Source: Minisyncoccota bacterium | Lineage (GTDB): Bacteria > Patescibacteriota > Minisyncoccia > UBA6257 > 2-01-FULL-56-20 | Direction: 5' to 3' | Length of the DNA: 64,000 nucleotides | NCBI GenBank assembly: GCA_041664245.1 | Contig: JBAYLC010000005.1 | Span: 8,695-72,694, forward strand | Shown: positions 1 to 64,000 of the stretch, one piece after another | How positions within the stretch are numbered: the stretch's first letter is position 1 | How the letters are laid out: every line of letters starts with the position of its first letter | The notes under the pieces: generated by a model | Database searches by the model: none | What the model was told of the DNA's origin: nothing | The model's input: only the letters and a program-made list of their open reading frames with translations | Made by a program: the position numbers and the translations under genes

Positions 1-192
1 GTTAAAACTGCCTACGCTATTTCCGCCGGCCGCGAACTGCGGGTTTTTGTTTTGCCGGAAAAAATCGACGACTTTAAAGCGCTAGAACTAGCCCGGGAAA
101 TTGCCAACCGGATCCAATCCGAGTTAAAATATCCCGGAGAGATTAAGGTTAATGTTATCCGAGAAATGCGCGCCGTCGAATACGCCAAATAA
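1..192 (+). CDS. rny: ribonuclease Y, C-terminal end (partial, runs off the left edge)
   Basis: In-frame from position 1 to TAA at 190-192. Tail ...[21 protein letters not shown] matches the conserved RNase Y C-terminus. Confidence 0.75.
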
Positions 193-202
193 AATATAAA
201 TC

Positions 203-1624
203 ATGTTCCAAAAAATTTCTAAATTTTTCTTGTACGCTTCGGTCTTTAGTATTGCCTTAGTCGCCACCTCAACTTTTTTTCCGTTTATAGGCGTTAAATA
301 TTATTTTTTTCGGGTAGTTATCGAACTCGCTTTGCTGTTTTATCTTCTCTACTGGGCTTTTGAAGCCAAAATCAACGAGGTAAAAAATCGGCTCCTAGAA
401 GTGTCTCGCCGACCGCTTTTCATTGCTGTTTCTATTTTCGTTCTCGCCTTTCTTCTGGCTTCAATTTTCGCCCTGAATTCTCACGCCGCTTTCTGGTCTA
501 ATTTTGAAAGAGGAGAAGGGGGATTTCAAATGATCCACTATTACCTTTTCTTTTTTCTCCTAATTATCCAACTCAAAGAATGGAAAGAATGGCGACTCTT
601 ATTTTGGTTGTCAGTAGGTGCCGCCTTCTTAATGGTTCTCTATGGATTCCTTGCTCAAGTAGGTGTTAATGGTTTAATCAGCCCATTGAGGGGAGATACT
701 AGCGGACTTAGCATCTCCGATAGAATTTTTAGTCCCCGTTTCCAGGGTTCCTTGGGCAATCCCGCCTATGTAGCGCCCTATTTACTCTTTACCTTATTTT
801 TTACATCTTATCTTTGGCTCGTAGATAGTAAAAAAACCAAATCCAGTCGTTTCTTAATTTACGGTGGGTTATCGCTTGTATTTCTGCTTTTTTTTATTTT
901 AAGCCAAACTCGCGGCGCGTTTCTTGGCTTAATCGGCGCTATTTTTGCTTTCTTTATCTGTTCTATTATCATCAGCTCCAAACGGCGAAAAATAAATTCC
1001 TACATTCTTCTTGGAATTATCTTAGTCGGCTCTATTTTTATTGTTTTTCGGCACAATCCTATTATTCAAAAACTTCCCGGAAGCCGATTATTGCAAATTG
1101 CTGACACGGGATATGAAACCGACTCTATACGAACTCGGCTTTGGACATGGGGATCCGCTTGGCGGGCATTTAAGGATCGTCCAATTTTTGGCTGGGGGCC
1201 GGAAAATTTCAGCGCCGCCTTCGATAAGCATTTTGATCCACGGCACTTTTCCCCTGAGAAAAATTCCGAAACTTGGTTTGACCGCGCTCATAGTATCGTT
1301 TTTGATTATTTATCAACCACTGGCCTGATCGGTTTTCTAGCGTATTTGTCTATATTTATAATTTTCTTCCGGAACCTTTTCCAAGGAAATAAATTTATTG
1401 AAAAAAATAATATTAACCCCCAGCAATTAGATGCAAATATGCCCCACTTCAAAAAAGCACCTTTATTGACAAGCTTAATGTTTGCAGTTATAATTGGCTA
1501 TCTCATTCAAGGCCTCGCCTTGTTCGATGTATTACCGATTTATCTTAATTTATTTATCGTTTTAGCTTTCGCTTCCTATATTTTTTCCTCAAATAAATTG
1601 AAAGCCAATGAACCCAACAACTAA
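203..1624 (+). CDS. O-antigen ligase/polymerase family (Wzy_C) polytopic membrane protein; candidate ligase, polymerase or PglL-like O-oligosaccharyltransferase
   Basis: About 10-12 hydrophobic helices. Wzy_C-type periplasmic loop (RTRLWTWGSAWRAF...GWGPENF...AHSIVFDYLSTTGLIGF) with the conserved His/Arg pattern of WaaL/PglL. Confidence 0.7.
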   Translation: MFQKISKFFLYASVFSIALVATSTFFPFIGVKYYFFRVVIELALLFYLLYWAFEAKINEVKNRLLEVSRRPLFIAVSIFVLAFLLASIFALNSHAAFWSNFERGEGGFQMIHYYLFFFLLIIQLKEWKEWRLLFWLSVGAAFLMVLYGFLAQVGVNGLISPLRGDTSGLSISDRIFSPRFQGSLGNPAYVAPYLLFTLFFTSYLWLVDSKKTKSSRFLIYGGLSLVFLLFFILSQTRGAFLGLIGAIFAFFICSIIISSKRRKINSYILLGIILVGSIFIVFRHNPIIQKLPGSRLLQIADTGYETDSIRTRLWTWGSAWRAFKDRPIFGWGPENFSAAFDKHFDPRHFSPEKNSETWFDRAHSIVFDYLSTTGLIGFLAYLSIFIIFFRNLFQGNKFIEKNNINPQQLDANMPHFKKAPLLTSLMFAVIIGYLIQGLALFDVLPIYLNLFIVLAFASYIFSSNKLKANEPNN

Positions 1625-2237
1625 AAAAATAATAGCGATTAGTATTAGTTGCGTCGTTATCTGGATGGCTTATTATGGTTCCTACTTACCATTCCAGAAA
1701 TCTCGTAATTTCATCGAGACAATGCGGAATCTGGGTGGTAGTAGTTCTCTATCTGATTTTAAATCTAGAATATCTGGCGTTCTTGATAGGCCTTCTCCAA
1801 TTGGCCAGGAGGAGCTTGTTCGCCAAACTGCCAATTTAATCGCCGGATTCTTCAATCAGCCATCCGCCACTCCTGACGTTATCGCTGATTTGATGGGGTA
1901 CCTTGAGAGCTACTATAAACCAATGATAGATCAAGGGAGTGGAATGAGTTTTGGTCAAGATCTTTATCTTTTGGGCTCGCTCAATGAATTGGCTTTCGTG
2001 AAAACTAATCAAAAAGCCTACTTTGACAAAGCCAAAAGCTATTATTCTCTTGCCCTAGTCGACGGTCCCAAACGGCCCCAAGCGCTTTATGGCATGTTCG
2101 ATATCTATCGTTTAGAAAAAAATGTTGCCGAAGTGAAAACCGTTTCCGATCAAATTCTTAGTCAGTGGCCCAATGATAGTAAGGTCAAAAATGCTCTAGC
2201 TGATTTTTTGAAGCAAATTACCCTAAAGAAAAAATAA
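1608..2237 (+). CDS. hypothetical N-terminally membrane-anchored protein
   Basis: ORF with one N-terminal TM helix. Start overlaps the upstream stop, suggesting translational coupling. No motif recognised. Confidence 0.4.
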
Positions 2238-2244
2238 AATTTTT

Positions 2245-3225
2245 ATGCTGAAGGCTCTAGTTACCGGTGTTACTGGACAAGACGGCTCGTATCTAGCCGA
2301 ATTATTGCTTAGTAAAGGTTACGAAGTCCACGGTGTTATCCGCCGCGCTTCAACCTTCAATACTGCCCGTATCGAGCATATCTATCAAGATCCCCACGAA
2401 GAAAAGCCCCATTTAATTCTTCATTACGGAGATCTTTCGGATGCCAACACGATCCGAAAGTTAATCTATAAAATTCAACCCGACGAAATTTATAATCTTG
2501 GCGCCCAATCCCACGTTCGTGTTTCTTTTGATATTCCTGAATACACTGCCAACATTACTGGTCTTGGCACACTCCGCATGCTTGAAGCTATTAAAGATTT
2601 CGAAGAACATATTGGGAAAAAGGTTAAATTTTACCAAGCTTCTAGCTCGGAAATGTTCGGTGCCACTCCACCGCCCCAAAATGAAGAAACTCCATTTTAT
2701 CCGCGAAGCCCATATGCAATTGCCAAAGTTTTTTCCTACAACACGGTAAGAAATTATCGGGAGGCATATGGCCTGTTTGCCACAAATGGAATTCTATTCA
2801 ATCACGAAAGTCCTCGGCGAGGCGAAACTTTTGTCACTAAAAAAATTACTCGCGGTTTAGCTAGTATAAAAAATGGATCAGCCAAAAAAATTTATCTTGG
2901 TAATCTAGAGGCGAAGCGCGATTGGGGTTACGCTCCTGAATATGTTGAGGCCATGTGGTTAATGATGCAACAGCCAAAACCAGATGACTATGTAATCGGC
3001 ACAGGCGAGAGTCATTCCGTTGAAGAATTTTTAAATGCCGCTTTTTCGTACTGCAACCTTAATTGGCGAGATTATGTAGAAATTGATCCTCGTTATTTTC
3101 GTCCCACAGAAGTTGATAATTTAATTGCCGATCCTAAAAAAGCCAAAGAAAAATTAGGTTGGGAAGCAAAGACTAAATTTAAAGATTTAGTCAAAATAAT
3201 GGTTGACGCTGATATAAAAATTTAA
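2245..3225 (+). CDS. gmd: GDP-mannose 4,6-dehydratase
   Basis: Signature [18 protein letters not shown], extended SDR fold, HYGDLSD and YAIAKV motifs. Confidence 0.95.
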
Positions 3226-3250
3226 CCCTCTGTAATTCAAGATCTAATAG

Positions 3251-3712
3251 ATGAAGCCGTATTCAAGAAAAATACCAACCAGCCTTTTCGAAAAAATTCA
3301 CAAATCTGTTCCGATAGTAACTGTGGATTTAGTTGTAACGAGTGGAAAAAATTTTCTCTTAGTTTTTCGTAAAAATAATCCAGAAGCCCAAACTTGGTAT
3401 TTTCCTGGGGGAAGGTTATTTAAAAACGAGCATTTATTAGATTCAGCAAGGAGAAAATTACGGGAAGAAACTGGATTGTCGGGCAAAAATTATAGAATAC
3501 TAGGAATTCACGAGCACTTTTATAATCCAAAAAAGAGTTATTTCAAGGGTTTTGGATCTCACGCTCTAGCTGTTATATTTAGAGTAGAAGTTAGTAAAAA
3601 AGAAAATATAAAATTAGATTCCCAAAGTCTCGATTTCAGATGGTTTAATAGTGTCGATAAAAATTTTAATCCGTATATTAAAAAATTTTTAAAAATAGCT
3701 AATCTTGGATAG
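3251..3712 (+). CDS. Nudix hydrolase (GDP-mannose mannosyl hydrolase-like, Gmm/WcaH-type)
   Basis: Nudix box GGRLFKNEHLLDSARRKLREETGL. Sits between gmd and fcl, as gmm does in colanic-acid and fucose loci. Confidence 0.7.
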   Translation: MKPYSRKIPTSLFEKIHKSVPIVTVDLVVTSGKNFLLVFRKNNPEAQTWYFPGGRLFKNEHLLDSARRKLREETGLSGKNYRILGIHEHFYNPKKSYFKGFGSHALAVIFRVEVSKKENIKLDSQSLDFRWFNSVDKNFNPYIKKFLKIANLG

Positions 3713-4691
3713 TCGAAATAAGGATTTTATTTTTAGTGATCTAATGGATAAAAATTCTAAAATTTACATAGCCGGGCACCGAGGCCTTGTTGGGTCGGCT
3801 ATTTTAAGGAAGCTTCAGGCCGGCAACTATTCAAACCTGGTCACTCGCGAACATCAAGAACTTGATCTGCTTGACGCAAGAATGACAGCAGATTTTTTTA
3901 AAAAAGAAAAACCAGAATACGTAATCGATGCTGCAGCAAAAGTAGGTGGTATTCACGCAAATAACACCTATCCCGCTGAATTTATTTACAACAACCTCTG
4001 TATCCAAAACAATATTATTCACAGCTCATATCTGGCGAATGTTAAACGTTTGCTTTTCATGGGGAGTGCCTGCATCTATCCGAAAATTTGTCCGCAACCA
4101 ATCAAAGAAGAATACCTATTGACTGGAGCGCTTGAACCGACAAATGAACCTTATGCAATTGCAAAAATCGCGGGGTATGAAATGTGTGATGCATATAATC
4201 GCCAATATGGGACCGATTATTTTTCGGTAATGCCCACCAATCTCTATGGTCCCAACGATCACTTTAACCTTGAGAACTCACACGTGATCCCAGCACTTAT
4301 GCGTAAATTCTATGAGGCAAAAACGAAAGGGAAAAATGAAGTGGTTCTTTGGGGGACTGGAAGTCCTACGCGTGACTTTATGCACTCCGACGATCTCGCC
4401 GATGCCTGTATCTTTCTCATGAATCAGCCATCGCTCTCTCATAGCCTCATTAACATCGGAACCGGCAAGGATATTTCGATTAGGGATCTTGCCGAAACCG
4501 TAAGTAAGGTGAGCGGATTTGAGGGAAAACTCACCTGGGATACCTCAAAGCCAGATGGAACGCCGCGAAGACGCGTTGACACCGAGCGGCTGAACGCTAT
4601 GGGATGGCATCACACCGTAATACTCGAAGACGGACTTAGTTCGACTTATCAGTGGTTTCTTGATAATGTCGCCAATAAAATCAAGGTATAA
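3705..4691 (+). CDS. fcl: GDP-L-fucose synthase (GDP-4-keto-6-deoxymannose 3,5-epimerase/4-reductase)
   Basis: IYIAGHRGLVGSAI N-terminus and YAIAKIAG catalytic motif. Typical Fcl/WcaG length. Confidence 0.9.
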   Translation: MDSRNKDFIFSDLMDKNSKIYIAGHRGLVGSAILRKLQAGNYSNLVTREHQELDLLDARMTADFFKKEKPEYVIDAAAKVGGIHANNTYPAEFIYNNLCIQNNIIHSSYLANVKRLLFMGSACIYPKICPQPIKEEYLLTGALEPTNEPYAIAKIAGYEMCDAYNRQYGTDYFSVMPTNLYGPNDHFNLENSHVIPALMRKFYEAKTKGKNEVVLWGTGSPTRDFMHSDDLADACIFLMNQPSLSHSLINIGTGKDISIRDLAETVSKVSGFEGKLTWDTSKPDGTPRRRVDTERLNAMGWHHTVILEDGLSSTYQWFLDNVANKIKV

Positions 4692-4737
4692 CGATAAAAA
4701 TCCTTGGGCGAGATAATAAAAAAGCAATAAAAATTTT

Positions 4738-5823
4738 ATGAATATTTCTGTAAAAGGAAAAAAAGTCGTAGTGTTTGATACTTTGGGGCCGCATTCCAAG
4801 CAGAATTTATGTTTTGATCCGAGCGTAGCAAAAGAGAAATGGTATCATCACTGTGCTTCTTATTTCTATGAAGAGTGCCAAAAAAAAGGTATTCAACTTA
4901 TTACCACCGATATTTATTTTGCCTTGTCAGAAAAACCAAAGGCTATCTGTATGCGAGAACGCATTGATGTGGACATGAGTACGTCACTCGCCCTACAAAA
5001 ATCCGGGGTGCGGCTTGCGGTTATTAGAAATTCTGAAAATCCGTTATATGCCTGCCGTTTTTTTTGGAACCTCGAAAGGCTTACGAGCTATTTTGATCAT
5101 TCAGTCGTGGTAAAAGGTGTAAAAGATTGGGTATCGCCTAAAAGCCATTTCCATCCGTGGTTTATCCCTCACGCATATTACAGCCAAATTCATGAAGTGC
5201 AATCAGACTTCCGCAAAAAAAAGTTTCTCGTTCTCATTCAACGGAATGCGAGGATACATTGGTTGCGCCGTTTATATGTGTCCGGGTTGAATTTTATAAA
5301 ACCTCTGCCAAATTTCGTAAACCAGGAAGGGTATCTTAATCGGCTAGAAGCCATAAAATATTTCTCTCAATATCCTGATTTTGATTTATATGGAATGTGG
5401 TGGGATAAACCAGTTCGCTATACACGCAAATATGACGAATCTATTCGAAAATCATATCGTGGGGCTGTTGAAGATAAATTCGCATTATTGAAGCAGTACA
5501 AGTTTTCTCTTATATTTGATAATGCTTATTTAGGGGGGATGGTACATGAGAAAATGACTGATTGTCTTTATGCCGGTTCCGTCCCGATTTATTGGGGGGC
5601 GCCAGACATTGCCGATATTTTCCCAGCTAATTGTTTTATTGATTTCAGGAAATTCGGTTGTGATTTTGCCCGCCTTAATGAATATCTACGCGCTATGGAC
5701 GAAAACACCTATAACGACTACATTAAAAATATCAATAAATTTATATCCTCGCCTGCAGCCTACAATCTAAGTCAAGAAAAATACACGGGCGATATGATAA
5801 AAATTTTTGAATCGTATTTTTAA
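4738..5823 (+). CDS. GT10 alpha-1,3-fucosyltransferase
   Basis: YKFSLIFDNAYLGGMVHEKMTDCLYAGSVPIYWGAP matches the FucT motifs YKFxLxFENS...YxTEK...PIYWG of Helicobacter FutA/B. Immediately downstream of the GDP-fucose genes. Confidence 0.8.
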   Translation: MNISVKGKKVVVFDTLGPHSKQNLCFDPSVAKEKWYHHCASYFYEECQKKGIQLITTDIYFALSEKPKAICMRERIDVDMSTSLALQKSGVRLAVIRNSENPLYACRFFWNLERLTSYFDHSVVVKGVKDWVSPKSHFHPWFIPHAYYSQIHEVQSDFRKKKFLVLIQRNARIHWLRRLYVSGLNFIKPLPNFVNQEGYLNRLEAIKYFSQYPDFDLYGMWWDKPVRYTRKYDESIRKSYRGAVEDKFALLKQYKFSLIFDNAYLGGMVHEKMTDCLYAGSVPIYWGAPDIADIFPANCFIDFRKFGCDFARLNEYLRAMDENTYNDYIKNINKFISSPAAYNLSQEKYTGDMIKIFESYF

Positions 5824-5829
5824 AGACAT

Positions 5830-6774
5830 ATGTCATCTAAAAAAATTCTTATAACCGGCGGGGCGGGCTATATTGGATCGATATTGGTTCCGGAGTTATT
5901 ACGAGCGGGGCACGAGGTAACCGTTATTGATAATTTTACCTATAACCAGTCCTCGCTTTTGGATGTTTGTAATTTTCAAACCCTTACCCTGATTCGCGGT
6001 GACGCTCGTGATGAAAAAATAATCTCCCAGCACATTAAAGAAAAGGATTTTATTATTCCGCTTGCTTGCGTTGTTGGTGCTCCTGCTTGTAATAGAGACC
6101 CAGTTGCCGCTCGCACCATTAATCTTGAAGCAGTAGAACTTATTCTAAAACTTCGCGAAAAATGTCAAAAAATTATTTTTCCCAATACCAATAGCGGCTA
6201 TGGTCGGATGGCCGAAGGTGTCGCATTTTGTGATGAAACAAGTACTCTCGATCCAATCTCGCTTTACGGCAAACTAAAAGTGCAAGCGGAAAAAGAACTG
6301 CTCGAAGCGGGAAACGCGATCACTTTACGACTCGCTACCGTCTTCGGGATTAGTCCTCGTATGCGCCTCGATCTTCTTGTGAATGATTTTGTTTATCGCG
6401 CCGTTAATGATGGGGCCGTTGTATTATTCGAGCCTCATTTCAAACGTAATTATATTCACATCAGAGATGTGGCGGGTGCCTTTATGCATGCGATGGAAAA
6501 TTTTGAAAAAATGAAAAACGAACCCTATAATGTCGGTCTTTCAGACGCTAACTTAAGTAAGATTGAACTTTGTGAGGAAATAAAAAAGCAAATTCCCAAC
6601 TTTGTTTTCATAGAATCAAAAATAGGAGAAGATCCTGATAAACGGAATTATATTGTAAGTAATACTAAAATTGAAAATATGGGTTTCAAGCCCCGAATAT
6701 CGCTTACCGAGGGAATTTCTGAGCTGATCAAGGGTTATCAAATTATTAAAAGAAATAACTTCTCTAATCTCTAG
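5830..6774 (+). CDS. NAD-dependent sugar epimerase/dehydratase (extended SDR)
   Basis: ILITGGAGYIGS Rossmann motif and extended-SDR length. Confidence 0.8.
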   Translation: MSSKKILITGGAGYIGSILVPELLRAGHEVTVIDNFTYNQSSLLDVCNFQTLTLIRGDARDEKIISQHIKEKDFIIPLACVVGAPACNRDPVAARTINLEAVELILKLREKCQKIIFPNTNSGYGRMAEGVAFCDETSTLDPISLYGKLKVQAEKELLEAGNAITLRLATVFGISPRMRLDLLVNDFVYRAVNDGAVVLFEPHFKRNYIHIRDVAGAFMHAMENFEKMKNEPYNVGLSDANLSKIELCEEIKKQIPNFVFIESKIGEDPDKRNYIVSNTKIENMGFKPRISLTEGISELIKGYQIIKRNNFSNL

Positions 6775-6786
6775 TTTCTATTTTCC

Positions 6787-6815
6787 TTGACAACAATAGC
6801 TCGGAGAATTATATT
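6787..6815 (+). promoter_or_regulatory. sigma70-type promoter (TTGACA-17 bp-TATATT) upstream of the radical SAM gene
   Basis: Read directly: TTGACA at 6787-6792, 17-nt spacer, TATATT at 6810-6815. GAAGGAG RBS before ATG 6881. Confidence 0.6.
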
Positions 6816-6880
6816 GCTCCTAGGTCTTTGATACCTTAAATTCGTCAATTCAAATAGTATCTCATAGAAGGAGTTGTAGA

Positions 6881-8392
6881 ATGAGTCGTTTAGACGCAGT
6901 TTTTGTTATCCCTGGCAACCTCACTCAGGTTTACCAAGTTTTTGCTAAAGAACACGCCATCGAACCGCCTATTTTCGCCCTCTGGATAGCGTCTCATCTA
7001 GAGAGCAAAGGGTATAGTTTCGAATTTATTGATGCCGTGCCGTCCAATCTTTTTCCAGAAGAAGTTGCTGCTGAAGTCGTTCATCTCAACCCAAGACTTG
7101 TTATTGTACCTGTCTATGGTTCTCAACCTTCTGCTTCAACTCAAAACATGCCAGCCGCGCGAAGAACGTGCCAAGCAATAAAAGATCTCAAGCCAGATCA
7201 AAAAATCCTCGTCACTGGCACCCATCCCGCGGCATTACCAGAGCGAACTCTTAGGGAAGAACCAGTGGATTTTGTTTGCGACGGTGAAGGTCCCACAACT
7301 CTTATCGAAATTCTCGAGGTCTTGAGAAATGGGGATGATGTTTCCAATGTGGGAAGTCTTTGGTACTGGGAAAGTGGGAAACCCAAATACACTCATCCGG
7401 CGCGGAATGTTACCGAACTTGAGTTTGATCCGGACATCTGGCGATTTCTTCCGATGAGTCGCTACATTGCCCACGATTGGCATACTGGTTATCGAGATTT
7501 TGCGTCTCGCAAGCCCTACGCTTCTATCCTAACTACGCTTGGTTGTCCTTTCCGATGTTCATTCTGCTGCATTCAAACTCCGTTTAGAGCGGGTGAGGCA
7601 GCTATAGGGCGTAATCCAAAATCGAACTCTTACCGTTTCTGGTCGCCGCAGGTCATCATCAAAACCATAGAAGTGCTCGTTAGAAAGTATGGTATGGAGC
7701 ATATCAAGATTCACGATGAGTTATTCGTCTTGAATCAAAGGCATGTGAGTGCCATTTGCGCTTTAATCAAAGAACGCTTCAACGATGATTTGAATATTTG
7801 GGCTTACTCTCGTGCCGACACAGCCCAGCCTAAGTCTTTAGACATCCTAAGGGCGGCCGGGATTCGTTGGCTAGCTGTTGGTATTGAGCGCGACGGTAAA
7901 AACAAATCTTTTTCTGGCGAGGATATACTCCGAGTTAGAGAAATGATTAAGGATGCTGGTATTAAATTAGCGGCGAACTACATTTTTGGACTGCCCGGTG
8001 ATACCAAGGATAGCATGCAGGCTACACTAGATATGGCTCTGGCAATAAATTCGCCATTCGCTAATTTCTATTGTGCTATGGCTTACCCCGGTTCCGAACT
8101 CTATGAGGAAGCCGTAAGAAGAAATTTACCATTGCCAGATAGTCCTGGTGGTCCCGGTTGGATTGGTTACTCTCAGCACGCCTACGAAGCCACGCCTCTT
8201 CCGACCGATTCTCTTTCCGCCGCAGACATTCTTCGTTTTAGGGATGAAGCCTGGAGGAGATACTACACCAACCCAAAGTTTCTTTCCATGCTTCAGGATT
8301 GGTATGGTGAAAACGGCGAAGAAGCAGAGAGAAACATAAAAAAAATGACCTCTCTATCTCCCCTCCGCCGAGCGCTTTTCGAAAAAACATGA
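6881..8392 (+). CDS. B12-binding-domain radical SAM enzyme
   Basis: N-terminal cobalamin-binding Rossmann-like domain. Cys cluster CPFRCSFCC (CxxxCxxC plus an extra C), then a TIM-barrel-length region. Class-B radical SAM architecture. Confidence 0.8.
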   Translation: MSRLDAVFVIPGNLTQVYQVFAKEHAIEPPIFALWIASHLESKGYSFEFIDAVPSNLFPEEVAAEVVHLNPRLVIVPVYGSQPSASTQNMPAARRTCQAIKDLKPDQKILVTGTHPAALPERTLREEPVDFVCDGEGPTTLIEILEVLRNGDDVSNVGSLWYWESGKPKYTHPARNVTELEFDPDIWRFLPMSRYIAHDWHTGYRDFASRKPYASILTTLGCPFRCSFCCIQTPFRAGEAAIGRNPKSNSYRFWSPQVIIKTIEVLVRKYGMEHIKIHDELFVLNQRHVSAICALIKERFNDDLNIWAYSRADTAQPKSLDILRAAGIRWLAVGIERDGKNKSFSGEDILRVREMIKDAGIKLAANYIFGLPGDTKDSMQATLDMALAINSPFANFYCAMAYPGSELYEEAVRRNLPLPDSPGGPGWIGYSQHAYEATPLPTDSLSAADILRFRDEAWRRYYTNPKFLSMLQDWYGENGEEAERNIKKMTSLSPLRRALFEKT

Positions 8393-8415
8393 TTGACGAC
8401 AGTTTAAGTTATTCT

Positions 8416-8955
8416 CTAACGAGGGCTTTTTTCGGAGTCCTCGTTTTTTATTTTATGAATTATTTTTGTAGTTGATATTTTTTCAAATTCAGGCGGGCAG
8501 TACCTATCAAGGATAACAAGTTCGACCCCTGTCTTTTGAGCTATTATTTTTCGATAAGGAATATCTCCTGCGTCCTCGTTGATCACGTAAATATCAGGCT
8601 TGAGTTTGTTCAAGGCCACTTCTATAGACCAAAGGACATGATTATCTCCCGGTATTATCTCATCCATAAAACAATAATCTACTGGCCTTAAGGAATCCAC
8701 CATCTTTAAACGAACATGCTGATTTAAAATAGGGCGGTGGTTACCTTTATTACTTCTAATTGCAGCATCACACCCCACCATAACCACTAGTATGTCTCCG
8801 CGCATTTTGCAATCTTCAAAAAAAAGCACATGCCCGGCATGAGTGACATCAAAACTACCAGAGCAAAAAACAATTTTTTGATCCCGGTGTCTGTTTCTTA
8901 TAATCGCTACATCTTCTAATTTCGTGACCGCCATTAGTGAAAGAATATAACACAA
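8416..8955 (-). CDS. cytidylyltransferase-like nucleotidyltransferase (TagD / HldC family)
   Basis: SGSFDVTHAGHVLFF (HxGH) and C-terminal ISTTKI motif. The only minus-strand gene in the first 17 kb. Confidence 0.7.
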   Translation of the reverse strand: MCYILSLMAVTKLEDVAIIRNRHRDQKIVFCSGSFDVTHAGHVLFFEDCKMRGDILVVMVGCDAAIRSNKGNHRPILNQHVRLKMVDSLRPVDYCFMDEIIPGDNHVLWSIEVALNKLKPDIYVINEDAGDIPYRKIIAQKTGVELVILDRYCPPEFEKISTTKIIHKIKNEDSEKSPR

Positions 8956-9189
8956 ATCAATCCATTTACAATACAGAGTGATTCAGTCGTTGTCCTCATC
9001 ACGCTCCTTTTTTGCCCAACGAATATCTTCGCACTATGGACGAGAACATCCGCAACGGGTATATTCGAGATATTGAGTTCATAATTTCCCCAATAGTATA
9101 TGCAATAAACTAGAATAGATAGGTGGGTGATATAATAATTATTTTGAATTATAAAAATTAAAGAAAATAATCTAAACAAGCTTAAAAGC

Positions 9190-9993
9190 ATGAATAAAGA
9201 ACTTAGAAATAGAGTGGCGTTAATCACGGGCTCAAGTCGCGGTATCGGCAAGGAGATCGCCGTAACACTCGCGAAAGCCGGTGCCGATGTTGTAATCTGC
9301 GGGTCAAGTAAGGTAAACGTAGAAAAAGCAGAAAAAGAACTAGGGTCGTCTGGGACAAAAACATACTCTTACGTACTTGATGCCACAAAAAGCGCGGAGG
9401 TCAAAAATCTGTTTTCAAATATAATTCAGAAAATCGGCCAGCTAGACATTCTCGTGAATAACGTCGGCGGTATAAAGGAGTCGGTAAAGTTTTTGGATGT
9501 TACGGATGAGCAGTGGCAAGCAGCATGGAATTTAAATTTCATGACGATGGTTAATTTCTCACGCGAGGCGATTCCCTGGCTAAAAAAATCCCTTTATGGA
9601 AGAATTATTAATATCTCAAGTGTTCCAGGGAAACAGCCGGGAATGTTTAATCCTCATTATGGCGCCCCGAAGGCTGCCATGAATTATCTAAATAAATACC
9701 TCGCCAACTCTCTTGCACCCGACGGAATTCTTGTTAATGCAATTTTGCCACACACAGTCTTGGGTGGATTATGGGACGAGCATGTGGCAGATAGAGCTAA
9801 AAAACTAAATGTTTCCGCCGAAGAGGCAGGAGAAATTATGAAAAAAGAGATTAAAGAAAGAATTCCATTAGGGAAAATGGCAATGCTGGAAGATGTTGCC
9901 GAATTGGTTGCTTTTTTAGCGTCCGACAAAGCAAAATTCATTACCGGCACAAGTATTGCCGTTGATGGCGGAACTATTAAATCAATTTTCTAA
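9190..9993 (+). CDS. SDR-family oxidoreductase (paralog of 17037-17846)
   Basis: ALITGSSRGIGKEIA and classical SDR length. Matching blocks with 17037-17846 (LITG..GIGK, NVGG, NISS..GKQPG.FNPHYGA, EDVAELVAFLASD.AKFITGT) indicate about 55-60% identity by eye; not computed. Confidence 0.85.
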   Translation: MNKELRNRVALITGSSRGIGKEIAVTLAKAGADVVICGSSKVNVEKAEKELGSSGTKTYSYVLDATKSAEVKNLFSNIIQKIGQLDILVNNVGGIKESVKFLDVTDEQWQAAWNLNFMTMVNFSREAIPWLKKSLYGRIINISSVPGKQPGMFNPHYGAPKAAMNYLNKYLANSLAPDGILVNAILPHTVLGGLWDEHVADRAKKLNVSAEEAGEIMKKEIKERIPLGKMAMLEDVAELVAFLASDKAKFITGTSIAVDGGTIKSIF

Positions 9994-10952
9994 TGAAATA
10001 CCGAAAATTAGGCGATACCGGTCTTATCGTTTCGGAAATTGGCTTTGGCGCTTGGGGAATTGGGGGGCTTTCGGCCGGTGCGACTTCATACGGCGAGACG
10101 AATGATGATGAATCTTGTAAGGCTCTCAAGCGCGCCTATGATTTAGGGGTAAATTTTTATGATACCTCAGATTTGTATGGCGCTGGGCACAGTGAGGAAT
10201 TGATTGGCGAAGCGCTAAAGGCAGTCCGTGACAAAGTTATTATTGCGACAAAAGTTGGTTTTCTTGAGCACCGAGGCCAGCAGGATTTTAAAAGAGATTA
10301 CATTAGAAAATCTCTCGTGGAGAGTTTAAAGCGACTAAAAACCGATTACGTCGATCTTTATCAATTGCACAGTCCTGATATAAAAGTTGTTGAAGAAAAT
10401 AATGAGATTTTAGAGACACTCCAAGATTTAAAAAAAGAGGGGAAAATAAGGGTTTTTGGAATTTCTGTTCGGCATCCGGATGATGCTCTTGTCGCAGTAA
10501 AAAAATTAAACATAAAATCCATCCAGGCAAATTTTAATATAATTGATCAGCGTATCATTGAAAACGGTCTTTTTGAACTTGCTAAGGATATGAGCGTTGG
10601 CATCATTGCAAGAACCCCGCTTAATTTTGGATTTTTAAGCGGAAAACTCAATAATACAACCTTTGGCCCCGGCGACCATCGATCGGCTTGGCCCAAGAGC
10701 CAACTTATAAAATGGGCAGAAGCTCCACGTTTGTTTTCTTTCCTATCCAAGGGGAAGCTGACCCCCGTACAGGTGGCGCTTAATTTCTGCCTTAGTTTTG
10801 AGGCGGTTTCCGTTGTTATTCCCGGGATGCTAACAGAAGCGGAGGTGGAAGAAAATGTTATTGTGAGCTCTGCGGAAAAATTTACAAGAGATGAGCTCAT
10901 GCGGGCTAGAAAAGTATATAATGAAAATGATTTTTTTGAGAGGAATAAATAA
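9993..10952 (+). CDS. aldo/keto reductase
   Basis: GFGAWGIGG and AKR fold-length. ATG overlaps the upstream stop. Confidence 0.85.
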   Translation: MKYRKLGDTGLIVSEIGFGAWGIGGLSAGATSYGETNDDESCKALKRAYDLGVNFYDTSDLYGAGHSEELIGEALKAVRDKVIIATKVGFLEHRGQQDFKRDYIRKSLVESLKRLKTDYVDLYQLHSPDIKVVEENNEILETLQDLKKEGKIRVFGISVRHPDDALVAVKKLNIKSIQANFNIIDQRIIENGLFELAKDMSVGIIARTPLNFGFLSGKLNNTTFGPGDHRSAWPKSQLIKWAEAPRLFSFLSKGKLTPVQVALNFCLSFEAVSVVIPGMLTEAEVEENVIVSSAEKFTRDELMRARKVYNENDFFERNK

Positions 10953-11149
10953 TTTTTCCGGAAATTTTTAAATTAATGAATACTCAAATGATTTCTAGAT
11001 TCTCCTCGTTTGTGGGTGATTTTTGTTAGGTGGAAGATTTTTAAGCAGAATAGTAATATTTAATATCTTTATTCGTTGCTGTTTGTTTTTTAAAAGAGTT
11101 TTACGAGGCATTGATTTGTTTGCTTCACCGCCAAGGTCTGTCTAATATT

Positions 11150-11179
11150 TTGACAACGCCAAAACCGAAGCGGTATACT
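11150..11179 (+). promoter_or_regulatory. sigma70-type promoter (TTGACA-18 bp-TATACT) upstream of the DegT-family gene
   Basis: Read directly in the 305-bp intergenic region. Confidence 0.5.
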
Positions 11180-11257
11180 CATTTTGTAATTTATAATCTA
11201 GCCCTCTTAAGTTATACTCAAAAAGTTTTTTCTTAAAATAAATATAAATACAGTGAA

Positions 11258-12436
11258 ATGTTAGAAAAAAAAATAAAATATTTTCTCGCCGAAGACACAA
11301 TTGATCATAAGGACATAGATGCGCTTATCGAGTGGCTTAAGACTTATCCGCGCCTTACAAAAGATAAACTTACTATTGAGTTCGAAGGAAAATGGAATAA
11401 TTGGTTGGGAAGGAAATATTCCGTATTTAATAATTCCGGTTCTTCTGCAAACTTACTCATGTATTATGCGCTTCTTCTGTCCGGAAGATTAAAAAATAAG
11501 AAAATCATCGTGCCTAGCGTAGGGTGGGTTACAACTATCGCTCCCGCAATCCAATTCGGATTTGAGCCGATTATGTGTGAGGCAGATAAAAAAACATTTG
11601 GACTCGACTTAGAGCATTTAGAAAAACTTTTAATTGAGCACCGGCCGAGTACGGTTATTTTTGTGCAAGTTTTAGGTGTCCCGAATAAAATGGAAGAACT
11701 ATTAGCGCTTAAAGAAAAATACGGATTCACATTGCTTGAAGATGCTTGTGCGGCAATGGGATCAACTTATCAGGGCAAAAACGTAGGCACATTCGGAGAC
11801 ATGGCAAGTTTCTCGTTCTACTTTGGCCATCAGATCTCAACAATCGAGGGTGGCATGGTCTCTACCGATGATAAAGAGCTAAACGATCTACTCTTAATGC
11901 TTCGGAGTCATGGTTGGGATAAGGATTTAGACAATGAGACAAGGGCTGGTTTGCGCTCAAAATACAACATAGATGATTTTCATTCCCCATTTGTTTTTTA
12001 CGAACCCGGATTTAATCTGCGATCAACTGATCTCAATGCCTTTCTAGGAATTCGCCAAGTGGACAAAATGGAGTGGTTAGTGAGGCGCAGAAATGAAAAC
12101 CACCTACTCTACAAAAAAATTCTTAGAGACAGATTTTATTTTCAGGAATATGATTCAGATTCCACAATTTGTAGTATCCATTTTGGTATGCTTGCAAAAG
12201 ATACCGAGGAGAGAAGGAAAATAGTAAGCGCCTTAGAGCAAGAAGGTGTAGAAACGCGTATTTTTTCGGCTGGTAATCTTGGACTCCATCCATTTTGGGC
12301 AAACCGGTATGGCGTGGCTTCTTTCCCGATGGCCGACCGCATCCACCACACCGGACTTTTTCTACCAAACAATCCTTCTCTAAAAATTGAAGATATAGAA
12401 TTTATATCGAAAACAGTTTTGCAAAGCGTTCCATAA
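11258..12436 (+). CDS. DegT/DnrJ/EryC1 family PLP/PMP enzyme; sugar 3-dehydratase type (ColD/E1-like) rather than aminotransferase
   Basis: DegT fold. At the position of the Schiff-base Lys (SF..K..GEGG) it has SFYFGHQISTIEGGMV. His replacing Lys is the hallmark of GDP-4-keto-6-deoxymannose 3-dehydratase ColD and CDP-hexulose 3-dehydrase E1. Confidence 0.65.
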   Translation: MLEKKIKYFLAEDTIDHKDIDALIEWLKTYPRLTKDKLTIEFEGKWNNWLGRKYSVFNNSGSSANLLMYYALLLSGRLKNKKIIVPSVGWVTTIAPAIQFGFEPIMCEADKKTFGLDLEHLEKLLIEHRPSTVIFVQVLGVPNKMEELLALKEKYGFTLLEDACAAMGSTYQGKNVGTFGDMASFSFYFGHQISTIEGGMVSTDDKELNDLLLMLRSHGWDKDLDNETRAGLRSKYNIDDFHSPFVFYEPGFNLRSTDLNAFLGIRQVDKMEWLVRRRNENHLLYKKILRDRFYFQEYDSDSTICSIHFGMLAKDTEERRKIVSALEQEGVETRIFSAGNLGLHPFWANRYGVASFPMADRIHHTGLFLPNNPSLKIEDIEFISKTVLQSVP

Positions 12437-12473
12437 AAGAAATTTTTAAAAAAGAGATTGAAATTTTTATCAC

Positions 12474-12506
12474 TAGCCACTCTAATCCTTTCTGTGGCTA
12501 TTTTAC
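12474..12506 (+). terminator. rho-independent terminator after the DegT-family gene
   Basis: TAGCCAC-13 nt loop-GTGGCTA followed by TTTTACT. Confidence 0.5.
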
Positions 12507-12683
12507 TGAAGATAAAAATCTCGTACTTATTTTTAAAAAATCATCACTTATCTTGCATTTTTTTCGGTCTTAGTGCAAAATATGTTTGTTAAGTTTTAAG
12601 TACGCCCGGGGTTTTGTGTGTTATCTATGGCTTTTAAGATCACATCATTATTCGTCGAACTGATTCTAAGGGAGTAGTTTTTC

Positions 12684-13292
12684 ATGACCAAACAAGAACT
12701 TATCGAGTTCGAAAACGAAATTGCCGACATCTACTGCGCCGGAAAAATTCTAGCGCCGATTCATTTATCTGATGGTAATGAAGATGTTCTAATAAATATA
12801 TTCAAAGACATTAAGGAAGACGACTGGGTATTTTCTACGTGGCGCAGCCACTATCACGCTTTGCTTCATGGTGTGCCGCGAGAAAAAGTAAAAAATGAAA
12901 TTATTAAAGGAAATAGTATCACATTAAGTTTTCCTGAGCATCGATTTTTTACGTCGGCAATCGTTGGGGGAATCGTGCCTATCGCCATGGGTGTCGCGCT
13001 TGGCCTCGAGATGAAAAAAGAAAAGCACCATGTTTGGTGTTTTGTAGGGGATATGACCGCCGAAACCGGCGGGTTTTATGAGTCCGTAAAATACGCCAAC
13101 AATCACAAATTACCCGTTACTTTTATAGTGGAAGATAATGAGGAGAGTGTGGGAACGCCTACGAGATCTGTTTGGGGATACGGGCCTAATCAAAAATCTG
13201 ATTACCTCCTGTACCCGCACGATAATATGATCTATTACCATTATAAAAAGAAGTATCCGCATGTCGGTGCGGGGAAGTGGGTTACCTTTTAG
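12684..13292 (+). CDS. thiamine-diphosphate enzyme, PP (diphosphate-binding) domain subunit; transketolase/E1-alpha-like
   Basis: GDMTAETGGFYESVKYANNHKLPVTFIVEDNEES fits the TK/E1 ThDP motif GD...E...A...L...DN..S. Confidence 0.7.
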   Translation: MTKQELIEFENEIADIYCAGKILAPIHLSDGNEDVLINIFKDIKEDDWVFSTWRSHYHALLHGVPREKVKNEIIKGNSITLSFPEHRFFTSAIVGGIVPIAMGVALGLEMKKEKHHVWCFVGDMTAETGGFYESVKYANNHKLPVTFIVEDNEESVGTPTRSVWGYGPNQKSDYLLYPHDNMIYYHYKKKYPHVGAGKWVTF

Positions 13293-13842
13293 TAATTACA
13301 CAGCTATGCGCTACTTAGAAGAAATTAAGCGGGCAATGGTGCTTCTTGCCGAGGATGATCGCACGGTATTTGTTGGGCAGAGCGTGGCTTATCCCGGAAA
13401 CGCAATTTTTAATTCTCTCAAAGATATTCCTACTACAAAGAAAATAGAGTTACCTGTTTTCGAGGAAACTCAAATGGGGTTATCGATAGGGCTTGCGCTT
13501 AATGGTTTTATCCCTGTTAGTATCTTTCCGCGTTTTAATTTTCTCCTTTTAGCTATGAACCAACTCGTAAATCACTTGGATAAAATTTCACATATTTCGC
13601 ATGGAGAATTACAACCAAAGGTTATTATCAAAGTAATGGTAGGGAGTGTCCACCCATTTGATCCCGGAATTCAACACAAAAGTAATTTTACTGAAGCTCT
13701 CCGTAAGCTTGTCGATTCCGTTATTGTCGAAGATCTTACGGAGCCAGAACTGATTTTCCCCGCCTACGAACGCGCACTCTCGCGGAACGATGGCAAGTCG
13801 ACTATTCTTGTCGAATACGGAGATTATTATAACGAAAAATAA
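13261..13842 (+). CDS. thiamine-diphosphate enzyme, Pyr (pyrimidine-binding) domain subunit; transketolase central-domain-like
   Basis: Overlaps the upstream gene by 32 nt (coupled). Length and FVGQSVAYPG...GLSIGLALNGFIPV resemble the TK/E1-beta Pyr domain. No transketolase C-terminal domain. Confidence 0.55.
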   Translation: MSVRGSGLPFSNYTAMRYLEEIKRAMVLLAEDDRTVFVGQSVAYPGNAIFNSLKDIPTTKKIELPVFEETQMGLSIGLALNGFIPVSIFPRFNFLLLAMNQLVNHLDKISHISHGELQPKVIIKVMVGSVHPFDPGIQHKSNFTEALRKLVDSVIVEDLTEPELIFPAYERALSRNDGKSTILVEYGDYYNEK

Positions 13843-13851
13843 ATTATTTTC

Positions 13852-14850
13852 ATGATTATTTCCCGAACACCTTTTCGTATATCCTTTTTCGGAGGGGGCA
13901 CCGATTATCCCGCTTGGTATAAGGAAAATGGTGGCGCCGTTCTTTCGGCATCGATCGATAAATATTGTTACCTTACGTGTCGGTATCTACCTCCATTTTT
14001 TGAGCATAAGACAAGAGTTGTTTGGTCTAAAATTGAAACGGTGGCGCAAACAGAAGAGATTCAACATCCGGCCATCCGGGAGACCATAAAATTTTTAGGA
14101 ATCCAAGATGGCTTACAAATCCATCATGACGCAGATCTTCCCGCACGCTCCGGGATTGGTTCGAGCTCATCCTTTACAGTAGGGCTTTTGAACTCTCTCT
14201 ATACTCTCCTAGGGAAAAGTCCTACCAAAACACAACTTGCGCTCGAAGCGATTCATGTAGAACAAGAACTCGTAAAAGAAAATGTGGGCTCCCAAGATCA
14301 GTCCGCCGCCGCGTTTGGGGGATTTAACAAGATTGAATTTGGTGGTCCTGATCATATTCGCGTGACGCCTATCGGCATATCACAGGCCGATCTCGACGCA
14401 TTACAGAGCCATCTAATGCTTTTTTTTACAGGATTTGCAAGAAATGCCTCAGAGATTGCGGCAGAGCAGATTCGGTTAACCTCGCAGAAAGCAAAAGAGC
14501 TCAAAATAATGTATAGCATGGTAAATACGGCAGAAGAATTACTCGAAAAGAGGGATTTCGACGGTTTTGGAAAACTTCTCCACGAAAATTGGAAGATCAA
14601 AAGGACGCTTTCGTCACAAATCAGCAATAATGCTATTGATGAAATTTATGAATTAGGTAAATCCGCTGGAGCTTTGGGTGGAAAGCTTTTAGGAGCCGGA
14701 GCGGGTGGATTTATACTTTTTTTTGTGAAGCCGGAACATCAGGAAAGGGTAAAAGCGGCGCTTAGTAAGTTGTTGTATGTGCCGATAAAATTTGAAAAAG
14801 AGGGAAGCCAAATTATCTTTAATAATGGCGCGAAAACTTATACTTCCTAA
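13852..14850 (+). CDS. GHMP kinase, D-glycero-alpha-D-manno-heptose 7-phosphate kinase (HddA)-like
   Basis: MIISRTPFRISFFGGGTDYP and PARSGIGSSSSF (GHMP ATP motif). Confidence 0.8.
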   Translation: MIISRTPFRISFFGGGTDYPAWYKENGGAVLSASIDKYCYLTCRYLPPFFEHKTRVVWSKIETVAQTEEIQHPAIRETIKFLGIQDGLQIHHDADLPARSGIGSSSSFTVGLLNSLYTLLGKSPTKTQLALEAIHVEQELVKENVGSQDQSAAAFGGFNKIEFGGPDHIRVTPIGISQADLDALQSHLMLFFTGFARNASEIAAEQIRLTSQKAKELKIMYSMVNTAEELLEKRDFDGFGKLLHENWKIKRTLSSQISNNAIDEIYELGKSAGALGGKLLGAGAGGFILFFVKPEHQERVKAALSKLLYVPIKFEKEGSQIIFNNGAKTYTS

Positions 14851-15568
14851 TAAAATTAAGTATAAAACCAAGGAATCCGCTAATCCTCCAGAGATTGACG
14901 TAGTAATTTTAGCCGGTGGATTGGGAAAACGGTTACGTCGTGCAATCTCCGGTAAGCCTAAGGTGCTCGCAGAGGTGGCTGGGCGGCCGTTTCTCGATAT
15001 ATTAATTAACCATTTATTAACTGCCGGTTTTTATCGGGTTATTTTAAGTATTGGATATTTAAAAGATCAGATCAAAGATCGCTACAAAGGGAAGGGAATT
15101 ATTTTTGCCGAGGAAGAAGATCCTTTGGGAACTGGCGGAGGAATAAAAAATGCCCAACAGTTTATAAAGAGTGAAAATTTTTTTGTTATGAATGGAGATT
15201 CTTGGATATCAGATGGAATAGACATGCGCGCAATTCACGATTTTCATAAAAATAAAAAAGCGTTAATCACTATGGTGCTCTCTCGGCCCAGAGAGGAGAA
15301 GGATTACGGCGCAGTATTCTTGGGTGAAGATAATCGGATCAGCCGTTTTAATGAAAAATCAAAAGAGGAGAATGGCCATTTCTTAAATGCCGGCATCTAT
15401 ATCATGAATAAAAAAGTTTTATCTAAAATGAAAACAACTCCCTTCTCCCTTGAGGTTGATTTTTTTCCAGGATTAATTGGCGGAGCTTTTTATGGCTTCC
15501 CTATAAACGGAGAAGTAATTGATATTGGAACACCCGAAAGATATAAAGCTGCCCAGCAGAAATTTTAA
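14825..15568 (+). CDS. sugar-1-phosphate nucleotidyltransferase (HddC-like guanylyltransferase)
   Basis: VVILAGGLGKRLR motif. Track ORF begins at 14792; the internal ATG at 14825 is a more likely start. Start remains uncertain. Confidence 0.75.
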   Translation: MARKLILPNKIKYKTKESANPPEIDVVILAGGLGKRLRRAISGKPKVLAEVAGRPFLDILINHLLTAGFYRVILSIGYLKDQIKDRYKGKGIIFAEEEDPLGTGGGIKNAQQFIKSENFFVMNGDSWISDGIDMRAIHDFHKNKKALITMVLSRPREEKDYGAVFLGEDNRISRFNEKSKEENGHFLNAGIYIMNKKVLSKMKTTPFSLEVDFFPGLIGGAFYGFPINGEVIDIGTPERYKAAQQKF

Positions 15569-15639
15569 AGCTAATCATGATACTCATCTTCTCCGTAAAA
15601 ATTGTTTTTATATAATAGTCAATAATCTAATCAAAGGGT

Positions 15640-16890
15640 GTGCGCCCCGTGATTCGAAAATCCACAAATAGTAATAGAATGAAAATAGCTATTATATGTT
15701 TTAACCTCTTTACCGCCGGTGGAGCGCGTCTTGTTTTTAATCTCGCGCAGTCGTTGGGCGCACAAGGCGAAAAAGTTATAATCTACACCCCAAAATTTGA
15801 AGGCACAGATTTTCCTGATCTAGCAGAGGGACTCGAAATAAAAGTAGTTGAAAAAGAAATTAATTTTTTTAAAAGTAATAAGCCAAGAAATATTTTTGAT
15901 TGGATATGGAAAAAAATAAAACATGAGAGAGAATTTATAAAAACCTCTCGTGCAATTGCGGAACTCATGGACGCTGATTTTGATGCAGTGAACGTGCATG
16001 ATAGCTCATACCGTGTGGGGTATTACTACAAAAGAAAAAATCCGAACGCTAAAATCATTTGGACCGTAAACGGAGAGCCATTTCAATACCTTTCCCGCAA
16101 AAAATTAATGCGCGACATTTTGGGATATTGCTATCAATTCTTAAAGCGCCTTACGAGTTATAAGTTTTTGAATGCAATTGATGGGGCCGTTGTTTTGGCC
16201 AATGGAGATAGAGAATGGTTTAAAGGATCCCCGATAAGGAATGTATCGGTAGTAAGGGCCGGTCTTGATTTCAAGAAGTTTTATGCCCCCGTTAAGGATT
16301 TTCAGGAAAAGGCCAGAAAAAAATACGTAAAACTTATGGCGCTGGGCGCATTAAATGTTTTTCGGCGTTATGAAGACGTCATCCAAGCCGTAAAATATTT
16401 ACGCGAGTGGAATTACGACGCCAGCTCAGTAATTTTTGCCGCCAACGTTTGGAATGAAAACAAATATCAAGCGGACCTCCTCGAACTTATTAGAGAAAAT
16501 AATCTTGAAAAATTTGTAGAGATGCGTTTTAGTGGCGTTTCTGAAAAAGAGCTTGCGGGACTCTACCAAGATTCCGATATTTTCATCCAGGCAGTCTATG
16601 TCCCTCCGCCGGGACATCACGGCTGGGGACTCGTGAATTTCGAAGCTATGGCTGCAGGGCTGCCAGTTATTTTATGCAGAGCCTCAACCGCAACTGAAGT
16701 CCTTATTGACGGCGTGAGCGCCTTCTTTGTTGATCCTCTCTCACCGCGACAAATTGCCGAGAAAGTAAAACTGTGCATTGATCACCCGGATATATATGCT
16801 AAAGTTGCCAAATCCGGTCAGGATGTTGCTCAGAGTATGACGTGGGAAAAATATTCCAAGGAAATATTAATACTTCTCAAAAAAGCGTAA
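15640..16890 (+). CDS. GT4 glycosyltransferase (paralog of 19849-21033)
   Basis: C-terminal EAMAAGLPVI GT4 motif. True start may be the internal MKIAIICF at about 15679. Confidence 0.8.
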   Translation: MRPVIRKSTNSNRMKIAIICFNLFTAGGARLVFNLAQSLGAQGEKVIIYTPKFEGTDFPDLAEGLEIKVVEKEINFFKSNKPRNIFDWIWKKIKHEREFIKTSRAIAELMDADFDAVNVHDSSYRVGYYYKRKNPNAKIIWTVNGEPFQYLSRKKLMRDILGYCYQFLKRLTSYKFLNAIDGAVVLANGDREWFKGSPIRNVSVVRAGLDFKKFYAPVKDFQEKARKKYVKLMALGALNVFRRYEDVIQAVKYLREWNYDASSVIFAANVWNENKYQADLLELIRENNLEKFVEMRFSGVSEKELAGLYQDSDIFIQAVYVPPPGHHGWGLVNFEAMAAGLPVILCRASTATEVLIDGVSAFFVDPLSPRQIAEKVKLCIDHPDIYAKVAKSGQDVAQSMTWEKYSKEILILLKKA

Positions 16891-17036
16891 CGTTATTATA
16901 TTATTTTTTTCCTCTTTAAAATTGTATCAATAAAACATAGAATGGAGCGCATGCGAAATTATTTAGTTTAATTTGAATTAGAATCAAAGAATATTGCGAA
17001 GTGGAATGTGGTTGATATACAATAGAAATAAAAAAG

Positions 17037-17846
17037 ATGAGATCAAAAGTAGAGTTAGAAAAACGGATTGCCCTTATCACGGGCGGAAGTAACGGAATAG
17101 GGAAGGCAATCGCTGTGGCACTCGCCCGCGAAGGCGCTGATATTATTTTATGCGCCCTAGACTCGAAATCTCTGAGGGAAGCACAGGTAGAAATCGAAAA
17201 ACTTGGCGTGAAAGTTTGGAGTATGGCTTTCGACGCAACCGATCCTACTCAAGTAAAAAAATTTTTCTCAGATATTATCGCGAAGATCGGCCAGCTCGAT
17301 ATTCTTGTAAATAACGTCGGCGGTGTTCGCGATCACGCCACATTTAAGGAATTGGATGATAAACAATGGATTGATTCCTGGAAGCTTAACTTTATGACAA
17401 TGGTATATTTTACGCGTGAGGCATTGCCTTTACTCGAGAAATCAGAGCACGCGCGAATTATTAATATTTCAAGTAGTGCTGGTAAGCAGCCTGGAGGATT
17501 TAACCCCCACTATGGAGCGGCAAAAACCGCCGTTAATTCCTTAAGTAAGTATTTGGCGAATCAGCTCGCTCCCCAAAAAATTTTAGTAAATACCATAACT
17601 CCAAGCACAGTGAATGGCGGTTTATGGCATCCCCATATAGAGGATAAAGCGCGGCGTTCCGGAGTTTCCATCGCAGAAGCAACTAGGTTAATGGAAGAAG
17701 AGGTGATTAAGAAAACCCCGCTTGGGCAAGTTGGCACACCAGAAGATGTTGCCGAACTCGTTGCGTTTCTTGCTTCTGATAGAGCTAAGTTTATAACGGG
17801 AACCTGCATCGCCGTTGATGGTGGGCTTATAAAGTCTATTTTCTAA
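17037..17846 (+). CDS. SDR-family oxidoreductase (paralog of 9190-9993)
   Basis: LITGGSNGIGKAIA. Collinear with the 9190 protein across the full length. Confidence 0.85.
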   Translation: MRSKVELEKRIALITGGSNGIGKAIAVALAREGADIILCALDSKSLREAQVEIEKLGVKVWSMAFDATDPTQVKKFFSDIIAKIGQLDILVNNVGGVRDHATFKELDDKQWIDSWKLNFMTMVYFTREALPLLEKSEHARIINISSSAGKQPGGFNPHYGAAKTAVNSLSKYLANQLAPQKILVNTITPSTVNGGLWHPHIEDKARRSGVSIAEATRLMEEEVIKKTPLGQVGTPEDVAELVAFLASDRAKFITGTCIAVDGGLIKSIF

Positions 17847-17867
17847 TCTGGGTAAGCCTGAATTCGG

Positions 17868-19145
17868 TTATTTACTTATAATTTTAACCTCTGGAAGTGG
17901 GATTATGAATTTTGATCTTAAACCTTTCTTTCGAAGCTTCTTAATGATTGTATCCGCAATATGCCAGGAGAAAAGCAATACGTAATCTGGCTGATCTATG
18001 AAAAGTTGTTTTTCGTCAATGATTGGTATGTGCGTACCCGGTGAGTGAAGGCCGAGCTTCAGTGAACTGGATTGTTCAGCGAGGTAGGGAATAAGCAAGG
18101 AATCAATATGGCAGTAATTAAGAATGGGACTCGAGCGGCCCGGGCTTCCAACGCCCGCAATAGTCTTTTCTTTTAGTTTTAGTTCGGAGAGAAATTTCAC
18201 TAATTTTAACCGCGAAGTTTCGATTCTCTTTTTAAAATTAATATAGGTCGGTTGCTTGTAGAGCCCGGCTTTTTCTTCCGCCTGAATAAGCGAGGCGATG
18301 TGAGGGGATTGAGAAAGATTTTTTCCTTTCGTGGCAAAAACCCGAATTGATCCTCCAGATGAGGAGATACGTTCAGCATCCGTGAGGGTGAAGCCGAATT
18401 TTTCGAAAAGAAGCGAAAGTGGCTTCAGTGAATAAAAACGAAGATGTTCATGATACATTGTGTCATATTGCACTTTTTGAATCGTGTCTAAAAGATATTG
18501 TGATTCGGATATAAACACTCCGCCTGGTTTAAGTAGGGTATAAACCCCTTCCACGAAAGAGCTGAGATTATTAATGTGGGCAAAAACGTTTGTTGCGATA
18601 ACAAGCGAGGCGGTGCCGTGTTTTTTCACGATCTGCTTAGCGATCTCCTTCGTAAAGAAATCATTTATAGTCGGTATCCCTTGTTTTATTGCTATTCGCG
18701 CTACGTCCGTTGGCTCGATTCCTAAAACCCGCATCCCCTTTTCCTTGAAAGGTTGGAGCGCAGTGCCGTCGTTTGATCCAATATCCACAATAAGTGATCC
18801 TTTCGGTAGTTTTAATCGTGCCACGGTTGCCTCCGCAAGCTCTTTAAAATTATCAACAAGCATTTGTGTGATCCCTGTTCGATATGGATATTTTTTATGG
18901 AAAACCACTTGTGGCGGCGGAATAAAATCTAATTGAACCAATCCGCACTTAACACACCGTACCACGTTAATCGGGTAGTGAATTTCCTCTTCTTTTATCT
19001 CTTTAGCATTGAGTAAAACATCGCAGGGTGGTTGATGGTCCAAATTTACAATATCGATTAGCTCTTTAGAGCCGCAAATCTGGCAGGTCGTTAACTTTCC
19101 CAATGGGTTTTTATTCATTTTTTTAATTTCCTTTATATTCCGCAA
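17868..19145 (-). CDS. NDP-hexose C-methyltransferase (TylCIII/Methyltransf_13-14 type) with N-terminal Zn ribbon
   Basis: CQICGSKEL...CDVLL...VVRCVKCGLVQLD zinc-binding N-terminus. Class I SAM fold (IVDIGSNDG). Confidence 0.75.
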   Translation of the reverse strand: MRNIKEIKKMNKNPLGKLTTCQICGSKELIDIVNLDHQPPCDVLLNAKEIKEEEIHYPINVVRCVKCGLVQLDFIPPPQVVFHKKYPYRTGITQMLVDNFKELAEATVARLKLPKGSLIVDIGSNDGTALQPFKEKGMRVLGIEPTDVARIAIKQGIPTINDFFTKEIAKQIVKKHGTASLVIATNVFAHINNLSSFVEGVYTLLKPGGVFISESQYLLDTIQKVQYDTMYHEHLRFYSLKPLSLLFEKFGFTLTDAERISSSGGSIRVFATKGKNLSQSPHIASLIQAEEKAGLYKQPTYINFKKRIETSRLKLVKFLSELKLKEKTIAGVGSPGRSSPILNYCHIDSLLIPYLAEQSSSLKLGLHSPGTHIPIIDEKQLFIDQPDYVLLFSWHIADTIIKKLRKKGLRSKFIIPLPEVKIISK

Positions 19146-19233
19146 TTATAAACAAAGCGAATCTCTTTTACAAATTTACACCGCGACTCAAGTGTTGTCT
19201 GAGGTTGATTTTAAATGTACAATAATACCCGCA

Positions 19234-19800
19234 ATGATTTCTATGGATAGTATTGAAAAAGCGTTTGAGCAGCACGGCGAAATAGTGCGAAAAACCGCGG
19301 AAAGCATGGCGGCTGATATAAAAAAAGGCGCCTCAATACTAGAGCAGGCGGTAAAAAACGGTCATTGTGTCTTTATGTGTGGTAATGGGGGTTCGGCGGC
19401 GGATGCCCAGCACTTTGCGGCGGAATTTGTTTGCAAATATAAAAACGACCGGCGCCCCTTCTCGGCGGTAGCTCTTACTGTAGATACTTCTGCGCTAACC
19501 GCGATTGGTAACGATTTTGGCTTTGAGAACGTTTTTAGCCGCCAAATCGAGGCACTCGGTAGGAAAGAAGATGTACTCATTGCAATCACAACAAGCGGAA
19601 TTTCAAAAAATATTTTAAATGCCATCGTTAAAGCAAGGAAGTTAGGACTAACCGTTATAGCGCTTACTGGCGCCCGCGGGAAAAATATGGACGCTGATCT
19701 TGTTATTGCGATACCATCCGAAGAAACTGCGCGCATTCAAGAAATGCATGAACTGATCTATCACTCATGGTGTGAATATATTGAGTCAAAAATTATTTGA
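19234..19800 (+). CDS. gmhA: sedoheptulose-7-phosphate isomerase (SIS domain)
   Basis: VFMCGNGGSAADAQHFAAEFV is the GmhA signature. Track ORF starts at 19192; internal ATG 19234 is more plausible. Confidence 0.85.
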   Translation: MISMDSIEKAFEQHGEIVRKTAESMAADIKKGASILEQAVKNGHCVFMCGNGGSAADAQHFAAEFVCKYKNDRRPFSAVALTVDTSALTAIGNDFGFENVFSRQIEALGRKEDVLIAITTSGISKNILNAIVKARKLGLTVIALTGARGKNMDADLVIAIPSEETARIQEMHELIYHSWCEYIESKII

Positions 19801-19848
19801 TATGCGGCGCGTTGAGAGGCGGGTTCAAACGAACCGTAATAATTTTCC

Positions 19849-21033
19849 ATGAAATTAGCATTTCTTCATCTTTATCTTGCGACTGCAAGCGGCGACCCAA
19901 GAATGATTTTGTCTATCGCCAAGGAGTTCAAATCGCAAGGGCACGAGGTAAAAGTATATTGCTCCGAATTTAATCCATTATTTTTAACAGATCTCCATAG
20001 GGATCTGAATATTAAAGTTGTTCCACCCCGCGCCTCTCTAAGATTAGCCCTAGGCGCGTCTAGTTTTCTTGGTAAGATCGCAGAACGTATTCGTCGCACT
20101 AAACTTTACACCGACGCGGCATATCGTATTGCGGATAAATTAGATAAAGATTTTGATTTCATTTTTTGCGAGAATGACTACACGTATAAAGCGGGAGCTC
20201 GATATAAAAAGTTTAATTCGCGTGCGAAGGTCGTTTGGATTATGAATAATCCTCCATTTTATCATTCCCCCAAGAATAACTTTCTCGTAAATATAATTAG
20301 TCAATGCGCTGCCGTGTATGAGGCGGTCGTCGCAAAAAAATTCGTAAAATGGATTGACTGGGTAGTAGTCTATGATAAAAAAAATAAAGCGGATGCGGAG
20401 ATATTAGGTTTTAAAACAAAACTCATTGGGAATCCCTTGGATTTTGATTATTTTTATGCTCCCGTAAAAAAACTTATTTCCGGTCAACCAATTAAAATTC
20501 TCGCTGTTGGAGCACTGAGTCCGCTTCGTAGATTTGAAGACGTGGTGGCAGTAACCGCGATGTTACGAAAACGGAATCTTGATGTGAGAGCAATAATAGT
20601 TTGTAAGGATTACTGGTCGGACAAAAAATACCGAGAGTCATTCACCTCGTTTATAGAAAACTCTGGAGTTAAAGAGTATATTGATATCCGATTTGATGGC
20701 GTGGAAGAGGAAGAAATTATGCAGATGCTCCGAGAATCCCAAGTAAGCGTGGTAACAAATATCGCGAAAGTGTGGATCGCGACCGCGTGCGAGGCAATGG
20801 CAGCGGGGCTACCTCTTATACTTACAAAAACAACCTCATTAGCCGATGTTCTATCCGATGGGGAAAACGCTCTCTTTGTTGATCCCCGGCACCCAGAGCA
20901 GATTGCCGAAAAAATGGAAATGTTAATTAAGAATTCAGAACTCTACGCAAATGTTGCTTTAGCTGGGCAGCGGTATGTGAGAGAAAATTTAAGTTTCCCT
21001 AAATTTGCACAAGAAATTATCAAATATCCATGA
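19849..21033 (+). CDS. GT4 glycosyltransferase (paralog of 15640-16890)
   Basis: EAMAAGLPLIL motif. C-terminal half alignable to the 15640 protein. Confidence 0.8.
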   Translation: MKLAFLHLYLATASGDPRMILSIAKEFKSQGHEVKVYCSEFNPLFLTDLHRDLNIKVVPPRASLRLALGASSFLGKIAERIRRTKLYTDAAYRIADKLDKDFDFIFCENDYTYKAGARYKKFNSRAKVVWIMNNPPFYHSPKNNFLVNIISQCAAVYEAVVAKKFVKWIDWVVVYDKKNKADAEILGFKTKLIGNPLDFDYFYAPVKKLISGQPIKILAVGALSPLRRFEDVVAVTAMLRKRNLDVRAIIVCKDYWSDKKYRESFTSFIENSGVKEYIDIRFDGVEEEEIMQMLRESQVSVVTNIAKVWIATACEAMAAGLPLILTKTTSLADVLSDGENALFVDPRHPEQIAEKMEMLIKNSELYANVALAGQRYVRENLSFPKFAQEIIKYP

Positions 21034-21806
21034 AAAAAATATTACGCCTTACGAAAGAATTTTTACGTGCCATTTTTCTGTATAGAAATTTTTGGACCTA
21101 TTATCTTGTGCGCGCGGGCTTATCACGGCACAAGAAAGTCGTGATAAAACTTCGGAACGGACTAATGTATTTAATCTTCACCGAAACAAGCCAAATTGTT
21201 ATCCTTAATGAAATTTGGAATTTTGGGATTTATGACGAGCTAGAAAGGTTCATTCATGATAATTCTATCGTTATCGACATTGGTGCGAACATTGGAGTTT
21301 TTTCTATTAAAGCCTCACGCCTTGCAAAAAACGTGAAGGTTTTAAGTTATGAACCATTCCCAAAAAATTTTGAAATTCTAAGAGAAAATACAAAACTCAA
21401 CGAACTAGAAGAAATTGTTTTTCCCAAAAAAGAGGCTGTGGCTGGCAGAAAGGGAGAGCTTGAGCTCTTTTTCAATCCCAATGATTCCGGGGATGTTTCA
21501 TCACGCCAGCAAAAACAAAAAAATCAATCCCAGTCCATTAAAGTTCCATCAATAACACTCGAAAATATTTTCCGAGAGAACGATATCGAAGTCTGTGATT
21601 TTTTGAAGATTGACTGTGAGGGTGCTGAAGAGGAAATACTGCTTAATACTCCAAGGGATTTATTTAGCCGGATAAAAAGCATCACGCTCGAGTGGCATTA
21701 TAGCCTCAATAAAATGACCACTGATGAGCTCGGGCAGTTTTTCAAAAATATGGATTATAAAATTAAATACAATCCTTCCACTCTTACTTTTTATGCTTGG
21801 CGTTAG
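21030..21806 (+). CDS. FkbM-family methyltransferase
   Basis: IDIGANIGVFS motif. Start overlaps the upstream stop. Confidence 0.75.
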   Translation: MKKILRLTKEFLRAIFLYRNFWTYYLVRAGLSRHKKVVIKLRNGLMYLIFTETSQIVILNEIWNFGIYDELERFIHDNSIVIDIGANIGVFSIKASRLAKNVKVLSYEPFPKNFEILRENTKLNELEEIVFPKKEAVAGRKGELELFFNPNDSGDVSSRQQKQKNQSQSIKVPSITLENIFRENDIEVCDFLKIDCEGAEEEILLNTPRDLFSRIKSITLEWHYSLNKMTTDELGQFFKNMDYKIKYNPSTLTFYAWR

Positions 21807-21871
21807 GCTAGATCTATTTCCGTTTTGGTTTATCCTTGCATTGCGCCCGTCATATTTGCATAATTCCAAAC

Positions 21872-22849
21872 ATGCATCCTAAGATTTCTGTTATTTGCAC
21901 AACATTTAATGTCTGGCCTCGCATGAAAGATACCCTTGAGAGTATTATTGCCCAAACTTACAAAGATTGGGAACTTCTTGTTATGGATGGAGGATCGAAG
22001 GATGGAACGGTTGCGATGGTTGAAAGCTACATTGCCAATGATCCTCGGATAAAAATTTACTCTGAGCCTGACGAAGGAGCGCTGCATGCTCTTGAAAAAG
22101 GCCTCACACGTGCAACTGGAGATTACCTTATTCTTGCATGTGGGCAGGATTATTTTAGTGATCCGAATTGGTTTTCTGCAGCTACGAAGGTTTTAGAGGA
22201 AGACAAGCAGGTTTCTTTAGTGTGGGCATTAGGACGCGGCATAACAGAGGAAGGAAAAGATGTTGGTACCAACGCTTCATATGCTCATTTTATCGACGGG
22301 CGCGGTGAATTGGAGGTTCTATGGATTTTTATAATAAAGTGCCTGGATATCGTGAAGAATCTGCTCTTTGCTGGTTGGGAAAAGAAAAAATTTACCCTGC
22401 GAAAAATTTTTTCCAAGGCGGCTCCGCTCCGAGTTCACTCGATCACCACTTCTGGATTTACAAAAGAAAAATTTCCCCAAAAAGAAGACTGGTTTTTTTA
22501 TTGGCTAAAAACAGGCTTAGTTTTTCCTGATCAATGCCTCGTAGTAAGTAAGAAGGTTTATATCGAATGCGCTCCCCGATACAATATAGGAAGCAAACGG
22601 TTAAATTCCTTTGGTGATTTCGTTTTTAATTTCAACACTAAAGGATATATGGCGTATTTCATACCCGCGTACGTGGGGTATGGTCTGCTTCATGCTAGTA
22701 GTTCTGGAAATAGAGCAGCAAGAGGCATCTATCTTGAAGCTGAAAAATACTTTAGTATGATCCAGGCTTTTAAAAAAAATAATCTCGGGAAAATGATTAC
22801 GTTTCGTGACCGGGACGGTAATTTTGTTTCGGAAAGAAAAGTCAACTAA
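21872..22849 (+). CDS. GT2 glycosyltransferase
   Basis: ISVICTTFN...DWELLVMDGGSKDGT GT-A N-terminus. Track ORF starts at 21836; ATG 21872 preferred. Confidence 0.8.
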   Translation: MHPKISVICTTFNVWPRMKDTLESIIAQTYKDWELLVMDGGSKDGTVAMVESYIANDPRIKIYSEPDEGALHALEKGLTRATGDYLILACGQDYFSDPNWFSAATKVLEEDKQVSLVWALGRGITEEGKDVGTNASYAHFIDGRGELEVLWIFIIKCLDIVKNLLFAGWEKKKFTLRKIFSKAAPLRVHSITTSGFTKEKFPQKEDWFFYWLKTGLVFPDQCLVVSKKVYIECAPRYNIGSKRLNSFGDFVFNFNTKGYMAYFIPAYVGYGLLHASSSGNRAARGIYLEAEKYFSMIQAFKKNNLGKMITFRDRDGNFVSERKVN

Positions 22850-22978
22850 GAGATTTTAAAATAGATTCCAGGGGTAGTGTATTTGTGAACTTAAACAATT
22901 TTCTGATTATATTTATGTATAAAGTAATAGTTTTATTGTATATTAATAAGAACAAAGGCGTTTCTTTATCTCAATAAA

Positions 22979-24025
22979 ATGAAAGTACTTTACGCCGGTA
23001 TGCAGAAAGAAAATTATGATTCTAAAAACAGGGATAGTTTTGAGTATATTAATTTTTTTCTTACGCTGAAAGCTATGCCCGGAGTTGAAGTTTTTGAGCA
23101 CCCATTCGACAGAATCCTTGAAGTAGGCAAAAAAAACTGGAATATAGAGCTATTTGAAATTATTAAAAAAGAAAAACCAGAGCTACTCTTTGTTTTTATG
23201 TATACCGACGAACTTGAGACAGCGATACTTGAAAAAATTAGAAATACAACCACCACTAAGAGTATTGCCTGGTTCGCGGATGACTATTGGCGTTTTTGGA
23301 ACTACTCTAAAAATTGGGCATCTCATTTTGATTGGGTAGTCACTACATATTCTCGAGCCGTCGAATGGTATCAAAAAAAAGGGTTAGGTAATATTCTTCT
23401 ATCTCAGTGGGCTTGTAATACTAACAACTATAAGTCCCTAAATCTCCAAAAGGGTATCGATGTTAGTTTTATTGGGCAATATAAATCTGGCCGAGCCAAA
23501 GTAATCAAGCAACTAAAAAAGGTCGGCATTTCTGTCGAAACTTATGGATTTGGTTGGCCCAACGGCAAGATTAGTCAGGAAAAAATGATAGAAATTTTTA
23601 GCCGCAGCAAAATCAACCTAAACATCAATGCTAGGCCAGGCCTTTTGCACCCTAAGGTAGTCAGCCGTATTTTTTTTAGAAAATCAATAAATAGAATTAA
23701 GGTGGATCTTCACTTAGTCGATAATCTAATGGCCTATTTCCATTTTCCGATCCATCATACTCACGCCCGGCCTTTTGAACTCGCTGGTTGTGGGTCCTTC
23801 GTTATTTCGGGATATTCCGAAGACATAGATAAATACTATCGTAACGGCGAGGAAATGGTTTTCTATAAATCACCTGATGACCTAGCTGAAAAAATCAAGT
23901 ATTATTTATCTCATTCCGAGGAAAGGGAAAAAATTGCTGTTGCTGGCTATAAACGAACGATTTGTGAACACACTTACCAAGCTAGATTTATGGAAATATT
24001 TAAAAAAATCGGGTTAAATTTATAA
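22979..24025 (+). CDS. CgeB-like / GT1-related glycosyltransferase
   Basis: C-terminal FELAGCGSFVIS...YKSPDDL block typical of the CgeB/DUF3880 glycosyltransferase-like family. Confidence 0.55.
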   Translation: MKVLYAGMQKENYDSKNRDSFEYINFFLTLKAMPGVEVFEHPFDRILEVGKKNWNIELFEIIKKEKPELLFVFMYTDELETAILEKIRNTTTTKSIAWFADDYWRFWNYSKNWASHFDWVVTTYSRAVEWYQKKGLGNILLSQWACNTNNYKSLNLQKGIDVSFIGQYKSGRAKVIKQLKKVGISVETYGFGWPNGKISQEKMIEIFSRSKINLNINARPGLLHPKVVSRIFFRKSINRIKVDLHLVDNLMAYFHFPIHHTHARPFELAGCGSFVISGYSEDIDKYYRNGEEMVFYKSPDDLAEKIKYYLSHSEEREKIAVAGYKRTICEHTYQARFMEIFKKIGLNL

Positions 24026-24027
24026 AC

Positions 24028-24735
24028 ATGGAAAATTCAAAACCCCTAAAACTTCATCTTGGTTGCCAAGAAAAATATCTCGATGGATATGTTAATATCG
24101 ATCTTCCGCCAGAAGCCCACACCGTAGAAAAAGTGCGGGTGGATGTCTACGCCGATGTGCGCACTCTTTCTTATGAAGCTGAATCAATAAGCGAAGTGCG
24201 TTCTGAACATCTTCTTGAGCATTTTTCGCGCCAGGAATCCCTTCTACTTCTCGCCCGCTGGCATAAATGGCTGAAGATGGACGGCCTACTCCACGTTGAA
24301 ACCCCCGACTTTGAAGAATCCGCTAAAAAATTTCTAAAAGGCTCGCTCGATGAAAAATTCATGCTCGCTCGCCACATCTTTGGTTCCCATGAGGCGGACT
24401 GGGCCTATCACAAAGATTTTTGGTCGGAAGAAAAATTCCGGTTTGTTCTCGGCGAATTGGGCTATGGTGATTTCCACTTTGATAAAATTTCCAATAATCT
24501 TGAATCAAAATTTCCTGTTTTAAAAGGAACGTTCATTACTAAACCCGAAAGCGTCTTTAAAAAACTTGGGCCTTTAGGATTTAATAATCTGCCCAATATT
24601 ATCTGCTACGCTAAAAAAGTTAAAAAAGAAATTGACTACCTCGCGGCGATAAAGTGCATTCTAGAAAAATCACTCGTGGGCAGAGAAGCCAAAATATTAG
24701 AAGTTTGGCTCCTCGATATAAAAGGGAAAATATAA
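24028..24735 (+). CDS. small class I SAM-dependent methyltransferase-like protein
   Basis: LHLGCQEKYLDGYVNIDL resembles SAM motif I. Coupled to the upstream gene. Confidence 0.45.
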   Translation: MENSKPLKLHLGCQEKYLDGYVNIDLPPEAHTVEKVRVDVYADVRTLSYEAESISEVRSEHLLEHFSRQESLLLLARWHKWLKMDGLLHVETPDFEESAKKFLKGSLDEKFMLARHIFGSHEADWAYHKDFWSEEKFRFVLGELGYGDFHFDKISNNLESKFPVLKGTFITKPESVFKKLGPLGFNNLPNIICYAKKVKKEIDYLAAIKCILEKSLVGREAKILEVWLLDIKGKI

Positions 24736-25608
24736 ATGAAGCCTCTAGTTTCTATCATTATCCCAGCCTATAACGCCGGCAGTTTCCTAGCTGAAACCAT
24801 TGAGAGCGTTATCGCTCAAACGTATTCGAATTGGGAATTAATTATTATTGATGACGGCTCAGTCGATGAAACCGCCAGCGTTGTAAGTGGGTATACAAAT
24901 AAAGATGAGAGAATTAAATATTTTTTTCAAACCAACCAAAAAATGGCTTCAGCTAGAAACGCTGGAATCAAAAGGGCCAGAGGAGAATACGTAGCTTTTT
25001 TAGACGCTGATAATCTTTTTCTTCCAGACAAATTATTTAAACATATTGATTTTATGGAAAGTCACCCAGAGTGCGATGTTTCTTACGGCAAGATCAACTA
25101 TTTTTATGGGAGTAATAAGGCGATTCTCTACAAAAATGAACAGCCAGAATTTTCCGGCGATATTTTTGAAAAAGTTTTACCTCAAAATTTCATTAATGTT
25201 TTGGCGGTGATGGTTAAAAAGGAATTATTTAATAAATTTGGCGCTTTCCAGGAAGGGTGGTATGCCTGCGACGAGCATTACGTTTGGATAAATCTTTCCT
25301 ATCACGGAGCCAAATTTTACCCCTTCCAAGAAGTTGTTGGTCTGTTGCGTCTTCACAATGCCAATGATTCCTATCGTGCGGACTATCTAATAAGGACCGC
25401 AGATCAATTTACTAAAATGCTCGATATCATTGAATCTTGGTTCAATCCAAAGGAGAAAATCAAATACAAAAAAACCATTTTATCCTTGAGAAGGCATTGG
25501 TATCGAATGAGGTTCTTAGGCCAATTGCTTATAACCCCCGCCTTATCGTGGATCCTGATGCCCCTTTTTCTCTATTATCGTAAAACTAAATATCAACTCA
25601 TAAAATAA
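24736..25608 (+). CDS. GT2 glycosyltransferase
   Basis: VSIIIPAYNA...ELIIIDDGSVDET...DADN GT-A signature. Confidence 0.85.
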   Translation: MKPLVSIIIPAYNAGSFLAETIESVIAQTYSNWELIIIDDGSVDETASVVSGYTNKDERIKYFFQTNQKMASARNAGIKRARGEYVAFLDADNLFLPDKLFKHIDFMESHPECDVSYGKINYFYGSNKAILYKNEQPEFSGDIFEKVLPQNFINVLAVMVKKELFNKFGAFQEGWYACDEHYVWINLSYHGAKFYPFQEVVGLLRLHNANDSYRADYLIRTADQFTKMLDIIESWFNPKEKIKYKKTILSLRRHWYRMRFLGQLLITPALSWILMPLFLYYRKTKYQLIK

Positions 25609-25655
25609 ATCGCACATAGACGGATCGAAATTTGTCGTGCTACTCTATTGTTGTT

Positions 25656-26570
25656 ATGGCTAAGGTACTAATTACTGGTGTGGCGGGTTTTATCGGTTCA
25701 AATCTTGCCGAAAAATTGCTCCAAAATGGCCACGAGGTCATCGGTGTTGATGACCTCTCTTACGGTATTCTTGAGCAGGTTCCCAAGGGAGTTGAATTTC
25801 ACAAGATTGATATTCGATCAGAAGATATTTTTTCCCTGTTCAAAGGAGTGCATACGGTATTTCATCTTGCGGCAAAAAACGATTTAATTGCGTGTCAGGA
25901 AAATCCAGTAGAGACTATCAGCGTGAATGTGCACGGCACAATAAATATTTTTGAAGCCTCGCGTCGCGCGGGAGTAAAAAAAGTTGTATTTGCCTCATCT
26001 TCAGCGCTTGAAGAAGGAGAAGCAAGACTCAAGGGATTCTATGCGATCAGTAAGACAGTATGTGAAAAAATTGCGGACGGCTATCACGTCGCATTCGGTT
26101 TGAATTACGTCTTGCTTAGATATTTTAATGTTTATGGCCCCAGGCAGGATTATCGTCGCGCGCATCCACCTGTGATGAGCGCACTTATAATTAAAGTGCT
26201 CAAAGGAGAGCAGCCAATTCTCTACGAGGGATACGAAGAAAATAAGCGGGATTTTATTTATGTGGACGATGCTAATGATTTCAATATTTTATGCATCGAA
26301 AATGAGAATATGAATAATAAATTTTTTCGGCTGGGCACGGGGAAATCCAGTTCAATTGAAGATGTCTGGAATGCAGTTAAGAAAGTTACTGGTTCCAATC
26401 TTGAACCCATCATTAAATCTCGCCTGCCTCTAGACACGCTTTCTGTAACGTTAGCCGACATAACCGAAGCCGGAAAAATCGGCTGGAAAGCTAAGACCTC
26501 GCTAGAGGATGGTCTCAAGGCTCAATTTGAATATTTAAAGAGCGAATTTATAAAAGGGAAAATTAAATAA
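25656..26570 (+). CDS. NAD-dependent epimerase/dehydratase (UDP-hexose 4-epimerase-like)
   Basis: VLITGVAGFIGSNL and YAISK catalytic motif. Track ORF starts at 25632; ATG 25656 preferred. Confidence 0.8.
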   Translation: MAKVLITGVAGFIGSNLAEKLLQNGHEVIGVDDLSYGILEQVPKGVEFHKIDIRSEDIFSLFKGVHTVFHLAAKNDLIACQENPVETISVNVHGTINIFEASRRAGVKKVVFASSSALEEGEARLKGFYAISKTVCEKIADGYHVAFGLNYVLLRYFNVYGPRQDYRRAHPPVMSALIIKVLKGEQPILYEGYEENKRDFIYVDDANDFNILCIENENMNNKFFRLGTGKSSSIEDVWNAVKKVTGSNLEPIIKSRLPLDTLSVTLADITEAGKIGWKAKTSLEDGLKAQFEYLKSEFIKGKIK

Positions 26571-26655
26571 CTTTTTTATTGTCATCTCGTCAAAAATTTA
26601 AATAATTTTTAATCCCTATGGACGAAAGGCTATTTTCTAGATAAAATAAAAAGAA

Positions 26656-27642
26656 ATGATTATAACACGCACTCCTTTCCGAGTTACTTTAGGTGGTGGC
26701 GGTACCGACCTCCCCTCCTACTATTCTAAATACGGTGGATTTATTTTCTCCGCCGGCCTTGATAAATATATGTTTGTGAGTGTTAACCGCCCCGTTGTTG
26801 ATGATCTGATTCGCCTTAAATATTCCAAGAGTGAAACCGTTGAGCGTCTTGATCAGCTTCAACACGAAATAGCTCGGGAAACGCTTCGGATGATGGGCAT
26901 TGAAAAAGGAATTGAGATTAATTCCATTGCCGACATCTCTGCTGGTACCGGTCTTGGTTCGTCCAGTTGCTACGCTGTCGGTCTTCTCCGCGCTCTCCAC
27001 ACTTTAAAGCGGGAATATGTTCCTCTCCAGCAAATTGCCGAAGAAGATTTCAAAGTCGAAGCCGAAATTCTCGGCCGGCCTATCGGCAAGCAAGATCCCT
27101 ACCTCGCCGCTTTCGGCGGGCTTACTATTCTGGAAATTGAAAAGGACGGGAAAGTTAAAATTCGTAAAGCTAATGTTTCTGACGAAACCATTGATGCCTT
27201 AAATCGCAATATGCTCTTGTTTTTCACCGGTACCACTCGTAGTGCTGATGATATTTTAGGGGAACAGTCCACCGGGGTTAAGGAAGAAAAAAAAGATGTT
27301 ATTGAAAGCATGCATTACATTAAAGAGCTTGGTTACGAAATTTTGGAAGCTGTTGAAAGCGGTAATGTTGATGAGGTTGGTCGTTTGTTCCATGCTCATT
27401 GGCAACACAAAAAAAAGATTTCCGCTAAAATGTCCAACGAGCATTTCGATAAAATTTACGAAGTCGCGCGAGAAAATGGCGCTTTGGGTGGAAAAATATC
27501 TGGCGCTGGCGGAGGCGGTTTCTTCACTTTCTACGCGGAAAAAAATCACGGTAAATTAAAAAAGGTAATGGCCGAAATGGGTCTTCGTGAAATGCGCTAT
27601 CATTTTGACCTCGAGGGATCTAAGGTGTTGGTTGATTTCTAA
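26656..27642 (+). CDS. GHMP kinase, HddA-like sugar kinase (second copy)
   Basis: MIITRTPFRVTLGGGGTD and GTGLGSSS. Confidence 0.8.
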   Translation: MIITRTPFRVTLGGGGTDLPSYYSKYGGFIFSAGLDKYMFVSVNRPVVDDLIRLKYSKSETVERLDQLQHEIARETLRMMGIEKGIEINSIADISAGTGLGSSSCYAVGLLRALHTLKREYVPLQQIAEEDFKVEAEILGRPIGKQDPYLAAFGGLTILEIEKDGKVKIRKANVSDETIDALNRNMLLFFTGTTRSADDILGEQSTGVKEEKKDVIESMHYIKELGYEILEAVESGNVDEVGRLFHAHWQHKKKISAKMSNEHFDKIYEVARENGALGGKISGAGGGGFFTFYAEKNHGKLKKVMAEMGLREMRYHFDLEGSKVLVDF

Positions 27643-27657
27643 TTAGTAAAGTTTTCT

Positions 27658-28965
27658 ATGTGGCCCTATAAAATCGCTGTTCTTGGCCTCTGGCATTTGG
27701 GTGAAATCTATTCCGCCGGCCTATCCGACTTAGGGCATCAAGTAGTTGGTTTGAGTGAAGACGAATCATTAATCAGTAATTTTCAAAAAAATATTCCACC
27801 TTTGCCGGAGCCGAATCTTGAAGAAACTCTTAAAAATAATCAAGCCGTTGGTCGCTTAACTTTTAGTGCTGATTTTTCAAAGATTGAAGGTTGCGATGTG
27901 CTTTGGGTTACTTTCGATACCCCAGTAAATAATCAAGATGAAGTTGATCTAACTCTGATTTGGTCAGCGCTGGGAAAATCGTTACCGCATCTGAAAAATC
28001 AATCCCTGATTATTATTTCAAGTCAGATTCCAGTTGGCACTTCAAACAAAATTTGTGAATTTATAAATCAAAAGCGGCCAGATTTAAATTTTGATTATAT
28101 TTATTCCCCGGAAAATCTTCGCCTTGGCGAGGCCCTAGAGTGTTTCAAAAATCCCGGCCGAATTGTTTTTGGTGCTTTTAGTTCCAAGGCATCAGAAAAA
28201 TTTAAAGATATTCTATCGGGCCTTAAAACTGAATTTATCGAAATGAGCCCGGTTTCAGCCGAGATGTCTAAGCACGCCATTAATGCTTTTCTTGCCACTT
28301 CCGTTAGTTTTATAAACGACCTCTCTGATCTTTCCGAAAAAGTTGGAGCCGATATTATCGATGTTTCTCGGGCTCTTAAATCAGAACCAAGAATCGGCCC
28401 CAAGGCTTTTCTCAGCGCCGGTATTGGTTTCGCCGGCGGCACACTTGGTCGGGATCTTCAAGCTTTAATTAAATCCGCCAAAGACCAAAATATTTCTCTG
28501 CCAGTCATTGAAAGTATCTACGAAAAAAATAAAAATCGCGCCGAAGCCATATTAAATATTCTTCAAAAAAATTTAGGGGATTTTAAAAATAAAAAAATTT
28601 CTATTCTTGGCCTGACTTATAAACCCGGGACAAGAACCCTTCGCCGTTCAAGATCTTTGGAAATAGCGCTAAAGTTAAAAAATCTAGGTGCCCGCCTTTC
28701 TCTCTGCGATCCGCAAGTTGATGAGAAGGAACTGGCCTCTTTTGGCGATTTCGATTTTTCTCGCGATCCCTATCAGGCCGTTGCCAACGCTGAGGCCGTG
28801 ATTGTCGCTACCCCTTGGCCGGAGTTCAGGGATTTAGATTTTCAAAAATTAAAAGAAGTGGCATCTTCTAATGCTATTATTTTTGACACCTCTAACTTTT
28901 TTTCAGAAAAAGAATCTATAATTAAAAAAGTCGGTTTTATCTATCTTGGCATTGGCCGCAAATAA
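27658..28965 (+). CDS. UDP-glucose/GDP-mannose dehydrogenase-family protein with degenerate active site (probable pseudo-dehydrogenase or altered chemistry)
   Basis: Fold-level match (KIAVLGL N-terminus, ILGLTYKPGTRTLRRS C-terminal UDP-binding motif). NAD motif reads GLWHLG instead of GxGxxG. Active-site block GFAGGTLGRD aligns to GYGGYCLPKD, so the catalytic Cys aligns to Thr. Confidence 0.7.
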   Translation: MWPYKIAVLGLWHLGEIYSAGLSDLGHQVVGLSEDESLISNFQKNIPPLPEPNLEETLKNNQAVGRLTFSADFSKIEGCDVLWVTFDTPVNNQDEVDLTLIWSALGKSLPHLKNQSLIIISSQIPVGTSNKICEFINQKRPDLNFDYIYSPENLRLGEALECFKNPGRIVFGAFSSKASEKFKDILSGLKTEFIEMSPVSAEMSKHAINAFLATSVSFINDLSDLSEKVGADIIDVSRALKSEPRIGPKAFLSAGIGFAGGTLGRDLQALIKSAKDQNISLPVIESIYEKNKNRAEAILNILQKNLGDFKNKKISILGLTYKPGTRTLRRSRSLEIALKLKNLGARLSLCDPQVDEKELASFGDFDFSRDPYQAVANAEAVIVATPWPEFRDLDFQKLKEVASSNAIIFDTSNFFSEKESIIKKVGFIYLGIGRK

Positions 28966-28969
28966 TTCA

Positions 28970-29800
28970 ATGGATTTAGAAAATAAAGTTGTTCTTATAA
29001 CCGGCGCTAGCCGGGGTATTGGCAAGGCAGTCGCCGCCGCCTTCTTAAAAGAAGGAGCAAAGGTTATGCTTGCCGCCCGCTCCGAAGAAGAATTAAAAAT
29101 CACTCAACAAGAGTTTAAGATTAATTATCCGTTCGTTGAGATCGCTGCTTTTGATGTCTCTAATTTTCTCGAATCAACAGAAGTTGTTAAAAAAACTGTT
29201 GCCGCCTTTGGAACCATCGATATTCTTGTAAATGCCGCGGGAATCTATGGTCCCATTGGTCCGTCTGAAGAAATAGATATAAATCTTTGGAGAAATACCT
29301 ATGAAGTAAATGTTTTTGGAACTTTCCAGATGATCCATCAAGTCGCCCCTATCATGATCAAAAATAAATCCGGCAAAATCATAAATTTTTCCGGCGGTGG
29401 CGATGGGCCCCTTGCCCGTTTCAGCGCTTACAATTCCTCTAAAGTTGCCATTGTCCGCCTTACCGAAACCTTAGCCGTGGAATTTAAAGATTATAATCTT
29501 GAAGTAAATTGTCTCGCCCCTGGGCCGGTCAATACTAAATTTTTAGATGAAGCTCTTGCCGCCGGTGAAGGGAAGGTAGGGCCGGATAGGTATGCTATTC
29601 TTCAAAAACAAAAAGCGGACGGCGGTGTTCCTCCAGAAAAAACTGCCGAGCTCTGCGTTTTTCTAGCTTCATCAAGATCAAATGGCCTAACGGGTAAATT
29701 TTTAAGCGTCGTCTGGGATAAATGGCAAGACTGGGGGCCGGAAGAAATTAAAAAAATTATGGCGACCGATGTCTATACTCTGCGCCGGGTAAAAATATGA
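28970..29800 (+). CDS. SDR-family oxidoreductase
   Basis: VVLITGASRGIGKAVA. Track ORF starts at 28946. Confidence 0.8.
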   Translation: MDLENKVVLITGASRGIGKAVAAAFLKEGAKVMLAARSEEELKITQQEFKINYPFVEIAAFDVSNFLESTEVVKKTVAAFGTIDILVNAAGIYGPIGPSEEIDINLWRNTYEVNVFGTFQMIHQVAPIMIKNKSGKIINFSGGGDGPLARFSAYNSSKVAIVRLTETLAVEFKDYNLEVNCLAPGPVNTKFLDEALAAGEGKVGPDRYAILQKQKADGGVPPEKTAELCVFLASSRSNGLTGKFLSVVWDKWQDWGPEEIKKIMATDVYTLRRVKI

Positions 29801-30804
29801 AAAAAATAAATATCGGCATCGTTGGTGCTGGCAATATCGGCAGTAAAAGAGCTGAGGTTCTCAAAAAATTTAAAAATTGCCACCTTGTTGCCGTAAGTGA
29901 AGTTGATCCAAAAAGAGCCAGTGAATTTGCCAAAACTTACCAATGTGAAATTGTTTCCAAGTGGAGGGACTTGATTAATCGGCCCGATCTTCACGTTGTT
30001 ATTGTTTCGGTTCCTAATGTATTTACTGCTCCCGTTGTTATTGCTGCTCTAAAATCAGGTAAGCATGTTCTCTCTGAGAAGCCTTTTGGAAAAAATTCAA
30101 AAGAATCTCTTGCTATCATTAAGGCTGCCCGCAAAAATAAGCGGCTGGTGAAAGTTGGTTTCAATCATCGTTTCCACGCTGCCATAGGAAAGGCCAAAGA
30201 AATTTTTTATCGGGGAGAAATCGGAAAAATAATGTTTATCCGGTCCCGATACGGTTACGGCGGTCGCTTAGGAATGCAAAACGAATGGCGTTTTAACAAA
30301 AAAATTTCCGGCGGCGGGGAGCTTCTCGATCAAGGGGTTCATATTATTGATCTCTGCCGCTATTTTGCTGGTGAGTTTAAAGAAGTCTTCGGCTCCGTCT
30401 CTTCAAAATTTTGGTCTCCCGGAGTGGACGACAACGCTTTTGCCATAATGAAAAATGAAAAAGTTACCGCTAGTTTTCACGTTAGTGCTACCCAATGGAA
30501 GAATCTTTTTTCTTTTGAAATTTACGGTGACAAAGGTTTTTTAGATATTGAAGGAAAGGGTGGCAGCTACGGCCGGGAAACCCTTATTTTTGGAAAAAGA
30601 AAAAAAGAGTTTGGAATTCCTATTTTAAAAAATTTCGAATTTTCGGAAGATATTAGTTGGGAAAAAGAATGGCAGAATTTTTTGGGCGCCCTAGAAAATA
30701 AAAATAAAATTAACGGCGACATGAATGATGGTTATTTTGCTAACTATATCGCCGAAGCGATTTATAAATCTTCTAAATTAAATAAAATAGTTAGAATCAG
30801 CTGA
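29797..30804 (+). CDS. Gfo/Idh/MocA-family NAD(P) oxidoreductase
   Basis: INIGIVGAGNIG, EKP, and the characteristic length. Confidence 0.85.
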   Translation: MKKINIGIVGAGNIGSKRAEVLKKFKNCHLVAVSEVDPKRASEFAKTYQCEIVSKWRDLINRPDLHVVIVSVPNVFTAPVVIAALKSGKHVLSEKPFGKNSKESLAIIKAARKNKRLVKVGFNHRFHAAIGKAKEIFYRGEIGKIMFIRSRYGYGGRLGMQNEWRFNKKISGGGELLDQGVHIIDLCRYFAGEFKEVFGSVSSKFWSPGVDDNAFAIMKNEKVTASFHVSATQWKNLFSFEIYGDKGFLDIEGKGGSYGRETLIFGKRKKEFGIPILKNFEFSEDISWEKEWQNFLGALENKNKINGDMNDGYFANYIAEAIYKSSKLNKIVRIS

Positions 30805-30853
30805 TTATCTTTGACACAAATTTTGGTTTGGTTTAAACTAGAACCAACTCAAT

Positions 30854-31582
30854 ATGCCTCAAAAAATCGAAGATTTGAAGATAAAGATTTTTGCTGATGG
30901 CGCCGAAAAAGAAGGAATGGTTGAGCTGGCCAAACAGCCCTTCATTAAGGGTTTTACCACTAACCCGACTTTAATGCGGAAGGCTGGTATTACTGATTAT
31001 GTAAGTTTTGCCAAAGATATTCTTTCGGTTATAAAAGACAAATCCGTTTCTTTTGAAGTTTTTTCTGATGAATTTAATGAGATGGAACGCCAAGCGCGTC
31101 TCATTGCCTCTTGGGCTCCTAATGTTTATGTGAAAATTCCGATTTCTAACACAAAAGGGGAGTCGTCTTTTGATTTGGTAAAAAAACTTGCTTCAAGCGG
31201 CGTGAAAGTGAACGTCACGGCTATTTTAACCGTTCCCCAAACTGAGCACATAGTTAAGGCGCTTTCGCCCAGTGTTCCCTCCATAATCTCGGTTTTCGCC
31301 GGCCGAATCGCTGACACCGGAGTTGATCCAATGCCAATTATGAAAGAAGCTAAACAGATCATGACTGCATTTCCAAACGCCGAGCTTCTTTGGGCGAGTA
31401 CCCGGGAACTATATAACATCTATCAAGCCGAAGTAGTTGGGGCCGACATTATCACCGTTACCCACGACATCTTGAAAAAATTAGGGAAAGTAGGTTATGA
31501 TCATCACGAATTGTCAGTTGAAACCGTCAAAATGTTTTATGATGACGGCCAAAAAGTAGGGTATACCCTCTACGAATCTTAA
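30854..31582 (+). CDS. transaldolase-family protein (fructose-6-phosphate aldolase / short transaldolase)
   Basis: KIFADGA...GFTTNPTL...KIPIS motifs of the short TalC/FSA group. Plausible sedoheptulose-7-P supplier for the adjacent heptose genes. Confidence 0.75.
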   Translation: MPQKIEDLKIKIFADGAEKEGMVELAKQPFIKGFTTNPTLMRKAGITDYVSFAKDILSVIKDKSVSFEVFSDEFNEMERQARLIASWAPNVYVKIPISNTKGESSFDLVKKLASSGVKVNVTAILTVPQTEHIVKALSPSVPSIISVFAGRIADTGVDPMPIMKEAKQIMTAFPNAELLWASTRELYNIYQAEVVGADIITVTHDILKKLGKVGYDHHELSVETVKMFYDDGQKVGYTLYES

Positions 31583-31587
31583 GAAAT

Positions 31588-32202
31588 ATGTACTCAGAAT
31601 ATATAAATAGCTATCTAAATGAGGTTAAAACGATCGTTGATAAAATTGATCGAAATTCGATTAATAAATTTATAGAAGTTTTGAAAGGGGTTCGGGATCA
31701 AAAGGGGCGCTTGTTCATTATTGGCATCGGCGGCGGTGCCGGTCACGCCAGTCACGCGGTGAACGACTTCCGCAAACTCACCAGTATTGAATCCTATACT
31801 CCCGTTGATAACGTTTCGGAAATGACCGCCAGAGCCAATGACGATGGCTGGCACACGATTTTTTCTAATTGGCTTGCGGGAAGCTCTTTAAATAATAAAG
31901 ATGCCGTTTTTGTTTTCTCTGTTGGCGGCGGAAATTCCGAGAAAAATATCAGCCCTAACATTGTTGAAGCTCTTAAATATGCCAAGCAAGTTGGCGCGAA
32001 AGTAGTTGGAATTGTCGGTCGGGACGGCGGTTACACCGCCCAAGTGGCCGATGCCTGCGTTATTGTTCCAGTTGTAAATTCTGAAAACGTCACTCCTCAC
32101 ACCGAAGCTTTTCAGGCTATCATCTGGCACCTCATTGTTTCTCATCCCGGTTTTAAAACCAAAGAAGGTAAATGGGAGTCCGTCCAAACTCGAATAAGTT
32201 AG
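31588..32202 (+). CDS. SIS-domain sugar-phosphate isomerase (divergent GmhA-like)
   Basis: FIIGIGGGAGHASHAVNDF parallels GmhA GNGGSAADAQHFAAE. Confidence 0.65.
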   Translation: MYSEYINSYLNEVKTIVDKIDRNSINKFIEVLKGVRDQKGRLFIIGIGGGAGHASHAVNDFRKLTSIESYTPVDNVSEMTARANDDGWHTIFSNWLAGSSLNNKDAVFVFSVGGGNSEKNISPNIVEALKYAKQVGAKVVGIVGRDGGYTAQVADACVIVPVVNSENVTPHTEAFQAIIWHLIVSHPGFKTKEGKWESVQTRIS

Positions 32203-32765
32203 CCAGAAGGAAAGCTGTTTTTCTCGACCGCGACGGAACTATAATCCATCACGTCGAGTTGATGCACCGGGTCGCTGATTTGAAATTTTTCCCGCAAACT
32301 GCGAGTGCAATCAAATCGCTAAATCGGCTCGGATTTTTAGTGGTGGTAATTACAAACCAGCCAGTTATCGCGCGCGGGATTATCACTCCCAAAGAAGTTG
32401 ATGCGATCCACGCCGTCTTAATAGAACGCCTGAATAAAAAAGGCGCTCGTATTGATGCCGTCTATTTTTGCCCCCATCATCCCAACGCCGACTTAAAAAA
32501 ATATCGCCTCAAATGCCGCTGTCGCAAACCAGCCCCCGGGCTTATCCTGAAAGCCCTTAAGGAATTCAATATTAATCCTAAAAAAAGTTTTATGATCGGC
32601 GATTCGGTGATTGATATTGTTGCCGGGCATAAAGCCAAACTCAAAACTATTCTTGTTAAAACCGGTCCCGGCCACGCCCGAGACAAAGAATTCGTTGATA
32701 TCAAACCGAATTTTACTTCCGAAAATTTACTCGCCGCCGTTAAGATCGTTGAAGATCATTCTTGA
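32172..32765 (+). CDS. gmhB: D,D-heptose 1,7-bisphosphate phosphatase (HAD-IIIA)
   Basis: AVFLDRDGTI, Zn site CPHHP...CRCRKP, GDS.ID. Confidence 0.8.
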   Translation: MGVRPNSNKLARRKAVFLDRDGTIIHHVELMHRVADLKFFPQTASAIKSLNRLGFLVVVITNQPVIARGIITPKEVDAIHAVLIERLNKKGARIDAVYFCPHHPNADLKKYRLKCRCRKPAPGLILKALKEFNINPKKSFMIGDSVIDIVAGHKAKLKTILVKTGPGHARDKEFVDIKPNFTSENLLAAVKIVEDHS

Positions 32766-32782
32766 TTTTCGTTTTATAAATC

Positions 32783-33535
32783 ATGAATTCTAATTCATCT
32801 AAAATAACTCAGGCCGTCATTCTCTGCGCCGGTCTTGGTACTCGCCTTCGGCCGTTAACCGATACCGTTCCCAAGCCGATGATTCCTCTTTTAGGTAAGC
32901 CGATGCTTGAGTGGAATATTGAGAATTTAAAAAGCCATGGTGTCGCCGAATTTTTTATTAATCTTCATCACCTTCCCGAGGTGGTCAAAAATTATTTCGG
33001 CGATGGTTCGCGTTTTGGGATAAAAATAAATTATAGTTACGAACCGGAAATCTTGGGCACTGCCGGCGGCCTCAAAAATTTCGAGAATTTGGTCGGAGAA
33101 AATTTCTTTTTGATTTATGGCGATATGTTAAGTTTAGTTGATTATTCCAAAATGGCCACTGCCTTTTTTTCGAAAAAAGATTCGATCGGTATGCAACGGA
33201 CCAAGAAAACCAGTGACTATGCGGATGCCGATGTGGCCGAACTGGACAGTGATATGAAATTTATAAAAATCCACCCTAAACCCCATCTCGAATCCTATCC
33301 CAACGCCCATCGCATGCGCGGCGTCTTTATATTCAGAAAAGAAATTTTTTCTCTAATTCCCGCCAAAACTTTTTACGAAATCGGGCGCCAGCTTCTTCCT
33401 GGCGTTGTGGCTAGGGGAAAAAATTTCTATGGTTATGAGTGTGAGGAATATTCCAAAGGAATTGATACAGTAGATAAATATAAAGAGGTGGAAAGTTATC
33501 TAAAAAATATTAATTTAAAAGAGTTTATAAAATAA
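32783..33535 (+). CDS. sugar-1-phosphate nucleotidyltransferase (HddC-like, second copy)
   Basis: AVILCAGLGTRLRPLT. Confidence 0.75.
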   Translation: MNSNSSKITQAVILCAGLGTRLRPLTDTVPKPMIPLLGKPMLEWNIENLKSHGVAEFFINLHHLPEVVKNYFGDGSRFGIKINYSYEPEILGTAGGLKNFENLVGENFFLIYGDMLSLVDYSKMATAFFSKKDSIGMQRTKKTSDYADADVAELDSDMKFIKIHPKPHLESYPNAHRMRGVFIFRKEIFSLIPAKTFYEIGRQLLPGVVARGKNFYGYECEEYSKGIDTVDKYKEVESYLKNINLKEFIK

Positions 33536-33584
33536 TAAAAAAGCCGTTGTACAAGCAACGGCTTTTGGTCTAGCTTCTATTCAG

Positions 33585-34331
33585 CTAACGGCCACGATTA
33601 TTGAGACTGTCTATAACCGCGAGAATATCTACTTCTAGCCAGCTACAAAATACTCGGTAAGCGCCAGTTTGGTAGAGGGGTATGATCGCGGAAGGACAAT
33701 CGTAAACTGTCATTCCGACTACTGGGGATTTAGCCGCAACCCCAGCGGCAAGACCACGAAGTGAATCTTCGATGACCACCTGTTCCGCCGGGTCAATTTC
33801 CATTCGCCTTGCCGTTTCCAAGAAAATATCCGGCTCGGGTTTGTGCCGTATCCTACTGCCTTCGTCAGCCAAGACGATTTGGTTTCCGTCAAAATACTCA
33901 TCGAATCCGATGGCTTTCCAGTAGATCCAGAACTCTTCTGACAGAGTCGACGATCCGATCGTTACCTTTAGTTCCGCTTCTCTCAACCTCTTCAAGGAAT
34001 TAAGAAATCCCGGTCTTGGTGCGATCTGTCGTTCTCCAGAAGCAATTTGCTGAACAAATTGTTTGAAATGCATGCTTGATCTGGTCAAAATTTGCTCGGC
34101 GTTCAACTGAGGGGTAATCCCTCTCCTTTTCATCAGATCAAAAATTTGTTCAGCGATGAGTTTTCCCGGACCGCCCGATAAATTTGGAATCAAATCGACC
34201 GCTTCTTGCACGGTTAACTCAATTCCAGCTTCCTTGGCCGCCATACGATGAGCAAGATGATGGCCGTCTTTTTCGAAATCAATGACTGGTCCCTCAAAAT
34301 CAACCGCCACTCCTCTAATCCTACGATTCAT
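33585..34331 (-). CDS. HAD-superfamily hydrolase (beta-phosphoglucomutase / phosphatase-like)
   Basis: VAVDFEGPVIDFE N-terminal DxD-type motif. IEDS near the C-terminus. Confidence 0.65.
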   Translation of the reverse strand: MNRRIRGVAVDFEGPVIDFEKDGHHLAHRMAAKEAGIELTVQEAVDLIPNLSGGPGKLIAEQIFDLMKRRGITPQLNAEQILTRSSMHFKQFVQQIASGERQIAPRPGFLNSLKRLREAELKVTIGSSTLSEEFWIYWKAIGFDEYFDGNQIVLADEGSRIRHKPEPDIFLETARRMEIDPAEQVVIEDSLRGLAAGVAAKSPVVGMTVYDCPSAIIPLYQTGAYRVFCSWLEVDILAVIDSLNNRGR

Positions 34332-34346
34332 ATTCCCTCTCTTTCG

Positions 34347-34784
34347 TTATGATTTCTGTTTTATTGTCAGTAATAGCACTGATGCCACACCCATCGAGTA
34401 ACCCAATCCTTGTCTCCAAGTAAAGGGTTCTTGTCCTGTGGTGATTTTAATGGTTGTCACCACTATAATCTGGGTGATGATAACGACGATATACATCGTC
34501 GCTAAACTCCCAACCGGATCGGCACTGTTTCTAGCCAGAGCGATCATTTTCTGAAAAAAAATCTGACCAACTCCGTTTATTAGCGCCGTGCCTATTCCTA
34601 AAGCCAGTAAGACTGAAATAGGAAAATTGAACTGGCGATAAAATGGCAGAAAAACTACAGTTGTTCCCAAAGAGAGAACAATTGCTGCCGTCTGCCAATT
34701 CAGACCCGTCCGAGACATTAGGAACGGCCACGTTGCGAAACACGCAGCCGCCGCCACCGGAAAAAGAAATGTCTTTAACTCCAA
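34347..34784 (-). CDS. small 4-TM membrane protein (DMT/SMR-like; possibly GtrA/ArnE-F-like lipid-linked sugar flippase subunit)
   Basis: 145 aa with four hydrophobic helices. Confidence 0.35.
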   Translation of the reverse strand: MELKTFLFPVAAAACFATWPFLMSRTGLNWQTAAIVLSLGTTVVFLPFYRQFNFPISVLLALGIGTALINGVGQIFFQKMIALARNSADPVGSLATMYIVVIITQIIVVTTIKITTGQEPFTWRQGLGYSMGVASVLLLTIKQKS

Positions 34785-34914
34785 CTCATCCTCTCTTTCT
34801 GTATTTGCGTTGTAAATAAAACTGGCTACATTGTAATAGATTATTCAAAATTTGTCAAAATAAAAAGGAGGATTCATTCCTGAATCCTCCCAACGTTTCT
34901 AAGTTCGACGATCT

Positions 34915-35844
34915 CTATCGGATTTTTTCTAGAATCTTCCAGAGTTTTTCCGCCTGCTGCGAATCTCTTGTGGCGATGAGCGCAGTGCGGCGAACATTAG
35001 TTTTTGTTCTCCTATACGAAATCTCGTCAAGATTTTCGAGGCGAATAATTCTCCTAGCTTGCCGATGAACCTCGTGGCGATAAAGAATTACTTTTCCGCC
35101 AAGCGCGTTAATAATCGCCATTCCGGGAGTTATGTCCCAGATCGCTTGGTGGTCTTGAATTACTCCATCGGCGATTCCGCAGGCAATCATCGCGAGGGCC
35201 ATCGATCCCGAATTAGCTGTAAGCAAGCGTCTGGTTTTAGTAGCGAGCTCGTTTTTGACCTGATTAAACAAGGGAAGTAAATCAAGATCGGCTCCCCAAT
35301 ACCAGACTCGTGTTTGATCTTGTTTCGGTTCTCGCTCGATTCCGCCGTCTTCCTCCAGCCACAAAACCCCTTTCCCAATTTCTCCAATCACCAGGGTGCC
35401 GCCTCTTATCTCCGGCATATAAACTACACCGGCTATAAGTTTGTCGTCTTCCCAAACCGCAATCGCTACTGACCAATCCGGCAAGCCGAGAGCTTGCATA
35501 GCGGTACCATCTATAGAATCCACATCAAAACGCAGGCCGTCAAAAGAAAAAACATAATTCGGATCATTTCTCCCCGTCGAGAGAAGAAGATTTGAGTATC
35601 TCTCTGTTTTTTCCTCTGCTAGAAACTTCGCTTCGGGATGGAGAGCGGAAAGAAGTAGAATTATCAACTCCTGAGCGGCAACGTCCGTAGGAGTAACTAT
35701 CGCCCTGAAGTTCTCCTTACTTCTTGTACTTCTCGTGTTCTTCGGAAGGGAGCCGCCTCTGATTATTTTTCCTACAATAAGCGCTACTTGAGCAGCACTC
35801 ACCACAGGAAATGAGAATCGTTGCAGACCAATAAGGGCTTTCAT
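34915..35844 (-). CDS. inositol-monophosphatase-family phosphatase
   Basis: FDVDSIDGT and WDITPG motifs of the IMPase/CysQ family. Confidence 0.75.
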   Translation of the reverse strand: MKALIGLQRFSFPVVSAAQVALIVGKIIRGGSLPKNTRSTRSKENFRAIVTPTDVAAQELIILLLSALHPEAKFLAEEKTERYSNLLLSTGRNDPNYVFSFDGLRFDVDSIDGTAMQALGLPDWSVAIAVWEDDKLIAGVVYMPEIRGGTLVIGEIGKGVLWLEEDGGIEREPKQDQTRVWYWGADLDLLPLFNQVKNELATKTRRLLTANSGSMALAMIACGIADGVIQDHQAIWDITPGMAIINALGGKVILYRHEVHRQARRIIRLENLDEISYRRTKTNVRRTALIATRDSQQAEKLWKILEKIR

Positions 35845-35845
35845 C

Positions 35846-36766
35846 TCATATCCCTTCGCCGCGCAAATGAGCGGCAGTAATCTCGTGCGGCCACGGGACC
35901 GTCATCGGCTGTTCTCCTAGAAGTCCAGAATCTTCTGTCGCGCCCCAGTTATTCAGAATTGGCACATAAAATCCATAAACAAGACTTCCAAGTTCGGTGA
36001 TTTTGAAGCTCATCTTGTATTCTGGCGGCAATCCTCCGGGATCGCTTCGAAAACGTTCGGCGTAGAGCCGAATTATTTTGAGAACAATGTTGGCGAATTG
36101 GACTCGTGACGCCTGCCCAATGTTTATCGTCTCTTTGGGAACAAAAAAACATTGGCCGGCTCGATATCCGCCTGCGAAAACTCGACAAGTCGAATCCTCG
36201 AAAATCAGTAACTCTGGTCGCTGCCCTTGTTCATCGAGCCACTTTCTGACATCGCCTCGGTTCATTTCGATTCCATAACCGAGACTTCCTGGTTTTGCCA
36301 ACTTAGCCGGAGCTGGTGGCTCCAAGATATGGAAATGTAGATGAGGAATGTTCTGTCCGGCAAGAGGACCGATATGAACGGTAAGTGATAGAAATCTCTT
36401 TACCTCTCCCGCAACCATATCCACAATTTTCGACGCCACCATTAAAACTTCCCCAAAAGATCCAGCCCCGCCCAACTCATACAAACGATTATTATCCCAA
36501 CATGAATTAGGAATAATTAAGTCGTGTATTGGATAGGGGGTAAATTGATTTTTCATCACCGCCCAGGTTCCGTTTGCCCCCGGGTAGAGAGTTTTTTCTT
36601 CTGCATTCCATTTCGTGCAAAACGGGCAACTCGCCGAATCGGCTACTGGTAGTCGCTGTTGCCAGGATCGCCTAAGCTTTATTTCCGTTCTGGTTCCTCC
36701 AAAGAAAATTCCTGGACCTCCGCCCGGAATTCCCTCAATCTTCATCGGGAAAACCGATTCAGTCAT
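35846..36766 (-). CDS. GalT-like HIT-family sugar-phosphate nucleotidyltransferase/phosphorylase
   Basis: Zn motif CPFCTKW and HIT motif NIPHLHFHILEP. Stop and start abut the IMPase gene. Confidence 0.6.
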   Translation of the reverse strand: MTESVFPMKIEGIPGGGPGIFFGGTRTEIKLRRSWQQRLPVADSASCPFCTKWNAEEKTLYPGANGTWAVMKNQFTPYPIHDLIIPNSCWDNNRLYELGGAGSFGEVLMVASKIVDMVAGEVKRFLSLTVHIGPLAGQNIPHLHFHILEPPAPAKLAKPGSLGYGIEMNRGDVRKWLDEQGQRPELLIFEDSTCRVFAGGYRAGQCFFVPKETINIGQASRVQFANIVLKIIRLYAERFRSDPGGLPPEYKMSFKITELGSLVYGFYVPILNNWGATEDSGLLGEQPMTVPWPHEITAAHLRGEGI

Positions 36767-36884
36767 GATTCCTCTCCTTCTTTCTAGATTTATTCAAATA
36801 TTCTCTGTTATCAAAATTCCGACTATATAATAATAGATAAACCAAAATTTGTCAAAAAGCTAAAAAATCTGTTATCTTTCATTA

Positions 36885-37736
36885 ATGGCTAATCCTAAAA
36901 TCAGCGTCCTAATCGCCACCTATAACCGTTCTAATTTAATCAGCCGCGCCATTCAAAGTGTCATTGATCAAAATTTCAAAAACTGGGAACTTCTCATCGC
37001 CGACGACGGCTCTACTGATGACACCGAAAAAATTGTCCGTAGCTTTGCGATTCAGGATGAGCGTGTCAAACATCTAAAAAGTGAGCACTTTGGCCGCATC
37101 GCCAAAATTTCCAATTTCGGCCTTCGCCACGCGAAAGGGGAATATATTGCCATCTTGGATGATGATGATCATTGGTGTGATCCCGAAAAATTGAACAAGC
37201 AAATAAAATTTTTAGACGAAAATCCTGATTATGCCGGTTGCGGCGGCGGCTTTATCGTTGTTGATGAAAATCAAAAAGTTAAGATGAAATTTTTCAAACC
37301 GGAAAAAGACGAAGAGATCAAAAAGAATTTTTTAATCGCTAACCCAATGGCCAACTCAACCACAATGTTTCGGTTGTCGGTCGCTAAAAAAGTTGAGCTC
37401 TATGATGAAGCCCTGCCTCAATTCGCCGACTGGGATTTTTGGCTGAAAATGGGAGTTGCGGGAAAGCTTTATAATTTCCCCGAATACTTTTCCTATTATC
37501 TGATGTGGGATAAAAGTATGTCATTCAGCAGGCAGAAAGAAGCTTCTTATTCGGCTCTTATAATTATTCCTCGCTACAAAAAAAAATATCCAAGCTATCT
37601 TAAGGCTAAAACTCTGGTATTAATTTATTATCTCTACACTCATTTACCAGAATTTATTAAAAAATTTTTGAACCCAATTTTATCTAATCTTAAAAAAATA
37701 ATCTTTTCTGGCCGATCTGCTCACCCCTTTGAATAA
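36885..37736 (+). CDS. GT2 glycosyltransferase
   Basis: ISVLIATYNR...ELLIADDGSTDDT...DDDD. Confidence 0.85.
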   Translation: MANPKISVLIATYNRSNLISRAIQSVIDQNFKNWELLIADDGSTDDTEKIVRSFAIQDERVKHLKSEHFGRIAKISNFGLRHAKGEYIAILDDDDHWCDPEKLNKQIKFLDENPDYAGCGGGFIVVDENQKVKMKFFKPEKDEEIKKNFLIANPMANSTTMFRLSVAKKVELYDEALPQFADWDFWLKMGVAGKLYNFPEYFSYYLMWDKSMSFSRQKEASYSALIIIPRYKKKYPSYLKAKTLVLIYYLYTHLPEFIKKFLNPILSNLKKIIFSGRSAHPFE

Positions 37737-37757
37737 AAATTGAAGGCTCAATCTTAT

Positions 37758-39245
37758 CTATATTTTAATTTTTAATATTGCGAGAGAATCTTTAAGTAAG
37801 GGTTCTTTAGTAAAATAAAGAACTCCGAAATACACAAAAATAGACGCCCCGATATTCATCAAAAGGTTAGTTTTTAAAATTAATAATACAAAAGTTACAA
37901 TCGCCATTACCAAAGTAGCTATTACTATATTTTTTAAAACCGGCACAACCCTGAAATAATTTATTCTCTTCATTTTATTCCAAAGATAAGCATTGCTCGC
38001 AGAGATAGCAATCAATGTCGCTATGGCCGATCCAGTAATTCCAAATCTAGGAATTAAGATTAAATCCAATAAAACATTTAAAAATCCTCCTATTATCGCA
38101 TTTATAATCAAACTCTTTTGATTGTTATAAGAAAATATTGCGCTACTTAAAATAACCGCCGGGAAATTGATCATCAAGGTGAGAATGAGAATTTGGAATG
38201 ATAGAGTGGCTCCAGAATATGCGCTGCCGAAAAGGAAACTTATAATATTTCCCCCAAGAATAACCCCCCCGATGGATATAGGAATTGCAACAAGCATGAC
38301 TGTCCCCAGTGTGTTTTCCATAACCCTGCGCATTTTTGTATTATCCTTTCCGGCTATTCTAGAAAAAAGAGGTAAGACGCTTACCGAAATAACGCTCGGA
38401 ATAATGTAAAAAATTTGAATTATCCTGTCTGCCGCTGAGTAAAGCCCCACATCTTTCGTGGTCAACAATCCTCCGATTAATAAAATGTCAGTATTTATCA
38501 TCAAAATTCCTAACACACCCGAGATAGCAAATGGCCACGCTGTAGATAAGATTGGCTTAACCAACTTAAAACAAAAATCTGAAAAAAGCTGGCGAAGTTT
38601 ATCTCTAAGAATAAAAGCTGTTGCCATCACGCCTAGTCCAGTGCCAAGCGCGTACGCGAATGCGAATGATTTTACGCTCGGCCTTAACGAAAGAAAAATG
38701 AAGCCAAAAACAACTATTGCAACATTTGTTAATAAAAATAAACCAGCTTCCTTTTCCATTTTTTCATAGGCTCTATTCAGGGCAAAGCCAAATTCCCGGA
38801 AGCTATCAAAAATTACTATAAAAACTACAATCGGCAATATTTCTTTTACTCCTTGAACACTAATAAAATGAGGGACGATAAATATTATTAAAAAAGCTCC
38901 AAGTATCAAAAATACAGTTTTTATAGTGAAAGAAGTAGAAAGTATACGTGATCTCTCGGCTGGGTCTTCGGTTTTTGTGGATTCTCTTATTAGAATAGAA
39001 TTAATTCCGAAATCAATAAAAATTGTGAAAAAAGCAGTTATTGTAACTGCGTAAGAAAAAATTCCCCACTTCTCCACTCCTAAAACCCTTGCGGCGTAGA
39101 TTATTATTATTGCCTTAATAAGTCTCCCGCCAACATTACTAACTGACAACCAAAAACTATTTTTTACTATGGTTTGCCGGGCGTTTTGATTTGTGAATAA
39201 AAATCCCTTTATTTTTTTTATCATTTGTTGTATAGTGACTTCCAA
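37758..39245 (-). CDS. Wzx-type oligosaccharide flippase (MOP superfamily)
   Basis: 495 aa with about 12-14 TM helices and the polysaccharide-biosynthesis-protein N-terminal pattern. Confidence 0.8.
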   Translation of the reverse strand: MEVTIQQMIKKIKGFLFTNQNARQTIVKNSFWLSVSNVGGRLIKAIIIIYAARVLGVEKWGIFSYAVTITAFFTIFIDFGINSILIRESTKTEDPAERSRILSTSFTIKTVFLILGAFLIIFIVPHFISVQGVKEILPIVVFIVIFDSFREFGFALNRAYEKMEKEAGLFLLTNVAIVVFGFIFLSLRPSVKSFAFAYALGTGLGVMATAFILRDKLRQLFSDFCFKLVKPILSTAWPFAISGVLGILMINTDILLIGGLLTTKDVGLYSAADRIIQIFYIIPSVISVSVLPLFSRIAGKDNTKMRRVMENTLGTVMLVAIPISIGGVILGGNIISFLFGSAYSGATLSFQILILTLMINFPAVILSSAIFSYNNQKSLIINAIIGGFLNVLLDLILIPRFGITGSAIATLIAISASNAYLWNKMKRINYFRVVPVLKNIVIATLVMAIVTFVLLILKTNLLMNIGASIFVYFGVLYFTKEPLLKDSLAILKIKI

Positions 39246-39947
39246 ATGAAAGCTGTCATTTTAGCCGGCGGGCTTGGAACTCGGCTCCGACCTATCACCT
39301 ACGAGATCCCAAAACCACTCCTTACGGTAAAAAAAGAGCCCATTCTAAATCATCTCATCAAGCTTTTCAAACGCCACCATATCTCCGAGGTCGGAGTTTT
39401 GGTTAGCCGTCAGCACGAAACCGACTTCGCTAGATGGCGAAAAACCTGGGCTAATGAACTTCCTTACGAGAAGATTAGCATATTTCATGAGGAGAAACCA
39501 AGCGGCACTTTTGGTTGGTTAAAGCACTTGCGCGACTGGTTGGGCGAAGAAAAGTTTATTCTCTCGAACGGAGACGAGCTTAAGGATTTTGATCTCACGG
39601 CACTTAAAAATTTCCACGAAACAAATAAACCGGTGGCTACTATCGCTCTTGTAAAAGTTCTAAATCCCAACGAATATGGCGTTCCGATTTTAGACGGACA
39701 CCATATTAAAGAATTTTTAGAAAAACCCGAAAATCCTCCTTCTAATTTTATTAACTCTGGTCTCTATATTCTTGAGCCGGAAATATTCGATTACGCTGAT
39801 TTGTCGAAAGAATTTCTCATGATTGAAAATGATGTTTTCCCAAATGTCGCCGTTGCTGGTAAGCTTCATGGTTATAAATTTGAAAACAGTCGCTGGTATG
39901 ATTGTGGTAACCTTGAGCGTTGGGAAAAAGCAATCAAGGAGTGGTAA
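39246..39947 (+). CDS. sugar-1-phosphate nucleotidyltransferase
   Basis: KAVILAGGLGTRLRPIT. Track ORF starts at 39225. Confidence 0.75.
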   Translation: MKAVILAGGLGTRLRPITYEIPKPLLTVKKEPILNHLIKLFKRHHISEVGVLVSRQHETDFARWRKTWANELPYEKISIFHEEKPSGTFGWLKHLRDWLGEEKFILSNGDELKDFDLTALKNFHETNKPVATIALVKVLNPNEYGVPILDGHHIKEFLEKPENPPSNFINSGLYILEPEIFDYADLSKEFLMIENDVFPNVAVAGKLHGYKFENSRWYDCGNLERWEKAIKEW

Positions 39948-39962
39948 TAATCCTTTATTTAA

Positions 39963-40967
39963 ATGAAAATTTTTATAACCGGCGCCAGTGGCTATATCGG
40001 TTCCCTCCTAATTAATTCCTGGCTTAGTAATCCCGAAATCGAAAAAATAATCGCTCTCGATGTTAAATCGCCGCGTTTTTTGTGGAACGAGAATAATCCC
40101 AAGATTCACTTTATTCAAAAAAATCTTGCCGACATAAACATAGAAGAAGAATTAAAATCTTTCGGCTCGGTCGACGTTGTCATCCACGCCGCTTATTTTA
40201 TCCGGACGCCTTATTTCAAAAAAGCCCTTATCTATCAACGGTATTCAAATTTTGACGGCGCCAAAAATATTTTTGAATTTTGTTTTAAAAATAACATAAA
40301 AAAATTAATTCATTTCGGCACCGTTGCTTCCTATGGTGCCCGTTTGGAAAATTCTCTAGATAAAAAATTCAGAGAATCTGACAGCCTTGAGGAGGAGGCG
40401 ATTGCTTATGGCTGTGACAAAAAAATTATTGAAGAAAATTTAAGCCAATTTTTTGAAGATCATAAACCTGCAACTGATGTTGTTGTTTTGCGTCTTGGTT
40501 CAGTTTCGGGTCCGTTTTTGATAAACACCGTAAAAAAAATTGGCCTGCTTAGTTTTTTTCGTGGGCTTTCACCGTTTATTCCAATAACCGGCGAACTCTC
40601 CGCTAGGCAATATATTCACGAAGACGATGTCGTCTCCGCTATTAATTTCTTGATTAGAAAAGGATCTTCCCAAAATGAAATTAATATTTACAATCTCGCC
40701 GCCGATTGTTATTTAACTTTCCGTGAAATTGCCTCCCGGCTTAAAAAGAAAACTATTAAAATTCCTTTTTCTTTGGCAAATCTAGTCTTTAGAATATTTT
40801 GGAATCTAAGTTGCGGTTTGGTGCCCACGCCGCCTAACGTAATCAATTCCTACACCTTTCCAATTATTGTTGATAATTCAAAACTAATTGCCGCTGGTTT
40901 TAAATATAAATTTAACTGCCAAGAATCTCTCCTCGGTTCGGCTGGAAAATTCGCCAACCCCCTCTAG
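39963..40967 (+). CDS. NAD-dependent epimerase/dehydratase
   Basis: IFITGASGYIGS. Confidence 0.75.
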   Translation: MKIFITGASGYIGSLLINSWLSNPEIEKIIALDVKSPRFLWNENNPKIHFIQKNLADINIEEELKSFGSVDVVIHAAYFIRTPYFKKALIYQRYSNFDGAKNIFEFCFKNNIKKLIHFGTVASYGARLENSLDKKFRESDSLEEEAIAYGCDKKIIEENLSQFFEDHKPATDVVVLRLGSVSGPFLINTVKKIGLLSFFRGLSPFIPITGELSARQYIHEDDVVSAINFLIRKGSSQNEINIYNLAADCYLTFREIASRLKKKTIKIPFSLANLVFRIFWNLSCGLVPTPPNVINSYTFPIIVDNSKLIAAGFKYKFNCQESLLGSAGKFANPL

Positions 40968-40996
40968 ATTCCAATCCCCAATCTCTATTAGCCAGT

Positions 40997-42331
40997 TTAT
41001 TTTCCCGCAAAAGTCAGAATAGTTTTCAGGGTTTTTAGAACTATCAATAAATCCAGAACGAACGATCGGTTTTTCACGTAATAAATATCATAAGCTAGTC
41101 TTTCTATTGCTTCGTCCACCGAGCTGCCATATTTGTCCTGCACTTGCGCCCAGCCGGTTAATCCTGGTGCGATCACGGTTCTAATTTGATAATGAGGTAT
41201 TTTTTCCTTTAATAATTTATAAAAATCAACGAAATCCGCTCTTGGCCCGACGAAAGATAATTCTCCTCTTAGTATATTTATCACCTGCGGCAATTCATCC
41301 GCCCGCACTTTCCGAAGAATTTTTCCGATTCTAAAAACTCTTCCGTCATTTTCTACAACTCCGAACTCGGTGCCAACTTTTTTAAATTCATCGCTTCCCA
41401 CGCTCATCGTTCTAAATTTAAAAAGGGTAAAAATTTCTTCTTTTCTGCCCACTCTCTTATTGAGAAAAAAAGCCGGCCCTTTTGAGCTCGCCTTTATAAG
41501 TAGGATAATAAGCGGCCAAATCCAAATCGTAATTATTAAAACGATAAATGCCAATATTGAATCCTCAATTCTCTTAGCTATAATGTACAATCCGTTCCGT
41601 GGCCTTATCTTATCCAAAAACCAACTTTCCTCAAGCTCATCGATGGAGACTTTTCCCATAATCGCTTCATAAAATTCAGAAAAAGATGAGATCTCAACCC
41701 CCCTTAAAAGCTGTTTATATATTCTCTCTGCCATATCGCGATCGCTCTTTAAACTTGCTGGAATAACTAAAACATCATATCCGCCGTTACCAATTAAACT
41801 TTTTATTACTTCCAAGTCTAAATCATGAACCCAATGTAAAACCTTATATCCAAGCTGCGGATTATCAGTAAGGCAACTCACTAATTCTTCCGCATCTCTG
41901 CCTTTTCCAATAATACAAACCCCCATAAGCGGACTTGATTGTAGATAATGTTTGCACAAAAATTCCCTGAAAGAAAAAATAAGCACCCCGAAAATAATAA
42001 TCAAAAGAACTAAAATGGTTTTTGGCGCAATATCGAAATAGGGGAGTAAATAAAAAAACAAAATCGCCAAAACTGAGAATAAAATTATTCCAGTTAAAAA
42101 AAGTTTTACTCGCTGCATTCGTCGTCGGAATTTTCTAAGGTCATACAGGCCCACTATATAAAAAACAATCAGACCGAATAGAAGCAGAAAACTAAAAGGC
42201 CAAAGATGAAGCTTAAAAAGTTGCCAATTGAAACTCTCTGTATTCCTTATCAGGAGGGATAGGAAAAGGGCAAAGTAAAAAGAAAGCACGTCGAATATAA
42301 AGAATGAAAGTTTTTTTGTAGTCGTTTTCAT
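40997..42331 (-). CDS. undecaprenyl-phosphate sugar phosphotransferase (WbaP/PssY-type initiating enzyme)
   Basis: N-terminal TM bundle. C-terminal Bac_transf block RPLIIL...KRVGRKEEIFTLFKFRTM...DELPQVINILRGELSFVGPR. Confidence 0.9.
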   Translation of the reverse strand: MKTTTKKLSFFIFDVLSFYFALFLSLLIRNTESFNWQLFKLHLWPFSFLLLFGLIVFYIVGLYDLRKFRRRMQRVKLFLTGIILFSVLAILFFYLLPYFDIAPKTILVLLIIIFGVLIFSFREFLCKHYLQSSPLMGVCIIGKGRDAEELVSCLTDNPQLGYKVLHWVHDLDLEVIKSLIGNGGYDVLVIPASLKSDRDMAERIYKQLLRGVEISSFSEFYEAIMGKVSIDELEESWFLDKIRPRNGLYIIAKRIEDSILAFIVLIITIWIWPLIILLIKASSKGPAFFLNKRVGRKEEIFTLFKFRTMSVGSDEFKKVGTEFGVVENDGRVFRIGKILRKVRADELPQVINILRGELSFVGPRADFVDFYKLLKEKIPHYQIRTVIAPGLTGWAQVQDKYGSSVDEAIERLAYDIYYVKNRSFVLDLLIVLKTLKTILTFAGK

Positions 42332-42462
42332 ATAGCTCTTGTTCTACTACTTTTAGAGGTCTTTTAGCAAGTCCCAGCCTTCTCTATGGACCCACTTAAT
42401 TATATTACTTTATTTCCCTATTTTCTTGACAGCCTCCTCAAGGAGGTGTTACAATCGAGACC

Positions 42463-43164
42463 ATGGATAACGAAAATAAAAATAATATGATGTTGCCGGT
42501 AAGCATCATCGTCGCTGCCATCTTGATTTCCGGCTCGATTTTTTTAGTCGTTGGAAATAAAAATTCCAATAATCCTGACGGGTTAGCTCAAGTTGGCGCC
42601 CAAGTTCCGGCCGATGTCAGTAAGGTCACCGACCAAGATGTTGTCTTAGGCGACACCAAGGCTCCGGTTTCTTTTATCGTTTATGCTGACTATCAATGTC
42701 CTTTTTGTGGAAAACTGTTTTCTGAAACAGAGCAGCCGATTATCGATACCTATGTAAAAACCGGCAAAGTTAAATTAGTCTATCGTAATTATTCGTTCCT
42801 CGGTCCTGAATCTTTTGCCGCCGCCGAAGCAGCTGAGGCTGCAAGAGAGCAAAGTAAATTTTGGGAATTCCACGATGCAATCTATCAAGCCGAAATTAAA
42901 GACGGCAAAGAAAACAACGGTAATCTTAACCGCGATTTATTCTTAAAAATTGCCGCCAACCTGAAATTAGATATTAAAGTTTTCACAGCCGCTATTGATA
43001 GCAAAAAATATGCTGACCTGATCAAAAAGCAAAGCGAAGCTGCCAATGCCGCCGGCATTAATTCCACTCCGGCCGTTTTTATTAATGACCAGAAAATTGA
43101 AGGGGCCTTACCTCTCGATCAGTTTAAAACAGTTATCGACGGAATTTTGGCTAAACAAAAATAA
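42463..43164 (+). CDS. DsbA-family thiol:disulfide oxidoreductase (membrane-anchored)
   Basis: N-terminal TM helix and CPFC active site (YADYQCPFCGKL). Confidence 0.8.
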   Translation: MDNENKNNMMLPVSIIVAAILISGSIFLVVGNKNSNNPDGLAQVGAQVPADVSKVTDQDVVLGDTKAPVSFIVYADYQCPFCGKLFSETEQPIIDTYVKTGKVKLVYRNYSFLGPESFAAAEAAEAAREQSKFWEFHDAIYQAEIKDGKENNGNLNRDLFLKIAANLKLDIKVFTAAIDSKKYADLIKKQSEAANAAGINSTPAVFINDQKIEGALPLDQFKTVIDGILAKQK

Positions 43165-43330
43165 TTTATATTGCGATTAAGTTAGCGTCGGCGCGACGAA
43201 TTCGTTTCGCCCGTTAATCAAAATCAAAAAAGGGCGAAAAACTCGCGTTTAATAAGTCTAACTATCAAGTTATTTTTCGGAATCAATTCGGAAAACACCT
43301 TATTTATCTCGGGTAAAAATAAATCAATTA

Positions 43331-43504
43331 ATGGATTATCAAAATAATCGGGAAGAGCGGAAGATGTTCAAGGGTGACTGGGCCTGTTCGAAATGTGGCG
43401 CTAAAATCACCGAACTTCCTTTCGAGCCGGATCCAAGCCGTTTGGGCCAGCTTCTCTGCCGCGACTGTCATCGTTCGATGCGGCAATCTTTCCGCCGTTA
43501 CTAA
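43331..43504 (+). CDS. 57-aa zinc-ribbon protein (CxxC...CxxC)
   Basis: Hand-translated: MDYQNNREERKMFKGDWACSKCGAKITELPFEPDPSRLGQLLCRDCHRSMRQSFRRY. Absent from the track because it is under 60 aa. Supersedes overlapping ORFs 43328-43510(-) and 43374-43598(+). Confidence 0.5.
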   Translation: MDYQNNREERKMFKGDWACSKCGAKITELPFEPDPSRLGQLLCRDCHRSMRQSFRRY

Positions 43505-43610
43505 TTTCATCTCGGAGGTGAAATTATTCCGCCTGCCCGTCCGAAATATTGCTCAGCAATATGAAGCGAGAATTGCATTCAGGGATTACGATAAATAATG
43601 CAACAAAAAA

Positions 43611-43650
43611 CTCCCACCCCGCTATTTAGCAGAGACGGGAGTTTTTTATT
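43611..43650. terminator. hairpin flanked by A- and T-tracts (bidirectional intrinsic terminator)
   Basis: AAAAAA-CTCCC...GGGAG-TTTTTTATTTT. Confidence 0.5.
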
Positions 43651-43685
43651 TTAAGAGTTTTCAAAAACCCAGCACGTTCGACAAT

Positions 43686-43725
43686 AAAAAAAACGGCCTC
43701 TCGCTTGCATAAAGCGAGAGGCCGT
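43686..43725 (-). terminator. strong intrinsic terminator for a minus-strand transcript
   Basis: Perfect 12-13-bp stem CGGCCTCTCGCTT/AGCGAGAGGCCG with a 6-nt loop. On the minus strand it is followed by TTTTTTTT. Confidence 0.7.
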
Positions 43726-43956
43726 CGGATTTAGTATCAACTAGTATCCCTCTAGCAGAGCGACAATCCCCGCGAGGAAAGCGTATTACATTATTTACAG
43801 TGATTAATCGCAAGATCACCGCTCCACCTCAAAGGACACGAGCTAAACCCATACTAACTCCAATTCGAATTTTCTAACCTCCTTCGCCAATTGTTCAAAT
43901 AACTAATCTCCGGTTGTTAAACCCCAATCTTTCATGGTTTTCCCAACCTCTAGACT
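43686..43956 (-). ncRNA. candidate about 270-nt small RNA (unclassified)
   Basis: Bounded by the consensus promoter and the strong terminator above. Longest internal ORFs are about 10 aa. Confidence 0.4.
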
Positions 43957-43962
43957 ACGACA

Positions 43963-43990
43963 ATTATAACAAACCCCCAAAAATTGTCAA
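43963..43990 (-). promoter_or_regulatory. consensus sigma70 promoter on the minus strand (TTGACA-16 bp-TATAAT)
   Basis: Minus-strand reading: TTGACAatttttgggggtttgtTATAAT. No ORF follows before the terminator at 43725. Confidence 0.6.
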
Positions 43991-44059
43991 TGCATTCGAA
44001 AATTTAATAAAATCAGCTCTTCCTCCAGTTTTTATTAAGTGCTAAAATGGCCATAACTT

Positions 44060-44278
44060 ATGCTCAAATATAAAATTCAAATTTTTGTCGGCCTTTGGCT
44101 GATTATCTCTCCATGGCTATTTGGCGTGGATCAAGTTTTTCTTCTCAAGTGGAGTAATATTGCCGTTGGTCTTTTTATCTCACTGTCTGGTCTCTGGGAA
44201 GTGTTTGGTGAAAAACCAATTACAACCGGAACCGAAAAAACCGAACCAAAAAATTACAAGTCGAACCCTAAACTTTAA
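44060..44278 (+). CDS. SPW-repeat small membrane protein
   Basis: Two TM helices. LIISPWLFG carries the SPW motif. Confidence 0.55.
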   Translation: MLKYKIQIFVGLWLIISPWLFGVDQVFLLKWSNIAVGLFISLSGLWEVFGEKPITTGTEKTEPKNYKSNPKL

Positions 44279-44296
44279 ACCCTATTAGTTAATTCA

Positions 44297-45214
44297 ATGT
44301 ATGATCTGATAATTATCGGCGGCGGCCCTGGCGGCGTTTCTGCCGGCATCTATGCTGCCCGAAAAAAAATCAAAGCTCTGCTTATCACCGAAACCTTCGG
44401 CGGCCAGTCTTTAGTTTCGGCCGACATCCAAAATTGGATCGGCACCAAATCAATTTCCGGTTTTGATTTAGCGAAGTCTTTAGAAGAACATCTCAAAGCC
44501 CAAGAGGGGATAGAAATACTTGAAGGCGACCTCGTCGATTCCATTTCAAAAAAAGACAGCGGGTTTGAAATAAAAACCAAAGCCGGGAAATCATTTGAAA
44601 CTAAATATATTCTAGTTGCCTCCGGGAGCCGCCGCCGAAAACTTGGCGTTCCCGGAGAAGCTGAACACGACGGAAAAGGCGTAGCTTATTGCTCAATCTG
44701 CGATGCCCCGCTTTTTAACGGCAAAGAGGTGGCCGTAATCGGCGGTGGCAACGCCGGCCTTGAAGCCGTAATTGATCTCTTTCCCTACGCTTCCAAGATT
44801 TATCTTTTAGAATTTAGCGATGCCTTGAAAGGTGATCCCGTTACCCAAGAAAAAATTAAATCTAATCCTAAGATAGAAATTATTTTTGGCGCCAAAACTT
44901 TAGAAATTATAGGCGACACAAATGTTTCCAGTCTTAAGTATCTCGACCAAAAAAATAACGAAGAAAAAACTTTAGCCGTTCAAGGAGTTTTCATTGAAGT
45001 GGGAATCGCTCCTAACTCTGAATTTATGAAAGGTTTGGTAAATATAAATAATTTTGACGAAATTACCGTTGATCCTAAAACTTATCAAACTTCTTCTCCG
45101 GGGATCTGGGCAGTAGGGGATGTCACTGATTCTCTATATAAGCAAAATAACATCTCCGTCGGTGAAGCCGTCACGGCAACTCTCAATATTTACGAAAAAA
45201 TAACCAAAAGCTAA
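44297..45214 (+). CDS. trxB: thioredoxin reductase-like FAD/NAD(P) oxidoreductase
   Basis: YDLIIIGGGPGGVSAGIYAARK, redox CSICDAPLF (CxxC), GGGNAG second Rossmann motif. Confidence 0.85.
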   Translation: MYDLIIIGGGPGGVSAGIYAARKKIKALLITETFGGQSLVSADIQNWIGTKSISGFDLAKSLEEHLKAQEGIEILEGDLVDSISKKDSGFEIKTKAGKSFETKYILVASGSRRRKLGVPGEAEHDGKGVAYCSICDAPLFNGKEVAVIGGGNAGLEAVIDLFPYASKIYLLEFSDALKGDPVTQEKIKSNPKIEIIFGAKTLEIIGDTNVSSLKYLDQKNNEEKTLAVQGVFIEVGIAPNSEFMKGLVNINNFDEITVDPKTYQTSSPGIWAVGDVTDSLYKQNNISVGEAVTATLNIYEKITKS

Positions 45215-45393
45215 TCTATTGACAAATTTGTATATTCACAATATAATCTAAACCTCAAAAATAGTGTGTTAAATACACGCTTTTTTTGTTTCCAGCAACT
45301 TTATAAGAATTAAATAGGAAGGGAAAAGTAGTAATTCAGATCTATAAAAAAGCAGCAATCGTTCACTAATCCACAGAAAGAGAGGAAAAAGAA

Positions 45394-46353
45394 ATGAGGA
45401 AAGCCCTGCTATTTTCAATTATCTGCCTTTTGGCGATGACAATTTTTGGTTGTTCTGAGAGCCCCGTGTCACCGCCGAAAGAAAATCAATCTGGAAGTCT
45501 TCAGAGAGCCGGCGTTCTAAAGAAGGCCAGCGTCTTGGTCCAGGCGAAGTTTATGTTGCCGATGGTGGAAAAAAACTCCATCACGACTACATTCGTTTCA
45601 CTCTCGGATGATAGAAGGATCACCTCTCATATTACTCCAACGATGTCTCCGTCTGGAAACTACTACACATTTGAAGTATACGTCAGTCTACCGGCTTCGT
45701 CGGCGGGAACTCTTTATCGTTTCAAAGCGATTCTCGGACAACCCAATGATAATGCTCCGGCCGATTCAGTTTGGCCGGACAGAAACGTAACAGGCTGTGT
45801 TTTCCTAAACGGCATGGAGCCGAGTTATGGAAACAAGAACGAATTGTACTTCAAGGTATATCCCAACGGGACCGTTCTTATTGATGTCCAGAACGATGTC
45901 AAAGAGCTAGGGGAGAATATTTACCCCAAGTCGTATCTTGGGGTCATGGTTAACAAAGAACCAGACGGTAAGATTCATCAAATCGAAATCTCGGTGTTTA
46001 GATTAATTCCTGGCCGCCGGGGTAGTTTAATCTTGCAGCCAGTTTTCATTCCCGCGGAGATATTCTCCGGGGCAATACCGCCACTCGGAACAACTTGTTC
46101 CGGACTGGTTTCGTTTATTGGTCCAGCGGATGCCTGGACAAGGACTATCATGCCGAACCCGACGGAAGACGTGTACCTGACCGTTAGAGTCAGGTACTAC
46201 TCCGAAAGTTACGGCACCCAGGTGGTCCAGGAAATTTCCAGGGCTTCATTCGTTTTCTTTAGAACACCGGGATACAGGTGTGATTATCCTGGTTGCGATT
46301 TCCCGGTCTTCAAGATACCAGCTGCCGGTGGATGTGGTAACGGCAAAGGCTAA
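45394..46353 (+). CDS. hypothetical lipoprotein
   Basis: Signal peptide with lipobox (MTIFGC). No recognisable domain. Confidence 0.5.
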   Translation: MRKALLFSIICLLAMTIFGCSESPVSPPKENQSGSLQRAGVLKKASVLVQAKFMLPMVEKNSITTTFVSLSDDRRITSHITPTMSPSGNYYTFEVYVSLPASSAGTLYRFKAILGQPNDNAPADSVWPDRNVTGCVFLNGMEPSYGNKNELYFKVYPNGTVLIDVQNDVKELGENIYPKSYLGVMVNKEPDGKIHQIEISVFRLIPGRRGSLILQPVFIPAEIFSGAIPPLGTTCSGLVSFIGPADAWTRTIMPNPTEDVYLTVRVRYYSESYGTQVVQEISRASFVFFRTPGYRCDYPGCDFPVFKIPAAGGCGNGKG

Positions 46354-46387
46354 TACCAACCTCCTTCCTATTCTCTATTTGGTTTGT

Positions 46388-46471
46388 AATCCGCATCTTT
46401 GCGGATGCAAACGCAAAAAACACTCTGGCCAAGAGTGTTAAGAGCGTTCCAATCCAGGGCGCTCTTTTTTT
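46388..46471 (+). terminator. three consecutive hairpins, the last followed by T7 (terminator of the lipoprotein gene)
   Basis: ATCCGCA/TGCGGAT; ACACTCT/AGAGTGT; AGAGCG-13 nt-CGCTCT-TTTTTTT. Confidence 0.55.
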
Positions 46472-46515
46472 AAAAATCAAAGAAGCGAATTTTTCTTTTT
46501 AGAGAAGCTATCGGA

Positions 46516-46560
46516 GGCGCGGCAAGCTAGGTTCTCGAGCTTGCGAGGGATTGCCGCGCC
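46516..46560. repeat. GC-rich nested inverted repeat (cruciform)
   Basis: GGCGCGGCAA...TTGCCGCGCC outer stem enclosing GCAAGCT-9 nt-AGCTTGC. Confidence 0.5.
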
Positions 46561-46631
46561 GAGATGCAGGGGGGTTCGAACCGCAGGAGTTCTAACAACC
46601 CCGGTTCTCTGAAAAGAAAAAGGAGCTTCCC

Positions 46632-46660
46632 TTGACAGTCTTTCTCGGTCCGATTACACT
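46632..46660 (+). promoter_or_regulatory. groESL sigma70 promoter (TTGACA-17 bp-TACACT)
   Basis: Read directly. Lies immediately upstream of CIRCE. Confidence 0.7.
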
Positions 46661-46661
46661 A

Positions 46662-46688
46662 TTAGCACTCTTGGGTCGAGAGTGCTAA
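46662..46688 (+). promoter_or_regulatory. CIRCE operator (HrcA-binding inverted repeat)
   Basis: TTAGCACTC-TTGGGTCGA-GAGTGCTAA is a perfect match to TTAGCACTC-N9-GAGTGCTAA. It lies 18 bp before the groES ATG. Confidence 0.9.
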
Positions 46689-46705
46689 TTTAAACCAAAA
46701 AATAA

Positions 46706-46996
46706 ATGAATTTTAAACCTTTATCCAATCATCTCTTTCTCGAACCAACAGAGGAAGAGAAAACCACTAAGTCGGGAATTGTTCTCCCGGACTCGGCGGA
46801 AAAAGAAAAACCTATTCGGGGCAAAGTTCTCGCCATCGGCCCCGGCAAGTTAAATGAAAAAGGCGAGCGAATCCAAATGTCGGTCAAGGTCGGCGACATT
46901 GTTCTCTTTAAAAAATACGGTCCCGACGAAATTGAAGTTGAGGGAAAGAAATATTTAGTCGGCGACGAGGATGATATCCTCGCAATCATTGAATAA
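46706..46996 (+). CDS. groES: co-chaperonin GroES
   Basis: 96 aa with the LKPL..RVLV-type pattern (FKPLSNHLFLEP...GIVLPDSA). Immediately precedes groEL. Confidence 0.95.
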   Translation: MNFKPLSNHLFLEPTEEEKTTKSGIVLPDSAEKEKPIRGKVLAIGPGKLNEKGERIQMSVKVGDIVLFKKYGPDEIEVEGKKYLVGDEDDILAIIE

Positions 46997-46998
46997 TC

Positions 46999-48660
46999 AT
47001 GGCAAAACAAATTTTATTTAACGAAGAAGCGCGCGCAGCGCTCAAAAAAGGAATCGACAAATTAGCTGATGCCGTTCGGATGACTCTTGGCCCTCGCGGC
47101 CGGGCAGTTGTTATCGAAAAAGGCTACGGCGCTCCGCAGGTTACTTTTGATGGCGTTACTGTCGCCAAAGAAATTGAATTTCAAGATAAATACGAAAATC
47201 TCGGCGCTGATTTTATTAAGCAAGCGGCCGATAAAACTAACGACAATGTTGGTGATGGCACTACCACTTCCGTCGTCTTGGCTCACGCCATGATCGATGA
47301 AGGTGAAAAATTAATCCGAGAAAAAGGATTCAACGTCATCCAGCTCGCCGAAGAATTAAAAAAAGAAAGCCTGGAAGTGGTTAAAGCTCTTGAAGCCCAG
47401 CGCGAACTGATCAACGACAATAAAAAAATCGAAGAAGTCGCCACTCTCTCGGCTAAAGATAAATCTATTGGCCAGCTCATCGCTAAAGTGATGGATAAAA
47501 TTGGCAAAGAAGGCGTTGTTACAATCGAAGATTCCAACACCATCGGCAACTCCGATGAATTTGTCGAAGGAATGCAGTTTGACCGCGGTTATATCTCGCC
47601 CTATATGATTACCAATCAAGAACGAATGGAGTCTGAACTCGAAGATCCGTATGTTCTTGTGACCGACAAAAAGATTTCTTCAATCAGTGAGCTTCTTCCA
47701 ATTTTGGAAAAAATCGTCCAAAGCGGCAAAAAAGAATTAGTTATTATCGCCGAAGAAGTTGATGGCGAAGCTCTTGCCACCTTAGTGGTCAACAAGCTTC
47801 GCGGTATCTTTAACGTCTTAGCAGTGAAGGCTCCAGGGTTTGGTGATCGTCGCAAAGAGATGCTTCAAGACATCGCGGTTGTAACTGGCGCGGAATTTAT
47901 CTCTGAAGATCTTGGTAAAAAAATCGAAGGAATCGAAATTTCCGACCTTGGCCACGCCCATCGTGTTTTATCTAATAAAGATAATACGACCATTGTCGGC
48001 GGCAAGGGTAATAAAAAAGATATTGAAGCTCGCGTTTCCCAAATCAAAGCCCAGATTCAAAAAACCGATTCCGATTTTGATAAAGAAAAACTTCAGGAAC
48101 GGTTAGGCAAGCTTTCGAGCGGCGTCGCCGTAATCAAAGTTGGCGCGCCCACTGAGTCGGCTCAAAAAGAATTAAAGCAACGTGTCGAAGACGCTGTGGC
48201 CGCCACCCGCGCTGCCATGGAAGAGGGAATTGTCCCCGGCGGTGGTATGGCTCTCTTTAATGTCATTCCGACCATCGAAGCGCTAAAAGGAAAGGATAAT
48301 AATATAATTGAAGCCACTCGTCAGATTCTAAAGCGCGCTCTCGAAGCGCCGATAACCGCGATTGTGGTGAATAGCGGCGAAGCGCCGAAGACGGTCATTG
48401 AAGAACTAAAAGAAAAGAAAACTAAGTCATCTAGTGTTTGGCTTGGCTTCAACGCGGTAGTAAATAAAATTGCCGACCTTAAAGAAGCAGGGATTATTGA
48501 TCCGCTTAAAGTCACCAAAACTGCCTTTCTAAATGCCATCTCGGTCGCCGCCAATTATTTGACTGTCGGCGCCGCTATTTCAGAGCTTCCCAAAAAAGAA
48601 GAGAAAGGAATGCCCGGAATGGGTGGTATGCCTGGTGGTATGGGGATGAGTGATTACTAA
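46999..48660 (+). CDS. groEL: chaperonin GroEL
   Basis: AKQILFNEEAR...GDGTTT...GGM-repeat C-terminus (MPGMGGMPGGMGM). Confidence 0.97.
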   Translation: MAKQILFNEEARAALKKGIDKLADAVRMTLGPRGRAVVIEKGYGAPQVTFDGVTVAKEIEFQDKYENLGADFIKQAADKTNDNVGDGTTTSVVLAHAMIDEGEKLIREKGFNVIQLAEELKKESLEVVKALEAQRELINDNKKIEEVATLSAKDKSIGQLIAKVMDKIGKEGVVTIEDSNTIGNSDEFVEGMQFDRGYISPYMITNQERMESELEDPYVLVTDKKISSISELLPILEKIVQSGKKELVIIAEEVDGEALATLVVNKLRGIFNVLAVKAPGFGDRRKEMLQDIAVVTGAEFISEDLGKKIEGIEISDLGHAHRVLSNKDNTTIVGGKGNKKDIEARVSQIKAQIQKTDSDFDKEKLQERLGKLSSGVAVIKVGAPTESAQKELKQRVEDAVAATRAAMEEGIVPGGGMALFNVIPTIEALKGKDNNIIEATRQILKRALEAPITAIVVNSGEAPKTVIEELKEKKTKSSSVWLGFNAVVNKIADLKEAGIIDPLKVTKTAFLNAISVAANYLTVGAAISELPKKEEKGMPGMGGMPGGMGMSDY

Positions 48661-48683
48661 TTCTCAATCTATAAATAAAAAAA

Positions 48684-48712
48684 GCCCCGCTCAAAAAAAG
48701 CGGGGTTTTGGT
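48684..48712. terminator. bidirectional intrinsic terminator between groEL and the rlpA-like gene
   Basis: AAAAA-GCCCCGC-loop-GCGGGG-TTTT. Confidence 0.7.
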
Positions 48713-48739
48713 TTCTTGGTTTCTGGAAACCTTGAACTC

Positions 48740-49195
48740 TTATCTTGGCCGATAGAGTTCACGATATTGTAGTATTGCCAATCCTTCCCATCCAAATCCT
48801 AACGCCTTAGCCGCGGCATAAGAAAGATCAATATCGCGTCCCTTCACATATGGTCCGCGATCAGTAACTTCCACCACAATTTCTTTGCCATTGCGCGGAT
48901 TCTGAAGTAATAACAGCGTTCCTAGGGGCAGGTAGCGGTGTGCCGCCGAAATTCTTGTCAGATCAAATCTCTGACCGTTTGCCATCAACTTGTTCTGAAA
49001 ATACAACCCATACCACGAAGCGCTAATCGGGCGCATCGAGTGATAATTTGAGGTTGGTGTTTGAGAGAAAGTTACTTCCCCGTCTTTAGGATTAGCTTGG
49101 TATTCTGCCAGAGCAGGCGTACTTCTTGAGCTGACGCAGAGCACCAGAAACCATAAACCAATCCAAAAAATAAGAAGAGAAAAAAATACTTTCAA
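48740..49195 (-). CDS. RlpA-like double-psi beta-barrel protein (septal lytic transglycosylase family)
   Basis: Signal/TM N-terminus. DPBB block YLPLGTLLLLQNPRNGKEIVVEVTDRGPYVKGRDIDLSYAAAKALG. Confidence 0.8.
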   Translation of the reverse strand: MKVFFSLLIFWIGLWFLVLCVSSRSTPALAEYQANPKDGEVTFSQTPTSNYHSMRPISASWYGLYFQNKLMANGQRFDLTRISAAHRYLPLGTLLLLQNPRNGKEIVVEVTDRGPYVKGRDIDLSYAAAKALGFGWEGLAILQYRELYRPR

Positions 49196-49313
49196 AATTC
49201 AACTCCTTCTTGTCGCGTTATAGCTTCAGCGAAAACGGACTTTTTTATCATAACTTTTTCGCCTCAGGCTGAAACGCAAACAGACACGTGACTGACATCA
49301 ATGAACTGCCAAT

Positions 49314-49342
49314 ATTCTATTAGATAAAATCAATTTTGTCAA
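49314..49342 (-). promoter_or_regulatory. sigma70 promoter of the rlpA-like gene (TTGACA-17 bp-TAGAAT, minus strand)
   Basis: Minus-strand reading: TTGACAaaattgattttatctaaTAGAAT. Implies a 5' UTR of about 115 nt. Confidence 0.55.
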
Positions 49343-49511
49343 CCCTAACACTAATTGGGGAATTGTTTAATTAGATTTCACTTCTGCTGCAACTTTCAAT
49401 TTTCAAACAGCTAAGTTATTTAAACCATTTTTTATTGATTTTCCCCGATTAGTGTGGGGGCCAATGGTTCTAATAATTAAGACGAATCAATCGGGAATTT
49501 GTTACAAACTT

Positions 49512-49745
49512 TTATAAAAAAAAGTGGCCCCTGCCTAATTCCCGCAAGGGGAGAGACAGAGGCCGGTTACGAATCGCGCCGTTTACTTCTTCGTGGAACC
49601 TTCCAGTATAGAAATAACGGAGTGAAGAATTTTGAGCAACATAATTGTCTCCTTTCGAGAAACTCATCATCTGTTGCCTTCATCTTTTTTTCGATTCCCC
49701 TCTGTTCCGGAGGGGAAACAATGCTTTCCACTCGGGAAAGTTGCT
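49512..49745 (-). ncRNA. candidate about 235-nt minus-strand small RNA (or small-peptide mRNA) with its own promoter and terminator
   Basis: Promoter TTGAAA-16 bp-TAATAT at 49752-49779 (minus). Terminator CCCCTTGCGGGAATTAGGCAGGGG + T8 ending near 49512. Internal hairpin CCCCTC-CGGAACA-GAGGGG. Contains a 19-codon ORF (49583-49642) with AAAGGAGA SD. Confidence 0.4.
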
Positions 49746-49823
49746 GATTAAATATTATCACAAGCCGCCACATTTTCAATAGAGAGTATTCCCTTTTTTT
49801 GATTTTTATATTATATTAGTCTT

Positions 49824-50390
49824 ATGAAAAAAGGTTCAACTAGCTTAATAATAATATTAATCGTGGTCGTCGTGGTCATCGTTGGAGGGTATCTTATCTT
49901 GAGTAAAAAATCAGTAGCGCCTGGAGATAATCAAAACCAATCATCCAGCACCGCCCCAGAAGTAAATAGTAATCAGCCCGTTACTAATGAAGAGTTGCCC
50001 ACCGCCTCCGATTTAAAAACTTACCGTAACGCCAAGTATGGATTTGAGTTTCAGTATCCGAAAAACTGGGACATCGGTTCGGATGTTGATTCTCCGGTGC
50101 AAGCCTCCATCGTATTTTTCGATTCTTCGAAAAATATGGTTTTCGCCGCTGCGGTTTTTCCTAAACTCGGCGCTTTTCAAGAAGTAAAAAAAGATTTTTC
50201 CTCAATAGTAGAAGAAAAATCAACAACCGTTTTAGGTATAAGTGCTACTAATATAACCGGAGTTAGTAAATTTAGTGGACAGACCGAAAATGACATCATT
50301 TTTGAAAAATCTGAAAAGACCTATGTCTTTGGTGGCCCCACTACACCGGCAACTCTTGATCAAATTATCAGCACTCTTAAATTTTTCTAA
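49824..50390 (+). CDS. hypothetical membrane-anchored extracytoplasmic protein
   Basis: N-terminal TM anchor (LIIILIVVVVVIVGGYLIL). No recognisable domain. Confidence 0.4.
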   Translation: MKKGSTSLIIILIVVVVVIVGGYLILSKKSVAPGDNQNQSSSTAPEVNSNQPVTNEELPTASDLKTYRNAKYGFEFQYPKNWDIGSDVDSPVQASIVFFDSSKNMVFAAAVFPKLGAFQEVKKDFSSIVEEKSTTVLGISATNITGVSKFSGQTENDIIFEKSEKTYVFGGPTTPATLDQIISTLKFF

Positions 50391-50396
50391 AAATAA

Positions 50397-50507
50397 ATGA
50401 GCAAGAAAAAAATAATTCTAATTACTATACTTATTTTAGTAATTATAGGGGTGGTTATAGCTTTTAGGGCTTTTTCTCTGCCTACACCTCCGACATTTCC
50501 TGACTAA
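50397..50507 (+). CDS. 36-aa single-TM peptide (possible remnant or duplicated N-terminal anchor)
   Basis: Hand-translated: MSKKKIILITILILVIIGVVIAFRAFSLPTPPTFPD. Similar composition to the N-terminal anchor of the upstream gene. Not in the track (under 60 aa). Confidence 0.3.
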   Translation: MSKKKIILITILILVIIGVVIAFRAFSLPTPPTFPD

Positions 50508-50525
50508 TAATTAATAAAAAAATTT

Positions 50526-51203
50526 ATGAAGAAAAAATCCAGCTCAATAAATATATTATTGCTAATTGTATTTTTTAGTTTTGCGCTCTTTTCTAATTCT
50601 ACTAAAGCCGAAAATCAGCCCTATCTAGTAGGACACGACATTAAAATTACCAAAGGATGGAATCTGCTTATCAGTACATCTGAATTCGATTCTTACAACC
50701 CGGGAAATATCATAAAAGAAGATTATATTAAAAATATTGATGTGCTAGTTCGTTATCTTTGGGTCAATCCCCTAGACAAGTACATTCGCGGCGATATTCC
50801 AGAAATTAAATCTATTTCAAAAAACGATCAAAACAAGATATTAGAACTAAAAAGCCAACTAGGTGAAGATGCTGAACTTTACGCCAGTAATGCTTCTTTT
50901 GTTTACTTTAAAAAATCAGGCACGTTTGTCGCGAGTCGATACAAAGGAGTAGTTATTCCATACAATCGGGTCAAATTGTTTAAAGGATGGAATTTAAAGT
51001 ATGTGGATGAATGGATGGTATCTGGAGAGGGGAAAACCATAGAAGATTTTAAAGGCAATTGTAATGTAGAAAAATTATATTTCTACGATAGCGAAAATAA
51101 AAAGTGGCAGTCTTATATGCAGGAGAAGTTTACAGACAACATGGTTTTCAGAGGATTTGCAATCAAGGTTGCTGATAATTGCGAGTTTAGTAACCCAAAA
51201 TAA
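50526..51203 (+). CDS. hypothetical secreted protein
   Basis: Signal peptide (LLLIVFFSFALFSNSTKA). No recognisable domain. Confidence 0.45.
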   Translation: MKKKSSSINILLLIVFFSFALFSNSTKAENQPYLVGHDIKITKGWNLLISTSEFDSYNPGNIIKEDYIKNIDVLVRYLWVNPLDKYIRGDIPEIKSISKNDQNKILELKSQLGEDAELYASNASFVYFKKSGTFVASRYKGVVIPYNRVKLFKGWNLKYVDEWMVSGEGKTIEDFKGNCNVEKLYFYDSENKKWQSYMQEKFTDNMVFRGFAIKVADNCEFSNPK

Positions 51204-51274
51204 ATTATCCTTTAGAAATTGACTTCCTGTTTTTTTGATTTTTCCGATTTCTGCCTTAAACTAAAGGCATTATT

Positions 51275-52957
51275 ATGAACCCCGAATTTGAAAAATATCA
51301 GCCCGACTTTAAGGGCGAGGAATGGACCGAACGCGACCTTTCTTATTTAGAACCTTTTGCTTCCAATCCCAAAGGCTTAATCTCGGTTTTATCCAATCTG
51401 CCGCCAGAGCTCGCCGGCGCTCTTTGTTCCCGCGCCAGCCGCGCTCAAAACTCTCTCCTCCGTGTTCTTCTAAAAGAATACATCTATCCGATTATCGACG
51501 GCGAAGATAAAGCTCTCGCCGATGAATTAAACAAAACCGTTGAATTTCTCAAAACCGGCGGCTTCAAAAATATTTTAAACAACCAGCGCGCCCAGGCTTT
51601 TTACGCCAAGTGGCTTTCCCAATACGGCGACGATTCCATCGCTCAAATGACGGGAACCCACGTTGTTTTCTGGGGTATCTCGCAGGTGGCAATGAAATTT
51701 TTAGAAGATCGCCGCATCGGGCTCGAGCCGATTGAAAAATCCACTCGCTACGTTAATTTCGGCGAGAAAATTAACGGCCGCTATCTTTATTACATTCCCC
51801 AACCCGATCTCGAAAAATTTGGTTTACTCCAAGAATACAAATCCACTCTTGATAATCTTTTTGAAACTTACGTGGCCATTCTCCCGCCTCTTCTCGAATG
51901 GTTAAAGAAAAATTACAACGATAAAGAATCCGTCCTCGAGAAAAAAGCTTTTGACACCCTTCGTGGCCTTTTGCCGATGGCGACTTTAGGCCAAGTCGCG
52001 TTTCGGGGAAATGCCCAAGCCTTTGAATATTTAATCAACCGCACCGCCAAAAATTCCCTTGGCGAACTTCGCTGGATAGCCAACACCCTCAAACAAGAAC
52101 TAGACAAAGAAATCCCTTCCCTCCTTTTGCGTTTCGATGATGGAAAAACCAAAGATTATCAAGACATTCTCGCTTCTCGCCAAAAAGAAGTTCGCGCCCA
52201 TTTAAAAAATTCTAAACTTGTAGAAGACGATGTTTTAGAAATCGGCGGAAAACCCGAAGTCCATCTCGTTGAATTTGATCCCGAAGCGGAAAATAAAATA
52301 ATCGCCGGAATAATTTTTCCCGAAACTCATCTTGGCTGGGAAAAGATTTTAAACAAAGTTAAATCGCTTTCGCCGGCCGAAAAAAATGAAGCGCTCAAAA
52401 AATACATTGGCAATCGCACCGCTCGCTGGCAAAAAGTCGGCCGCGCTTTTGAAAATTCTTATCTTCGTTTTGAAATAAAAATGAACATCGGCGCTTATCG
52501 TGATCTCCATCGCCATCGGATGATGACCCAAGACCGCCAATATTTTTCCGCCCATCACGGCTACGATCTGCCGTCCGAACTCGAAGAAGCCGACCTTTCT
52601 TCGAAATTCAAAGAGGCGCTCGAAAAAGCCAAAGAACTTTTTCTTAAACTGGAAAAATTTGACCATGAGGTTGCTCAATACGCCGTTCCGCTGGCCTACC
52701 GAATGCGATTTTATGAATGGCAAAACTTCCGCCAATTTTTTTGGGAGACCGAGCTTCGCACCATCTCGCAAGGGCATCCCGATTATAGATTTATTGAACA
52801 GGAAAAATATCGTCTAGTAAAAGAAAAGTTTCCAGCGCTAGCCGAGTTGGTCATGGTTGATTTGAATGATTACAAAATCGCCAGGCGGGGAACGGAGGAA
52901 AACATCCAAAAAAAAGAAGAGTCCCTAGTTGATAAGCTAAAAAATATTAAGAGGTAA
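51275..52957 (+). CDS. thyX: flavin-dependent thymidylate synthase, long form (ThyX-like)
   Basis: ThyX signature AYRDLHRHRMMTQDRQYFS (RHR...S/RQY). The 560-aa length recalls the long chlamydial-type ThyX. Confidence 0.55.
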   Translation: MNPEFEKYQPDFKGEEWTERDLSYLEPFASNPKGLISVLSNLPPELAGALCSRASRAQNSLLRVLLKEYIYPIIDGEDKALADELNKTVEFLKTGGFKNILNNQRAQAFYAKWLSQYGDDSIAQMTGTHVVFWGISQVAMKFLEDRRIGLEPIEKSTRYVNFGEKINGRYLYYIPQPDLEKFGLLQEYKSTLDNLFETYVAILPPLLEWLKKNYNDKESVLEKKAFDTLRGLLPMATLGQVAFRGNAQAFEYLINRTAKNSLGELRWIANTLKQELDKEIPSLLLRFDDGKTKDYQDILASRQKEVRAHLKNSKLVEDDVLEIGGKPEVHLVEFDPEAENKIIAGIIFPETHLGWEKILNKVKSLSPAEKNEALKKYIGNRTARWQKVGRAFENSYLRFEIKMNIGAYRDLHRHRMMTQDRQYFSAHHGYDLPSELEEADLSSKFKEALEKAKELFLKLEKFDHEVAQYAVPLAYRMRFYEWQNFRQFFWETELRTISQGHPDYRFIEQEKYRLVKEKFPALAELVMVDLNDYKIARRGTEENIQKKEESLVDKLKNIKR

Positions 52958-53073
52958 AATTACTGAAGCCTGCCCTTCCGAAGCCTTGGCGCAGGGGGGA
53001 AAAAATAAAAAGATAAGAAGCTAGAAAATAAAAACAAGGGGCATCTGAAATAGATGCCCTTGTGGCTTTAGTA

Positions 53074-53811
53074 TTACTCTCCCTTGGCCTCGATGAATTG
53101 CCCCTCATAAGAGTCAACAAAACGGACGCACCAATCTCGGATTTCCTTTTTCCAAATTTCTTTTCGGAAACCAGGTAAAGAGCGGGCCAGGTAGTCTAAC
53201 CGCCTTATCTGATGACGCAATGTTTGAACAAGAATTCTCACATTCCCGCGCTCCGTGTATTGTTCAAAAGCGTAGAGAAGATAATCCCAGATTTCTACTG
53301 CCCGAAAAACCAATGCCTCTACCCTTTCATTTCTAGCCAATTCTTTCATTATTTCCTTGGCATCATGCGGGAAGATCTTAGGAACATCCAACGCGAACTG
53401 TAATAAGAAGGCACGGTGGAAGAAGTAGAACTGATCAGGCGGTAGTTTCGAAAAAACTTTCAAAAACGCACTATATTCCTCCAGATCTCCCACCCCGCTC
53501 TTGTCAATAAAAACTGTGTCCCTCCCCATTTCACCCTCGCCAAAATCATGGATAATAAGCGCCGATAAGACTAAATTTCTATCGAAGATAGCATAAGGGC
53601 TTATTTGGGTCATCATCTGGATGCCCAATAGAGAAATAGAAAGAGAATGTTGACAAGAATTCTGTATTCTAACCCCACCATCTCCTTCAATATATTTGTC
53701 CCACCTGATTACGCTACTCAGTCTTGTTTGGATTGATAGCCATGATTCAGTAATCTGTTGAAACGGCGCCAAGGACAACGAAGTTGGCAACGCTTCAGTT
53801 CTTGAAGTCAT
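53074..53811 (-). CDS. HD-domain phosphohydrolase (YfbR-like 5'-deoxynucleotidase fold)
   Basis: ALIIHDFGEGEMGRD...GVGD resembles the YfbR HD..E...GD pattern. Confidence 0.5.
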   Translation of the reverse strand: MTSRTEALPTSLSLAPFQQITESWLSIQTRLSSVIRWDKYIEGDGGVRIQNSCQHSLSISLLGIQMMTQISPYAIFDRNLVLSALIIHDFGEGEMGRDTVFIDKSGVGDLEEYSAFLKVFSKLPPDQFYFFHRAFLLQFALDVPKIFPHDAKEIMKELARNERVEALVFRAVEIWDYLLYAFEQYTERGNVRILVQTLRHQIRRLDYLARSLPGFRKEIWKKEIRDWCVRFVDSYEGQFIEAKGE

Positions 53812-53963
53812 AGAAACTCCTCTCTGTAAGTTTTCAAGTTTAACTGTGGTTATTTATAGCACCTACTAAATTCCTGGCAAGGGCTGTTAAATTTTTGTAA
53901 AATAGGTTAAAATCCACTCATAAAAAGTCGCAGAAAACCCATTTATATTAAAAACCAAATAAA

Positions 53964-54524
53964 ATGACAACAATCATCATCGCTATTGTCGCTGTAATCG
54001 TCTTGTGGTTCATTTTCAGTTACAACGGCTTCGTGCGGTTGAATAACCGCGTCAAAGAAGCCTGGTCGGATATCGAAGTTCAGTTAAAACGTCGCTACGA
54101 CTTAATTCCCAATTTAGTCGCCACCGTTAAAGGTTACGCTTCTCACGAAAGCGGAGTTTTTGAAAAAGTCACCGAAGCTCGCACTCGCGCCATGGGCGCC
54201 GAAGCAAAAGGGGATATGAAAGATTTAGCCAAAGCCGAGAATATGCTCTCCGGCGCGCTCAAAACGCTTTTTGCCGTCTCCGAAAATTATCCCAATCTTC
54301 GCGCTTCGGAAAATTTCTCCCAGCTTCAGGTTGAACTCTCCGACACCGAAAATAAAATCCAAGCCGCCCGCCGCTTCTACAATGGCAATGTTCGTGACTT
54401 CAATACTAAAGTTGAAACTTTTCCATCCAATCTAATCGCCGGAATGTTTCATTTCACCGCCAAGGAATTTTTCGACATTGATGAATCCGGCCCGGAAGCT
54501 AAGCCGGTGGAGGTTAAATTTTAA
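53964..54524 (+). CDS. lemA: LemA-family protein
   Basis: N-terminal TM helix plus YNGFVRLNNRVKEAWSDIEVQLKRRYDLIPNLV, which is the LemA signature. Confidence 0.9.
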   Translation: MTTIIIAIVAVIVLWFIFSYNGFVRLNNRVKEAWSDIEVQLKRRYDLIPNLVATVKGYASHESGVFEKVTEARTRAMGAEAKGDMKDLAKAENMLSGALKTLFAVSENYPNLRASENFSQLQVELSDTENKIQAARRFYNGNVRDFNTKVETFPSNLIAGMFHFTAKEFFDIDESGPEAKPVEVKF

Positions 54525-54530
54525 AGTTAT

Positions 54531-54559
54531 AAATGTTGTAATTGTTGTAGGTGTTGTAA
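54531..54559 (+). repeat. three tandem 9-bp repeats (core TGTTGTA) forming the left arm of an inverted repeat pair
   Basis: aTGTTGTAa-tTGTTGTAg-gTGTTGTAa. AATTGTTGTAG (54540-54550) is the exact reverse complement of 54969-54979. Confidence 0.7.
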
Positions 54560-54937
54560 ATGCACGATTCTGGTTTCAAAAACTATCGTTTTGAGGATCT
54601 TGAAGTTTGGCAGCTTGGAATAAAAATAGTTGGCGAAGTTTATAATCTTGCAAAAAAATTTCCAAAGGAAGAATTATTTGCTCTATCTGATCAATTAAAA
54701 CGAGCGTCAACATCAATTGTTTTGAATATTGCCGAAGGATCTGGCCAGTCGACACATAAAAGTTTCGCTCTATATCTGAACCGCTCCAAGTCGTCGCTTT
54801 TAGAATCAGTCGCTTGTATCAAGATTGCTATTCAGCAAGGATTTGTTAACAAAAAAGAAACTGAAGATTTGGACAAATTATTTCGGGAAGAATATTTTAA
54901 GATTATTGCTTTAGAAAAATCGGTAAATAATAAATAA
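54560..54937 (+). CDS. four-helix-bundle protein of the 23S rRNA intervening-sequence type (TIGR02436-like)
   Basis: FEDLEVWQLGIKIVGEVYNLAKKFPKEELFALSDQLKRASTSIVLNIAEGSG is the family signature. Confidence 0.85.
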   Translation: MHDSGFKNYRFEDLEVWQLGIKIVGEVYNLAKKFPKEELFALSDQLKRASTSIVLNIAEGSGQSTHKSFALYLNRSKSSLLESVACIKIAIQQGFVNKKETEDLDKLFREEYFKIIALEKSVNNK

Positions 54938-54980
54938 ACATCTAGAACACTTATAACATTTAGAACATCTACAACAATTT
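54938..54980 (+). repeat. right arm: four bottom-strand TGTTNTA heptamers including CTACAACAATT
   Basis: TAGAACA, TATAACA, TAGAACA, TACAACA read on the top strand. Confidence 0.7.
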
Positions 54981-54987
54981 TAGCAAC

Positions 54988-55893
54988 ATGTCTACTCTCT
55001 ATACCTTCAAGTCCTCAAACATAAGAAAGACTTATCTCCTATTTTTTCTTTTCTTCATTGTCATCATCGGCCTCGGCTGGGTGTTTTCGCGCATCTACGG
55101 AAATTTTAATATCCTGATTTTTGCCGTTATTTTCTCGAGCTTTATGAGCATCATCAGCTACTGGTATTCTGACAAGATTGTTTTGAAAATGGCGAAAGCT
55201 GTTCCAGTTTCCGAATCTACCAATCAAGAGCTCTATCACCTCGTTGAAAACCTCGCCATCACCGCTGGCCTCCCCACTCCGAAAATTTATATTGTTCCCG
55301 AAATGGCGCCGAACGCTTTCGCCACCGGACGAGACCCCCGGCACGCTGTCGTTGCCGTAACCAATGGTCTGCTTCAAAAACTAAACAAAACCGAACTCGA
55401 AGGAGTTCTCGCTCATGAACTATCACACATTGGCAATCGCGATATATTAATCGGCACCGTCGCCGTTATTCTAGTCGGCTTCATTACAGTTCTAGCCGAC
55501 ATCTTTATCCGTTCCACGTTTTTTGGCGGCTTTCGCCGCAGCAACGACCGCGATAATCAAGCTGGTAATATTCTTTTCCTTGTCGGTATTGCCCTTTCGA
55601 TTCTCGCTCCGATTGCCGCTACCTTAATGCAGTTGGCCATTTCCCGCCGGCGCGAATTTTTAGCCGACACCTCCGGCGCGCTTTTAACCCGCTACCCCGA
55701 GGGGCTCGCCACCGCTCTTGAAAAAATTTCTAGTGATCAAACCCCAATGAGCGTGGCCAAAGACTCCACCGCTCATCTCTGGCTTTCTAATCCATTCAAA
55801 AACAATAAAAAGGTTTCCTTCATTTCTAAATTGTTTATGACCCACCCGCCGATAGAGGAAAGAGTAAAAGCTCTCCGAGGTTTAAAGATCTGA
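54988..55893 (+). CDS. htpX: M48-family zinc metalloprotease HtpX
   Basis: Two or more N-terminal TM helices. HELSHIGNRD (HExxH). ...EFLADTSGA. Confidence 0.9.
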   Translation: MSTLYTFKSSNIRKTYLLFFLFFIVIIGLGWVFSRIYGNFNILIFAVIFSSFMSIISYWYSDKIVLKMAKAVPVSESTNQELYHLVENLAITAGLPTPKIYIVPEMAPNAFATGRDPRHAVVAVTNGLLQKLNKTELEGVLAHELSHIGNRDILIGTVAVILVGFITVLADIFIRSTFFGGFRRSNDRDNQAGNILFLVGIALSILAPIAATLMQLAISRRREFLADTSGALLTRYPEGLATALEKISSDQTPMSVAKDSTAHLWLSNPFKNNKKVSFISKLFMTHPPIEERVKALRGLKI

Positions 55894-55906
55894 TATAATA
55901 TAAGTC

Positions 55907-56773
55907 ATGAAACTATTCACCAATTTTAAAAACAGCGTTTATTCGCCAAAGTTTTATTCCGAACTAAAAACCAAACCATTTTCATTTTCTTTTAAATATT
56001 ATTTTTCTCTTTCCCTTGTTCTCTCAATAATCCTCGCCTTTATTTTTTCTTACAATCTAATTCCCGTCGTCCACTCTTTTCTAGATAAATTTACCTCCGA
56101 AGCGGTTAGCTCCTTTCCTGCTGAATTGAAAATAGATATTAAAAACGGCCAAGCCACCTCCAATGTTGTTGAGCCGTATTTCATCAAAATCCCCAATTCT
56201 TTGAAAGCCGCTTCTTTAGGCGATAACAAGCCAGTCATCGAAAATCTTATCGTTATCGATACCAAAAACGATTTCACCGTTGATAAATTCAAAAGCTATA
56301 ACACCGCGACCTGGCTCACCAAAGACGCGATTATAATCGGCCCAAACGATGAGGATCTAAGAGTGACTAGTCTTCAAAGCGTTCCCGATATCACTATTGA
56401 TAAAAGTTTTGTTATCACTTTAGTCGACCGGTTAAAACCGCTTACGAATTGGCTAAGCCCAGTTTTGGTTTTTGGTTCTTTCATTATCGCTTTTCTACTA
56501 TTCCTCGTTAAGCTAATTTACGCCTTTTTGATGACGCTTTTTGTTATGGCTATTGGGAAAATAAAAAAAGTAAAATTAAATTATTGGGATTCCTATCGCA
56601 TTGTTCTTCACGCCATGAGCTTGAGTTTAATCTTCTACGTTCTTGGATTTATTTTCTTCCCTCGCGTTATATTTCTCTTTAGCATAATTCTTTTAGTAGT
56701 TGTCTGGTTAAATTTAAAACCCGAATCAATTTCCGAGCCTGCCGCCAACACAAAAATCGCCAAAAGTTATTAA
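55907..56773 (+). CDS. polytopic membrane protein (DUF1189-like)
   Basis: N-terminus MKLFTNFKNSVYSPKFYSELKTKPF followed by several TM helices. Confidence 0.45.
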   Translation: MKLFTNFKNSVYSPKFYSELKTKPFSFSFKYYFSLSLVLSIILAFIFSYNLIPVVHSFLDKFTSEAVSSFPAELKIDIKNGQATSNVVEPYFIKIPNSLKAASLGDNKPVIENLIVIDTKNDFTVDKFKSYNTATWLTKDAIIIGPNDEDLRVTSLQSVPDITIDKSFVITLVDRLKPLTNWLSPVLVFGSFIIAFLLFLVKLIYAFLMTLFVMAIGKIKKVKLNYWDSYRIVLHAMSLSLIFYVLGFIFFPRVIFLFSIILLVVVWLNLKPESISEPAANTKIAKSY

Positions 56774-57465
56774 TGAATCATCCGTTTGGAAAAGTTATTA
56801 TTGTCTCTCTGGGAGGCTCTATAGTTTGTCCTGACGGCGTAGATGTTCCGTTTCTAAAAAAATTTAAAAAACTAGTTGAAGCTCAAATAAAAAAAGGAAC
56901 CAAGTTTGTGCTAATTATTGGTGGAGGCCGCATAAGCCGCGATTATCAAAACGCCGCCGGTGCGGTCTCTAGTGTTGTTGATGAAGATAAAGATTGGATC
57001 GGTATCCACGCCACCCGCTTAAATGCCCATCTTCTCCGGACGATTTTTCGGAATATGTGCGATCCAACAATTATCGATAGCCGCGAAAAAGTTAAAAAAT
57101 TAAAGTATCCAATTACCATCGGCGCCGGCTGGCGTCCGGGCTGGTCTACCGATTTTGTCACCGTTGCCACTGCCGCTGATTTGAAAATAAAAGAAGTAAT
57201 TTTTGCCGGCAAGCCGGAGTATGTCTACAACAAAGACAACCAGAAATTTAAGGATGCTATGCCGTTTGAAAAAATGAGCTGGCCGGAGTACAAAAAATTG
57301 ATTCCGGCAAAATGGAGTCCGGGTTTTCATTCACCAGTTGATCCTGTTGCCGCCCGCCTCGCCGAAAAAGCCAAAATTACCGGTATCGTTATTGGCGGCC
57401 GCGATCTAAAAAACTTTTCCAATCTTATCACCGGCAAAAATTTCAAAGGAACTACTATTAGTTGA
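56773..57465 (+). CDS. amino-acid-kinase (AAK) family protein, UMP-kinase-like
   Basis: KVIIVSLGGSIV...LIIGGGRISRDYQ nucleotide-binding pattern. Confidence 0.55.
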   Translation: MNHPFGKVIIVSLGGSIVCPDGVDVPFLKKFKKLVEAQIKKGTKFVLIIGGGRISRDYQNAAGAVSSVVDEDKDWIGIHATRLNAHLLRTIFRNMCDPTIIDSREKVKKLKYPITIGAGWRPGWSTDFVTVATAADLKIKEVIFAGKPEYVYNKDNQKFKDAMPFEKMSWPEYKKLIPAKWSPGFHSPVDPVAARLAEKAKITGIVIGGRDLKNFSNLITGKNFKGTTIS

Positions 57466-57501
57466 TAATAGGAAAGTAATACGGTAATCTCTAAAACGAA
57501 A

Positions 57502-57588
57502 GGAGGGTTCGCATAGTGGTCTAGTGCGCAGTCCTGGAAAGACTGTGTGGGGAAACCCACCGAGAGTTCGAATCTCTCACCCTCCGCC
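57502..57588 (+). tRNA. tRNA-Ser (anticodon GGA)
   Basis: Manual fold. Acceptor GGAGGGT/ACCCTCC, D-arm CGCA...TGCG, anticodon stem CAGTC/GACTG with loop CTGGAAA, long variable arm TGGGGAAACCCACC, T-arm GAGAG-TTCGAAT-CTCTC, discriminator G. Confidence 0.85.
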
Positions 57589-57700
57589 TTGTACGGGACA
57601 AACCTCTCCCTGGTAATTTAGCCAGCCATCGCTTTAGCCCAAAAAATTTTCGTGGTAAAATTCCAATTATTAAGGAAAAACCTAGAATTTTAAAGATAGT

Positions 57701-58951
57701 ATGAGAAGAAATTTTAAGACATTTATAAATGAGTATTTTGTTTTCCCAAAAAACTTTGTTTTTACATTTTCTTTGTTAATATTTTTTTGGGCAATATTTG
57801 ATAGCATAATGTCGTACCTTACGCCGTTGCTGATAGAGGAGAACGGTTTTTCTAACAGTATGGTAGGGCTTATCATCGGCTCTTCTTCAATCACGGGTGC
57901 GCTTTTTGACTTTGCCATTTGTAGAATTTTTAAAAACACCGATTTTAGGCGGGTATTCCTGACCATGTTTGCGATCTGCTTAATCTATCCCTTGTTGCTC
58001 TGGCAATCAAAAACACTCTGGCTTTTTTTGTTAGCCATGGCGATCTGGGGCATATACTATGATCTGCATGGTTTTGGCATTTTTGATTTTATTGGGAGGC
58101 ATACAGAGAAAAAGGATCATTCGTCAAATTTTGGTATTATCCAAATATTTCAATCACTGGGAGTAATATTAGCACCGTTGATTGTTGGGTTTGTGATCGT
58201 TGACGCTATCGATTGGCGGGCCTTCTCGTTGGGTTGGATTTTTTTGATAGTAAGTTTTACTTTTTTTCTTACCCTTTTGATTTTTATGCGAAAACATCGG
58301 CCGACCGATGGTAATTTAGCTTATCCGCCCAGAAGAAAGAATTTTTTTACTGAACTTCATTTATGGAAAAAATTAGGGAAATTATTAACACCAGTTTTAC
58401 TTTTAACATTTTACTTGTTTTTTATAGATGCCTTTTTTTGGACATTAGCGCCGCTGTATGCTGAGGCCAGCAGTCTTGGAGAATTTGGCGGTTTATTTTT
58501 AACGGCCTACGCTTTGCCGGCTTTAATTGTTGGGTGGTTCGTGGGTAGCCTAACAAAGCGTTTCGGAAAAAAAAGAACGGCCTTCGTCGGATTACTGCTA
58601 GGTTCTTTAATTCTGTCGTCTTTTTCCTATCTGCCAAATCCTATTCTTTCAATCGTCATAGTTTTTGTAGCGTCATTATTTATAAGCATGTCTATGCCGG
58701 CAATAAACGCAGCTTACGCCGACTATATCTCTGAGGCGACACAGGTTGAGGGAGAAATTGAGGGTCTTGAAGATTTCGCCTTTAATATTGGGTATGTTTT
58801 GGGCCCGATTTCTGCCGGCGTGTTGGCTGACACTTTAGGAATGAAGGGCGCATTTAGTATTCTGGGATTATTGGGGGTGATATTAGCAGTTATTCTTTTA
58901 GTGGTAACTCCAAAAACCATAACAATAAAAACAAGGCCATCGGAATTGTAA
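57701..58951 (+). CDS. MFS transporter
   Basis: 12 predicted TM helices and two-fold repeat organisation. Confidence 0.8.
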   Translation: MRRNFKTFINEYFVFPKNFVFTFSLLIFFWAIFDSIMSYLTPLLIEENGFSNSMVGLIIGSSSITGALFDFAICRIFKNTDFRRVFLTMFAICLIYPLLLWQSKTLWLFLLAMAIWGIYYDLHGFGIFDFIGRHTEKKDHSSNFGIIQIFQSLGVILAPLIVGFVIVDAIDWRAFSLGWIFLIVSFTFFLTLLIFMRKHRPTDGNLAYPPRRKNFFTELHLWKKLGKLLTPVLLLTFYLFFIDAFFWTLAPLYAEASSLGEFGGLFLTAYALPALIVGWFVGSLTKRFGKKRTAFVGLLLGSLILSSFSYLPNPILSIVIVFVASLFISMSMPAINAAYADYISEATQVEGEIEGLEDFAFNIGYVLGPISAGVLADTLGMKGAFSILGLLGVILAVILLVVTPKTITIKTRPSEL

Positions 58952-59010
58952 TTGGATTTTTGAAGTGGTACGCCGCTAGAATAAATACAGTCTCCAACTA
59001 ATAAAGTAAA

Positions 59011-59571
59011 ATGCCCCGTTGCTCCTGGCCCCAAAACGATCCGTTGATGATTGAGTACCACGATCGCGAGTGGGGTGTACCTTTGCGTCACGACCAAAAA
59101 CTATTTGAGTTTATGGTTCTTGATGCTTTCCAGGCCGGCCTAAGCTGGCGGACCGTTTTGCATAAACGGGAAAATTTCCGCCGCGCTTTTAATAATTTTG
59201 ATGTCGCAAAAATCGCCCGCTATAACGACGCTAAGTTTAAAAAACTCCTCGCTGATGCGGGCATCATCCGCAATCGAGCGAAAATAAAAGCCACTATTCA
59301 AAACGCTATTGTCTTTCAAGGAATTCAAAAAGAGTTTGGCTCGTTTAATAAATACATCTGGGGCTTTGTCGGCAATAAGCCAATTATCAATAAATGGAGA
59401 GCAGAAAAACAAATTCCTACCCACTCAAAAGAATCCGACGCCATGAGCATCGACCTCAAAAACAGTGGATTCAAATTCGTCGGCTCAACTATTTGTTATG
59501 CTTTTATGCAAGCCGCCGGTCTTGTGAACGACCACCTCGTTAGCTGTTTCCGCTATAAAGAATTAAAATAA
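59011..59571 (+). CDS. tag: DNA-3-methyladenine glycosylase I
   Basis: CSWPQNDPLMIEYHDREWGVP...FQAGLSWRTVLHKRENFRRAF. Confidence 0.9.
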   Translation: MPRCSWPQNDPLMIEYHDREWGVPLRHDQKLFEFMVLDAFQAGLSWRTVLHKRENFRRAFNNFDVAKIARYNDAKFKKLLADAGIIRNRAKIKATIQNAIVFQGIQKEFGSFNKYIWGFVGNKPIINKWRAEKQIPTHSKESDAMSIDLKNSGFKFVGSTICYAFMQAAGLVNDHLVSCFRYKELK

Positions 59572-59581
59572 GAAAAATTTT

Positions 59582-60718
59582 ATGTCTCGCATTATCGCCC
59601 ACTTAGATATGGACGCTTTTTTCGCCGCGATTGAAGAGCGCGACCGCCCGCGTCTTAAAGGCTTGCCTATTGTCATTGGCGCCGACCCCAAAGGCGGCCA
59701 TGGGCGAGGCGTAGTTTCAACGGCTAACTACAAAGCTCGCGAATATGGCATTCGTTCTGCTATTCCCATTAACCGCGCCTGGGAGTTTTCTGAAATTGCG
59801 CGCCAAGCCGGAAAGCCGCCCGCTGTTTTTTTAGGCGGCGATTATCACCACTATATCGAAGTTTCGGAGGAGATTTTTGCTGTTATAAAAAAATTCCTAG
59901 AGGAGGCTTGCCCGCCTAAATTTTCCGGAGAAAATTTTGAGCGGGGTGGTCTTGATGAAATTTATCTAGATATCAGCTTTACCGAAAATTTTAATGACGC
60001 CGGCAAGTTAATGAAAAAAATAAAATCCGAGATAAAAGAAAAAATTAAACTTTCTTCTTCTGTTGGAATTGGCCCCAACAAGCTAATCGCCAAAATCGCT
60101 TCAGATTATAAAAAGCCGGATGGGCTTACTATTATTACCCCCAAGGATGTCCAAAAATTTCTCGACCCGCTTCCAATTCGCAAGATTCCAGGGCTAGGCC
60201 CTAAAACAGAAATTCAATTAGAAAAAATTGGAATCAAAACCATCGCCGACCTTCGTAAAATTTCCGAAGAAAAAATGAGTAAGGATTTCGGCAAATGGGG
60301 GAGCGCGCTTTTTAGCCACGCTCGGGGCGAAGACGACAGTCCCGTCTCCAACGAGCGGGAAGTGAAATCAATCGGCGAGCAAGAAACTTTTGAAAAAGAC
60401 ACTCGCGATTCCGGTTTTATCACCGAACGGCTAGAATCCCTTTCGGCCTATGTTTTTAAAAGATTCAAAGAAAGCGGTTTTAAAACTTTTCGTTCTGTTA
60501 CTATAACGGTTCGTTTTTCTAATTTCGAAACAAAAAATCGCAGCCACACTTTCTCCCTACCCTTCGAAGATTCAGCGAAGAATGGTGAGACCAATCAAGG
60601 TCAGGCAATGTTGAAATTTGAAGCCTTGAAACTTCTTTTGCCATTTCTCGACACGCGGGAAAATCCTAAACGGCATCTAATTCGCCTGATCGGCATCCGT
60701 ATCGAAAAATTTTCGTAA
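59582..60718 (+). CDS. dinB: DNA polymerase IV (Y-family)
   Basis: IAHLDMDAFFAAIEERDRP...SIDE.YLD. Confidence 0.9.
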   Translation: MSRIIAHLDMDAFFAAIEERDRPRLKGLPIVIGADPKGGHGRGVVSTANYKAREYGIRSAIPINRAWEFSEIARQAGKPPAVFLGGDYHHYIEVSEEIFAVIKKFLEEACPPKFSGENFERGGLDEIYLDISFTENFNDAGKLMKKIKSEIKEKIKLSSSVGIGPNKLIAKIASDYKKPDGLTIITPKDVQKFLDPLPIRKIPGLGPKTEIQLEKIGIKTIADLRKISEEKMSKDFGKWGSALFSHARGEDDSPVSNEREVKSIGEQETFEKDTRDSGFITERLESLSAYVFKRFKESGFKTFRSVTITVRFSNFETKNRSHTFSLPFEDSAKNGETNQGQAMLKFEALKLLLPFLDTRENPKRHLIRLIGIRIEKFS

Positions 60719-60748
60719 GGCACATGTTAATATGCTAAAATAATTAAC

Positions 60749-62329
60749 ATGGAAACAACAAATAGCTTTAATGATCCTATTGGTGCTGCGGTCGAACCAG
60801 CTAATCCCGTCCCACCTAGTCACTCGCATCTTTCAAAAAAATTAATTATTGCCTTTATAGCCGCCGGCGTCGTTATCGTTGGCGGCGCTGCTTTCGGTTT
60901 TACTTATTTTCAAAACGAAGACCCAAGCCAGGTTGTAAATAAAGCCGTTGCCAACTTGAGTAAAATTAAAAGCGAAGAATTTTCCATTGAGATTAAAAGT
61001 GAAATAAGCGATGGTTCATCAAAAACCGATAGTTTACCTCTGTCACTTTTGAGCAATAACAAAATTGTGGTTATTTTTTCCGCCCTTGGAGGTTTTGATA
61101 TTAACGACCAAGCCAATCCTAAGGTTTTTGCCAATCTAAAATTTGATGCGAAACAAGGAATAAAATATTCAGCCAACGTTGATTTAGACGGAAAATTTAT
61201 TGATAAAATCTTGTACTTAAAACCGAATAATCTTAACCTAGCGGATTTCTTTGGAGGCAGCGCTGCCACAAATCCCCTGGATCAATTTAAAGATAATTGG
61301 ATCAAAATTGACTTTAACAGCGCGAAGGAAAATATTTCTACCGAAGAAGAAAATTATCTTAAAAGCTATTTTGAAAAGTATCTTTCATCGAGCAAATTTA
61401 ACCAATTTGCTGATTCTCTCCAAAATTACCATCTTCTCATAGTCACTAAAAATTTCCCCAAAGAAAAAATGGAGGGAAATAATGTTAATCATTTTGCTTA
61501 TTCAATCAATAAAGATGAAGCAAAAAAGTGGTATCTGGATATGATGAATATCATGTCTGGTCAAACCGTTGGCGCAAGCCAATCCCAATATCTTACGAAA
61601 GCAGTGGACAAAACTTTTGATTCAATTGGAAATATTGATGGAGAAATTTGGATTGGTGATAAAGATTATTTTATCTATAAAATTTCCAGTGGCTATCAAA
61701 GCAATAGCACAAGTTCTTATACTCCATCCTATAATTTTTCTTCAACTATCTCTTATAAAAATCACAATAAGCCGATTAATGCTGATGTTCCAGCCCAATT
61801 TACCGATATTAAAGAAGTTATCACCGCCTTAATGGGGGATCAACTGGTTCAATCAAAAGACACAACTGTTTTCTCTGATCTTTCCACCCTTAACTCCGCT
61901 ATAGCTCTCTATCTCTCGGACGTTGCTAATCCGTATCTTTGCAAAGATAAAAATACTATTTACGCTACCTCTAAAATAACCGTTCCGCCGGGCTGGAAAT
62001 TGGGCTCCAATGCCGGCCGAGATAATGTTGACGGCACCGGTTGGATACCAGTCAATTTCACTTCAATTAGTACTGGTGCTCCAATTGCTCATCTTCCACT
62101 TCCACCAACAGATAAAAATTCAACCAGCACCGACAAAGAGGTCTACATCTTTGTCTGCGACCCGCAAATCCACACTTACGAGTTGAACGCCAAAATAAAA
62201 AGCGAGAAATTTGCTAGTAGTTCCGAAAAGGATGGTGGTGACGATCCTTACTCCTACGAAGTTGGCATTGCTCCCGGTTTAAAATTAATTCCCGGAAGCA
62301 TTTTGGATAAAATTAAAATTATTCCGTAA
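60749..62329 (+). CDS. hypothetical membrane-anchored extracytoplasmic protein, Ser/Thr/Asn-rich
   Basis: N-terminal anchor LIIAFIAAGVVIVGGAAFGF. Large extracellular region with S/T/N-rich stretches. Two Cys near the C-terminus. Confidence 0.4.
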   Translation: METTNSFNDPIGAAVEPANPVPPSHSHLSKKLIIAFIAAGVVIVGGAAFGFTYFQNEDPSQVVNKAVANLSKIKSEEFSIEIKSEISDGSSKTDSLPLSLLSNNKIVVIFSALGGFDINDQANPKVFANLKFDAKQGIKYSANVDLDGKFIDKILYLKPNNLNLADFFGGSAATNPLDQFKDNWIKIDFNSAKENISTEEENYLKSYFEKYLSSSKFNQFADSLQNYHLLIVTKNFPKEKMEGNNVNHFAYSINKDEAKKWYLDMMNIMSGQTVGASQSQYLTKAVDKTFDSIGNIDGEIWIGDKDYFIYKISSGYQSNSTSSYTPSYNFSSTISYKNHNKPINADVPAQFTDIKEVITALMGDQLVQSKDTTVFSDLSTLNSAIALYLSDVANPYLCKDKNTIYATSKITVPPGWKLGSNAGRDNVDGTGWIPVNFTSISTGAPIAHLPLPPTDKNSTSTDKEVYIFVCDPQIHTYELNAKIKSEKFASSSEKDGGDDPYSYEVGIAPGLKLIPGSILDKIKIIP

Positions 62330-62549
62330 CGTTGGGGATATCTTCCCTTGAAAGTTAAAATATAACGAACATAATGGAAACGTGGGAAGGGCGGAATAGG
62401 TAGTATATTTGCCAGAACGCATTGTGTTTTTTATAACGTAATTTTTTTGCGGTCTTTATCGGCCTCTCTTGACATCCAATTTTTAAAGGAAGAAAATACA
62501 ACTAAAGAAAAGGTCGGATTCAACATACTTTATTCTAGTATTTTTTATT

Positions 62550-62735
62550 ATGACCAAGAAAATCATTGTTTTCGCGATTGTTATTGTTGCTTTTGGGGTG
62601 ATGTTATTTGCGGGCTCTAATAAGGCGTTGGCATATAAGCACTCCCATCAATGTCGTATCGTAGGCAACATATTTGATCCGGGACCAGGGGAAGGTCAAG
62701 GACATGTTGTGTGTACAGATGTATACGCGTACTAA
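62550..62735 (+). CDS. 61-aa secreted/anchored small peptide with two Cys
   Basis: Hydrophobic N-terminus (IIVFAIVIVAFGVMLFAGS). Predicted mature part KHSHQCRIVGNIFDPGPGEGQGHVVCTDVYAY. Has its own terminator. Confidence 0.45.
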   Translation: MTKKIIVFAIVIVAFGVMLFAGSNKALAYKHSHQCRIVGNIFDPGPGEGQGHVVCTDVYAY

Positions 62736-62777
62736 GTTCCGGGTATTAAAGTAATAACACAGTTCTATAAAATAAAA

Positions 62778-62806
62778 AGCGCCCCCATGGGAGCGCTTTT
62801 TATTTT
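62778..62806. terminator. intrinsic terminator after the small-peptide gene
   Basis: AGCGCCCCC-ATG-GGAGCGCT followed by TTTTTATTTT, preceded by an A-tract. Confidence 0.7.
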
Positions 62807-62911
62807 ATAGAAGAGAACTCTTCTCTTCCTATTTGACTTTTTTTAATATAAATATATAATGTAGCCAGTTATTAACACTTGAAAATTTAACAAGAAAGGA
62901 AGGATAGAACA

Positions 62912-64000
62912 ATGGGAATCAGGCATCTTTTGGTGTTTCTGGCCGTAGCTCTGGTGGTAGTTATTCTTGTCTCTTCCTGTGCTTTTGTGAGTGTGGGAAG
63001 TCTTGAGTACGCCAAAAATCGGGCAGACGAAGCCACTTTTCTCAACAGTGTTTTCAAAAATTATGCTGTTGATGTTCCGGCTGATTCAATCGCGCAAGAT
63101 TCATTGCGAATGATGTTGCGAATAATTGAAATCATGGAAGGCAAAGACGACACCGTCTACTTCAGTAAATTACGGCGGATGAATCCGTTTACTGAGCCTC
63201 AAGTCGTTGACAGTCTCCTTCGGGTTTGGATATGTCGTCTTGATTTATTGTCAGGGCCGCAGACTCCGCAAAACGAAAAATGGGAAGAGCTCAAACGAAG
63301 AATTGTATTTTGTAATGAGCGCTACTATCCCCGTGAGAGTCATTTTGAATTTTGGGACGACATTCGGTCTCTGCTTGCAATTAAACTTGGCCCGCAGTTC
63401 AGTTCCTATGTTGTCACTAACATCTGTTGGGATCCCTATCAGGGGTATCTCACTCCCGAAAACACAAGGGGAAGATCGAAAAAAACTCCGACTTGTTTTA
63501 TCGACAATATGGAGTTTGATACTCCGGAAGGAGCGCAAAGGTTCGGCTGCGAGGGAGATATGTCGGATATGAGGGCTCACAACATAGTTCCGTATTCCGG
63601 TGATGTTTCCTCTATTGGTTCCGCAACTGATGTAGCGGCAATTGCCCAAAAGCAGATGATGAATCAAAAAGAGAAGATTATTGAATCCCCCGGTATTCTC
63701 GTGAATTTATTTCCTGATGTAGAAGAAGAGCTTGATATTCCAGCTTCTGTGACGATATTGCCGCAAGATACTGGATATCTTTGTCTTCTAGCCGGTGGTG
63801 TCGGGCAGGAAAAAGTAGAAGCGGATTCAAACAACCTCGCAAGTATTTCGTTCAAACGTCGGGCTCTGCGCGATCTTTCGATTCCTGAAGATCTACATCT
63901 TGATTTTGATAGTTCAACCGTGTTGTACAAAGCGAAACACATAAAGGGCTACTGTTATCCTTTTTCCTTCGTATATCCTTTGCCCGATTCAGGTAAGTAT
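62912..64000 (+). CDS. hypothetical lipoprotein, N-terminal 363 aa (partial, continues beyond the right edge)
   Basis: Hand-translated with no stop from ATG 62912 to the window end. SD AGGAAGGA. Signal peptide with lipobox LVSSC. Not in the supplied track. Supersedes 63207-63572(+), 63251-63667(-) and 63664-63942(-). Confidence 0.6.
   Translation, partial: MGIRHLLVFLAVALVVVILVSSCAFVSVGSLEYAKNRADEATFLNSVFKNYAVDVPADSIAQDSLRMMLRIIEIMEGKDDTVYFSKLRRMNPFTEPQVVDSLLRVWICRLDLLSGPQTPQNEKWEELKRRIVFCNERYYPRESHFEFWDDIRSLLAIKLGPQFSSYVVTNICWDPYQGYLTPENTRGRSKKTPTCFIDNMEFDTPEGAQRFGCEGDMSDMRAHNIVPYSGDVSSIGSATDVAAIAQKQMMNQKEKIIESPGILVNLFPDVEEELDIPASVTILPQDTGYLCLLAGGVGQEKVEADSNNLASISFKRRALRDLSIPEDLHLDFDSSTVLYKAKHIKGYCYPFSFVYPLPDSGKY

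Follow-up and report, generated by a model that had tools for sequence, protein, structure and literature searches.

Among the closest described systems are S-layer glycan (slg) clusters of monoderm hosts, in which a Wzy_C enzyme is accompanied by a TPR element, either separate or fused. WsaB of Geobacillus stearothermophilus is a predicted O-oligosaccharyltransferase (O-OTase) with a separate neighbouring TPR protein, WsaA (168 aa), and WsfB of Paenibacillus alvei is a predicted O-OTase bearing a C-terminal TPR, as does PglL (PMC2943079). WsaB and WsfB lie in or beside a glycan cluster with a Bac_transf-type primer, the G. stearothermophilus cluster relying on an ABC transporter for export (PMC2943079); an S-layer glycoprotein target encoded in or near the cluster serves as a mark of this type. 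PglL is the general O-OTase of the diderm N. meningitidis (PDB 9rmk). The PglL_A motif (PF15864), which flanks Wzy_C, serves as a mark of PglL-type O-OTases (PMC3643930). Other Wzy_C proteins have lipid acceptors. WaaL of Cupriavidus metallidurans (PDB 7tpg/7tpj) has no TPR partner, and its acceptor is lipid A-core. In the monoderm S. pneumoniae, TacL is required for attaching teichoic acid chains to their glycolipid anchor; it moves an Und-PP-built polymer to a non-LPS acceptor, a glucosyl-diacylglycerol-type glycolipid, and a WaaL-like inverting mechanism has been proposed (PMC5727136).

The locus described here lies in a stretch of 64,000 nucleotides (the window) from a Candidatus Paceibacterota (CPR) MAG, under which an identical protein is filed at NCBI. 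Related loci all originate from Patescibacteria MAGs (80/80), and CPR have been handled as a monoderm clade (bioRxiv 10.1101/2021.05.31.446380), in agreement with the CPR-like monoderm host suspected in a preliminary description of this DNA. Because of this host, in which lipid A-core is not expected, a role as lipid A-core ligase is very unlikely for the WaaL-like protein encoded at 203-1624, as that description had reasoned. No lpx or kdt genes are found among the ~62 genes of the window. A literature search yielded no experimental work on any CPR member of the Wzy_C/TPR family. The features of the locus are:

1-192, + strand: rny (RNase Y), 3' end only, forming the conserved left border of the module; the in-frame translation ends at 192
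203-1624, + strand: WaaL-fold Wzy_C transferase, 473 aa, ~12 TM; candidate catalytic residues R237, R312, H363
1608-2237, + strand: membrane-anchored extracytoplasmic TPR partner (predicted topology), 209 aa, overlapping the Wzy_C stop by 17 nt
2245-4691, + strand: GDP-L-fucose block of Gmd (534 bits vs cut-off 415), NUDIX hydrolase, and Fcl-type synthase (482 vs 500, just below)
4738-5823, + strand: GT10-like (fucosyl)transferase (Glyco_transf_10, E 2.4e-10)
5830-8392, + strand: NAD-dependent epimerase/dehydratase and B12-binding radical SAM enzyme (probable methyltransferase, 6881-8392)
8416-8955, - strand: cytidylyl/adenylyltransferase-like protein (best match RfaE domain II, below cut-off)
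9190-13842, + strand: sugar tailoring genes for an SDR, an aldo-keto reductase, a DegT aminotransferase, and a split TPP-dependent E1 alpha/beta pair
13852-15568, + strand: heptose set 1, HddA-like GHMP kinase and HddC-like nucleotidyltransferase (best matches, both below cut-offs)
15640-16890, + strand: GT4 glycosyltransferase
17037-19800: SDR (+), NDP-hexose C-methyltransferase (17868-19145, -), GmhA-like SIS isomerase (+)
19849-25608, + strand: glycosyltransferase core of GT4, FkbM methyltransferase, GT2, Glyco_trans_1_2, a 235-aa protein (weak methyltransferase match), and GT2
25632-33535, + strand: uronic/keto sugar genes and heptose set 2, comprising epimerase, GHMP kinase 2, NDP-sugar dehydrogenase, SDR, GFO oxidoreductase, transaldolase, SIS, GmhB-like phosphatase, and nucleotidyltransferase
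33585-36766, - strand: HAD hydrolase, 145-aa 3-TM protein, IMPase-like phosphatase, HIT-domain protein
36885-37736, + strand: GT2 glycosyltransferase
37758-39245, - strand: Wzx/MOP flippase (Polysacc_synt, E 1.8e-33; 14 hydrophobic segments)
39225-40967, + strand: sugar-1-phosphate nucleotidyltransferase and epimerase
40997-42331, - strand: priming polyprenyl-phosphate glycosyl-1-phosphate transferase (Bac_transf, E 1.8e-53; TIGR03025, 301.7 bits vs cut-off 295.55)
42463-43164, + strand: DsbA-like thioredoxin bordering the island on the right

The product of 203-1624 belongs to the Wzy_C superfamily. The HMM comparison that the preliminary description had proposed was productive for Wzy_C, with PF04932 covering residues 224-382 above the gathering threshold (E 1.4e-20, 74 bits vs cut-off 31.7), and blank for the more specific profiles: no NCBIfam polymerase model matches, and neither PglL_A nor Wzy_C_2 was reported by a Pfam search with an E-value limit of 5, at which HMMER still drops most matches above ~0.1. 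The sole NCBIfam match, TIGR03097, is below threshold (51.5 bits vs cut-off 188), and a match to EpsG is weak (E 9.6e-4). Structurally, the helices and large outer loop are superposable on WaaL, the closest solved fold, with an identity of only 15-17% to the C. metallidurans enzyme. Hits of the family profile include WaaL 7tpg as well as the oligosaccharyltransferase 9rmk, the latter at only 31 bits; the residue numbering of 9rmk agrees with that of N. meningitidis PglL. By alignment, the catalytic set of WaaL and PglL (two Arg and one His) is present, R237/R312/H363 corresponding to PglL R224/R298/H349 and to E. coli WaaL R215/R288/H338. Across 38 family members, R312 and H363 are invariant and R237 nearly so. 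Invariant columns are found in the outer loops (42/149), as opposed to none in the inner loops (0/51). The enzyme has in common with PglL the Wzy_C core and a P-x-x-G-x-G motif, whereas the PglL-specific Q178 and N180 are N186 and A188 in the window enzyme. Some genomes (L073) also have divergent Wzy_C paralogs within the variable region or close to it.

The 1608-2237 gene, missed by the preliminary description, is translationally coupled to the Wzy_C gene. Its product is predicted to be a single-pass membrane protein with the TPR domain facing outward. It has no Pfam match at E 0.001, and a profile of its family finds consensus TPR proteins (E 1e-9). Loci of related species always have this partner adjacent to the Wzy_C gene (74/74). 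Fusion of the two into a single polypeptide is the usual state across the wider family: it is seen in P0012 and others, and the 150 best cluster representatives include 82 long proteins, 58 of which are fused; a model of the fused protein has a pLDDT of 87.9. The O-OTase reading is made stronger by this obligate TPR partner, which recalls WsaA/WsaB, WsfB, and PglL, its weight being limited by the fact that TPR domains are generic scaffolds. The likeness to the first two is one of architecture, i.e. a Wzy_C enzyme with a fused or adjacent TPR element in or beside a monoderm glycan cluster with a Bac_transf-type primer, and is drawn from published descriptions. Unlike WsaA/WsaB, the TPR partner of the window is encoded 3' of the enzyme and carries a TM anchor of its own, and export involves Wzx instead of an ABC transporter.

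The Wzy_C gene had been regarded as the far-end member of the island. The locus is instead composed of a conserved rny-linked Wzy_C/TPR core pair and a neighbouring hypervariable island. On the JGI contig, the gene ending 10 nt 5' of Wzy_C bears RNase_Y_N/KH/HD, and RNase Y is directly 5' of the pair in 65/72 related loci. The RNase Y gene itself is almost wholly outside the window. Near the module, the conserved genes of related loci are housekeeping only. Median identities among loci are 48% for the Wzy_C enzyme and 44% for the TPR partner; in the 8-10 kb downstream, by contrast, 51 loci yield 290 gene families, of which 246 occur in a single locus only, and the median Jaccard index is 0.056. 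Three loci (L043, L048, and L049) keep the pair without local glycan genes, housekeeping genes following directly in L043 and L048; in L043, a DsbA homolog is found ~2 kb past the TPR partner, with no glycan genes between.

As for gene content, the preliminary description of 203-42331 as one glycan-assembly block holds, every component that it had listed being found in place. The window carries a Wzx-dependent pathway in one locus, with a polyprenyl-P primer, cytoplasmic glycosyltransferases, and a MOP flippase. The seven glycosyltransferases are GT10-like (4738-5823), GT4 (15640-16890 and 19849-21033), GT2 (21836-22849, 24736-25608, and 36885-37736), and Glyco_trans_1_2 (22979-24025). The expected nucleotide-sugar pathways are represented by GDP-fucose synthesis, an NDP-sugar dehydrogenase (above its cut-off), a doubled heptose set (GmhA-, HddA-, GmhB-, and HddC-like genes, all best matches below cut-offs), the DegT aminotransferase, and the split TPP E1 pair; the transaldolase is also above its cut-off. 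Among the four methyltransferases announced, three are firm (6881-8392, 17868-19145, and FkbM 21030-21806), and the fourth (24028-24735) shows only a weak match to Methyltransf_11 (E 0.016). Judging from Pfam matches and hydrophobic segments, neither the island nor the window contains a second Wzy-like membrane protein, a Wzz/PCP, CpsC/D, or an LCP gene.

The best explanation, which we put forward tentatively, is that the pair is an O-OTase of the WsaA/WsaB-WsfB-PglL type acting on the Wzx-flipped glycan of the variable island. In its favour are the CPR host, the shared catalytic residues, the outer-face conservation, the slg precedent, the constancy of the module beside a varying island and its persistence where glycan genes are missing, the lack of other Wzy-like, Wzz/PCP, or LCP genes in the window, and the extra Wzy_C paralogs; the unreported PglL_A and Wzy_C_2 motifs and the sub-threshold NCBIfam match speak against it. 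The Bac_transf enzyme would prime undecaprenyl phosphate, on which the seven glycosyltransferases and the tailoring enzymes would assemble, at the cytoplasmic face, a heteroglycan likely comprising fucose, heptose, uronic or keto-amino sugars, C-branched sugars, and methylated sugars. Once this lipid-linked glycan had been flipped by Wzx, R237 and R312 would bind the Und-PP donor, H363 (large outer loop) would activate the acceptor hydroxyl, and the whole glycan would be transferred en bloc, its structure being presumably of little importance. The TPR partner may present the acceptor, a Ser, Thr, or Tyr residue on surface proteins being the likeliest. A relaxed glycan specificity, as in PglL, would explain a conserved enzyme beside a variable locus, and the conserved pair would fit a general surface-glycan attachment enzyme, with proteins as the likeliest putative acceptors. 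The Ser/Thr-rich protein at 60749-62329 and nearby lipoproteins, proposed earlier as acceptors, have little to support them: they lie 18 kb away, behind housekeeping genes, and the proposal had its basis in a mild enrichment (Ser+Thr 16% vs a window median of 11%). In contrast to the slg clusters, the module has no S-layer, pilin, or sortase-substrate gene beside it in the window, no prepilin motif is seen, and the whole window gives no S-layer or SLH Pfam match.

The preliminary description offered a Wzy polymerase or a PglL/PilO-type O-OTase; the latter is reasonable, but the pair of options omits TacL, a monoderm Wzy_C ligase. A ligase of this type, compared here by description, would move the flipped Und-PP-linked glycan to a membrane glycolipid or other lipid anchor, and the product would be a lipoglycan, a monoderm functional analogue of LPS. 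We consider this somewhat unlikely, and nevertheless a live rival of the O-OTase reading: besides the pneumococcal precedent, the closest fold is that of a lipid-acceptor ligase, there is conservation of the outer-face residues located at the membrane interface, and a conserved enzyme beside variable glycan genes is the pattern of WaaL-type ligases, donor promiscuity and a conserved acceptor suiting a glycolipid ligase and an O-OTase equally well. However, TacL (397 aa) and WaaL (7tpg_B, ~403-413 aa) leave no room for a fused C-terminal TPR domain, whereas obligate or fused TPR domains are documented for O-OTase-type relatives, and no glycolipid-synthase gene is seen in the window. De novo lipid synthesis is generally held to be absent from CPR, which makes it doubtful that they have a conserved lipid dedicated to anchoring.

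A Wzy polymerase, which would join repeat units after flipping into a polymer of capsule or secondary cell-wall type, with the TPR partner helping as co-polymerase or scaffold and attachment to peptidoglycan left to an LCP enzyme encoded elsewhere, appears less likely still. It would complete an otherwise full Wzx-dependent set having no other polytopic Wzy candidate; the weak EpsG match and the name "polymerase/ligase" given to 7tpg by its depositors point the same way. Moreover, most related loci have Gmd and Fcl, and a polymerase could be conserved if units were joined through a sugar that the glycans share. Yet repeat-unit polymerases normally co-vary with their glycan, and the conservation and fixed position of this enzyme beside largely locus-specific downstream families argue against such a role, as do the retention of the module without adjacent glycan genes, the unmatched polymerase models, the lack of chain-length regulators and LCP in the window, and the additional divergent Wzy_C genes of some genomes. 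It is improbable that the pair serves an envelope process unrelated to the island, e.g. modification of peptidoglycan precursors, its adjacency reflecting a recombination hot spot. Such a housekeeping role would suit a core, rny-linked module retained in the three loci without local glycan genes. Against it, Gmd is the gene right after the TPR partner, on the same strand, in 44/72 loci, and stop/start overlaps and short intergenic gaps along the module and island suggest their co-transcription. Furthermore, a fused Wzy_C-TPR homolog on a different contig (L085) is likewise embedded in glycan genes.

The conserved genes and the glycan island beside them are the following.

203-1624 (+): Wzy_C enzyme, 473 aa, WaaL fold
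1608-2237 (+): partner, a 209-aa membrane-anchored TPR protein
2245-42331: island of glycan-assembly genes

The Wzy_C enzyme and its partner constitute a module of fixed genomic address, next to which gene content is hypervariable. A tblastn of the window proteins against 80 related loci returned a constant order: SBP5, a holin-like gene, iPGM, rny, Wzy_C, and the partner. Of 72 loci, 65 encode RNase Y immediately upstream and 44 have Gmd as the gene that follows the partner. Further downstream, where 51 loci extend for 8 kb or more, 486 ORFs fall into 290 families; 246 of these families are found at a single locus, only two occur in half or more of the loci, and the median Jaccard similarity of gene content is 0.056. 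At three loci (L043, L048, and L049), a dihydroorotate dehydrogenase gene comes next after the partner, then a DsbA or sortase gene, without local glycan genes. The Wzy_C gene had been described as the far end of the island. Because the module order is fixed, the downstream content diverges, and the module is kept where glycan genes are missing, it is instead one half of a core module, usually adjoined by a recombination-prone glycan locus. When identities to the window were compared in mirror-tree style for Wzy_C, the partner, and RNase Y, no significant correlation emerged (rho 0.14-0.17); the test is uninformative, since the loci are all about equally distant.

At one related locus, L018, a large serine recombinase gene (6142-7791 (-)) lies just downstream of the module and the usual glycan genes are absent, consistent with a module-adjacent site that is especially prone to insertion or replacement. 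Extra divergent Wzy_C genes are found in or near the variable part of L073, L080, and L081. Tandem second Wzy_C-partner copies or additional divergent, partner-less Wzy_C genes (L080 1471-5300; L026 178-2900; L073 2147-3280 and 13807-15141; L081 7979-8986) suggest either that the module has diversified or that separate polymerases exist.

The preliminary description missed the partner ORF, which overlaps the Wzy_C stop codon by 17 nt. The partner has a single N-terminal transmembrane segment and no Pfam match at E 0.001. Its sequence plainly corresponds to the C-terminal third of Wzy_C homologs of 664-695 residues, and a profile built from 30 homologs matches consensus TPR proteins (7obi, E 1e-9). 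Among the 80 species loci, the partner follows Wzy_C immediately in all 74 readable cases; a single locus encodes the two as a fusion, and all others keep them apart. In a representative library of 1.84 billion proteins, the family profile retrieves 2,746 cluster representatives at E <= 1e-30. Of the best 150, 82 are at least 590 residues long, and 58 of these long proteins match the partner profile over its full length at their C-terminus. Wzy_C and its partner are therefore a Rosetta-stone pair, the fused form being commoner than the split one in the wider family. A fused homolog on an unrelated contig, L085, likewise lies among glycan genes. A sigma-70 consensus with all 12 of 12 positions matched (1466-1494 (+); TTGACA, 17 nt, TATAAT) occurs inside the 3'-terminal part of the Wzy_C gene, ~110 nt upstream of the partner start; it is a candidate internal promoter that might serve the partner and the island, in a scan where promoter-like sites overall were not above chance (33 observed vs 28 expected).

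The earlier assignment of the enzyme to a WaaL/PglL-type Wzy_C family holds at the family level (Wzy_C, 74 bits against a cut-off of 31.7), but the PglL-specific Pfam motif was not detected, and the sole NCBIfam match falls far under its cut-off. The only solved proteins matched by the family profile are WaaL (34.6 bits) and a 610-residue "oligosaccharyltransferase", 9rmk (31.2 bits), whose residue numbering reproduces that given for N. meningitidis PglL. Residues R237, R312, and H363 of the window enzyme align with PglL R224, R298, and H349, equivalent to E. coli WaaL R215, R288, and H338; in the family, R237 is nearly invariant, and R312 and H363 are invariant. Under an assumed WaaL topology, supported by Lys/Arg-rich inner loops, invariant columns account for 42 of 149 positions in the outer loops and for none of 51 in the inner loops. 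Since four transmembrane helices lie between them, the H363 loop and the TPR domain would both be exposed on the outer face. Sequence is unable to tell a ligase from an O-oligosaccharyltransferase (O-OTase).

Pfam and NCBIfam scans of all window ORFs of at least 100 aa confirm that 203-42331 is a single contiguous glycan block, bounded by the last 192 nt of rny on one side and by a DsbA-like gene at 42463 on the other. The initiating phosphotransferase and flippase previously proposed are both present, as a Bac_transf primer (TIGR03025, 301.7 bits, cut-off 295.55) and a MOP/Wzx protein, as are exactly the seven glycosyltransferases claimed. Gmd scores over its cut-off and Fcl slightly under, with a NUDIX hydrolase gene between them; the NDP-sugar dehydrogenase and a transaldolase each exceed their own cut-offs. 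Two sets of GmhA/HddA/GmhB/HddC-like heptose genes are best matches, yet under the equivalog cut-offs. Three of the four methyltransferases reported earlier stand among the tailoring genes (a C-methyltransferase, an FkbM methyltransferase, and a B12-radical SAM enzyme), which also include a DegT aminotransferase and a split TPP E1 pair; the fourth is a weak match (E 0.016). Family scans of the island revealed no second Wzy candidate, Wzz/PCP, or LCP gene. In itself, the island is an unremarkable Wzx-type locus.

Several features of the island bear on its glycan chemistry and expression. The heptose-pathway duplicates (13852-15568, 19192-19800, 26656-27642, and 30854-33535) include two GHMP kinases, two SIS isomerases, and two nucleotidyltransferases and, together with the dedicated transaldolase, hint at two distinct heptose derivatives. 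The GDP-heptose route is reminiscent of what is reportedly found in Aneurinibacillus S-layer glycan biosynthesis. The split TPP-dependent E1 alpha/beta pair and the NDP-hexose C-methyltransferase (12684-13842 and 17868-19145), in the same locus as the B12-radical SAM enzyme, suggest C-branched and C-methylated sugars, an unusual chemistry for a surface glycan. A strong terminator-like hairpin at 8418-8445 (12-bp stem and T-run), between convergent radical SAM and cytidylyltransferase-like genes, would give the island two or more transcription units. A 145-aa protein (34347-34784 (-)) displays three hydrophobic segments and no family match.

The tentative suggestion of a monoderm or CPR-like host proved right. 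The 203-1624 product is identical to the NCBI entry [quoted passage not shown]. A scan with the family alignment found 269 relatives among GTDB species representatives; the best 80 of these loci are MAGs throughout, labelled mostly Patescibacteria, Paceibacterota, Liptonbacteria, Parcubacteria, Minisyncoccia, or Saccharibacteria, with a few plain "bacterium". Closed MAG chromosomes with the module include OY970126.1, OZ246418.1, and OY970175.1. A monoderm clade is taken to include CPR (bioRxiv 10.1101/2021.05.31.446380), and the related locus L048 encodes a sortase with a peptidoglycan-binding domain. A lipid A-core ligase role for the enzyme is very unlikely given this host taxonomy. The fused homolog of L085 is adjoined by DUF374 and Kdo_hydroxy (KdoO-like) genes (10651-12338 (-)), alongside YfhO and heptose genes. 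DUF374 and Kdo_hydroxy genes usually belong to the inner-core biology of LPS; the wider fused family may extend beyond monoderms.

Both the enzyme and its outer face are conserved, beside glycosyltransferase sets that keep changing. Such a pattern is that of a terminal ligase or an oligosaccharyltransferase that is relaxed towards its donor and uses a constant acceptor, and not that of a repeat-unit polymerase, a role that appears improbable here; a housekeeping function unrelated to the island is very unlikely. The Wzy_C-plus-TPR architecture, split or fused, has been described for predicted O-OTases of Gram-positive S-layer glycan clusters (WsaA/WsaB, WsfB) and for PglL (PMC2943079). The window module has this architecture in common with all of them. 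Zarschler reportedly found in 2010 that a wsfB knockout abolishes S-layer glycosylation. Protein O-glycosylation by the module is accordingly placed first, tentatively and at close to even chances, because of the conservation beside variable glycan genes, the lack of Wzy, Wzz/PCP, and LCP genes in the island, and the shared architecture. The preliminary description had weighed O-OTase against polymerase only and overlooked ligation of the glycan to a glycolipid, as performed by S. pneumoniae TacL (PMC5727136). This main rival is rather unlikely, although all evidence fits it equally well except the TPR domain.

Extending the O-glycosylation reading, it is possible, if speculative, that Paceibacteria and the wider fused-protein relatives share one general surface-glycan WaaL-fold/TPR O-OTase that loads any glycan produced by the neighbouring hypervariable locus onto S-layer, pilus, or lipoprotein targets. 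These episymbionts would then acquire a serotype-like, strain-specific coat controlling host attachment and phage susceptibility. A scan of the window found no prepilin motif, and the 8 kb past its right end contain nothing relevant among lpx, LCP, S-layer, or pilin genes. The 60749-62329 protein, put forward earlier as a natural acceptor, is not retained: it is only mildly Ser/Thr-rich (16% Ser+Thr, one dense patch), unannotated, 18 kb away, and not conserved beside the module elsewhere.

CPR bacteria account for a large part of bacterial diversity; most are uncultured, and they live attached to other cells. To our knowledge, how their surfaces are built and vary is barely known, and the literature searched for O-antigen ligases or glycosylation in these bacteria (Patescibacteria, Parcubacteria, CPR) contained nothing relevant; the single paper in which both terms occur does not deal with this family. 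The enzyme's superfamily and architectural type are already known; new are the conservation of the module across CPR, the evidence from fusions, the constant linkage to rny, and the measured hypervariability of the adjoining DNA. Annotations as "O-antigen ligase family protein" and "hypothetical protein" become a defined two-component module with four properties: a fixed address after rny, a large family, a Rosetta-stone fusion, and an adjoining hypervariable glycan locus. The 203-2237 segment is a concrete, clonable target for tests of protein O-glycosylation or lipoglycan formation in CPR, and the locus a marker for strain typing and for phage or host selection studies in metagenomes.

Elsewhere in the window, the four-helix-bundle protein noted previously is indeed encoded at 54560-54937 (+) ("23S rRNA intervening sequence protein", PF05635, E 1.5e-28), with homologs near the module in two related loci, L027 and L059. 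A 1.1-kb stretch (43164-44297) lacks any long ORF and any Rfam or tRNA match; a 57-aa ORF at 43331-43504 has two CxxC pairs and a zinc-ribbon-like look. ThyX (51275-52957 (+), 560 aa, ~2x the usual length) contains two Thy1 stretches and may represent a flavin-dependent thymidylate synthase with an internal duplication or a fusion. The window lies in reverse orientation on JGI metagenome contig Ga0376277_0000610 (182,822 bp), on which a JGI-called 578-aa gene without Pfam match (62912 to beyond 64000 (+)) crosses the right end of the window and is followed by glpX, an aldolase gene, and an Amidase_2 gene.

What the first reader, a model, noticed from the sequence alone, without database searches (positions are those of the whole stretch)
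2245..5823. Complete GDP-L-fucose module wired to a Helicobacter-type GT10 alpha-1,3-fucosyltransferase
The order gmd, Nudix (gmm-like), fcl, GT10 FucT forms a self-contained fucosylation cassette. Bacterial GT10 enzymes are rare and are best known for Lewis-antigen mimicry in Helicobacter. The motifs YKFSLIFDN...HEK...PIYWG are clearly conserved here.

Finding one in an environmental or uncultivated lineage implies Lewis-x-like (Fuc-alpha1,3-GlcNAc) or related epitopes on this organism's surface glycan.
Basis: partly seen in the sequence, partly recalled or inferred. Interest (0 to 1): 0.55.

Follow-up and report, generated by a model that had tools for sequence, protein, structure and literature searches.

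The report
Fucose-adding gene set in a CPR bacterium
A tiny uncultivated bacterium (Candidatus Paceibacterota) carries the two genes that make activated fucose next to a family-10 fucosyltransferase inside a large surface-sugar gene cluster; this is an ordinary arrangement, already annotated as such in GenBank, and it does not show that the cell displays human-like Lewis antigens.

Summary
Window 2245-5823 encodes, on one strand, Gmd, a Nudix protein, Fcl and a 361-aa protein with the GT10 donor motif.

The GT10 call holds:
- Pfam PF00852 scores above its threshold.
- A family profile hits only GT10 fucosyltransferase structures in the PDB.
- A confident model (pLDDT 93.9) is GT-B.
- Candidate counterparts of the FUT9/HpFucT catalytic set are conserved (E100, N170, R202, N262, E271, K272).

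gmd-fcl-GT10 adjacency recurs in related Paceibacterota contigs, and all four genes are under strong purifying selection.

The interpretation overreaches in four ways:
- The enzyme is not "Helicobacter-type". Only about 95 C-terminal residues align, there is no FucT_N domain, and there are no heptad repeats or amphipathic tail.
- Bacterial GT10 relatives are not rare (at least 597 species; 22,019 clusters at 50% identity).
- The cassette is not self-contained. It opens a ~42-kb Wzx/Wzy-type glycan locus.
- GT10 acceptors vary, so Lewis-x cannot be inferred.

The Nudix protein is a GDP-mannose mannosyl hydrolase homolog that lacks the catalytic His.

GenBank already names this exact protein "glycosyltransferase family 10". 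Verdict: a new, uncharacterised member of a known kind, of low to moderate interest.

One side observation deserves follow-up. Many of the closest relatives lack the Glu-Lys dyad that this copy keeps.

The parts
203..1624 (+). Wzy_C-domain membrane protein (473 aa). It could be an O-antigen ligase, a polymerase or an O-oligosaccharyltransferase. It is the first gene of the locus.
   Evidence: PF04932 E 1.4e-20. It lies upstream of gmd in L001, L006, L007, L011, L012, L040 and L047. No PDB sequence match.
1608..2237 (+). Conserved 209-aa protein of unknown function with a hydrophobic N-terminus. It is always paired with the Wzy_C gene.
   Evidence: No Pfam hit. Homologs at 40-49% identity sit between Wzy_C and gmd in L006, L007, L011, L012, L040 and L047, and directly upstream of gmd in L009.
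2245..3225 (+). gmd, GDP-mannose 4,6-dehydratase
   Evidence: TIGR01472 534 bits, above the cut-off of 415. GenBank MFA6354710.1. dN/dS 0.016 against L001.
3251..3712 (+). Nudix hydrolase, a homolog of GDP-mannose mannosyl hydrolase (Gmm/WcaH) that lacks its catalytic His
   Evidence: PF00293. The best PDB hit is 1rya, E 4e-14, but His124 aligns to Ser126 and Tyr103 to Ala105. NF011963 scores 60.6 bits, below its cut-off of 146. The gene is absent from L007 and L011.
3744..4691 (+). fcl, GDP-L-fucose synthase. The mechanical ORF starts at TTG 3705; the ATG at 3744 fits the homologs.
   Evidence: 1bws E 6.5e-119, aligned over the full length with GS(A)CIYP, YAIAK and NSHVIP conserved. NF047922 481.8 bits. 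dN/dS 0.020.
4738..5823 (+). GT10-family glycosyltransferase (361 aa), a predicted GDP-L-fucose-dependent inverting fucosyltransferase
   Evidence: PF00852 40.8 bits against a gathering score of 23.9. The family profile hits only GT10 structures, at E 3e-26 to 7e-17. AF2 pLDDT 93.9, GT-B fold. hhalign to a FucT_N-bearing GT10 gives probability 99.9. GenBank MFA6354713.1 'glycosyltransferase family 10'. dN/dS 0.062.
5830..6774 (+). SDR-family NDP-sugar epimerase/dehydratase (314 aa). It starts 6 nt after the GT10 stop. Its substrate is unknown.
   Evidence: PF01370 E 5e-30, no equivalog match. Homologs at 77-82% identity are present in L006, L007 and L010-L012.
6881..8392 (+). B12-binding radical SAM enzyme (503 aa), the last gene of the probable transcription unit
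   Evidence: PF02310 plus PF04055. A B12-rSAM gene also lies next to the GT10 gene in the Harrisonbacteria loci L002-L005.
8418..8445 (+). Terminator-like hairpin (12 pairs plus a T-run) between the convergent rSAM and cytidylyltransferase genes
   Evidence: It is by far the strongest of the five terminator-like sites in 1-9300: 12 pairs, against 5 pairs for each of the other four.
37758..39245 (-). Wzx/MurJ-type flippase of the same glycan locus
   Evidence: PF01943, PF13440 and PF03023.
40997..42331 (-). Initiating phosphoglycosyltransferase (Bac_transf), which marks the far end of the locus
   Evidence: PF02397 E 1.8e-53.

Best explanation
Window 2245-5823 is the GDP-fucose module of a Wzx/Wzy-type surface-glycan locus (about 203-42331) in a Candidatus Paceibacterota (CPR/Patescibacteria) MAG.

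Proposed pathway:
1. Gmd converts GDP-mannose to GDP-4-keto-6-deoxymannose.
2. Fcl epimerises and reduces that product to GDP-beta-L-fucose.
3. The soluble, cytoplasmic 361-aa GT-B enzyme of family GT10 transfers fucose with inversion, giving an alpha-L-fucoside. The acceptor is a sugar of an oligosaccharide built on a polyprenyl-diphosphate carrier.
4. The Bac_transf enzyme starts that oligosaccharide, and the GT2/GT4 enzymes of the locus extend it.
5. Wzx flips the unit. The Wzy_C protein then polymerises it or ligates it to its final acceptor.

In the transferase, Glu100 is inferred to be the base, Arg202 and Lys272 to hold the diphosphate, and Asn170, Asn262 and Glu271 to stabilise the transition state.

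The Nudix protein is an optional accessory that probably trims GDP-sugar pools.

Shown: gene identities, fold, family membership, conserved residues, synteny and purifying selection. Inferred: the donor, the stereochemical outcome, the lipid-linked acceptor and the catalytic roles. Unknown: the linkage position and the acceptor sugar.
For: Gene identities:
- Gmd scores above its equivalog cut-off.
- Fcl is about 60% identical to E. coli GMER, with the catalytic motifs conserved.

GT10 membership:
- PF00852 scores above its gathering threshold.
- phmmer's best PDB hit is HpFucT, E 4.9e-11.
- The family profile finds only GT10 structures: 2nzw 3.3e-26, 5zoi 5.3e-26, 7yro 5.5e-21, 9s6a 1.2e-19, 8d0o 7e-17.
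- hhalign to the FucT_N-bearing P0073 gives probability 99.9 over 259 columns.

Catalytic residues:
- E100 is conserved in 49 of 50 sequences, R202 in 48, N170 in 45 and N262 in 46. E271 and K272 are present.
- The N262-K272 spacing of 10 residues equals N246-K256 in FUT9 and N240-K250 in HpFucT (PMC12717137).
- R202-G219 spacing equals that of P0073 R137-G154. R137 aligns to HpFucT R195.

Linkage to fucose synthesis:
- The order gmd-(nudix)-fcl-GT10 is conserved in L001, L006, L007 and L011. A Gmd homolog lies within the flanks of 19 of 89 GT10-like loci.

Selection and transcription:
- dN/dS is 0.016-0.065 for the four module genes and up to 0.11 across the eight genes compared.
- The genes are tightly spaced and co-directional, and the only strong terminator lies at 8418-8445.

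Locus machinery:
- Wzy_C, Wzx, Bac_transf and multiple GTs are present.
Against: - No enzyme of this N-terminal domain type has been characterised, as far as I could find.
- The window's motif deviates from the canonical one: Asp261 replaces Glu, Met268 replaces the Tyr246 equivalent, and His270 replaces Thr.
- hhalign did not place Glu100 on the catalytic Glu of P0073. That equivalence rests on invariance and on secondary-structure order.
- Relatives at 49-51% identity sit in loci with no gmd-fcl within 8-10 kb, next to heptose-pathway genes.
- Close relatives lacking the Glu-Lys dyad are nevertheless conserved. The canonical mechanism may therefore not be strictly required in this clade.
Confidence: 0.75

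Rival explanations
1. One reading: a Helicobacter-type alpha-1,3-fucosyltransferase acting on GlcNAc of LacNAc-like units, so the cell surface carries Lewis-x-like mimicry epitopes.
For: HpFucT is the best PDB sequence hit and the top Foldseek hit. Most characterised GT10 enzymes make Fuc-alpha1,3/4-GlcNAc (PMC12717137, PMC4202792).
Against: - Similarity to HpFucT is confined to the ~95-aa donor-binding block.
- The acceptor (N-terminal) domain has no FucT_N match.
- There are no heptad repeats or C-terminal anchor.
- No galactosyltransferase/LacNAc-type machinery was identified. The locus instead encodes heptose, C-methyl and amino-sugar pathways.
- The closest contigs carrying names are groundwater MAGs, and nothing links this organism to an animal host whose antigens it would mimic.
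Confidence: 0.12
2. The GT10-like enzyme transfers a different GDP-activated 6-deoxy sugar, such as a 6-deoxyheptose, colitose, D-rhamnose or 6-deoxytalose. Another GT uses the GDP-fucose, or GDP-fucose is only an intermediate.
For: - Relatives at 49-51% identity lie beside GHMP-kinase/SIS/HAD/NTP-transferase (GDP-heptose-type) genes and a GDP_Man_Dehyd-like SDR, without gmd-fcl nearby.
- Distant relatives sit next to Gmd plus an Fcl-like protein of only 35-39% identity plus DegT, a colitose-like set.
- The window also has heptose-pathway genes, and an uncharacterised SDR lies 6 nt downstream of the GT10 gene.
Against: - A true Fcl lies immediately upstream in the window and in the four closest loci held with their upstream flank: L001, L006, L007 and L011.
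- Every characterised GT10 mentioned in the papers read uses GDP-fucose (PMC12717137, PMC11949838).
- The window's DegT is PseC/RfbH-like, not ColD/Per-like.
Confidence: 0.08
3. It is a protein O-fucosyltransferase, like the animal GT10 members FUT10/FUT11 (POFUT3/4), that puts fucose directly on Ser/Thr of a surface protein.
For: GT10 includes protein O-fucosyltransferases (PMC11949838). The phylum falls in the kingdom Bacillati, so an LPS O-antigen is not expected (inference).
Against: The gene is embedded in a locus with a phosphoglycosyltransferase, a flippase and a Wzy_C protein, which is typical of lipid-linked assembly. The protein has no signal peptide or TM segment and would act in the cytoplasm.
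Confidence: 0.04
4. It is a decaying or non-catalytic GT10 homolog.
For: The window's motif has substitutions (D261, M268, H270), and many closest relatives have lost the Glu-Lys dyad.
Against: dN/dS is 0.062. The ORF is intact and full-length, the model confidence is high, and E100, R202, N262, E271 and K272 are retained.
Confidence: 0.03

Closest known systems
Helicobacter pylori alpha-1,3-fucosyltransferase FucT/FutA (CAZy GT10; PDB 2NZW/2NZX/2NZY, 5ZOI)
   Same: - GT-B fold.
- The donor-binding block YKF-x-L-x-F-(E/D)-N...(T/H)EK...PIYWG aligns over ~95 residues.
- Conserved candidate counterparts exist for Glu95, Asn189, Arg195, Asn240, Glu249 and Lys250.
   Different: - No FucT_N (PF18025) N-terminal domain.
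- No DDLR(V/I)NY heptad repeats and no two C-terminal amphipathic helices (PMC4202792).
- The Tyr246 equivalent is Met and the Glu239 equivalent is Asp.
- Two insertions are present, at about residues 101-118 and 173-190.
- Overall identity is about 15-17%.
- The organism is a Paceibacterota MAG, in the kingdom Bacillati, not a gastric pathogen.
Eukaryotic GT10 fucosyltransferases (human FUT9, PDB 8D0O; Arabidopsis FUT11, 9S6A; mango FucT13, 7YRO)
   Same: - The profile hits them at E 7e-17 to 5.5e-21.
- The catalytic set corresponds: FUT9 Glu137/Asn195/Arg202/Asn246/Lys256 against E100/N170/R202/N262/K272 (PMC12717137).
   Different: The eukaryotic enzymes are type II membrane proteins of the Golgi with N-glycan or LacNAc acceptors. 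The window protein is soluble, cytoplasmic and part of a bacterial glycan operon.
E. coli colanic-acid / O-antigen gmd-fcl(wcaG)-gmm(wcaH) GDP-fucose genes
   Same: The same three protein families are clustered. Fcl is about 60% identical to E. coli GMER. The Nudix protein's best structural relative is E. coli GDP-mannose mannosyl hydrolase.
   Different: The order here is gmd-nudix-fcl. The Nudix protein lacks the His124 and Tyr103 equivalents and keeps a near-canonical Nudix box (REET). It is dispensable in sister loci. The colanic-acid gene order is cited from my own knowledge.
Uncharacterised Patescibacteria 'glycosyltransferase family 10' proteins in GenBank (Liptonbacteria, Harrisonbacteria, Paceibacterota MAGs)
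   Same: They are direct orthologs at 51-94% identity, of the same length, and many have the same synteny. The window's own protein is MFA6354713.1.
   Different: Twenty-two relatives read (Q/H/Y)Y in place of the Glu-Lys dyad, and those aligned or identity-scored here are at 60-74% identity. The window's copy keeps the dyad.

Membership tests
CAZy GT10 / Pfam PF00852 fucosyltransferases | Significant match to the GT10 C-terminal (donor) domain model | tested here: met
   PF00852 scores 40.8 bits against a gathering score of 23.9, over residues 202-330. The family profile hits only GT10 PDB chains, at E 3e-26 to 7e-17.
CAZy GT10 / Pfam PF00852 fucosyltransferases | GT-B fold (two Rossmann-like domains) | tested here: met
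   [not shown]
CAZy GT10 / Pfam PF00852 fucosyltransferases | Donor motif Asn...Glu-Lys (HpFucT N240/E249/K250; FUT9 N246/K256) and the diphosphate-binding Arg | tested here: met
   N262, E271 and K272 are aligned directly to HpFucT. R202 is conserved in 48 of 50 sequences and has the same spacing to the D-x-x-G element as P0073 R137, which aligns to HpFucT R195. The motif has substitutions: D261, M268 and H270.
CAZy GT10 / Pfam PF00852 fucosyltransferases | Catalytic-base Glu in the N-terminal domain (HpFucT Glu95, FUT9 Glu137, AtFUT11 Glu158) | tested here: inconclusive
   Glu100 is conserved in 49 of 50 sequences. It follows strand 92-97 in an S-E-N-P context resembling HpFucT TG-E95-NESP. 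However, hhalign aligned it to P0073 Asp55 rather than Glu66. No coordinate superposition was possible.
CAZy GT10 / Pfam PF00852 fucosyltransferases | Uses GDP-beta-L-fucose and forms an alpha-1,3/4 linkage (or O-fucose) | not testable with these tools
   Only context is available: a true Gmd and Fcl lie immediately upstream, conserved in L001, L006, L007 and L011.
Helicobacter-type FucT (FutA/FutB architecture) | FucT_N N-terminal domain (PF18025) | tested here: not met
   The N-terminal 219 residues gave no PF18025 or PF17039 hit even at E <= 10. The control P0073 gave PF18025 at E 1.8e-28.
Helicobacter-type FucT (FutA/FutB architecture) | C-terminal heptad repeats (DDLR(V/I)NY x2-10) followed by two amphipathic membrane-anchoring helices | tested here: not met
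   There is no tandem repeat in 4738-5823. The protein ends ...DMIKIFESYF at residue 361, where the catalytic domain ends. P0073 extends 52 residues further. The defining feature is taken from PMC4202792.
GDP-mannose 4,6-dehydratase (Gmd) | Score above the TIGR01472 equivalog cut-off | tested here: met
   534.2 bits against a cut-off of 415.
GDP-L-fucose synthase (Fcl/WcaG/GMER) | Equivalog-level similarity and the catalytic Ser/Cys, Tyr-x3-Lys and His residues | tested here: met
   NF047922 scores 481.8 bits, slightly below its cut-off of 500. The 1bws alignment has E 6.5e-119 over residues 5-308, with GS-x-CIYP, YAIAK and NSHVIP conserved.
GDP-mannose mannosyl hydrolase (Gmm/WcaH/NudD) | Score above the NF011963 cut-off; catalytic His124 and Tyr103; degenerate Nudix box | tested here: not met
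   It scores 60.6 bits against a cut-off of 146. His124 aligns to Ser126 and Tyr103 to Ala105, and the Nudix box keeps Glu-Glu (REET). It is a homolog (best PDB hit E 4e-14) but not a confirmed Gmm.

The most novel reading that the evidence does not exclude
This enzyme may represent a large, uncharacterised GT10 subfamily with its own N-terminal acceptor domain, which fucosylates a non-LacNAc acceptor such as a heptose or a branched or amino sugar of this locus. The glycan may then be attached by the Wzy_C protein to a surface protein or lipid of an ultra-small bacterium that, being in the kingdom Bacillati, is presumably monoderm.

Within the Paceibacterota clade, the canonical Glu-Lys catalytic dyad has been lost repeatedly, or regained in this lineage. 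That would imply an alternative way of doing GT10 chemistry, or non-catalytic paralogs.
Probability: 0.2. Interest if true: 0.5.

Novelty: new member of a known kind. Interest (0 to 1): 0.25.

Why it matters
If the prediction holds, members of Paceibacterota (CPR) make fucosylated surface glycans. That would be a useful handle for studying how these host-dependent, mostly uncultivated cells present themselves: lectin capture or staining, and glyco-typing of MAGs. It would also be a source of new fucosyltransferases.

It does not bear on Lewis-antigen mimicry, and it changes no current view of GT10 enzymes. The gene is already labelled GT10 by automated annotation.

The dyad-lacking sister proteins are the only element that might teach something new about the family's mechanism.

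Tried and rejected

2. Pfam scan of the N-terminal half at E <= 10, to find a FucT_N or Glyco_tran_10_N domain. Nothing was found.

3. hhalign of the family against P0073 to fix the catalytic-base register. Homology was clear, but the N-terminal register was unreliable because of a ~10-residue insertion after Glu100.

4. NCBIfam scan of the GT10 protein. No model matched.

5. Colitose or perosamine idea for the window. Rejected because Fcl is a true GMER ortholog and DegT is PseC/RfbH-like.

6. PDB sequence search with the Wzy_C protein, to distinguish ligase, polymerase and OTase. No hit.

7. Promoter scan. The number of hits did not exceed the shuffled expectation.

8. Literature searches for Patescibacteria/CPR with fucosyltransferase, fucose or O-antigen. 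Nothing relevant was found.

9. Tandem-repeat search for heptads. None found.


Full report
**Observation**

The region 2245-5823 contains four co-directional ORFs exactly as described.
- ORF 2245-3225 is a GDP-mannose 4,6-dehydratase. TIGR01472 scores 534 bits against a cut-off of 415, and PF16363 has E 1.9e-141.
- ORF 3251-3712 is a Nudix protein.
- ORF 3705-4691 is a GDP-L-fucose synthase, and its likely true start is the ATG at 3744. NF047922 scores 481.8 bits, and the best PDB match is E. coli GMER 1bws at E 6.5e-119. That alignment is about 60% identical over the full length, with the GS-x-CIYP, YAIAK and NSHVIP motifs conserved.
- ORF 4738-5823 (361 aa) matches Pfam Glyco_transf_10 at 40.8 bits, above the gathering score of 23.9. 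It contains the quoted strings at residues 254-262 (YKFSLIFDN), 270-272 (HEK) and 283-287 (PIYWG).

**Is the fourth protein really GT10?**

- Single-sequence search of the PDB gives H. pylori FucT as the best hit (E 4.9e-11), but only over residues 235-329.
- A profile built from 50 homologs (alignment A1) finds only GT10 fucosyltransferases among 177,635 PDB sequences at significant E-values: HpFucT 3.3e-26 and 5.3e-26, mango FucT13 5.5e-21, Arabidopsis FUT11 1.2e-19 and human FUT9 7e-17.
- An AlphaFold2 model is confident (pLDDT 93.9, pTM 0.90) and is a GT-B fold.
- hhalign of the family against P0073, a protein that carries both the Helicobacter FucT_N domain and PF00852, gives probability 99.9 and E 1e-32 over 259 columns spanning both domains.

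It is not met.

**Catalytic residues**

The literature gives the following:
- For FUT9: Glu137 as base, Arg202 and Lys256 on the diphosphate, and Asn195 and Asn246 (PMC12717137).
- For HpFucT: Glu95 as base and Glu249 as oxocarbenium stabiliser, with mutants of either virtually inactive (PMC4202792).

In the window protein:
- Asn262, Glu271 and Lys272 align directly with HpFucT Asn240, Glu249 and Lys250, with the same 10-residue Asn-Lys spacing.
- Arg202 is conserved in 48 of 50 sequences. It lies 17 residues before the conserved D-x-x-G element, exactly as P0073 Arg137 does, and Arg137 aligns to HpFucT Arg195.
- Asn170 follows a beta-strand as HpFucT Asn189 does.
- Glu100 is conserved in 49 of 50 sequences. 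It sits three residues after strand 92-97 in S-E-N-P, reminiscent of HpFucT TG-E95-NESP. hhalign did not place it on that Glu, probably because of a ~10-residue insertion that follows. I therefore treat Glu100 as the inferred, not proven, base.
- The window's motif is mildly atypical: Asp261 for Glu, Met268 for the Tyr246 equivalent and His270 for Thr.

**What is not Helicobacter-like**

- The N-terminal (acceptor) half gives no Pfam match at all, even at E <= 10, whereas P0073 gives FucT_N at 1.8e-28.
- There is no tandem repeat in the gene.
- The protein stops where the catalytic domain ends (...IFESYF). It therefore lacks the heptad repeats and the two amphipathic C-terminal helices that characterise the H. 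pylori enzymes (PMC4202792).

**Source and prior annotation**

The exact Gmd, GT10 and GroEL sequences of the window are in GenBank. They are MFA6354710.1, MFA6354713.1 and MFA6354758.1, from a Candidatus Paceibacterota MAG on a 182,822-bp contig. MFA6354713.1 is already named 'glycosyltransferase family 10'. Paceibacterota corresponds to the phylum Minisyncoccota in the kingdom Bacillati. The lineage claim is therefore right, and the family assignment is not new.

**Rarity**

They come from Patescibacteria, Chloroflexota, Planctomycetota, Acidobacteriota, Cyanobacteria, Bacteroidota, Pseudomonadota, Verrucomicrobiota, Actinomycetota, Spirochaetes and even a Woesearchaeote.
- An exhaustive profile search of 1.84 billion cluster representatives found 22,019 proteins at E <= 1e-3, 11,490 at E <= 1e-10 and 2,219 at E <= 1e-30. 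Most of the best hits are full-length matches of about 350 aa.

GT10-like enzymes with this architecture are common in environmental bacteria.

**Wiring to GDP-fucose**

- The order RNase Y - Wzy_C - 210-aa protein - gmd - (nudix) - fcl - GT10 is found in L001 (94% identity), L006 (70%), L007 and L011 (67%). The Nudix gene is missing in L007 and L011.
- Across 89 fetched GT10-like loci, 19 have a Gmd homolog of at least 47% identity within the 8-10 kb flanks. That is far above what a usually single-copy gene would give by chance.
- Against L001, dN/dS is 0.016 for gmd, 0.065 for the Nudix gene, 0.020 for fcl and 0.062 for GT10.
- Gene spacing is tight: -17 to 46 nt through the GT10 gene, then 6 nt to the next gene. 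The only strong terminator-like hairpin in 1-9300 is at 8418-8445, after the B12-radical-SAM gene. This suggests one transcription unit from Wzy_C to the rSAM gene.

Caveats:
- Relatives at 49-51% identity (Harrisonbacteria and others) sit between GT2 and Glyco_trans_1_2 genes, near heptose-pathway genes, with no gmd-fcl within 8-10 kb.
- Some distant relatives sit next to Gmd plus a divergent Fcl-like protein plus DegT, a colitose-like set.

The wider family may therefore not be uniformly fucose-specific.

**Not self-contained**

The module opens a glycan locus running to about 42.3 kb. It contains:
- Wzy_C (203-1624);
- an SDR, a B12-rSAM enzyme and a cytidylyltransferase;
- further SDRs and an aldo-keto reductase;
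- a PseC/RfbH-like DegT;
- a split E1-like TPP enzyme;
- two HddA-like kinases and NTP-transferases, two SIS (GmhA-like) proteins, GmhB and a transaldolase;
- a TylC3-type C-methyltransferase and an FkbM methyltransferase;
- a UDP-Glc-dehydrogenase-family enzyme;
- two GT4, four GT2 and a Glyco_trans_1_2 protein;
- a Wzx flippase (37758-39245, minus strand);
- a Bac_transf phosphoglycosyltransferase (40997-42331, minus strand).

This is the standard machinery for assembling a lipid-linked repeat unit. The GT10 enzyme is one of about eight transferases.

**The Nudix protein**

Its best structural relative is E. coli GDP-mannose mannosyl hydrolase (1rya, E 4e-14; the next hits are at about 1e-5). 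However, catalytic His124 aligns with Ser126 and Tyr103 with Ala105. The Nudix box retains the Glu-Glu pair that Gmm has lost. It also scores far below the Gmm model cut-off. It is a Gmm-family homolog of uncertain chemistry and is dispensable in sister loci.

**Mechanism proposed**

GDP-mannose is converted by Gmd and then Fcl to GDP-beta-L-fucose. The GT10 enzyme transfers fucose with inversion to an alpha-linkage on a growing polyprenyl-diphosphate-linked oligosaccharide at the cytoplasmic face. Wzx flips the unit, and the Wzy_C protein polymerises or ligates it.

GT10 acceptors range from LacNAc and N-glycan core GlcNAc to protein Ser/Thr (PMC12717137, PMC12929593, PMC11949838), and the acceptor domain here is of an uncharacterised type. 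Neither the 1,3 linkage nor a GlcNAc acceptor, and hence Lewis-x, can be inferred.

**Side observation**

- Of 209 family members that could be anchored on the PIYWG element, 181 have Glu-Lys at the HpFucT 249/250 position.
- Twenty-two have (Q/H/Y)-Tyr, with a loop one residue shorter. Those that were aligned or identity-scored are Paceibacterota-type relatives at 60-74% identity to the window protein.
- These variants remain directly downstream of gmd-fcl (L007, L011), and the variant motif is itself conserved.
- In an NJ tree with the motif columns masked, the window group (Glu-Lys kept) is monophyletic in 84 of 100 bootstraps.
- The dyad-lacking set is never monophyletic to its exclusion (0 of 100), while the whole clade is recovered in 100 of 100.

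This suggests repeated loss, a regain, or an unresolved tree. It is the only part of this region that might be mechanistically new, and it concerns relatives rather than the window's own gene.

**Verdict**

This is a new, uncharacterised member of a known kind that is already annotated as such. Interest is low to moderate.

Noticed in passing
Relatives P0002, P0003, P0005-P0013, P0015, P0017, P0018, P0020-P0022, P0024-P0026, P0028, P0029; loci L007 8001-9086 and L011 4332-5414; window equivalent residues 271-272 (nt 5548-5553): Twenty-two relatives replace the GT10 Glu-Lys dyad (HpFucT E249/K250) with (Q/H/Y)-Tyr and have a loop one residue shorter; those aligned or identity-scored are at 60-74% identity. 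They are still conserved and still sit directly after gmd-fcl. The window's copy keeps the dyad. In bootstrapped NJ trees the dyad-lacking set is never a single clade that excludes the dyad-bearing ones (0 of 100).
   Followed up: partly
window 203-2237: A Wzy_C-domain protein overlaps a 209-aa protein that has no family match and a hydrophobic N-terminus. The pair recurs just upstream of gmd in seven other Patescibacteria loci: L001, L006, L007, L011, L012, L040 and L047. In a lineage placed in the kingdom Bacillati, the Wzy_C protein could be a polymerase or a protein O-oligosaccharyltransferase rather than an LPS ligase. It has no PDB sequence match.
   Followed up: partly
window 3251-3712: The Nudix protein is the closest relative of E. 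coli GDP-mannose mannosyl hydrolase, but Ser replaces the catalytic His124 and Ala replaces Tyr103. It also keeps the canonical Glu-Glu of the Nudix box. It may hydrolyse the pyrophosphate bond rather than the glycosidic bond.
   Followed up: partly
window 6881-8392; L002 11142-12980: A B12-binding radical SAM enzyme lies close to the GT10 gene in this locus and also in the otherwise rearranged Harrisonbacteria loci. It may be a sugar C-methylase or another radical sugar-modifying enzyme.
   Followed up: no
window 11258-13842 and 17868-19145 (minus strand): The locus contains a PseC/RfbH-like DegT aminotransferase, a split pyruvate-dehydrogenase-E1-like TPP enzyme (202 + 193 aa) and a TylC3-type NDP-hexose C-methyltransferase. 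This set suggests synthesis of a branched-chain and/or amino deoxysugar. The DegT plus split-E1 pair recurs in L006 (78-85% identity).
   Followed up: no
window 13852-15568, 19192-19800, 26656-27642, 30854-33535: There are two HddA-like GHMP kinases, two NTP-transferases, two SIS (GmhA-like) proteins, GmhB and a transaldolase. Together they look like a GDP-D-glycero-D-manno-heptose pathway, partly duplicated. All score well below the equivalog cut-offs.
   Followed up: partly
L061, L066, L070, L077, L080, L086 (GT10-like loci from other phyla): In these loci Gmd is followed by an Fcl-like protein of only 35-49% identity and a DegT-family protein. This resembles a GDP-colitose (ColD/ColC-like) set, so some members of the wider GT10-like family may transfer a sugar other than fucose.
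   Followed up: no
window 42463-43164 and 44297-45214: A DsbA-like thioredoxin-fold protein and a thioredoxin-reductase-like flavoprotein lie just beyond the glycan locus. GroEL is at 46999-48660 and tRNA-Ser(GGA) at 57502-57588.
   Followed up: no

Follow-up and report, generated by a model that had tools for sequence, protein, structure and literature searches.

A putative cobalamin-dependent radical SAM enzyme linked to an NDP-sugar cassette in a Candidatus Paceibacterota genome

What reaction might a radical SAM protein with a B12-binding domain carry out in the surface-glycan locus of a genome-reduced bacterium? The window, by which we mean the whole stretch of 64,000 nucleotides analysed here, belongs to a MAG of Candidatus Paceibacterota (CPR). 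The radical SAM gene lies within a surface-glycan locus of ~42 kb, so that glycan synthesis would take up about 42 kb of a CPR genome that is itself tiny. We found no report in which a cobalamin radical SAM enzyme has been characterised with a nucleotide sugar for a cell-surface glycan as its substrate. The original prediction held that such enzymes in glycan loci usually C-methylate or epimerise sugars, a generalisation that lacks a characterised example: the words sugar, polysaccharide, lipopolysaccharide and heptose are all absent from a 2026 review on B12 radical SAM enzymes. Literature searches found no experiments on any member of the orthologue group described below, no link between such a gene and the sugar cassettes in which it occurs, and nothing relevant on radical SAM in combination with GDP-heptose, O-antigen, transketolase or YerE. 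Here we put forward, with a probability of roughly 0.45, cobalamin-dependent radical tailoring, most likely C-methylation, of the NDP-linked 3,6-dideoxy C-branched sugar that the neighbouring cassette would make.

The 503-aa open reading frame was confirmed, as were its two flanking genes, an extended SDR on the same strand and an HldC-like nucleotidyltransferase on the opposite one (Table 1). The promoter, placed in the 106-nt intergenic gap, had been called perfect; both hexamers and the 17-nt spacing are present, but since 11/12 consensus positions match it is better described as strong. At a loose threshold promoter-like sites are no commoner in the window than chance (50 found, 48 expected), and at ≥11/12 matches they are 8-fold enriched (11, against 1.4 ± 1.2 in Markov-1 simulations). 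The -35 hexamer TTGACA is unchanged in the related loci L081 and L087, where the spacer has diverged, and the AAGGAG ribosome-binding site is kept in L081. Downstream, the terminator-like hairpin has folding z values of -2.2 in the window, -3.3 in L081 and -3.9 in L087, the stem sequence in L087 differing from that of the window. The promoter and hairpin, both predicted from sequence, support the view that the gene is a separately transcribed unit of its own, with a predicted monocistronic transcript of about 6822 to about 8455. No riboswitch, including a cobalamin riboswitch, was detected 5' of the gene by an Rfam search of the window. The Rfam matches in the window are of a single kind, a tRNA.

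Table 1. Positions of the radical SAM gene, its signals and domains, and other genes of the glycan locus in the window
Feature	Position	Strand	Remark
GMD	2245..3225		in glycan locus
Extended SDR, epimerase/dehydratase family	5830..6774	+	TNSGYG...YxxxK; without the Asp/Glu pair of 4,6-dehydratases
Sigma-70-like promoter TTGACA-17-TATATT	6787..6815	+	11/12 consensus positions
Ribosome-binding site AAGGAG, 7 nt 5' of ATG	6868..6873	+	direct sequence reading
B12-binding-domain radical SAM protein, 503 aa, ATG start	6881..8392	+	NCBI MFA6354715.1 'radical SAM protein'
N-terminal B12-binding (Rossmann) domain, aa 27-144	6959..7312	+	Pfam PF02310
Radical SAM core, aa 217-385	7529..8035	+	Pfam PF04055
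CxxxCxxCC motif CPFRCSFCC, aa 222-230	7544..7570	+	C222/C226/C229 for [4Fe-4S]; extra C230
HldC / RfaE-domain-II-like (CTP_transf_like) nucleotidyltransferase	8416..8955	-	probable start ATG at 8934
Terminator-like hairpin, 12 bp, then T-run	8418..8445	+	overlaps last codons of convergent gene
DegT-family, ColD/RfbH-type sugar 3-dehydratase	11258..12436	+	His replaces PLP-binding Lys (SFYFGHQISTIEGG)
Short ThDP enzyme, E1-alpha-like (PP domain)	12684..13292	+
Short ThDP enzyme, E1-beta-like (PYR domain)	13261..13842	+
HddA-like GHMP sugar kinase	13852..14850	+
HddC / ManC-like sugar-1-phosphate nucleotidyltransferase	14792..15568	+	start codon uncertain
C-methyltransferase	17868..19145	-	Pfam
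GmhA-like SIS phosphoheptose isomerase	19192..19800	+	207 bits vs cut-off 276
FkbM-type methyltransferase	21030..21806		Pfam

The protein has the architecture of class B, an N-terminal B12-binding domain fused to a radical SAM core, as had been predicted. PF02310 was matched with 53.7 bits against a cut-off of 32.1 (E=2e-14, profile positions 11-120 of 121) and PF04055 with 47 bits against 29.5 (E=3.5e-12). Its place in the radical SAM superfamily is supported by the CxxxCxxC motif, PF04055 and matches of the predicted fold to radical SAM structures. The AF2 model has a pLDDT of 92.3, and its closest structural neighbours are TsrM, AprD4, MgmA, OxsB and CysS. The family profile aligns through the N-terminal domain with TsrM, OxsB, CysS and TokK; mean column identity is 0.65 in this domain, compared with 0.70 in the core, and a near-invariant loop, VYGxQPSASTQNMPAA (aa 78-93), lies inside it. 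The domain thus looks like a genuine cobalamin-binding domain in profile and model comparisons, and the enzyme is predicted to use cobalamin, though AprD4 is an example of a related architecture that lacks the cofactor.

The predicted CPFRCSFCC motif is present, and C222, C226 and C229 are invariant among 42 aligned homologues. The additional Cys, which had been called unusual, is the rule among close relatives, where 195/199 orthologues keep C230; only 49/125 more distant family representatives have it, and sister subfamilies carry N, M, A or S at this position. A role for the fourth Cys as a cluster ligand or universal feature is ruled out by the count in the distant representatives; being common in close and not in distant relatives, it is better read as a subfamily signature. 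Its conservation, together with its dispensability for the cluster, could also suit a radical SAM sugar epimerase, in which the 5'-deoxyadenosyl radical would take a ring hydrogen and Cys230 return one to the opposite face. We regard this as quite improbable: a residue directly after a cluster ligand is an unlikely place for a substrate-facing hydrogen-atom donor, the sister subfamilies do with other residues, epimerisation does not need a B12 domain, and epimerases of SDR and GMER-like type are already part of the cassette.

An HMM search for the radical SAM subgroup, as had been proposed, assigned the superfamily and the B12 domain, but the protein reached no curated family cut-off. HpnJ, BchE and AprD4 are the nearest named relatives, all far below threshold: HpnJ (TIGR03471) scores 118 bits against an equivalog cut-off of 577.6 (E 4.7e-34), BchE (TIGR02026) 107.5 bits against 481 (E 7.8e-31) and the AprD4 family (NF033070) 39.5 bits against 500. 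Because the HpnJ and BchE scores are so far below the family cut-offs, the likeness to these two is of superfamily level only. Methylases score lower, with TsrM at 6.9e-12, CysS at 9.6e-9 and TokK at 2.7e-7 by profile and HpnR at 34 bits, and homology to the solved methylases is weak (E 7e-12 to 3e-7). Methylation is therefore only our leading guess for the reaction, as the nearest characterised relatives are all non-methylating.

This ranking bears on a second explanation, in which the branched NDP-sugar would be rearranged by radical chemistry, contracted in its ring or cyclised through a C-C bond, to give a carbocyclic or skeletally rearranged product. Models for such a reaction are HpnJ (substrate: a glucosamine ring), BchE (the side chain of a porphyrin) and OxsB (the sugar of a nucleoside); HpnJ and BchE stand above all methylase models, and OxsB is among the structural neighbours. 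The substrate of HpnJ is a sugar moiety (PMC12583986). We consider this explanation doubtful, given that the scores lie so far below the cut-offs and that no known product of such chemistry has been traced to these loci, but less so than the other alternatives.

By profile, the solved protein nearest to this one is AprD4 (PDB 6fd2; core match E 7.8e-23), which serves apramycin biosynthesis as a radical SAM 1,2-diol dehydratase and is also a top fold match (TM 0.64-0.73). It acts on a sugar and has an adjacent reductase partner, as could be proposed here, where many loci have the conserved SDR directly, or almost directly, upstream of the radical SAM gene. A cobalamin-independent diol dehydratase whose carbonyl product the SDR then reduces (cf. 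AprD4/AprD3), leaving an extra deoxy position, is nevertheless improbable in our judgement. The AprD4 match is limited to the radical SAM core (aa 195-426), its motif is CX3CX3C against CX3CX2C here, and the family model falls short as given above. Moreover, AprD4 does not bind cobalamin (PMC12931638), in contrast to an N-terminal domain that matches genuine B12-binding domains and, over its full length, PF02310.

We then considered the genes around it. From genes alone, the window contains the components of a ThDP-branched 3,6-dideoxy-sugar cassette: activation genes, a DegT protein carrying His, not Lys, at the PLP position, a ThDP carboligase and reductases. The cassette is rearranged in the window, where the radical SAM gene pairs with the HldC-like transferase, and this weighs against the preferred tailoring reading. 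So does the upstream SDR, ruled out as a 4,6-dehydratase by its motif, which has TNSGYG and no Asp/Glu pair; the GMD of the locus or another SDR must therefore perform that step. Three further methyltransferases had been counted, of which Pfam recognises two (Table 1). With only two others found, a heavily C/O-methylated glycan, as originally suggested, is not established.

Orthologues of the radical SAM protein form a large group, with 516 clusters at 50% identity reaching E≤1e-30, spread over >10 phyla and including Patescibacteria, Omnitrophota, Verrucomicrobiota, Planctomycetota, Legionellales, Chlamydiae, Burkholderiales and Nitrospirota. The best match in the genome collection is 50% identical, so the window protein has no close relative there; Herbaspirillum lusitanum and Legionella are sources of orthologues at 50% identity. 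Neighbourhoods were counted in 75 genome loci with orthologues, from >10 phyla. Most of them contain the same cassette of SDR, HddA-like kinase, HddC-like transferase, GmhA-like isomerase, His-type DegT and ThDP enzyme: the ThDP enzyme occurs in 55/75, the extended SDR (cluster c0) in 48, the GHMP kinase in 43, DegT in 42, the nucleotidyltransferase in 30 and SIS in 11. The SDR and the GHMP kinase are the two most conserved partners; SDR orthologues are 44-73% identical to that of the window (43 loci), HddA-like kinases mostly 53-67% (range 37-67%, 45 loci), and in 25 loci the kinase is the next gene downstream. Pairing with the HldC-like gene is confined to CPR relatives, namely L081, L087 (two pairs) and L088; as a general feature this partner was ruled out, since it is absent from 80 genome loci except for two weak matches.

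The ThDP slot varies among loci between E1 alpha/beta, split or fused transketolase and YerE types; these are the three classes of ThDP enzyme for which C-branching of keto sugars is known or has been proposed (PMC12247030; PMC9306805). In one case a radical SAM homologue is naturally fused to E1 alpha (P0147). The fusion suits the preferred tailoring reading; together with the tight linkage to a C-C-bond-forming enzyme, it also speaks for the skeletal rearrangement described above. In Legionella maceachernii the radical SAM gene is the first of an operon that also has 5'-deoxyadenosine/MTA salvage and SAM synthetase genes, which fits stoichiometric use of SAM.

These neighbourhoods also weigh on the possibility of a stray BchE/HpnJ-type or housekeeping gene that has nothing to do with the glycan locus. 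A separate promoter and terminator and a slightly higher GC content (0.46, against about 0.40) would suit that idea. Across phyla, however, most of the 75 loci place the orthologue inside one and the same sugar cassette, one homologue is fused to the ThDP subunit of the cassette, and annotated recurring neighbour clusters contain no hopanoid or chlorophyll genes, including hpnI/hpnK and bch; nor did Pfam annotation find tetrapyrrole genes in the glycan locus itself (about 203-42331). Conserved synteny thus largely refutes this idea, which we deem very improbable. The original sugar-tailoring proposal named, as evidence against itself, best homologues that are non-sugar enzymes in neighbourhoods unrelated to glycans; the true orthologues lie instead in nucleotide-sugar/glycan neighbourhoods across many phyla, which supports it.

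Five loci seeded by the ThDP subunits carry the cassette without a radical SAM gene within ±10 kb. In four of them, identity to the window is 56-83% for the SDR, the ThDP subunits and the kinase, and of the five only L082 and L084 have a close (85%) ColD-type DegT. As close relatives carry the cassette without it, the radical SAM step looks optional, a tailoring step. Late decoration fits this pattern, and a skeleton-building step does not; dispensability in closely related cassettes accordingly speaks against rearrangement as the core step. For the same reason, namely that such cassettes work without the gene, a role for the enzyme in making an aldehyde or ketone acceptor for the ThDP enzyme is unlikely. 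The informative context beyond the first description of the gene is the ThDP / ColD-type / GHMP-kinase cassette, to which the radical SAM gene is an optional add-on.

For the preferred reading, cobalamin-dependent tailoring, we infer the substrate from the gene neighbourhood and propose the following pathway. A sugar phosphate, probably a heptose derived from sedoheptulose-7-P by the GmhA-like isomerase, would be phosphorylated at C1 by the HddA-like kinase and converted by the HddC-like transferase into an NDP-sugar, probably a GDP-sugar. Equally possible is a hexose start, from GDP-mannose via the GMD of the locus. A 4,6-dehydratase and the His-type DegT (ColD/RfbH-like 3-dehydratase) would then give an NDP-3,6-dideoxy-4-keto sugar; PLP-dependent 3-dehydration of GDP-6-deoxy-4-keto-heptose is established chemistry (PMC10680097). 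By the logic of YerE / alpha-KADH2 / transketolase enzymes, the ThDP enzyme would put a two-carbon acyl branch on the keto carbon, and SDR enzymes would reduce or epimerise the branched product. The radical SAM enzyme would work beside the ThDP step: its [4Fe-4S] cluster (C222/C226/C229) would cleave SAM reductively to a 5'-deoxyadenosyl radical. An unactivated sp3 carbon in the sugar or the new branch would lose a hydrogen to this radical, and the substrate radical would gain a methyl group from methylcobalamin in the N-terminal domain, in the manner of Fom3 and GenK. The outcome would be a methyl-extended variant of the cassette's sugar.

The significance of the locus lies in a large orthologue group tied to a recognisable, transferable cassette, which supplies a concrete set of candidate substrates; natural locus pairs with and without the radical SAM gene could reveal both the reaction and a new rare sugar. 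Glycan synthesis in this CPR bacterium probably needs scavenged B12 and anoxic conditions. Should the enzyme and its partner jointly build a new NDP-sugar skeleton by rearrangement, cyclisation or iterative branch extension, which we hold to be unlikely, the surface glycans of many phyla, most of them uncultured, would contain a previously unseen sugar, and genome-reduced CPR bacteria would have to scavenge B12 for it.

Among known systems, HpnJ and BchE resemble the window protein in length and are likewise radical SAM enzymes with a B12 domain; their contexts are hopanoid and bacteriochlorophyll biosynthesis, whereas the neighbourhood here is that of nucleotide-sugar biosynthesis. TsrM (PDB 6wte), OxsB, CysS, TokK and MgmA/QCMT share the two-domain fold (Foldseek E 5e-21 to 1e-16, TM 0.57-0.66) at 15-19% identity, and differ in substrates and C-terminal domains. 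Fom3 and GenK have the B12-domain and radical SAM architecture in common with the window protein, and the likeness is one of architecture; they act on antibiotic intermediates, while the predicted substrate here is an NDP-deoxysugar for a cell-surface glycan. GenK acts on an sp3 carbon of a sugar. Fom3 methylates an sp3 carbon of the nucleotide-linked substrate HEP-CMP (PMC8158854), and the cytidylyl/adenylyl-transferase-family partner gene in the CPR loci recalls the Fom1/Fom3 logic.

The sugar pathway itself follows the same logic as those of yersiniose and erwiniose (YerE/YerF, ErwE), in which an NDP-sugar passes through a 4,6-dehydratase, a 3-dehydratase, ThDP C-branching and a reductase (PMC9306805; PMC12247030); one related locus carries a YerE-type enzyme, as these pathways do. 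The idea that C7 methylation of a 3,6-dideoxy-heptose yields erwiniose/caryophyllose-type sugars was dropped, because YerE-like enzymes with longer keto-acid donors explain such sugars and the described yersiniose/erwiniose clusters are without a radical SAM enzyme (PMC9306805). The window cassette is set apart by its heptose/GDP-type starter genes (GmhA, HddA and HddC-like), where yersiniose and erwiniose start from CDP-glucose, and by a ThDP enzyme that in the cassette is usually of the E1 alpha/beta or transketolase type.

The protein encoded by the radical SAM gene studied here, entered in the database as 'radical SAM protein', is an uncharacterised representative of a known class of enzymes; an exact-sequence match assigns the window to a Candidatus Paceibacterota (Patescibacteria/CPR) MAG. 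The ORF and the CPFRCSFCC motif of the original prediction were borne out, as were, by Pfam, the B12-binding and radical SAM domains, and the gene lies, as predicted, between an SDR gene and an opposite-strand HldC-like nucleotidyltransferase gene. Its own promoter, which had been called perfect, is present inside the 106-nt intergenic gap but matches 11 of 12 consensus positions, not all 12. Loose matches to the promoter consensus occur in the window at chance level (50 found, 48 expected), and sites matching at least 11/12 positions are strongly enriched, about 8-fold (11 against 1.4 ± 1.2 in Markov simulations). In two related CPR loci, L081 and L087, whose radical SAM proteins are 95% and 69% identical to that of the window, the -35 hexamer is invariant and the spacer sequence has diverged. 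Consensus-type promoters seem to be in use in this CPR genome. A hairpin and T-run follow the stop codon and the hairpin folds in all three loci, with a different stem sequence in L087, so that the gene in all likelihood forms a monocistronic unit.

Features of the radical SAM gene and of the surrounding glycan locus
Feature	Position	Strand	Remarks
Wzy_C protein	203-1624		one end of glycan locus
SDR gene	5830-6774		upstream of radical SAM gene
Promoter TTGACA-17-TATATT	6787-6815		11/12 consensus positions
Ribosome-binding site AAGGAG			7 nt 5' of start codon
Radical SAM ORF	6881-8392	+	503 aa, ATG start
B12-binding domain	aa 27-144		Pfam, E=2e-14
Radical SAM core	aa 217-385		Pfam, E=3.5e-12
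CPFRCSFCC motif	aa 222-230		
Terminator	8418-8445		12-bp hairpin + T-run, 3' of stop codon
HldC / RfaE-domain-II-like nucleotidyltransferase gene	8416-8955	-	convergent with radical SAM gene
Methyltransferase	17868-19145	-	
Methyltransferase	21030-21806		
Second module, GHMP kinase	26656		
Second module, transaldolase	30854		
Second module, SIS isomerase	31588		
Second module, HAD phosphatase	32172		
Second module, NTP transferase	32783		
Bac_transf initiating transferase	40997-42331		other end of glycan locus

Elsewhere in the window, several near-consensus promoters lie just 5' of genes, examples being those at 11150 (DegT gene), 42426 (DsbA-like gene) and 45219. The G+C content of the radical SAM gene (window 7001-8000) is 0.46, against about 0.34-0.44 in its surroundings, a difference in keeping with the radical SAM/HldC-like pair having been acquired later. 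The sole Rfam match over the window was one tRNA gene (57502-57586), with no cobalamin or SAM riboswitch, including 5' of the radical SAM gene.

Genomic context was compared in 80 fetched loci with orthologues 44-50% identical, whose ORFs were called and then clustered; neighbours were counted within six genes of the radical SAM ORF, which was recovered in 75 of these loci. The loci belong to Patescibacteria, Legionellales, Poribacteria, Omnitrophota, Verrucomicrobiota, Planctomycetota, Chlamydiae, Burkholderiales, Nitrospirota, Myxococcota, Acidobacteriota and others. The neighbours were a ThDP enzyme (55/75), an extended SDR (cluster c0, 48/75), an HddA-like GHMP kinase (43/75, immediately downstream of the radical SAM gene in 25), a DegT-family enzyme (42/75), an HddC-like nucleotidyltransferase (30/75) and a GmhA-like SIS isomerase (11/75), and many loci also hold a GMER/ColC-like SDR. 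The commonest order is SDR, radical SAM, kinase, ThDP alpha, ThDP beta, DegT, nucleotidyltransferase, SIS, SDR; the window has all components of this cassette in a rearranged order. Conservation of the partner SDR (median identity 57%) and kinase (56%) exceeds that of the radical SAM protein. Because the synteny is conserved, the predicted role of the radical SAM enzyme in sugar tailoring is supported.

The cassette DegT carries His in place of the PLP-binding Lys of aminotransferases (SFYFGHQISTIEGG), the hallmark of ColD/RfbH-type sugar 3-dehydratases. In Campylobacter, the conversion of GDP-heptose to GDP-3,6-dideoxy-4-keto-heptose by a 4,6-dehydratase together with a PLP enzyme of this kind is established (PMC10680097). 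The ThDP slot is filled in the window by short E1 alpha/beta-like proteins (about 200 + 190 aa), in other loci by full-length E1 alpha/beta or a split or fused transketolase, and in one CPR relative by a YerE-type TPP_enzyme_N/M/C protein. These are exactly the three classes of ThDP enzyme known or proposed to acyl-branch keto-sugars, namely alpha-keto-acid-dehydrogenase-2 heterodimers, transketolases and YerE-like decarboxylases (2025 review, PMC12247030; also PMC9306805), a match in support of the view that the cassette makes a C-branched 3,6-dideoxy sugar by a yersiniose-like route. In P0147 (44% identical; L090 1234-3723) the radical SAM protein is naturally fused to an E1 alpha domain, and the conserved SDR immediately precedes it. 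This fusion suggests that the radical SAM enzyme and the branching step are directly linked in function; it is known from a single short metagenome contig and may be an assembly artefact.

Several details concern individual cassette genes. In the related CPR locus L082, where no radical SAM gene is present, a single 577-aa protein (17078-18811) combines the GHMP kinase with the nucleotidyltransferase, a fusion suggesting that they catalyse successive steps on one sugar. In the window, the ORFs for the short ThDP subunits (12684-13842) share 32 nt. The listed TTG start of the window nucleotidyltransferase gene lies 59 nt inside the kinase gene (14792-14850); its true start probably lies further downstream, since in L081, at 95% identity, the called product has 247 aa against 258 aa in the window.

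A search seeded with the window's ThDP alpha subunit returned five loci on long contigs (L082-L086), and the radical SAM gene was absent within +/-10 kb in all five. The SDR, ThDP alpha/beta and kinase of L082, L084, L085 and L086 are 56-83% identical to those of the window, with a close ColD-type DegT (85%) in L082 and L084 only; L083 retains high identity for the ThDP pair only. Save for the missing radical SAM gene, the gene order of L084 is nearly that of the window. The radical SAM gene therefore depends on the cassette and the cassette is independent of it, the pattern expected of an optional tailoring step. Within the CPR lineage the gene travels with the HldC-like gene (window, L081, L087 twice, L088), a pairing absent from the loci of other phyla. 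Another, more divergent paralogue of the B12 radical SAM gene occurs in related CPR glycan loci (L087 9134-10543, minus strand; L089 7274-8779; 32% and 24% identical), which in L087 again adjoins its own HldC-like gene. In Legionella maceachernii ATCC 35300 (L019 6573-12418) the orthologue lies outside a sugar cassette, heading a run of genes for a PNP_UDP_1 (MTA/5'-dA) phosphorylase, a class II aldolase, adenine phosphoribosyltransferase, an MtnA-like IF-2B isomerase and SAM synthetase. This run looks like 5'-deoxyadenosine/MTA salvage plus SAM supply and fits stoichiometric SAM consumption by the enzyme; the phosphorylase gene also neighbours the radical SAM gene in three further loci (L002, L037, L048).

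In the window, the gene is embedded in a surface-glycan locus of ~42 kb with a flippase, many glycosyltransferases, two heptose/octose-type activation modules and a GDP-fucose module (gmd, NUDIX, fcl-like, GT10). The second higher-sugar module (26656-33535) is interspersed with UDP-Glc dehydrogenase-family, SDR and GFO/IDH/MocA genes, and mirrors the transaldolase/isomerase/kinase/phosphatase/nucleotidyltransferase logic of GDP-octose formation in lincosamide biosynthesis. Two methyltransferases are recognisable in the locus, so the earlier count of three others was not confirmed. The specific predictions of a methylation reaction and of a heavily methylated glycan are not established.

The orthologues form a large group with sharp limits. 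Homologues cluster at about 45-55% identity, and among 1.84 billion library representatives 516 clusters (50% identity) reach E<=1e-30. The motif's fourth Cys (CxxxCxxCC), which had been singled out as unusual, occurs in only 49/125 more distant representatives (replaced by N, M, A or S) but in 195/199 close orthologues, and is a subfamily signature, not a cluster ligand. Several family members of 650-990 aa contain inteins (Hint, LAGLIDADG or HNH domains), the homologues concerned being P0134, P0141, P0158, P0171, P0173, P0165, P0223 and P0275. In five of these the intein interrupts the cluster motif (CxxxCxxC) immediately ahead of the second Cys, which is the +1 residue of the intein (GCPFx / C...HN / CSFCC). 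In P0193 (1173 aa), two B12 radical SAM units are fused in tandem.

HMM mapping, proposed with the original prediction, gave superfamily-level B12 radical SAM matches but none above a curated NCBIfam cut-off: the top models were HpnJ (118 bits, cut-off 578) and BchE (107 bits, cut-off 481), ahead of many lower-scoring B12 radical SAM families. Against solved structures, the family profile matched AprD4 best (7.8e-23), in the core only, followed by TsrM, OxsB, CysS and TokK, with matches running through the N-terminal domain. A confident AlphaFold model from 42 homologues (pLDDT 92.3) has TsrM, AprD4, MgmA, OxsB and CysS as nearest folds (TM 0.57-0.66, 15-19% identity). Given these sub-threshold scores and distant profile and fold matches, the protein is a class-B-type radical SAM enzyme without a close characterised relative. 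Its nearest characterised relatives, HpnJ, BchE and AprD4, are not methylases, which favours the main rival to methylation, a non-methylating rearrangement or cyclisation, a reading we still consider unlikely. An AprD4-like cobalamin-free dehydratase, partnered with the SDR, is quite improbable, since a canonical and well-conserved B12 domain is hard to reconcile with it.

We propose that the enzyme would carry out a cobalamin-dependent radical tailoring of an NDP-linked 3,6-dideoxy (4-keto or 4-C-acyl) sugar. In the literature searched we found no paper describing this radical SAM family or its tie to ThDP-branched sugar cassettes, and the family offers an unusually clear set of testable substrates. 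C-methylation of an unactivated sp3 carbon is the single most likely reaction, with a probability of about 0.45; there is precedent for methylation of a nucleotide-linked substrate in Fom3 and of a sugar in GenK.
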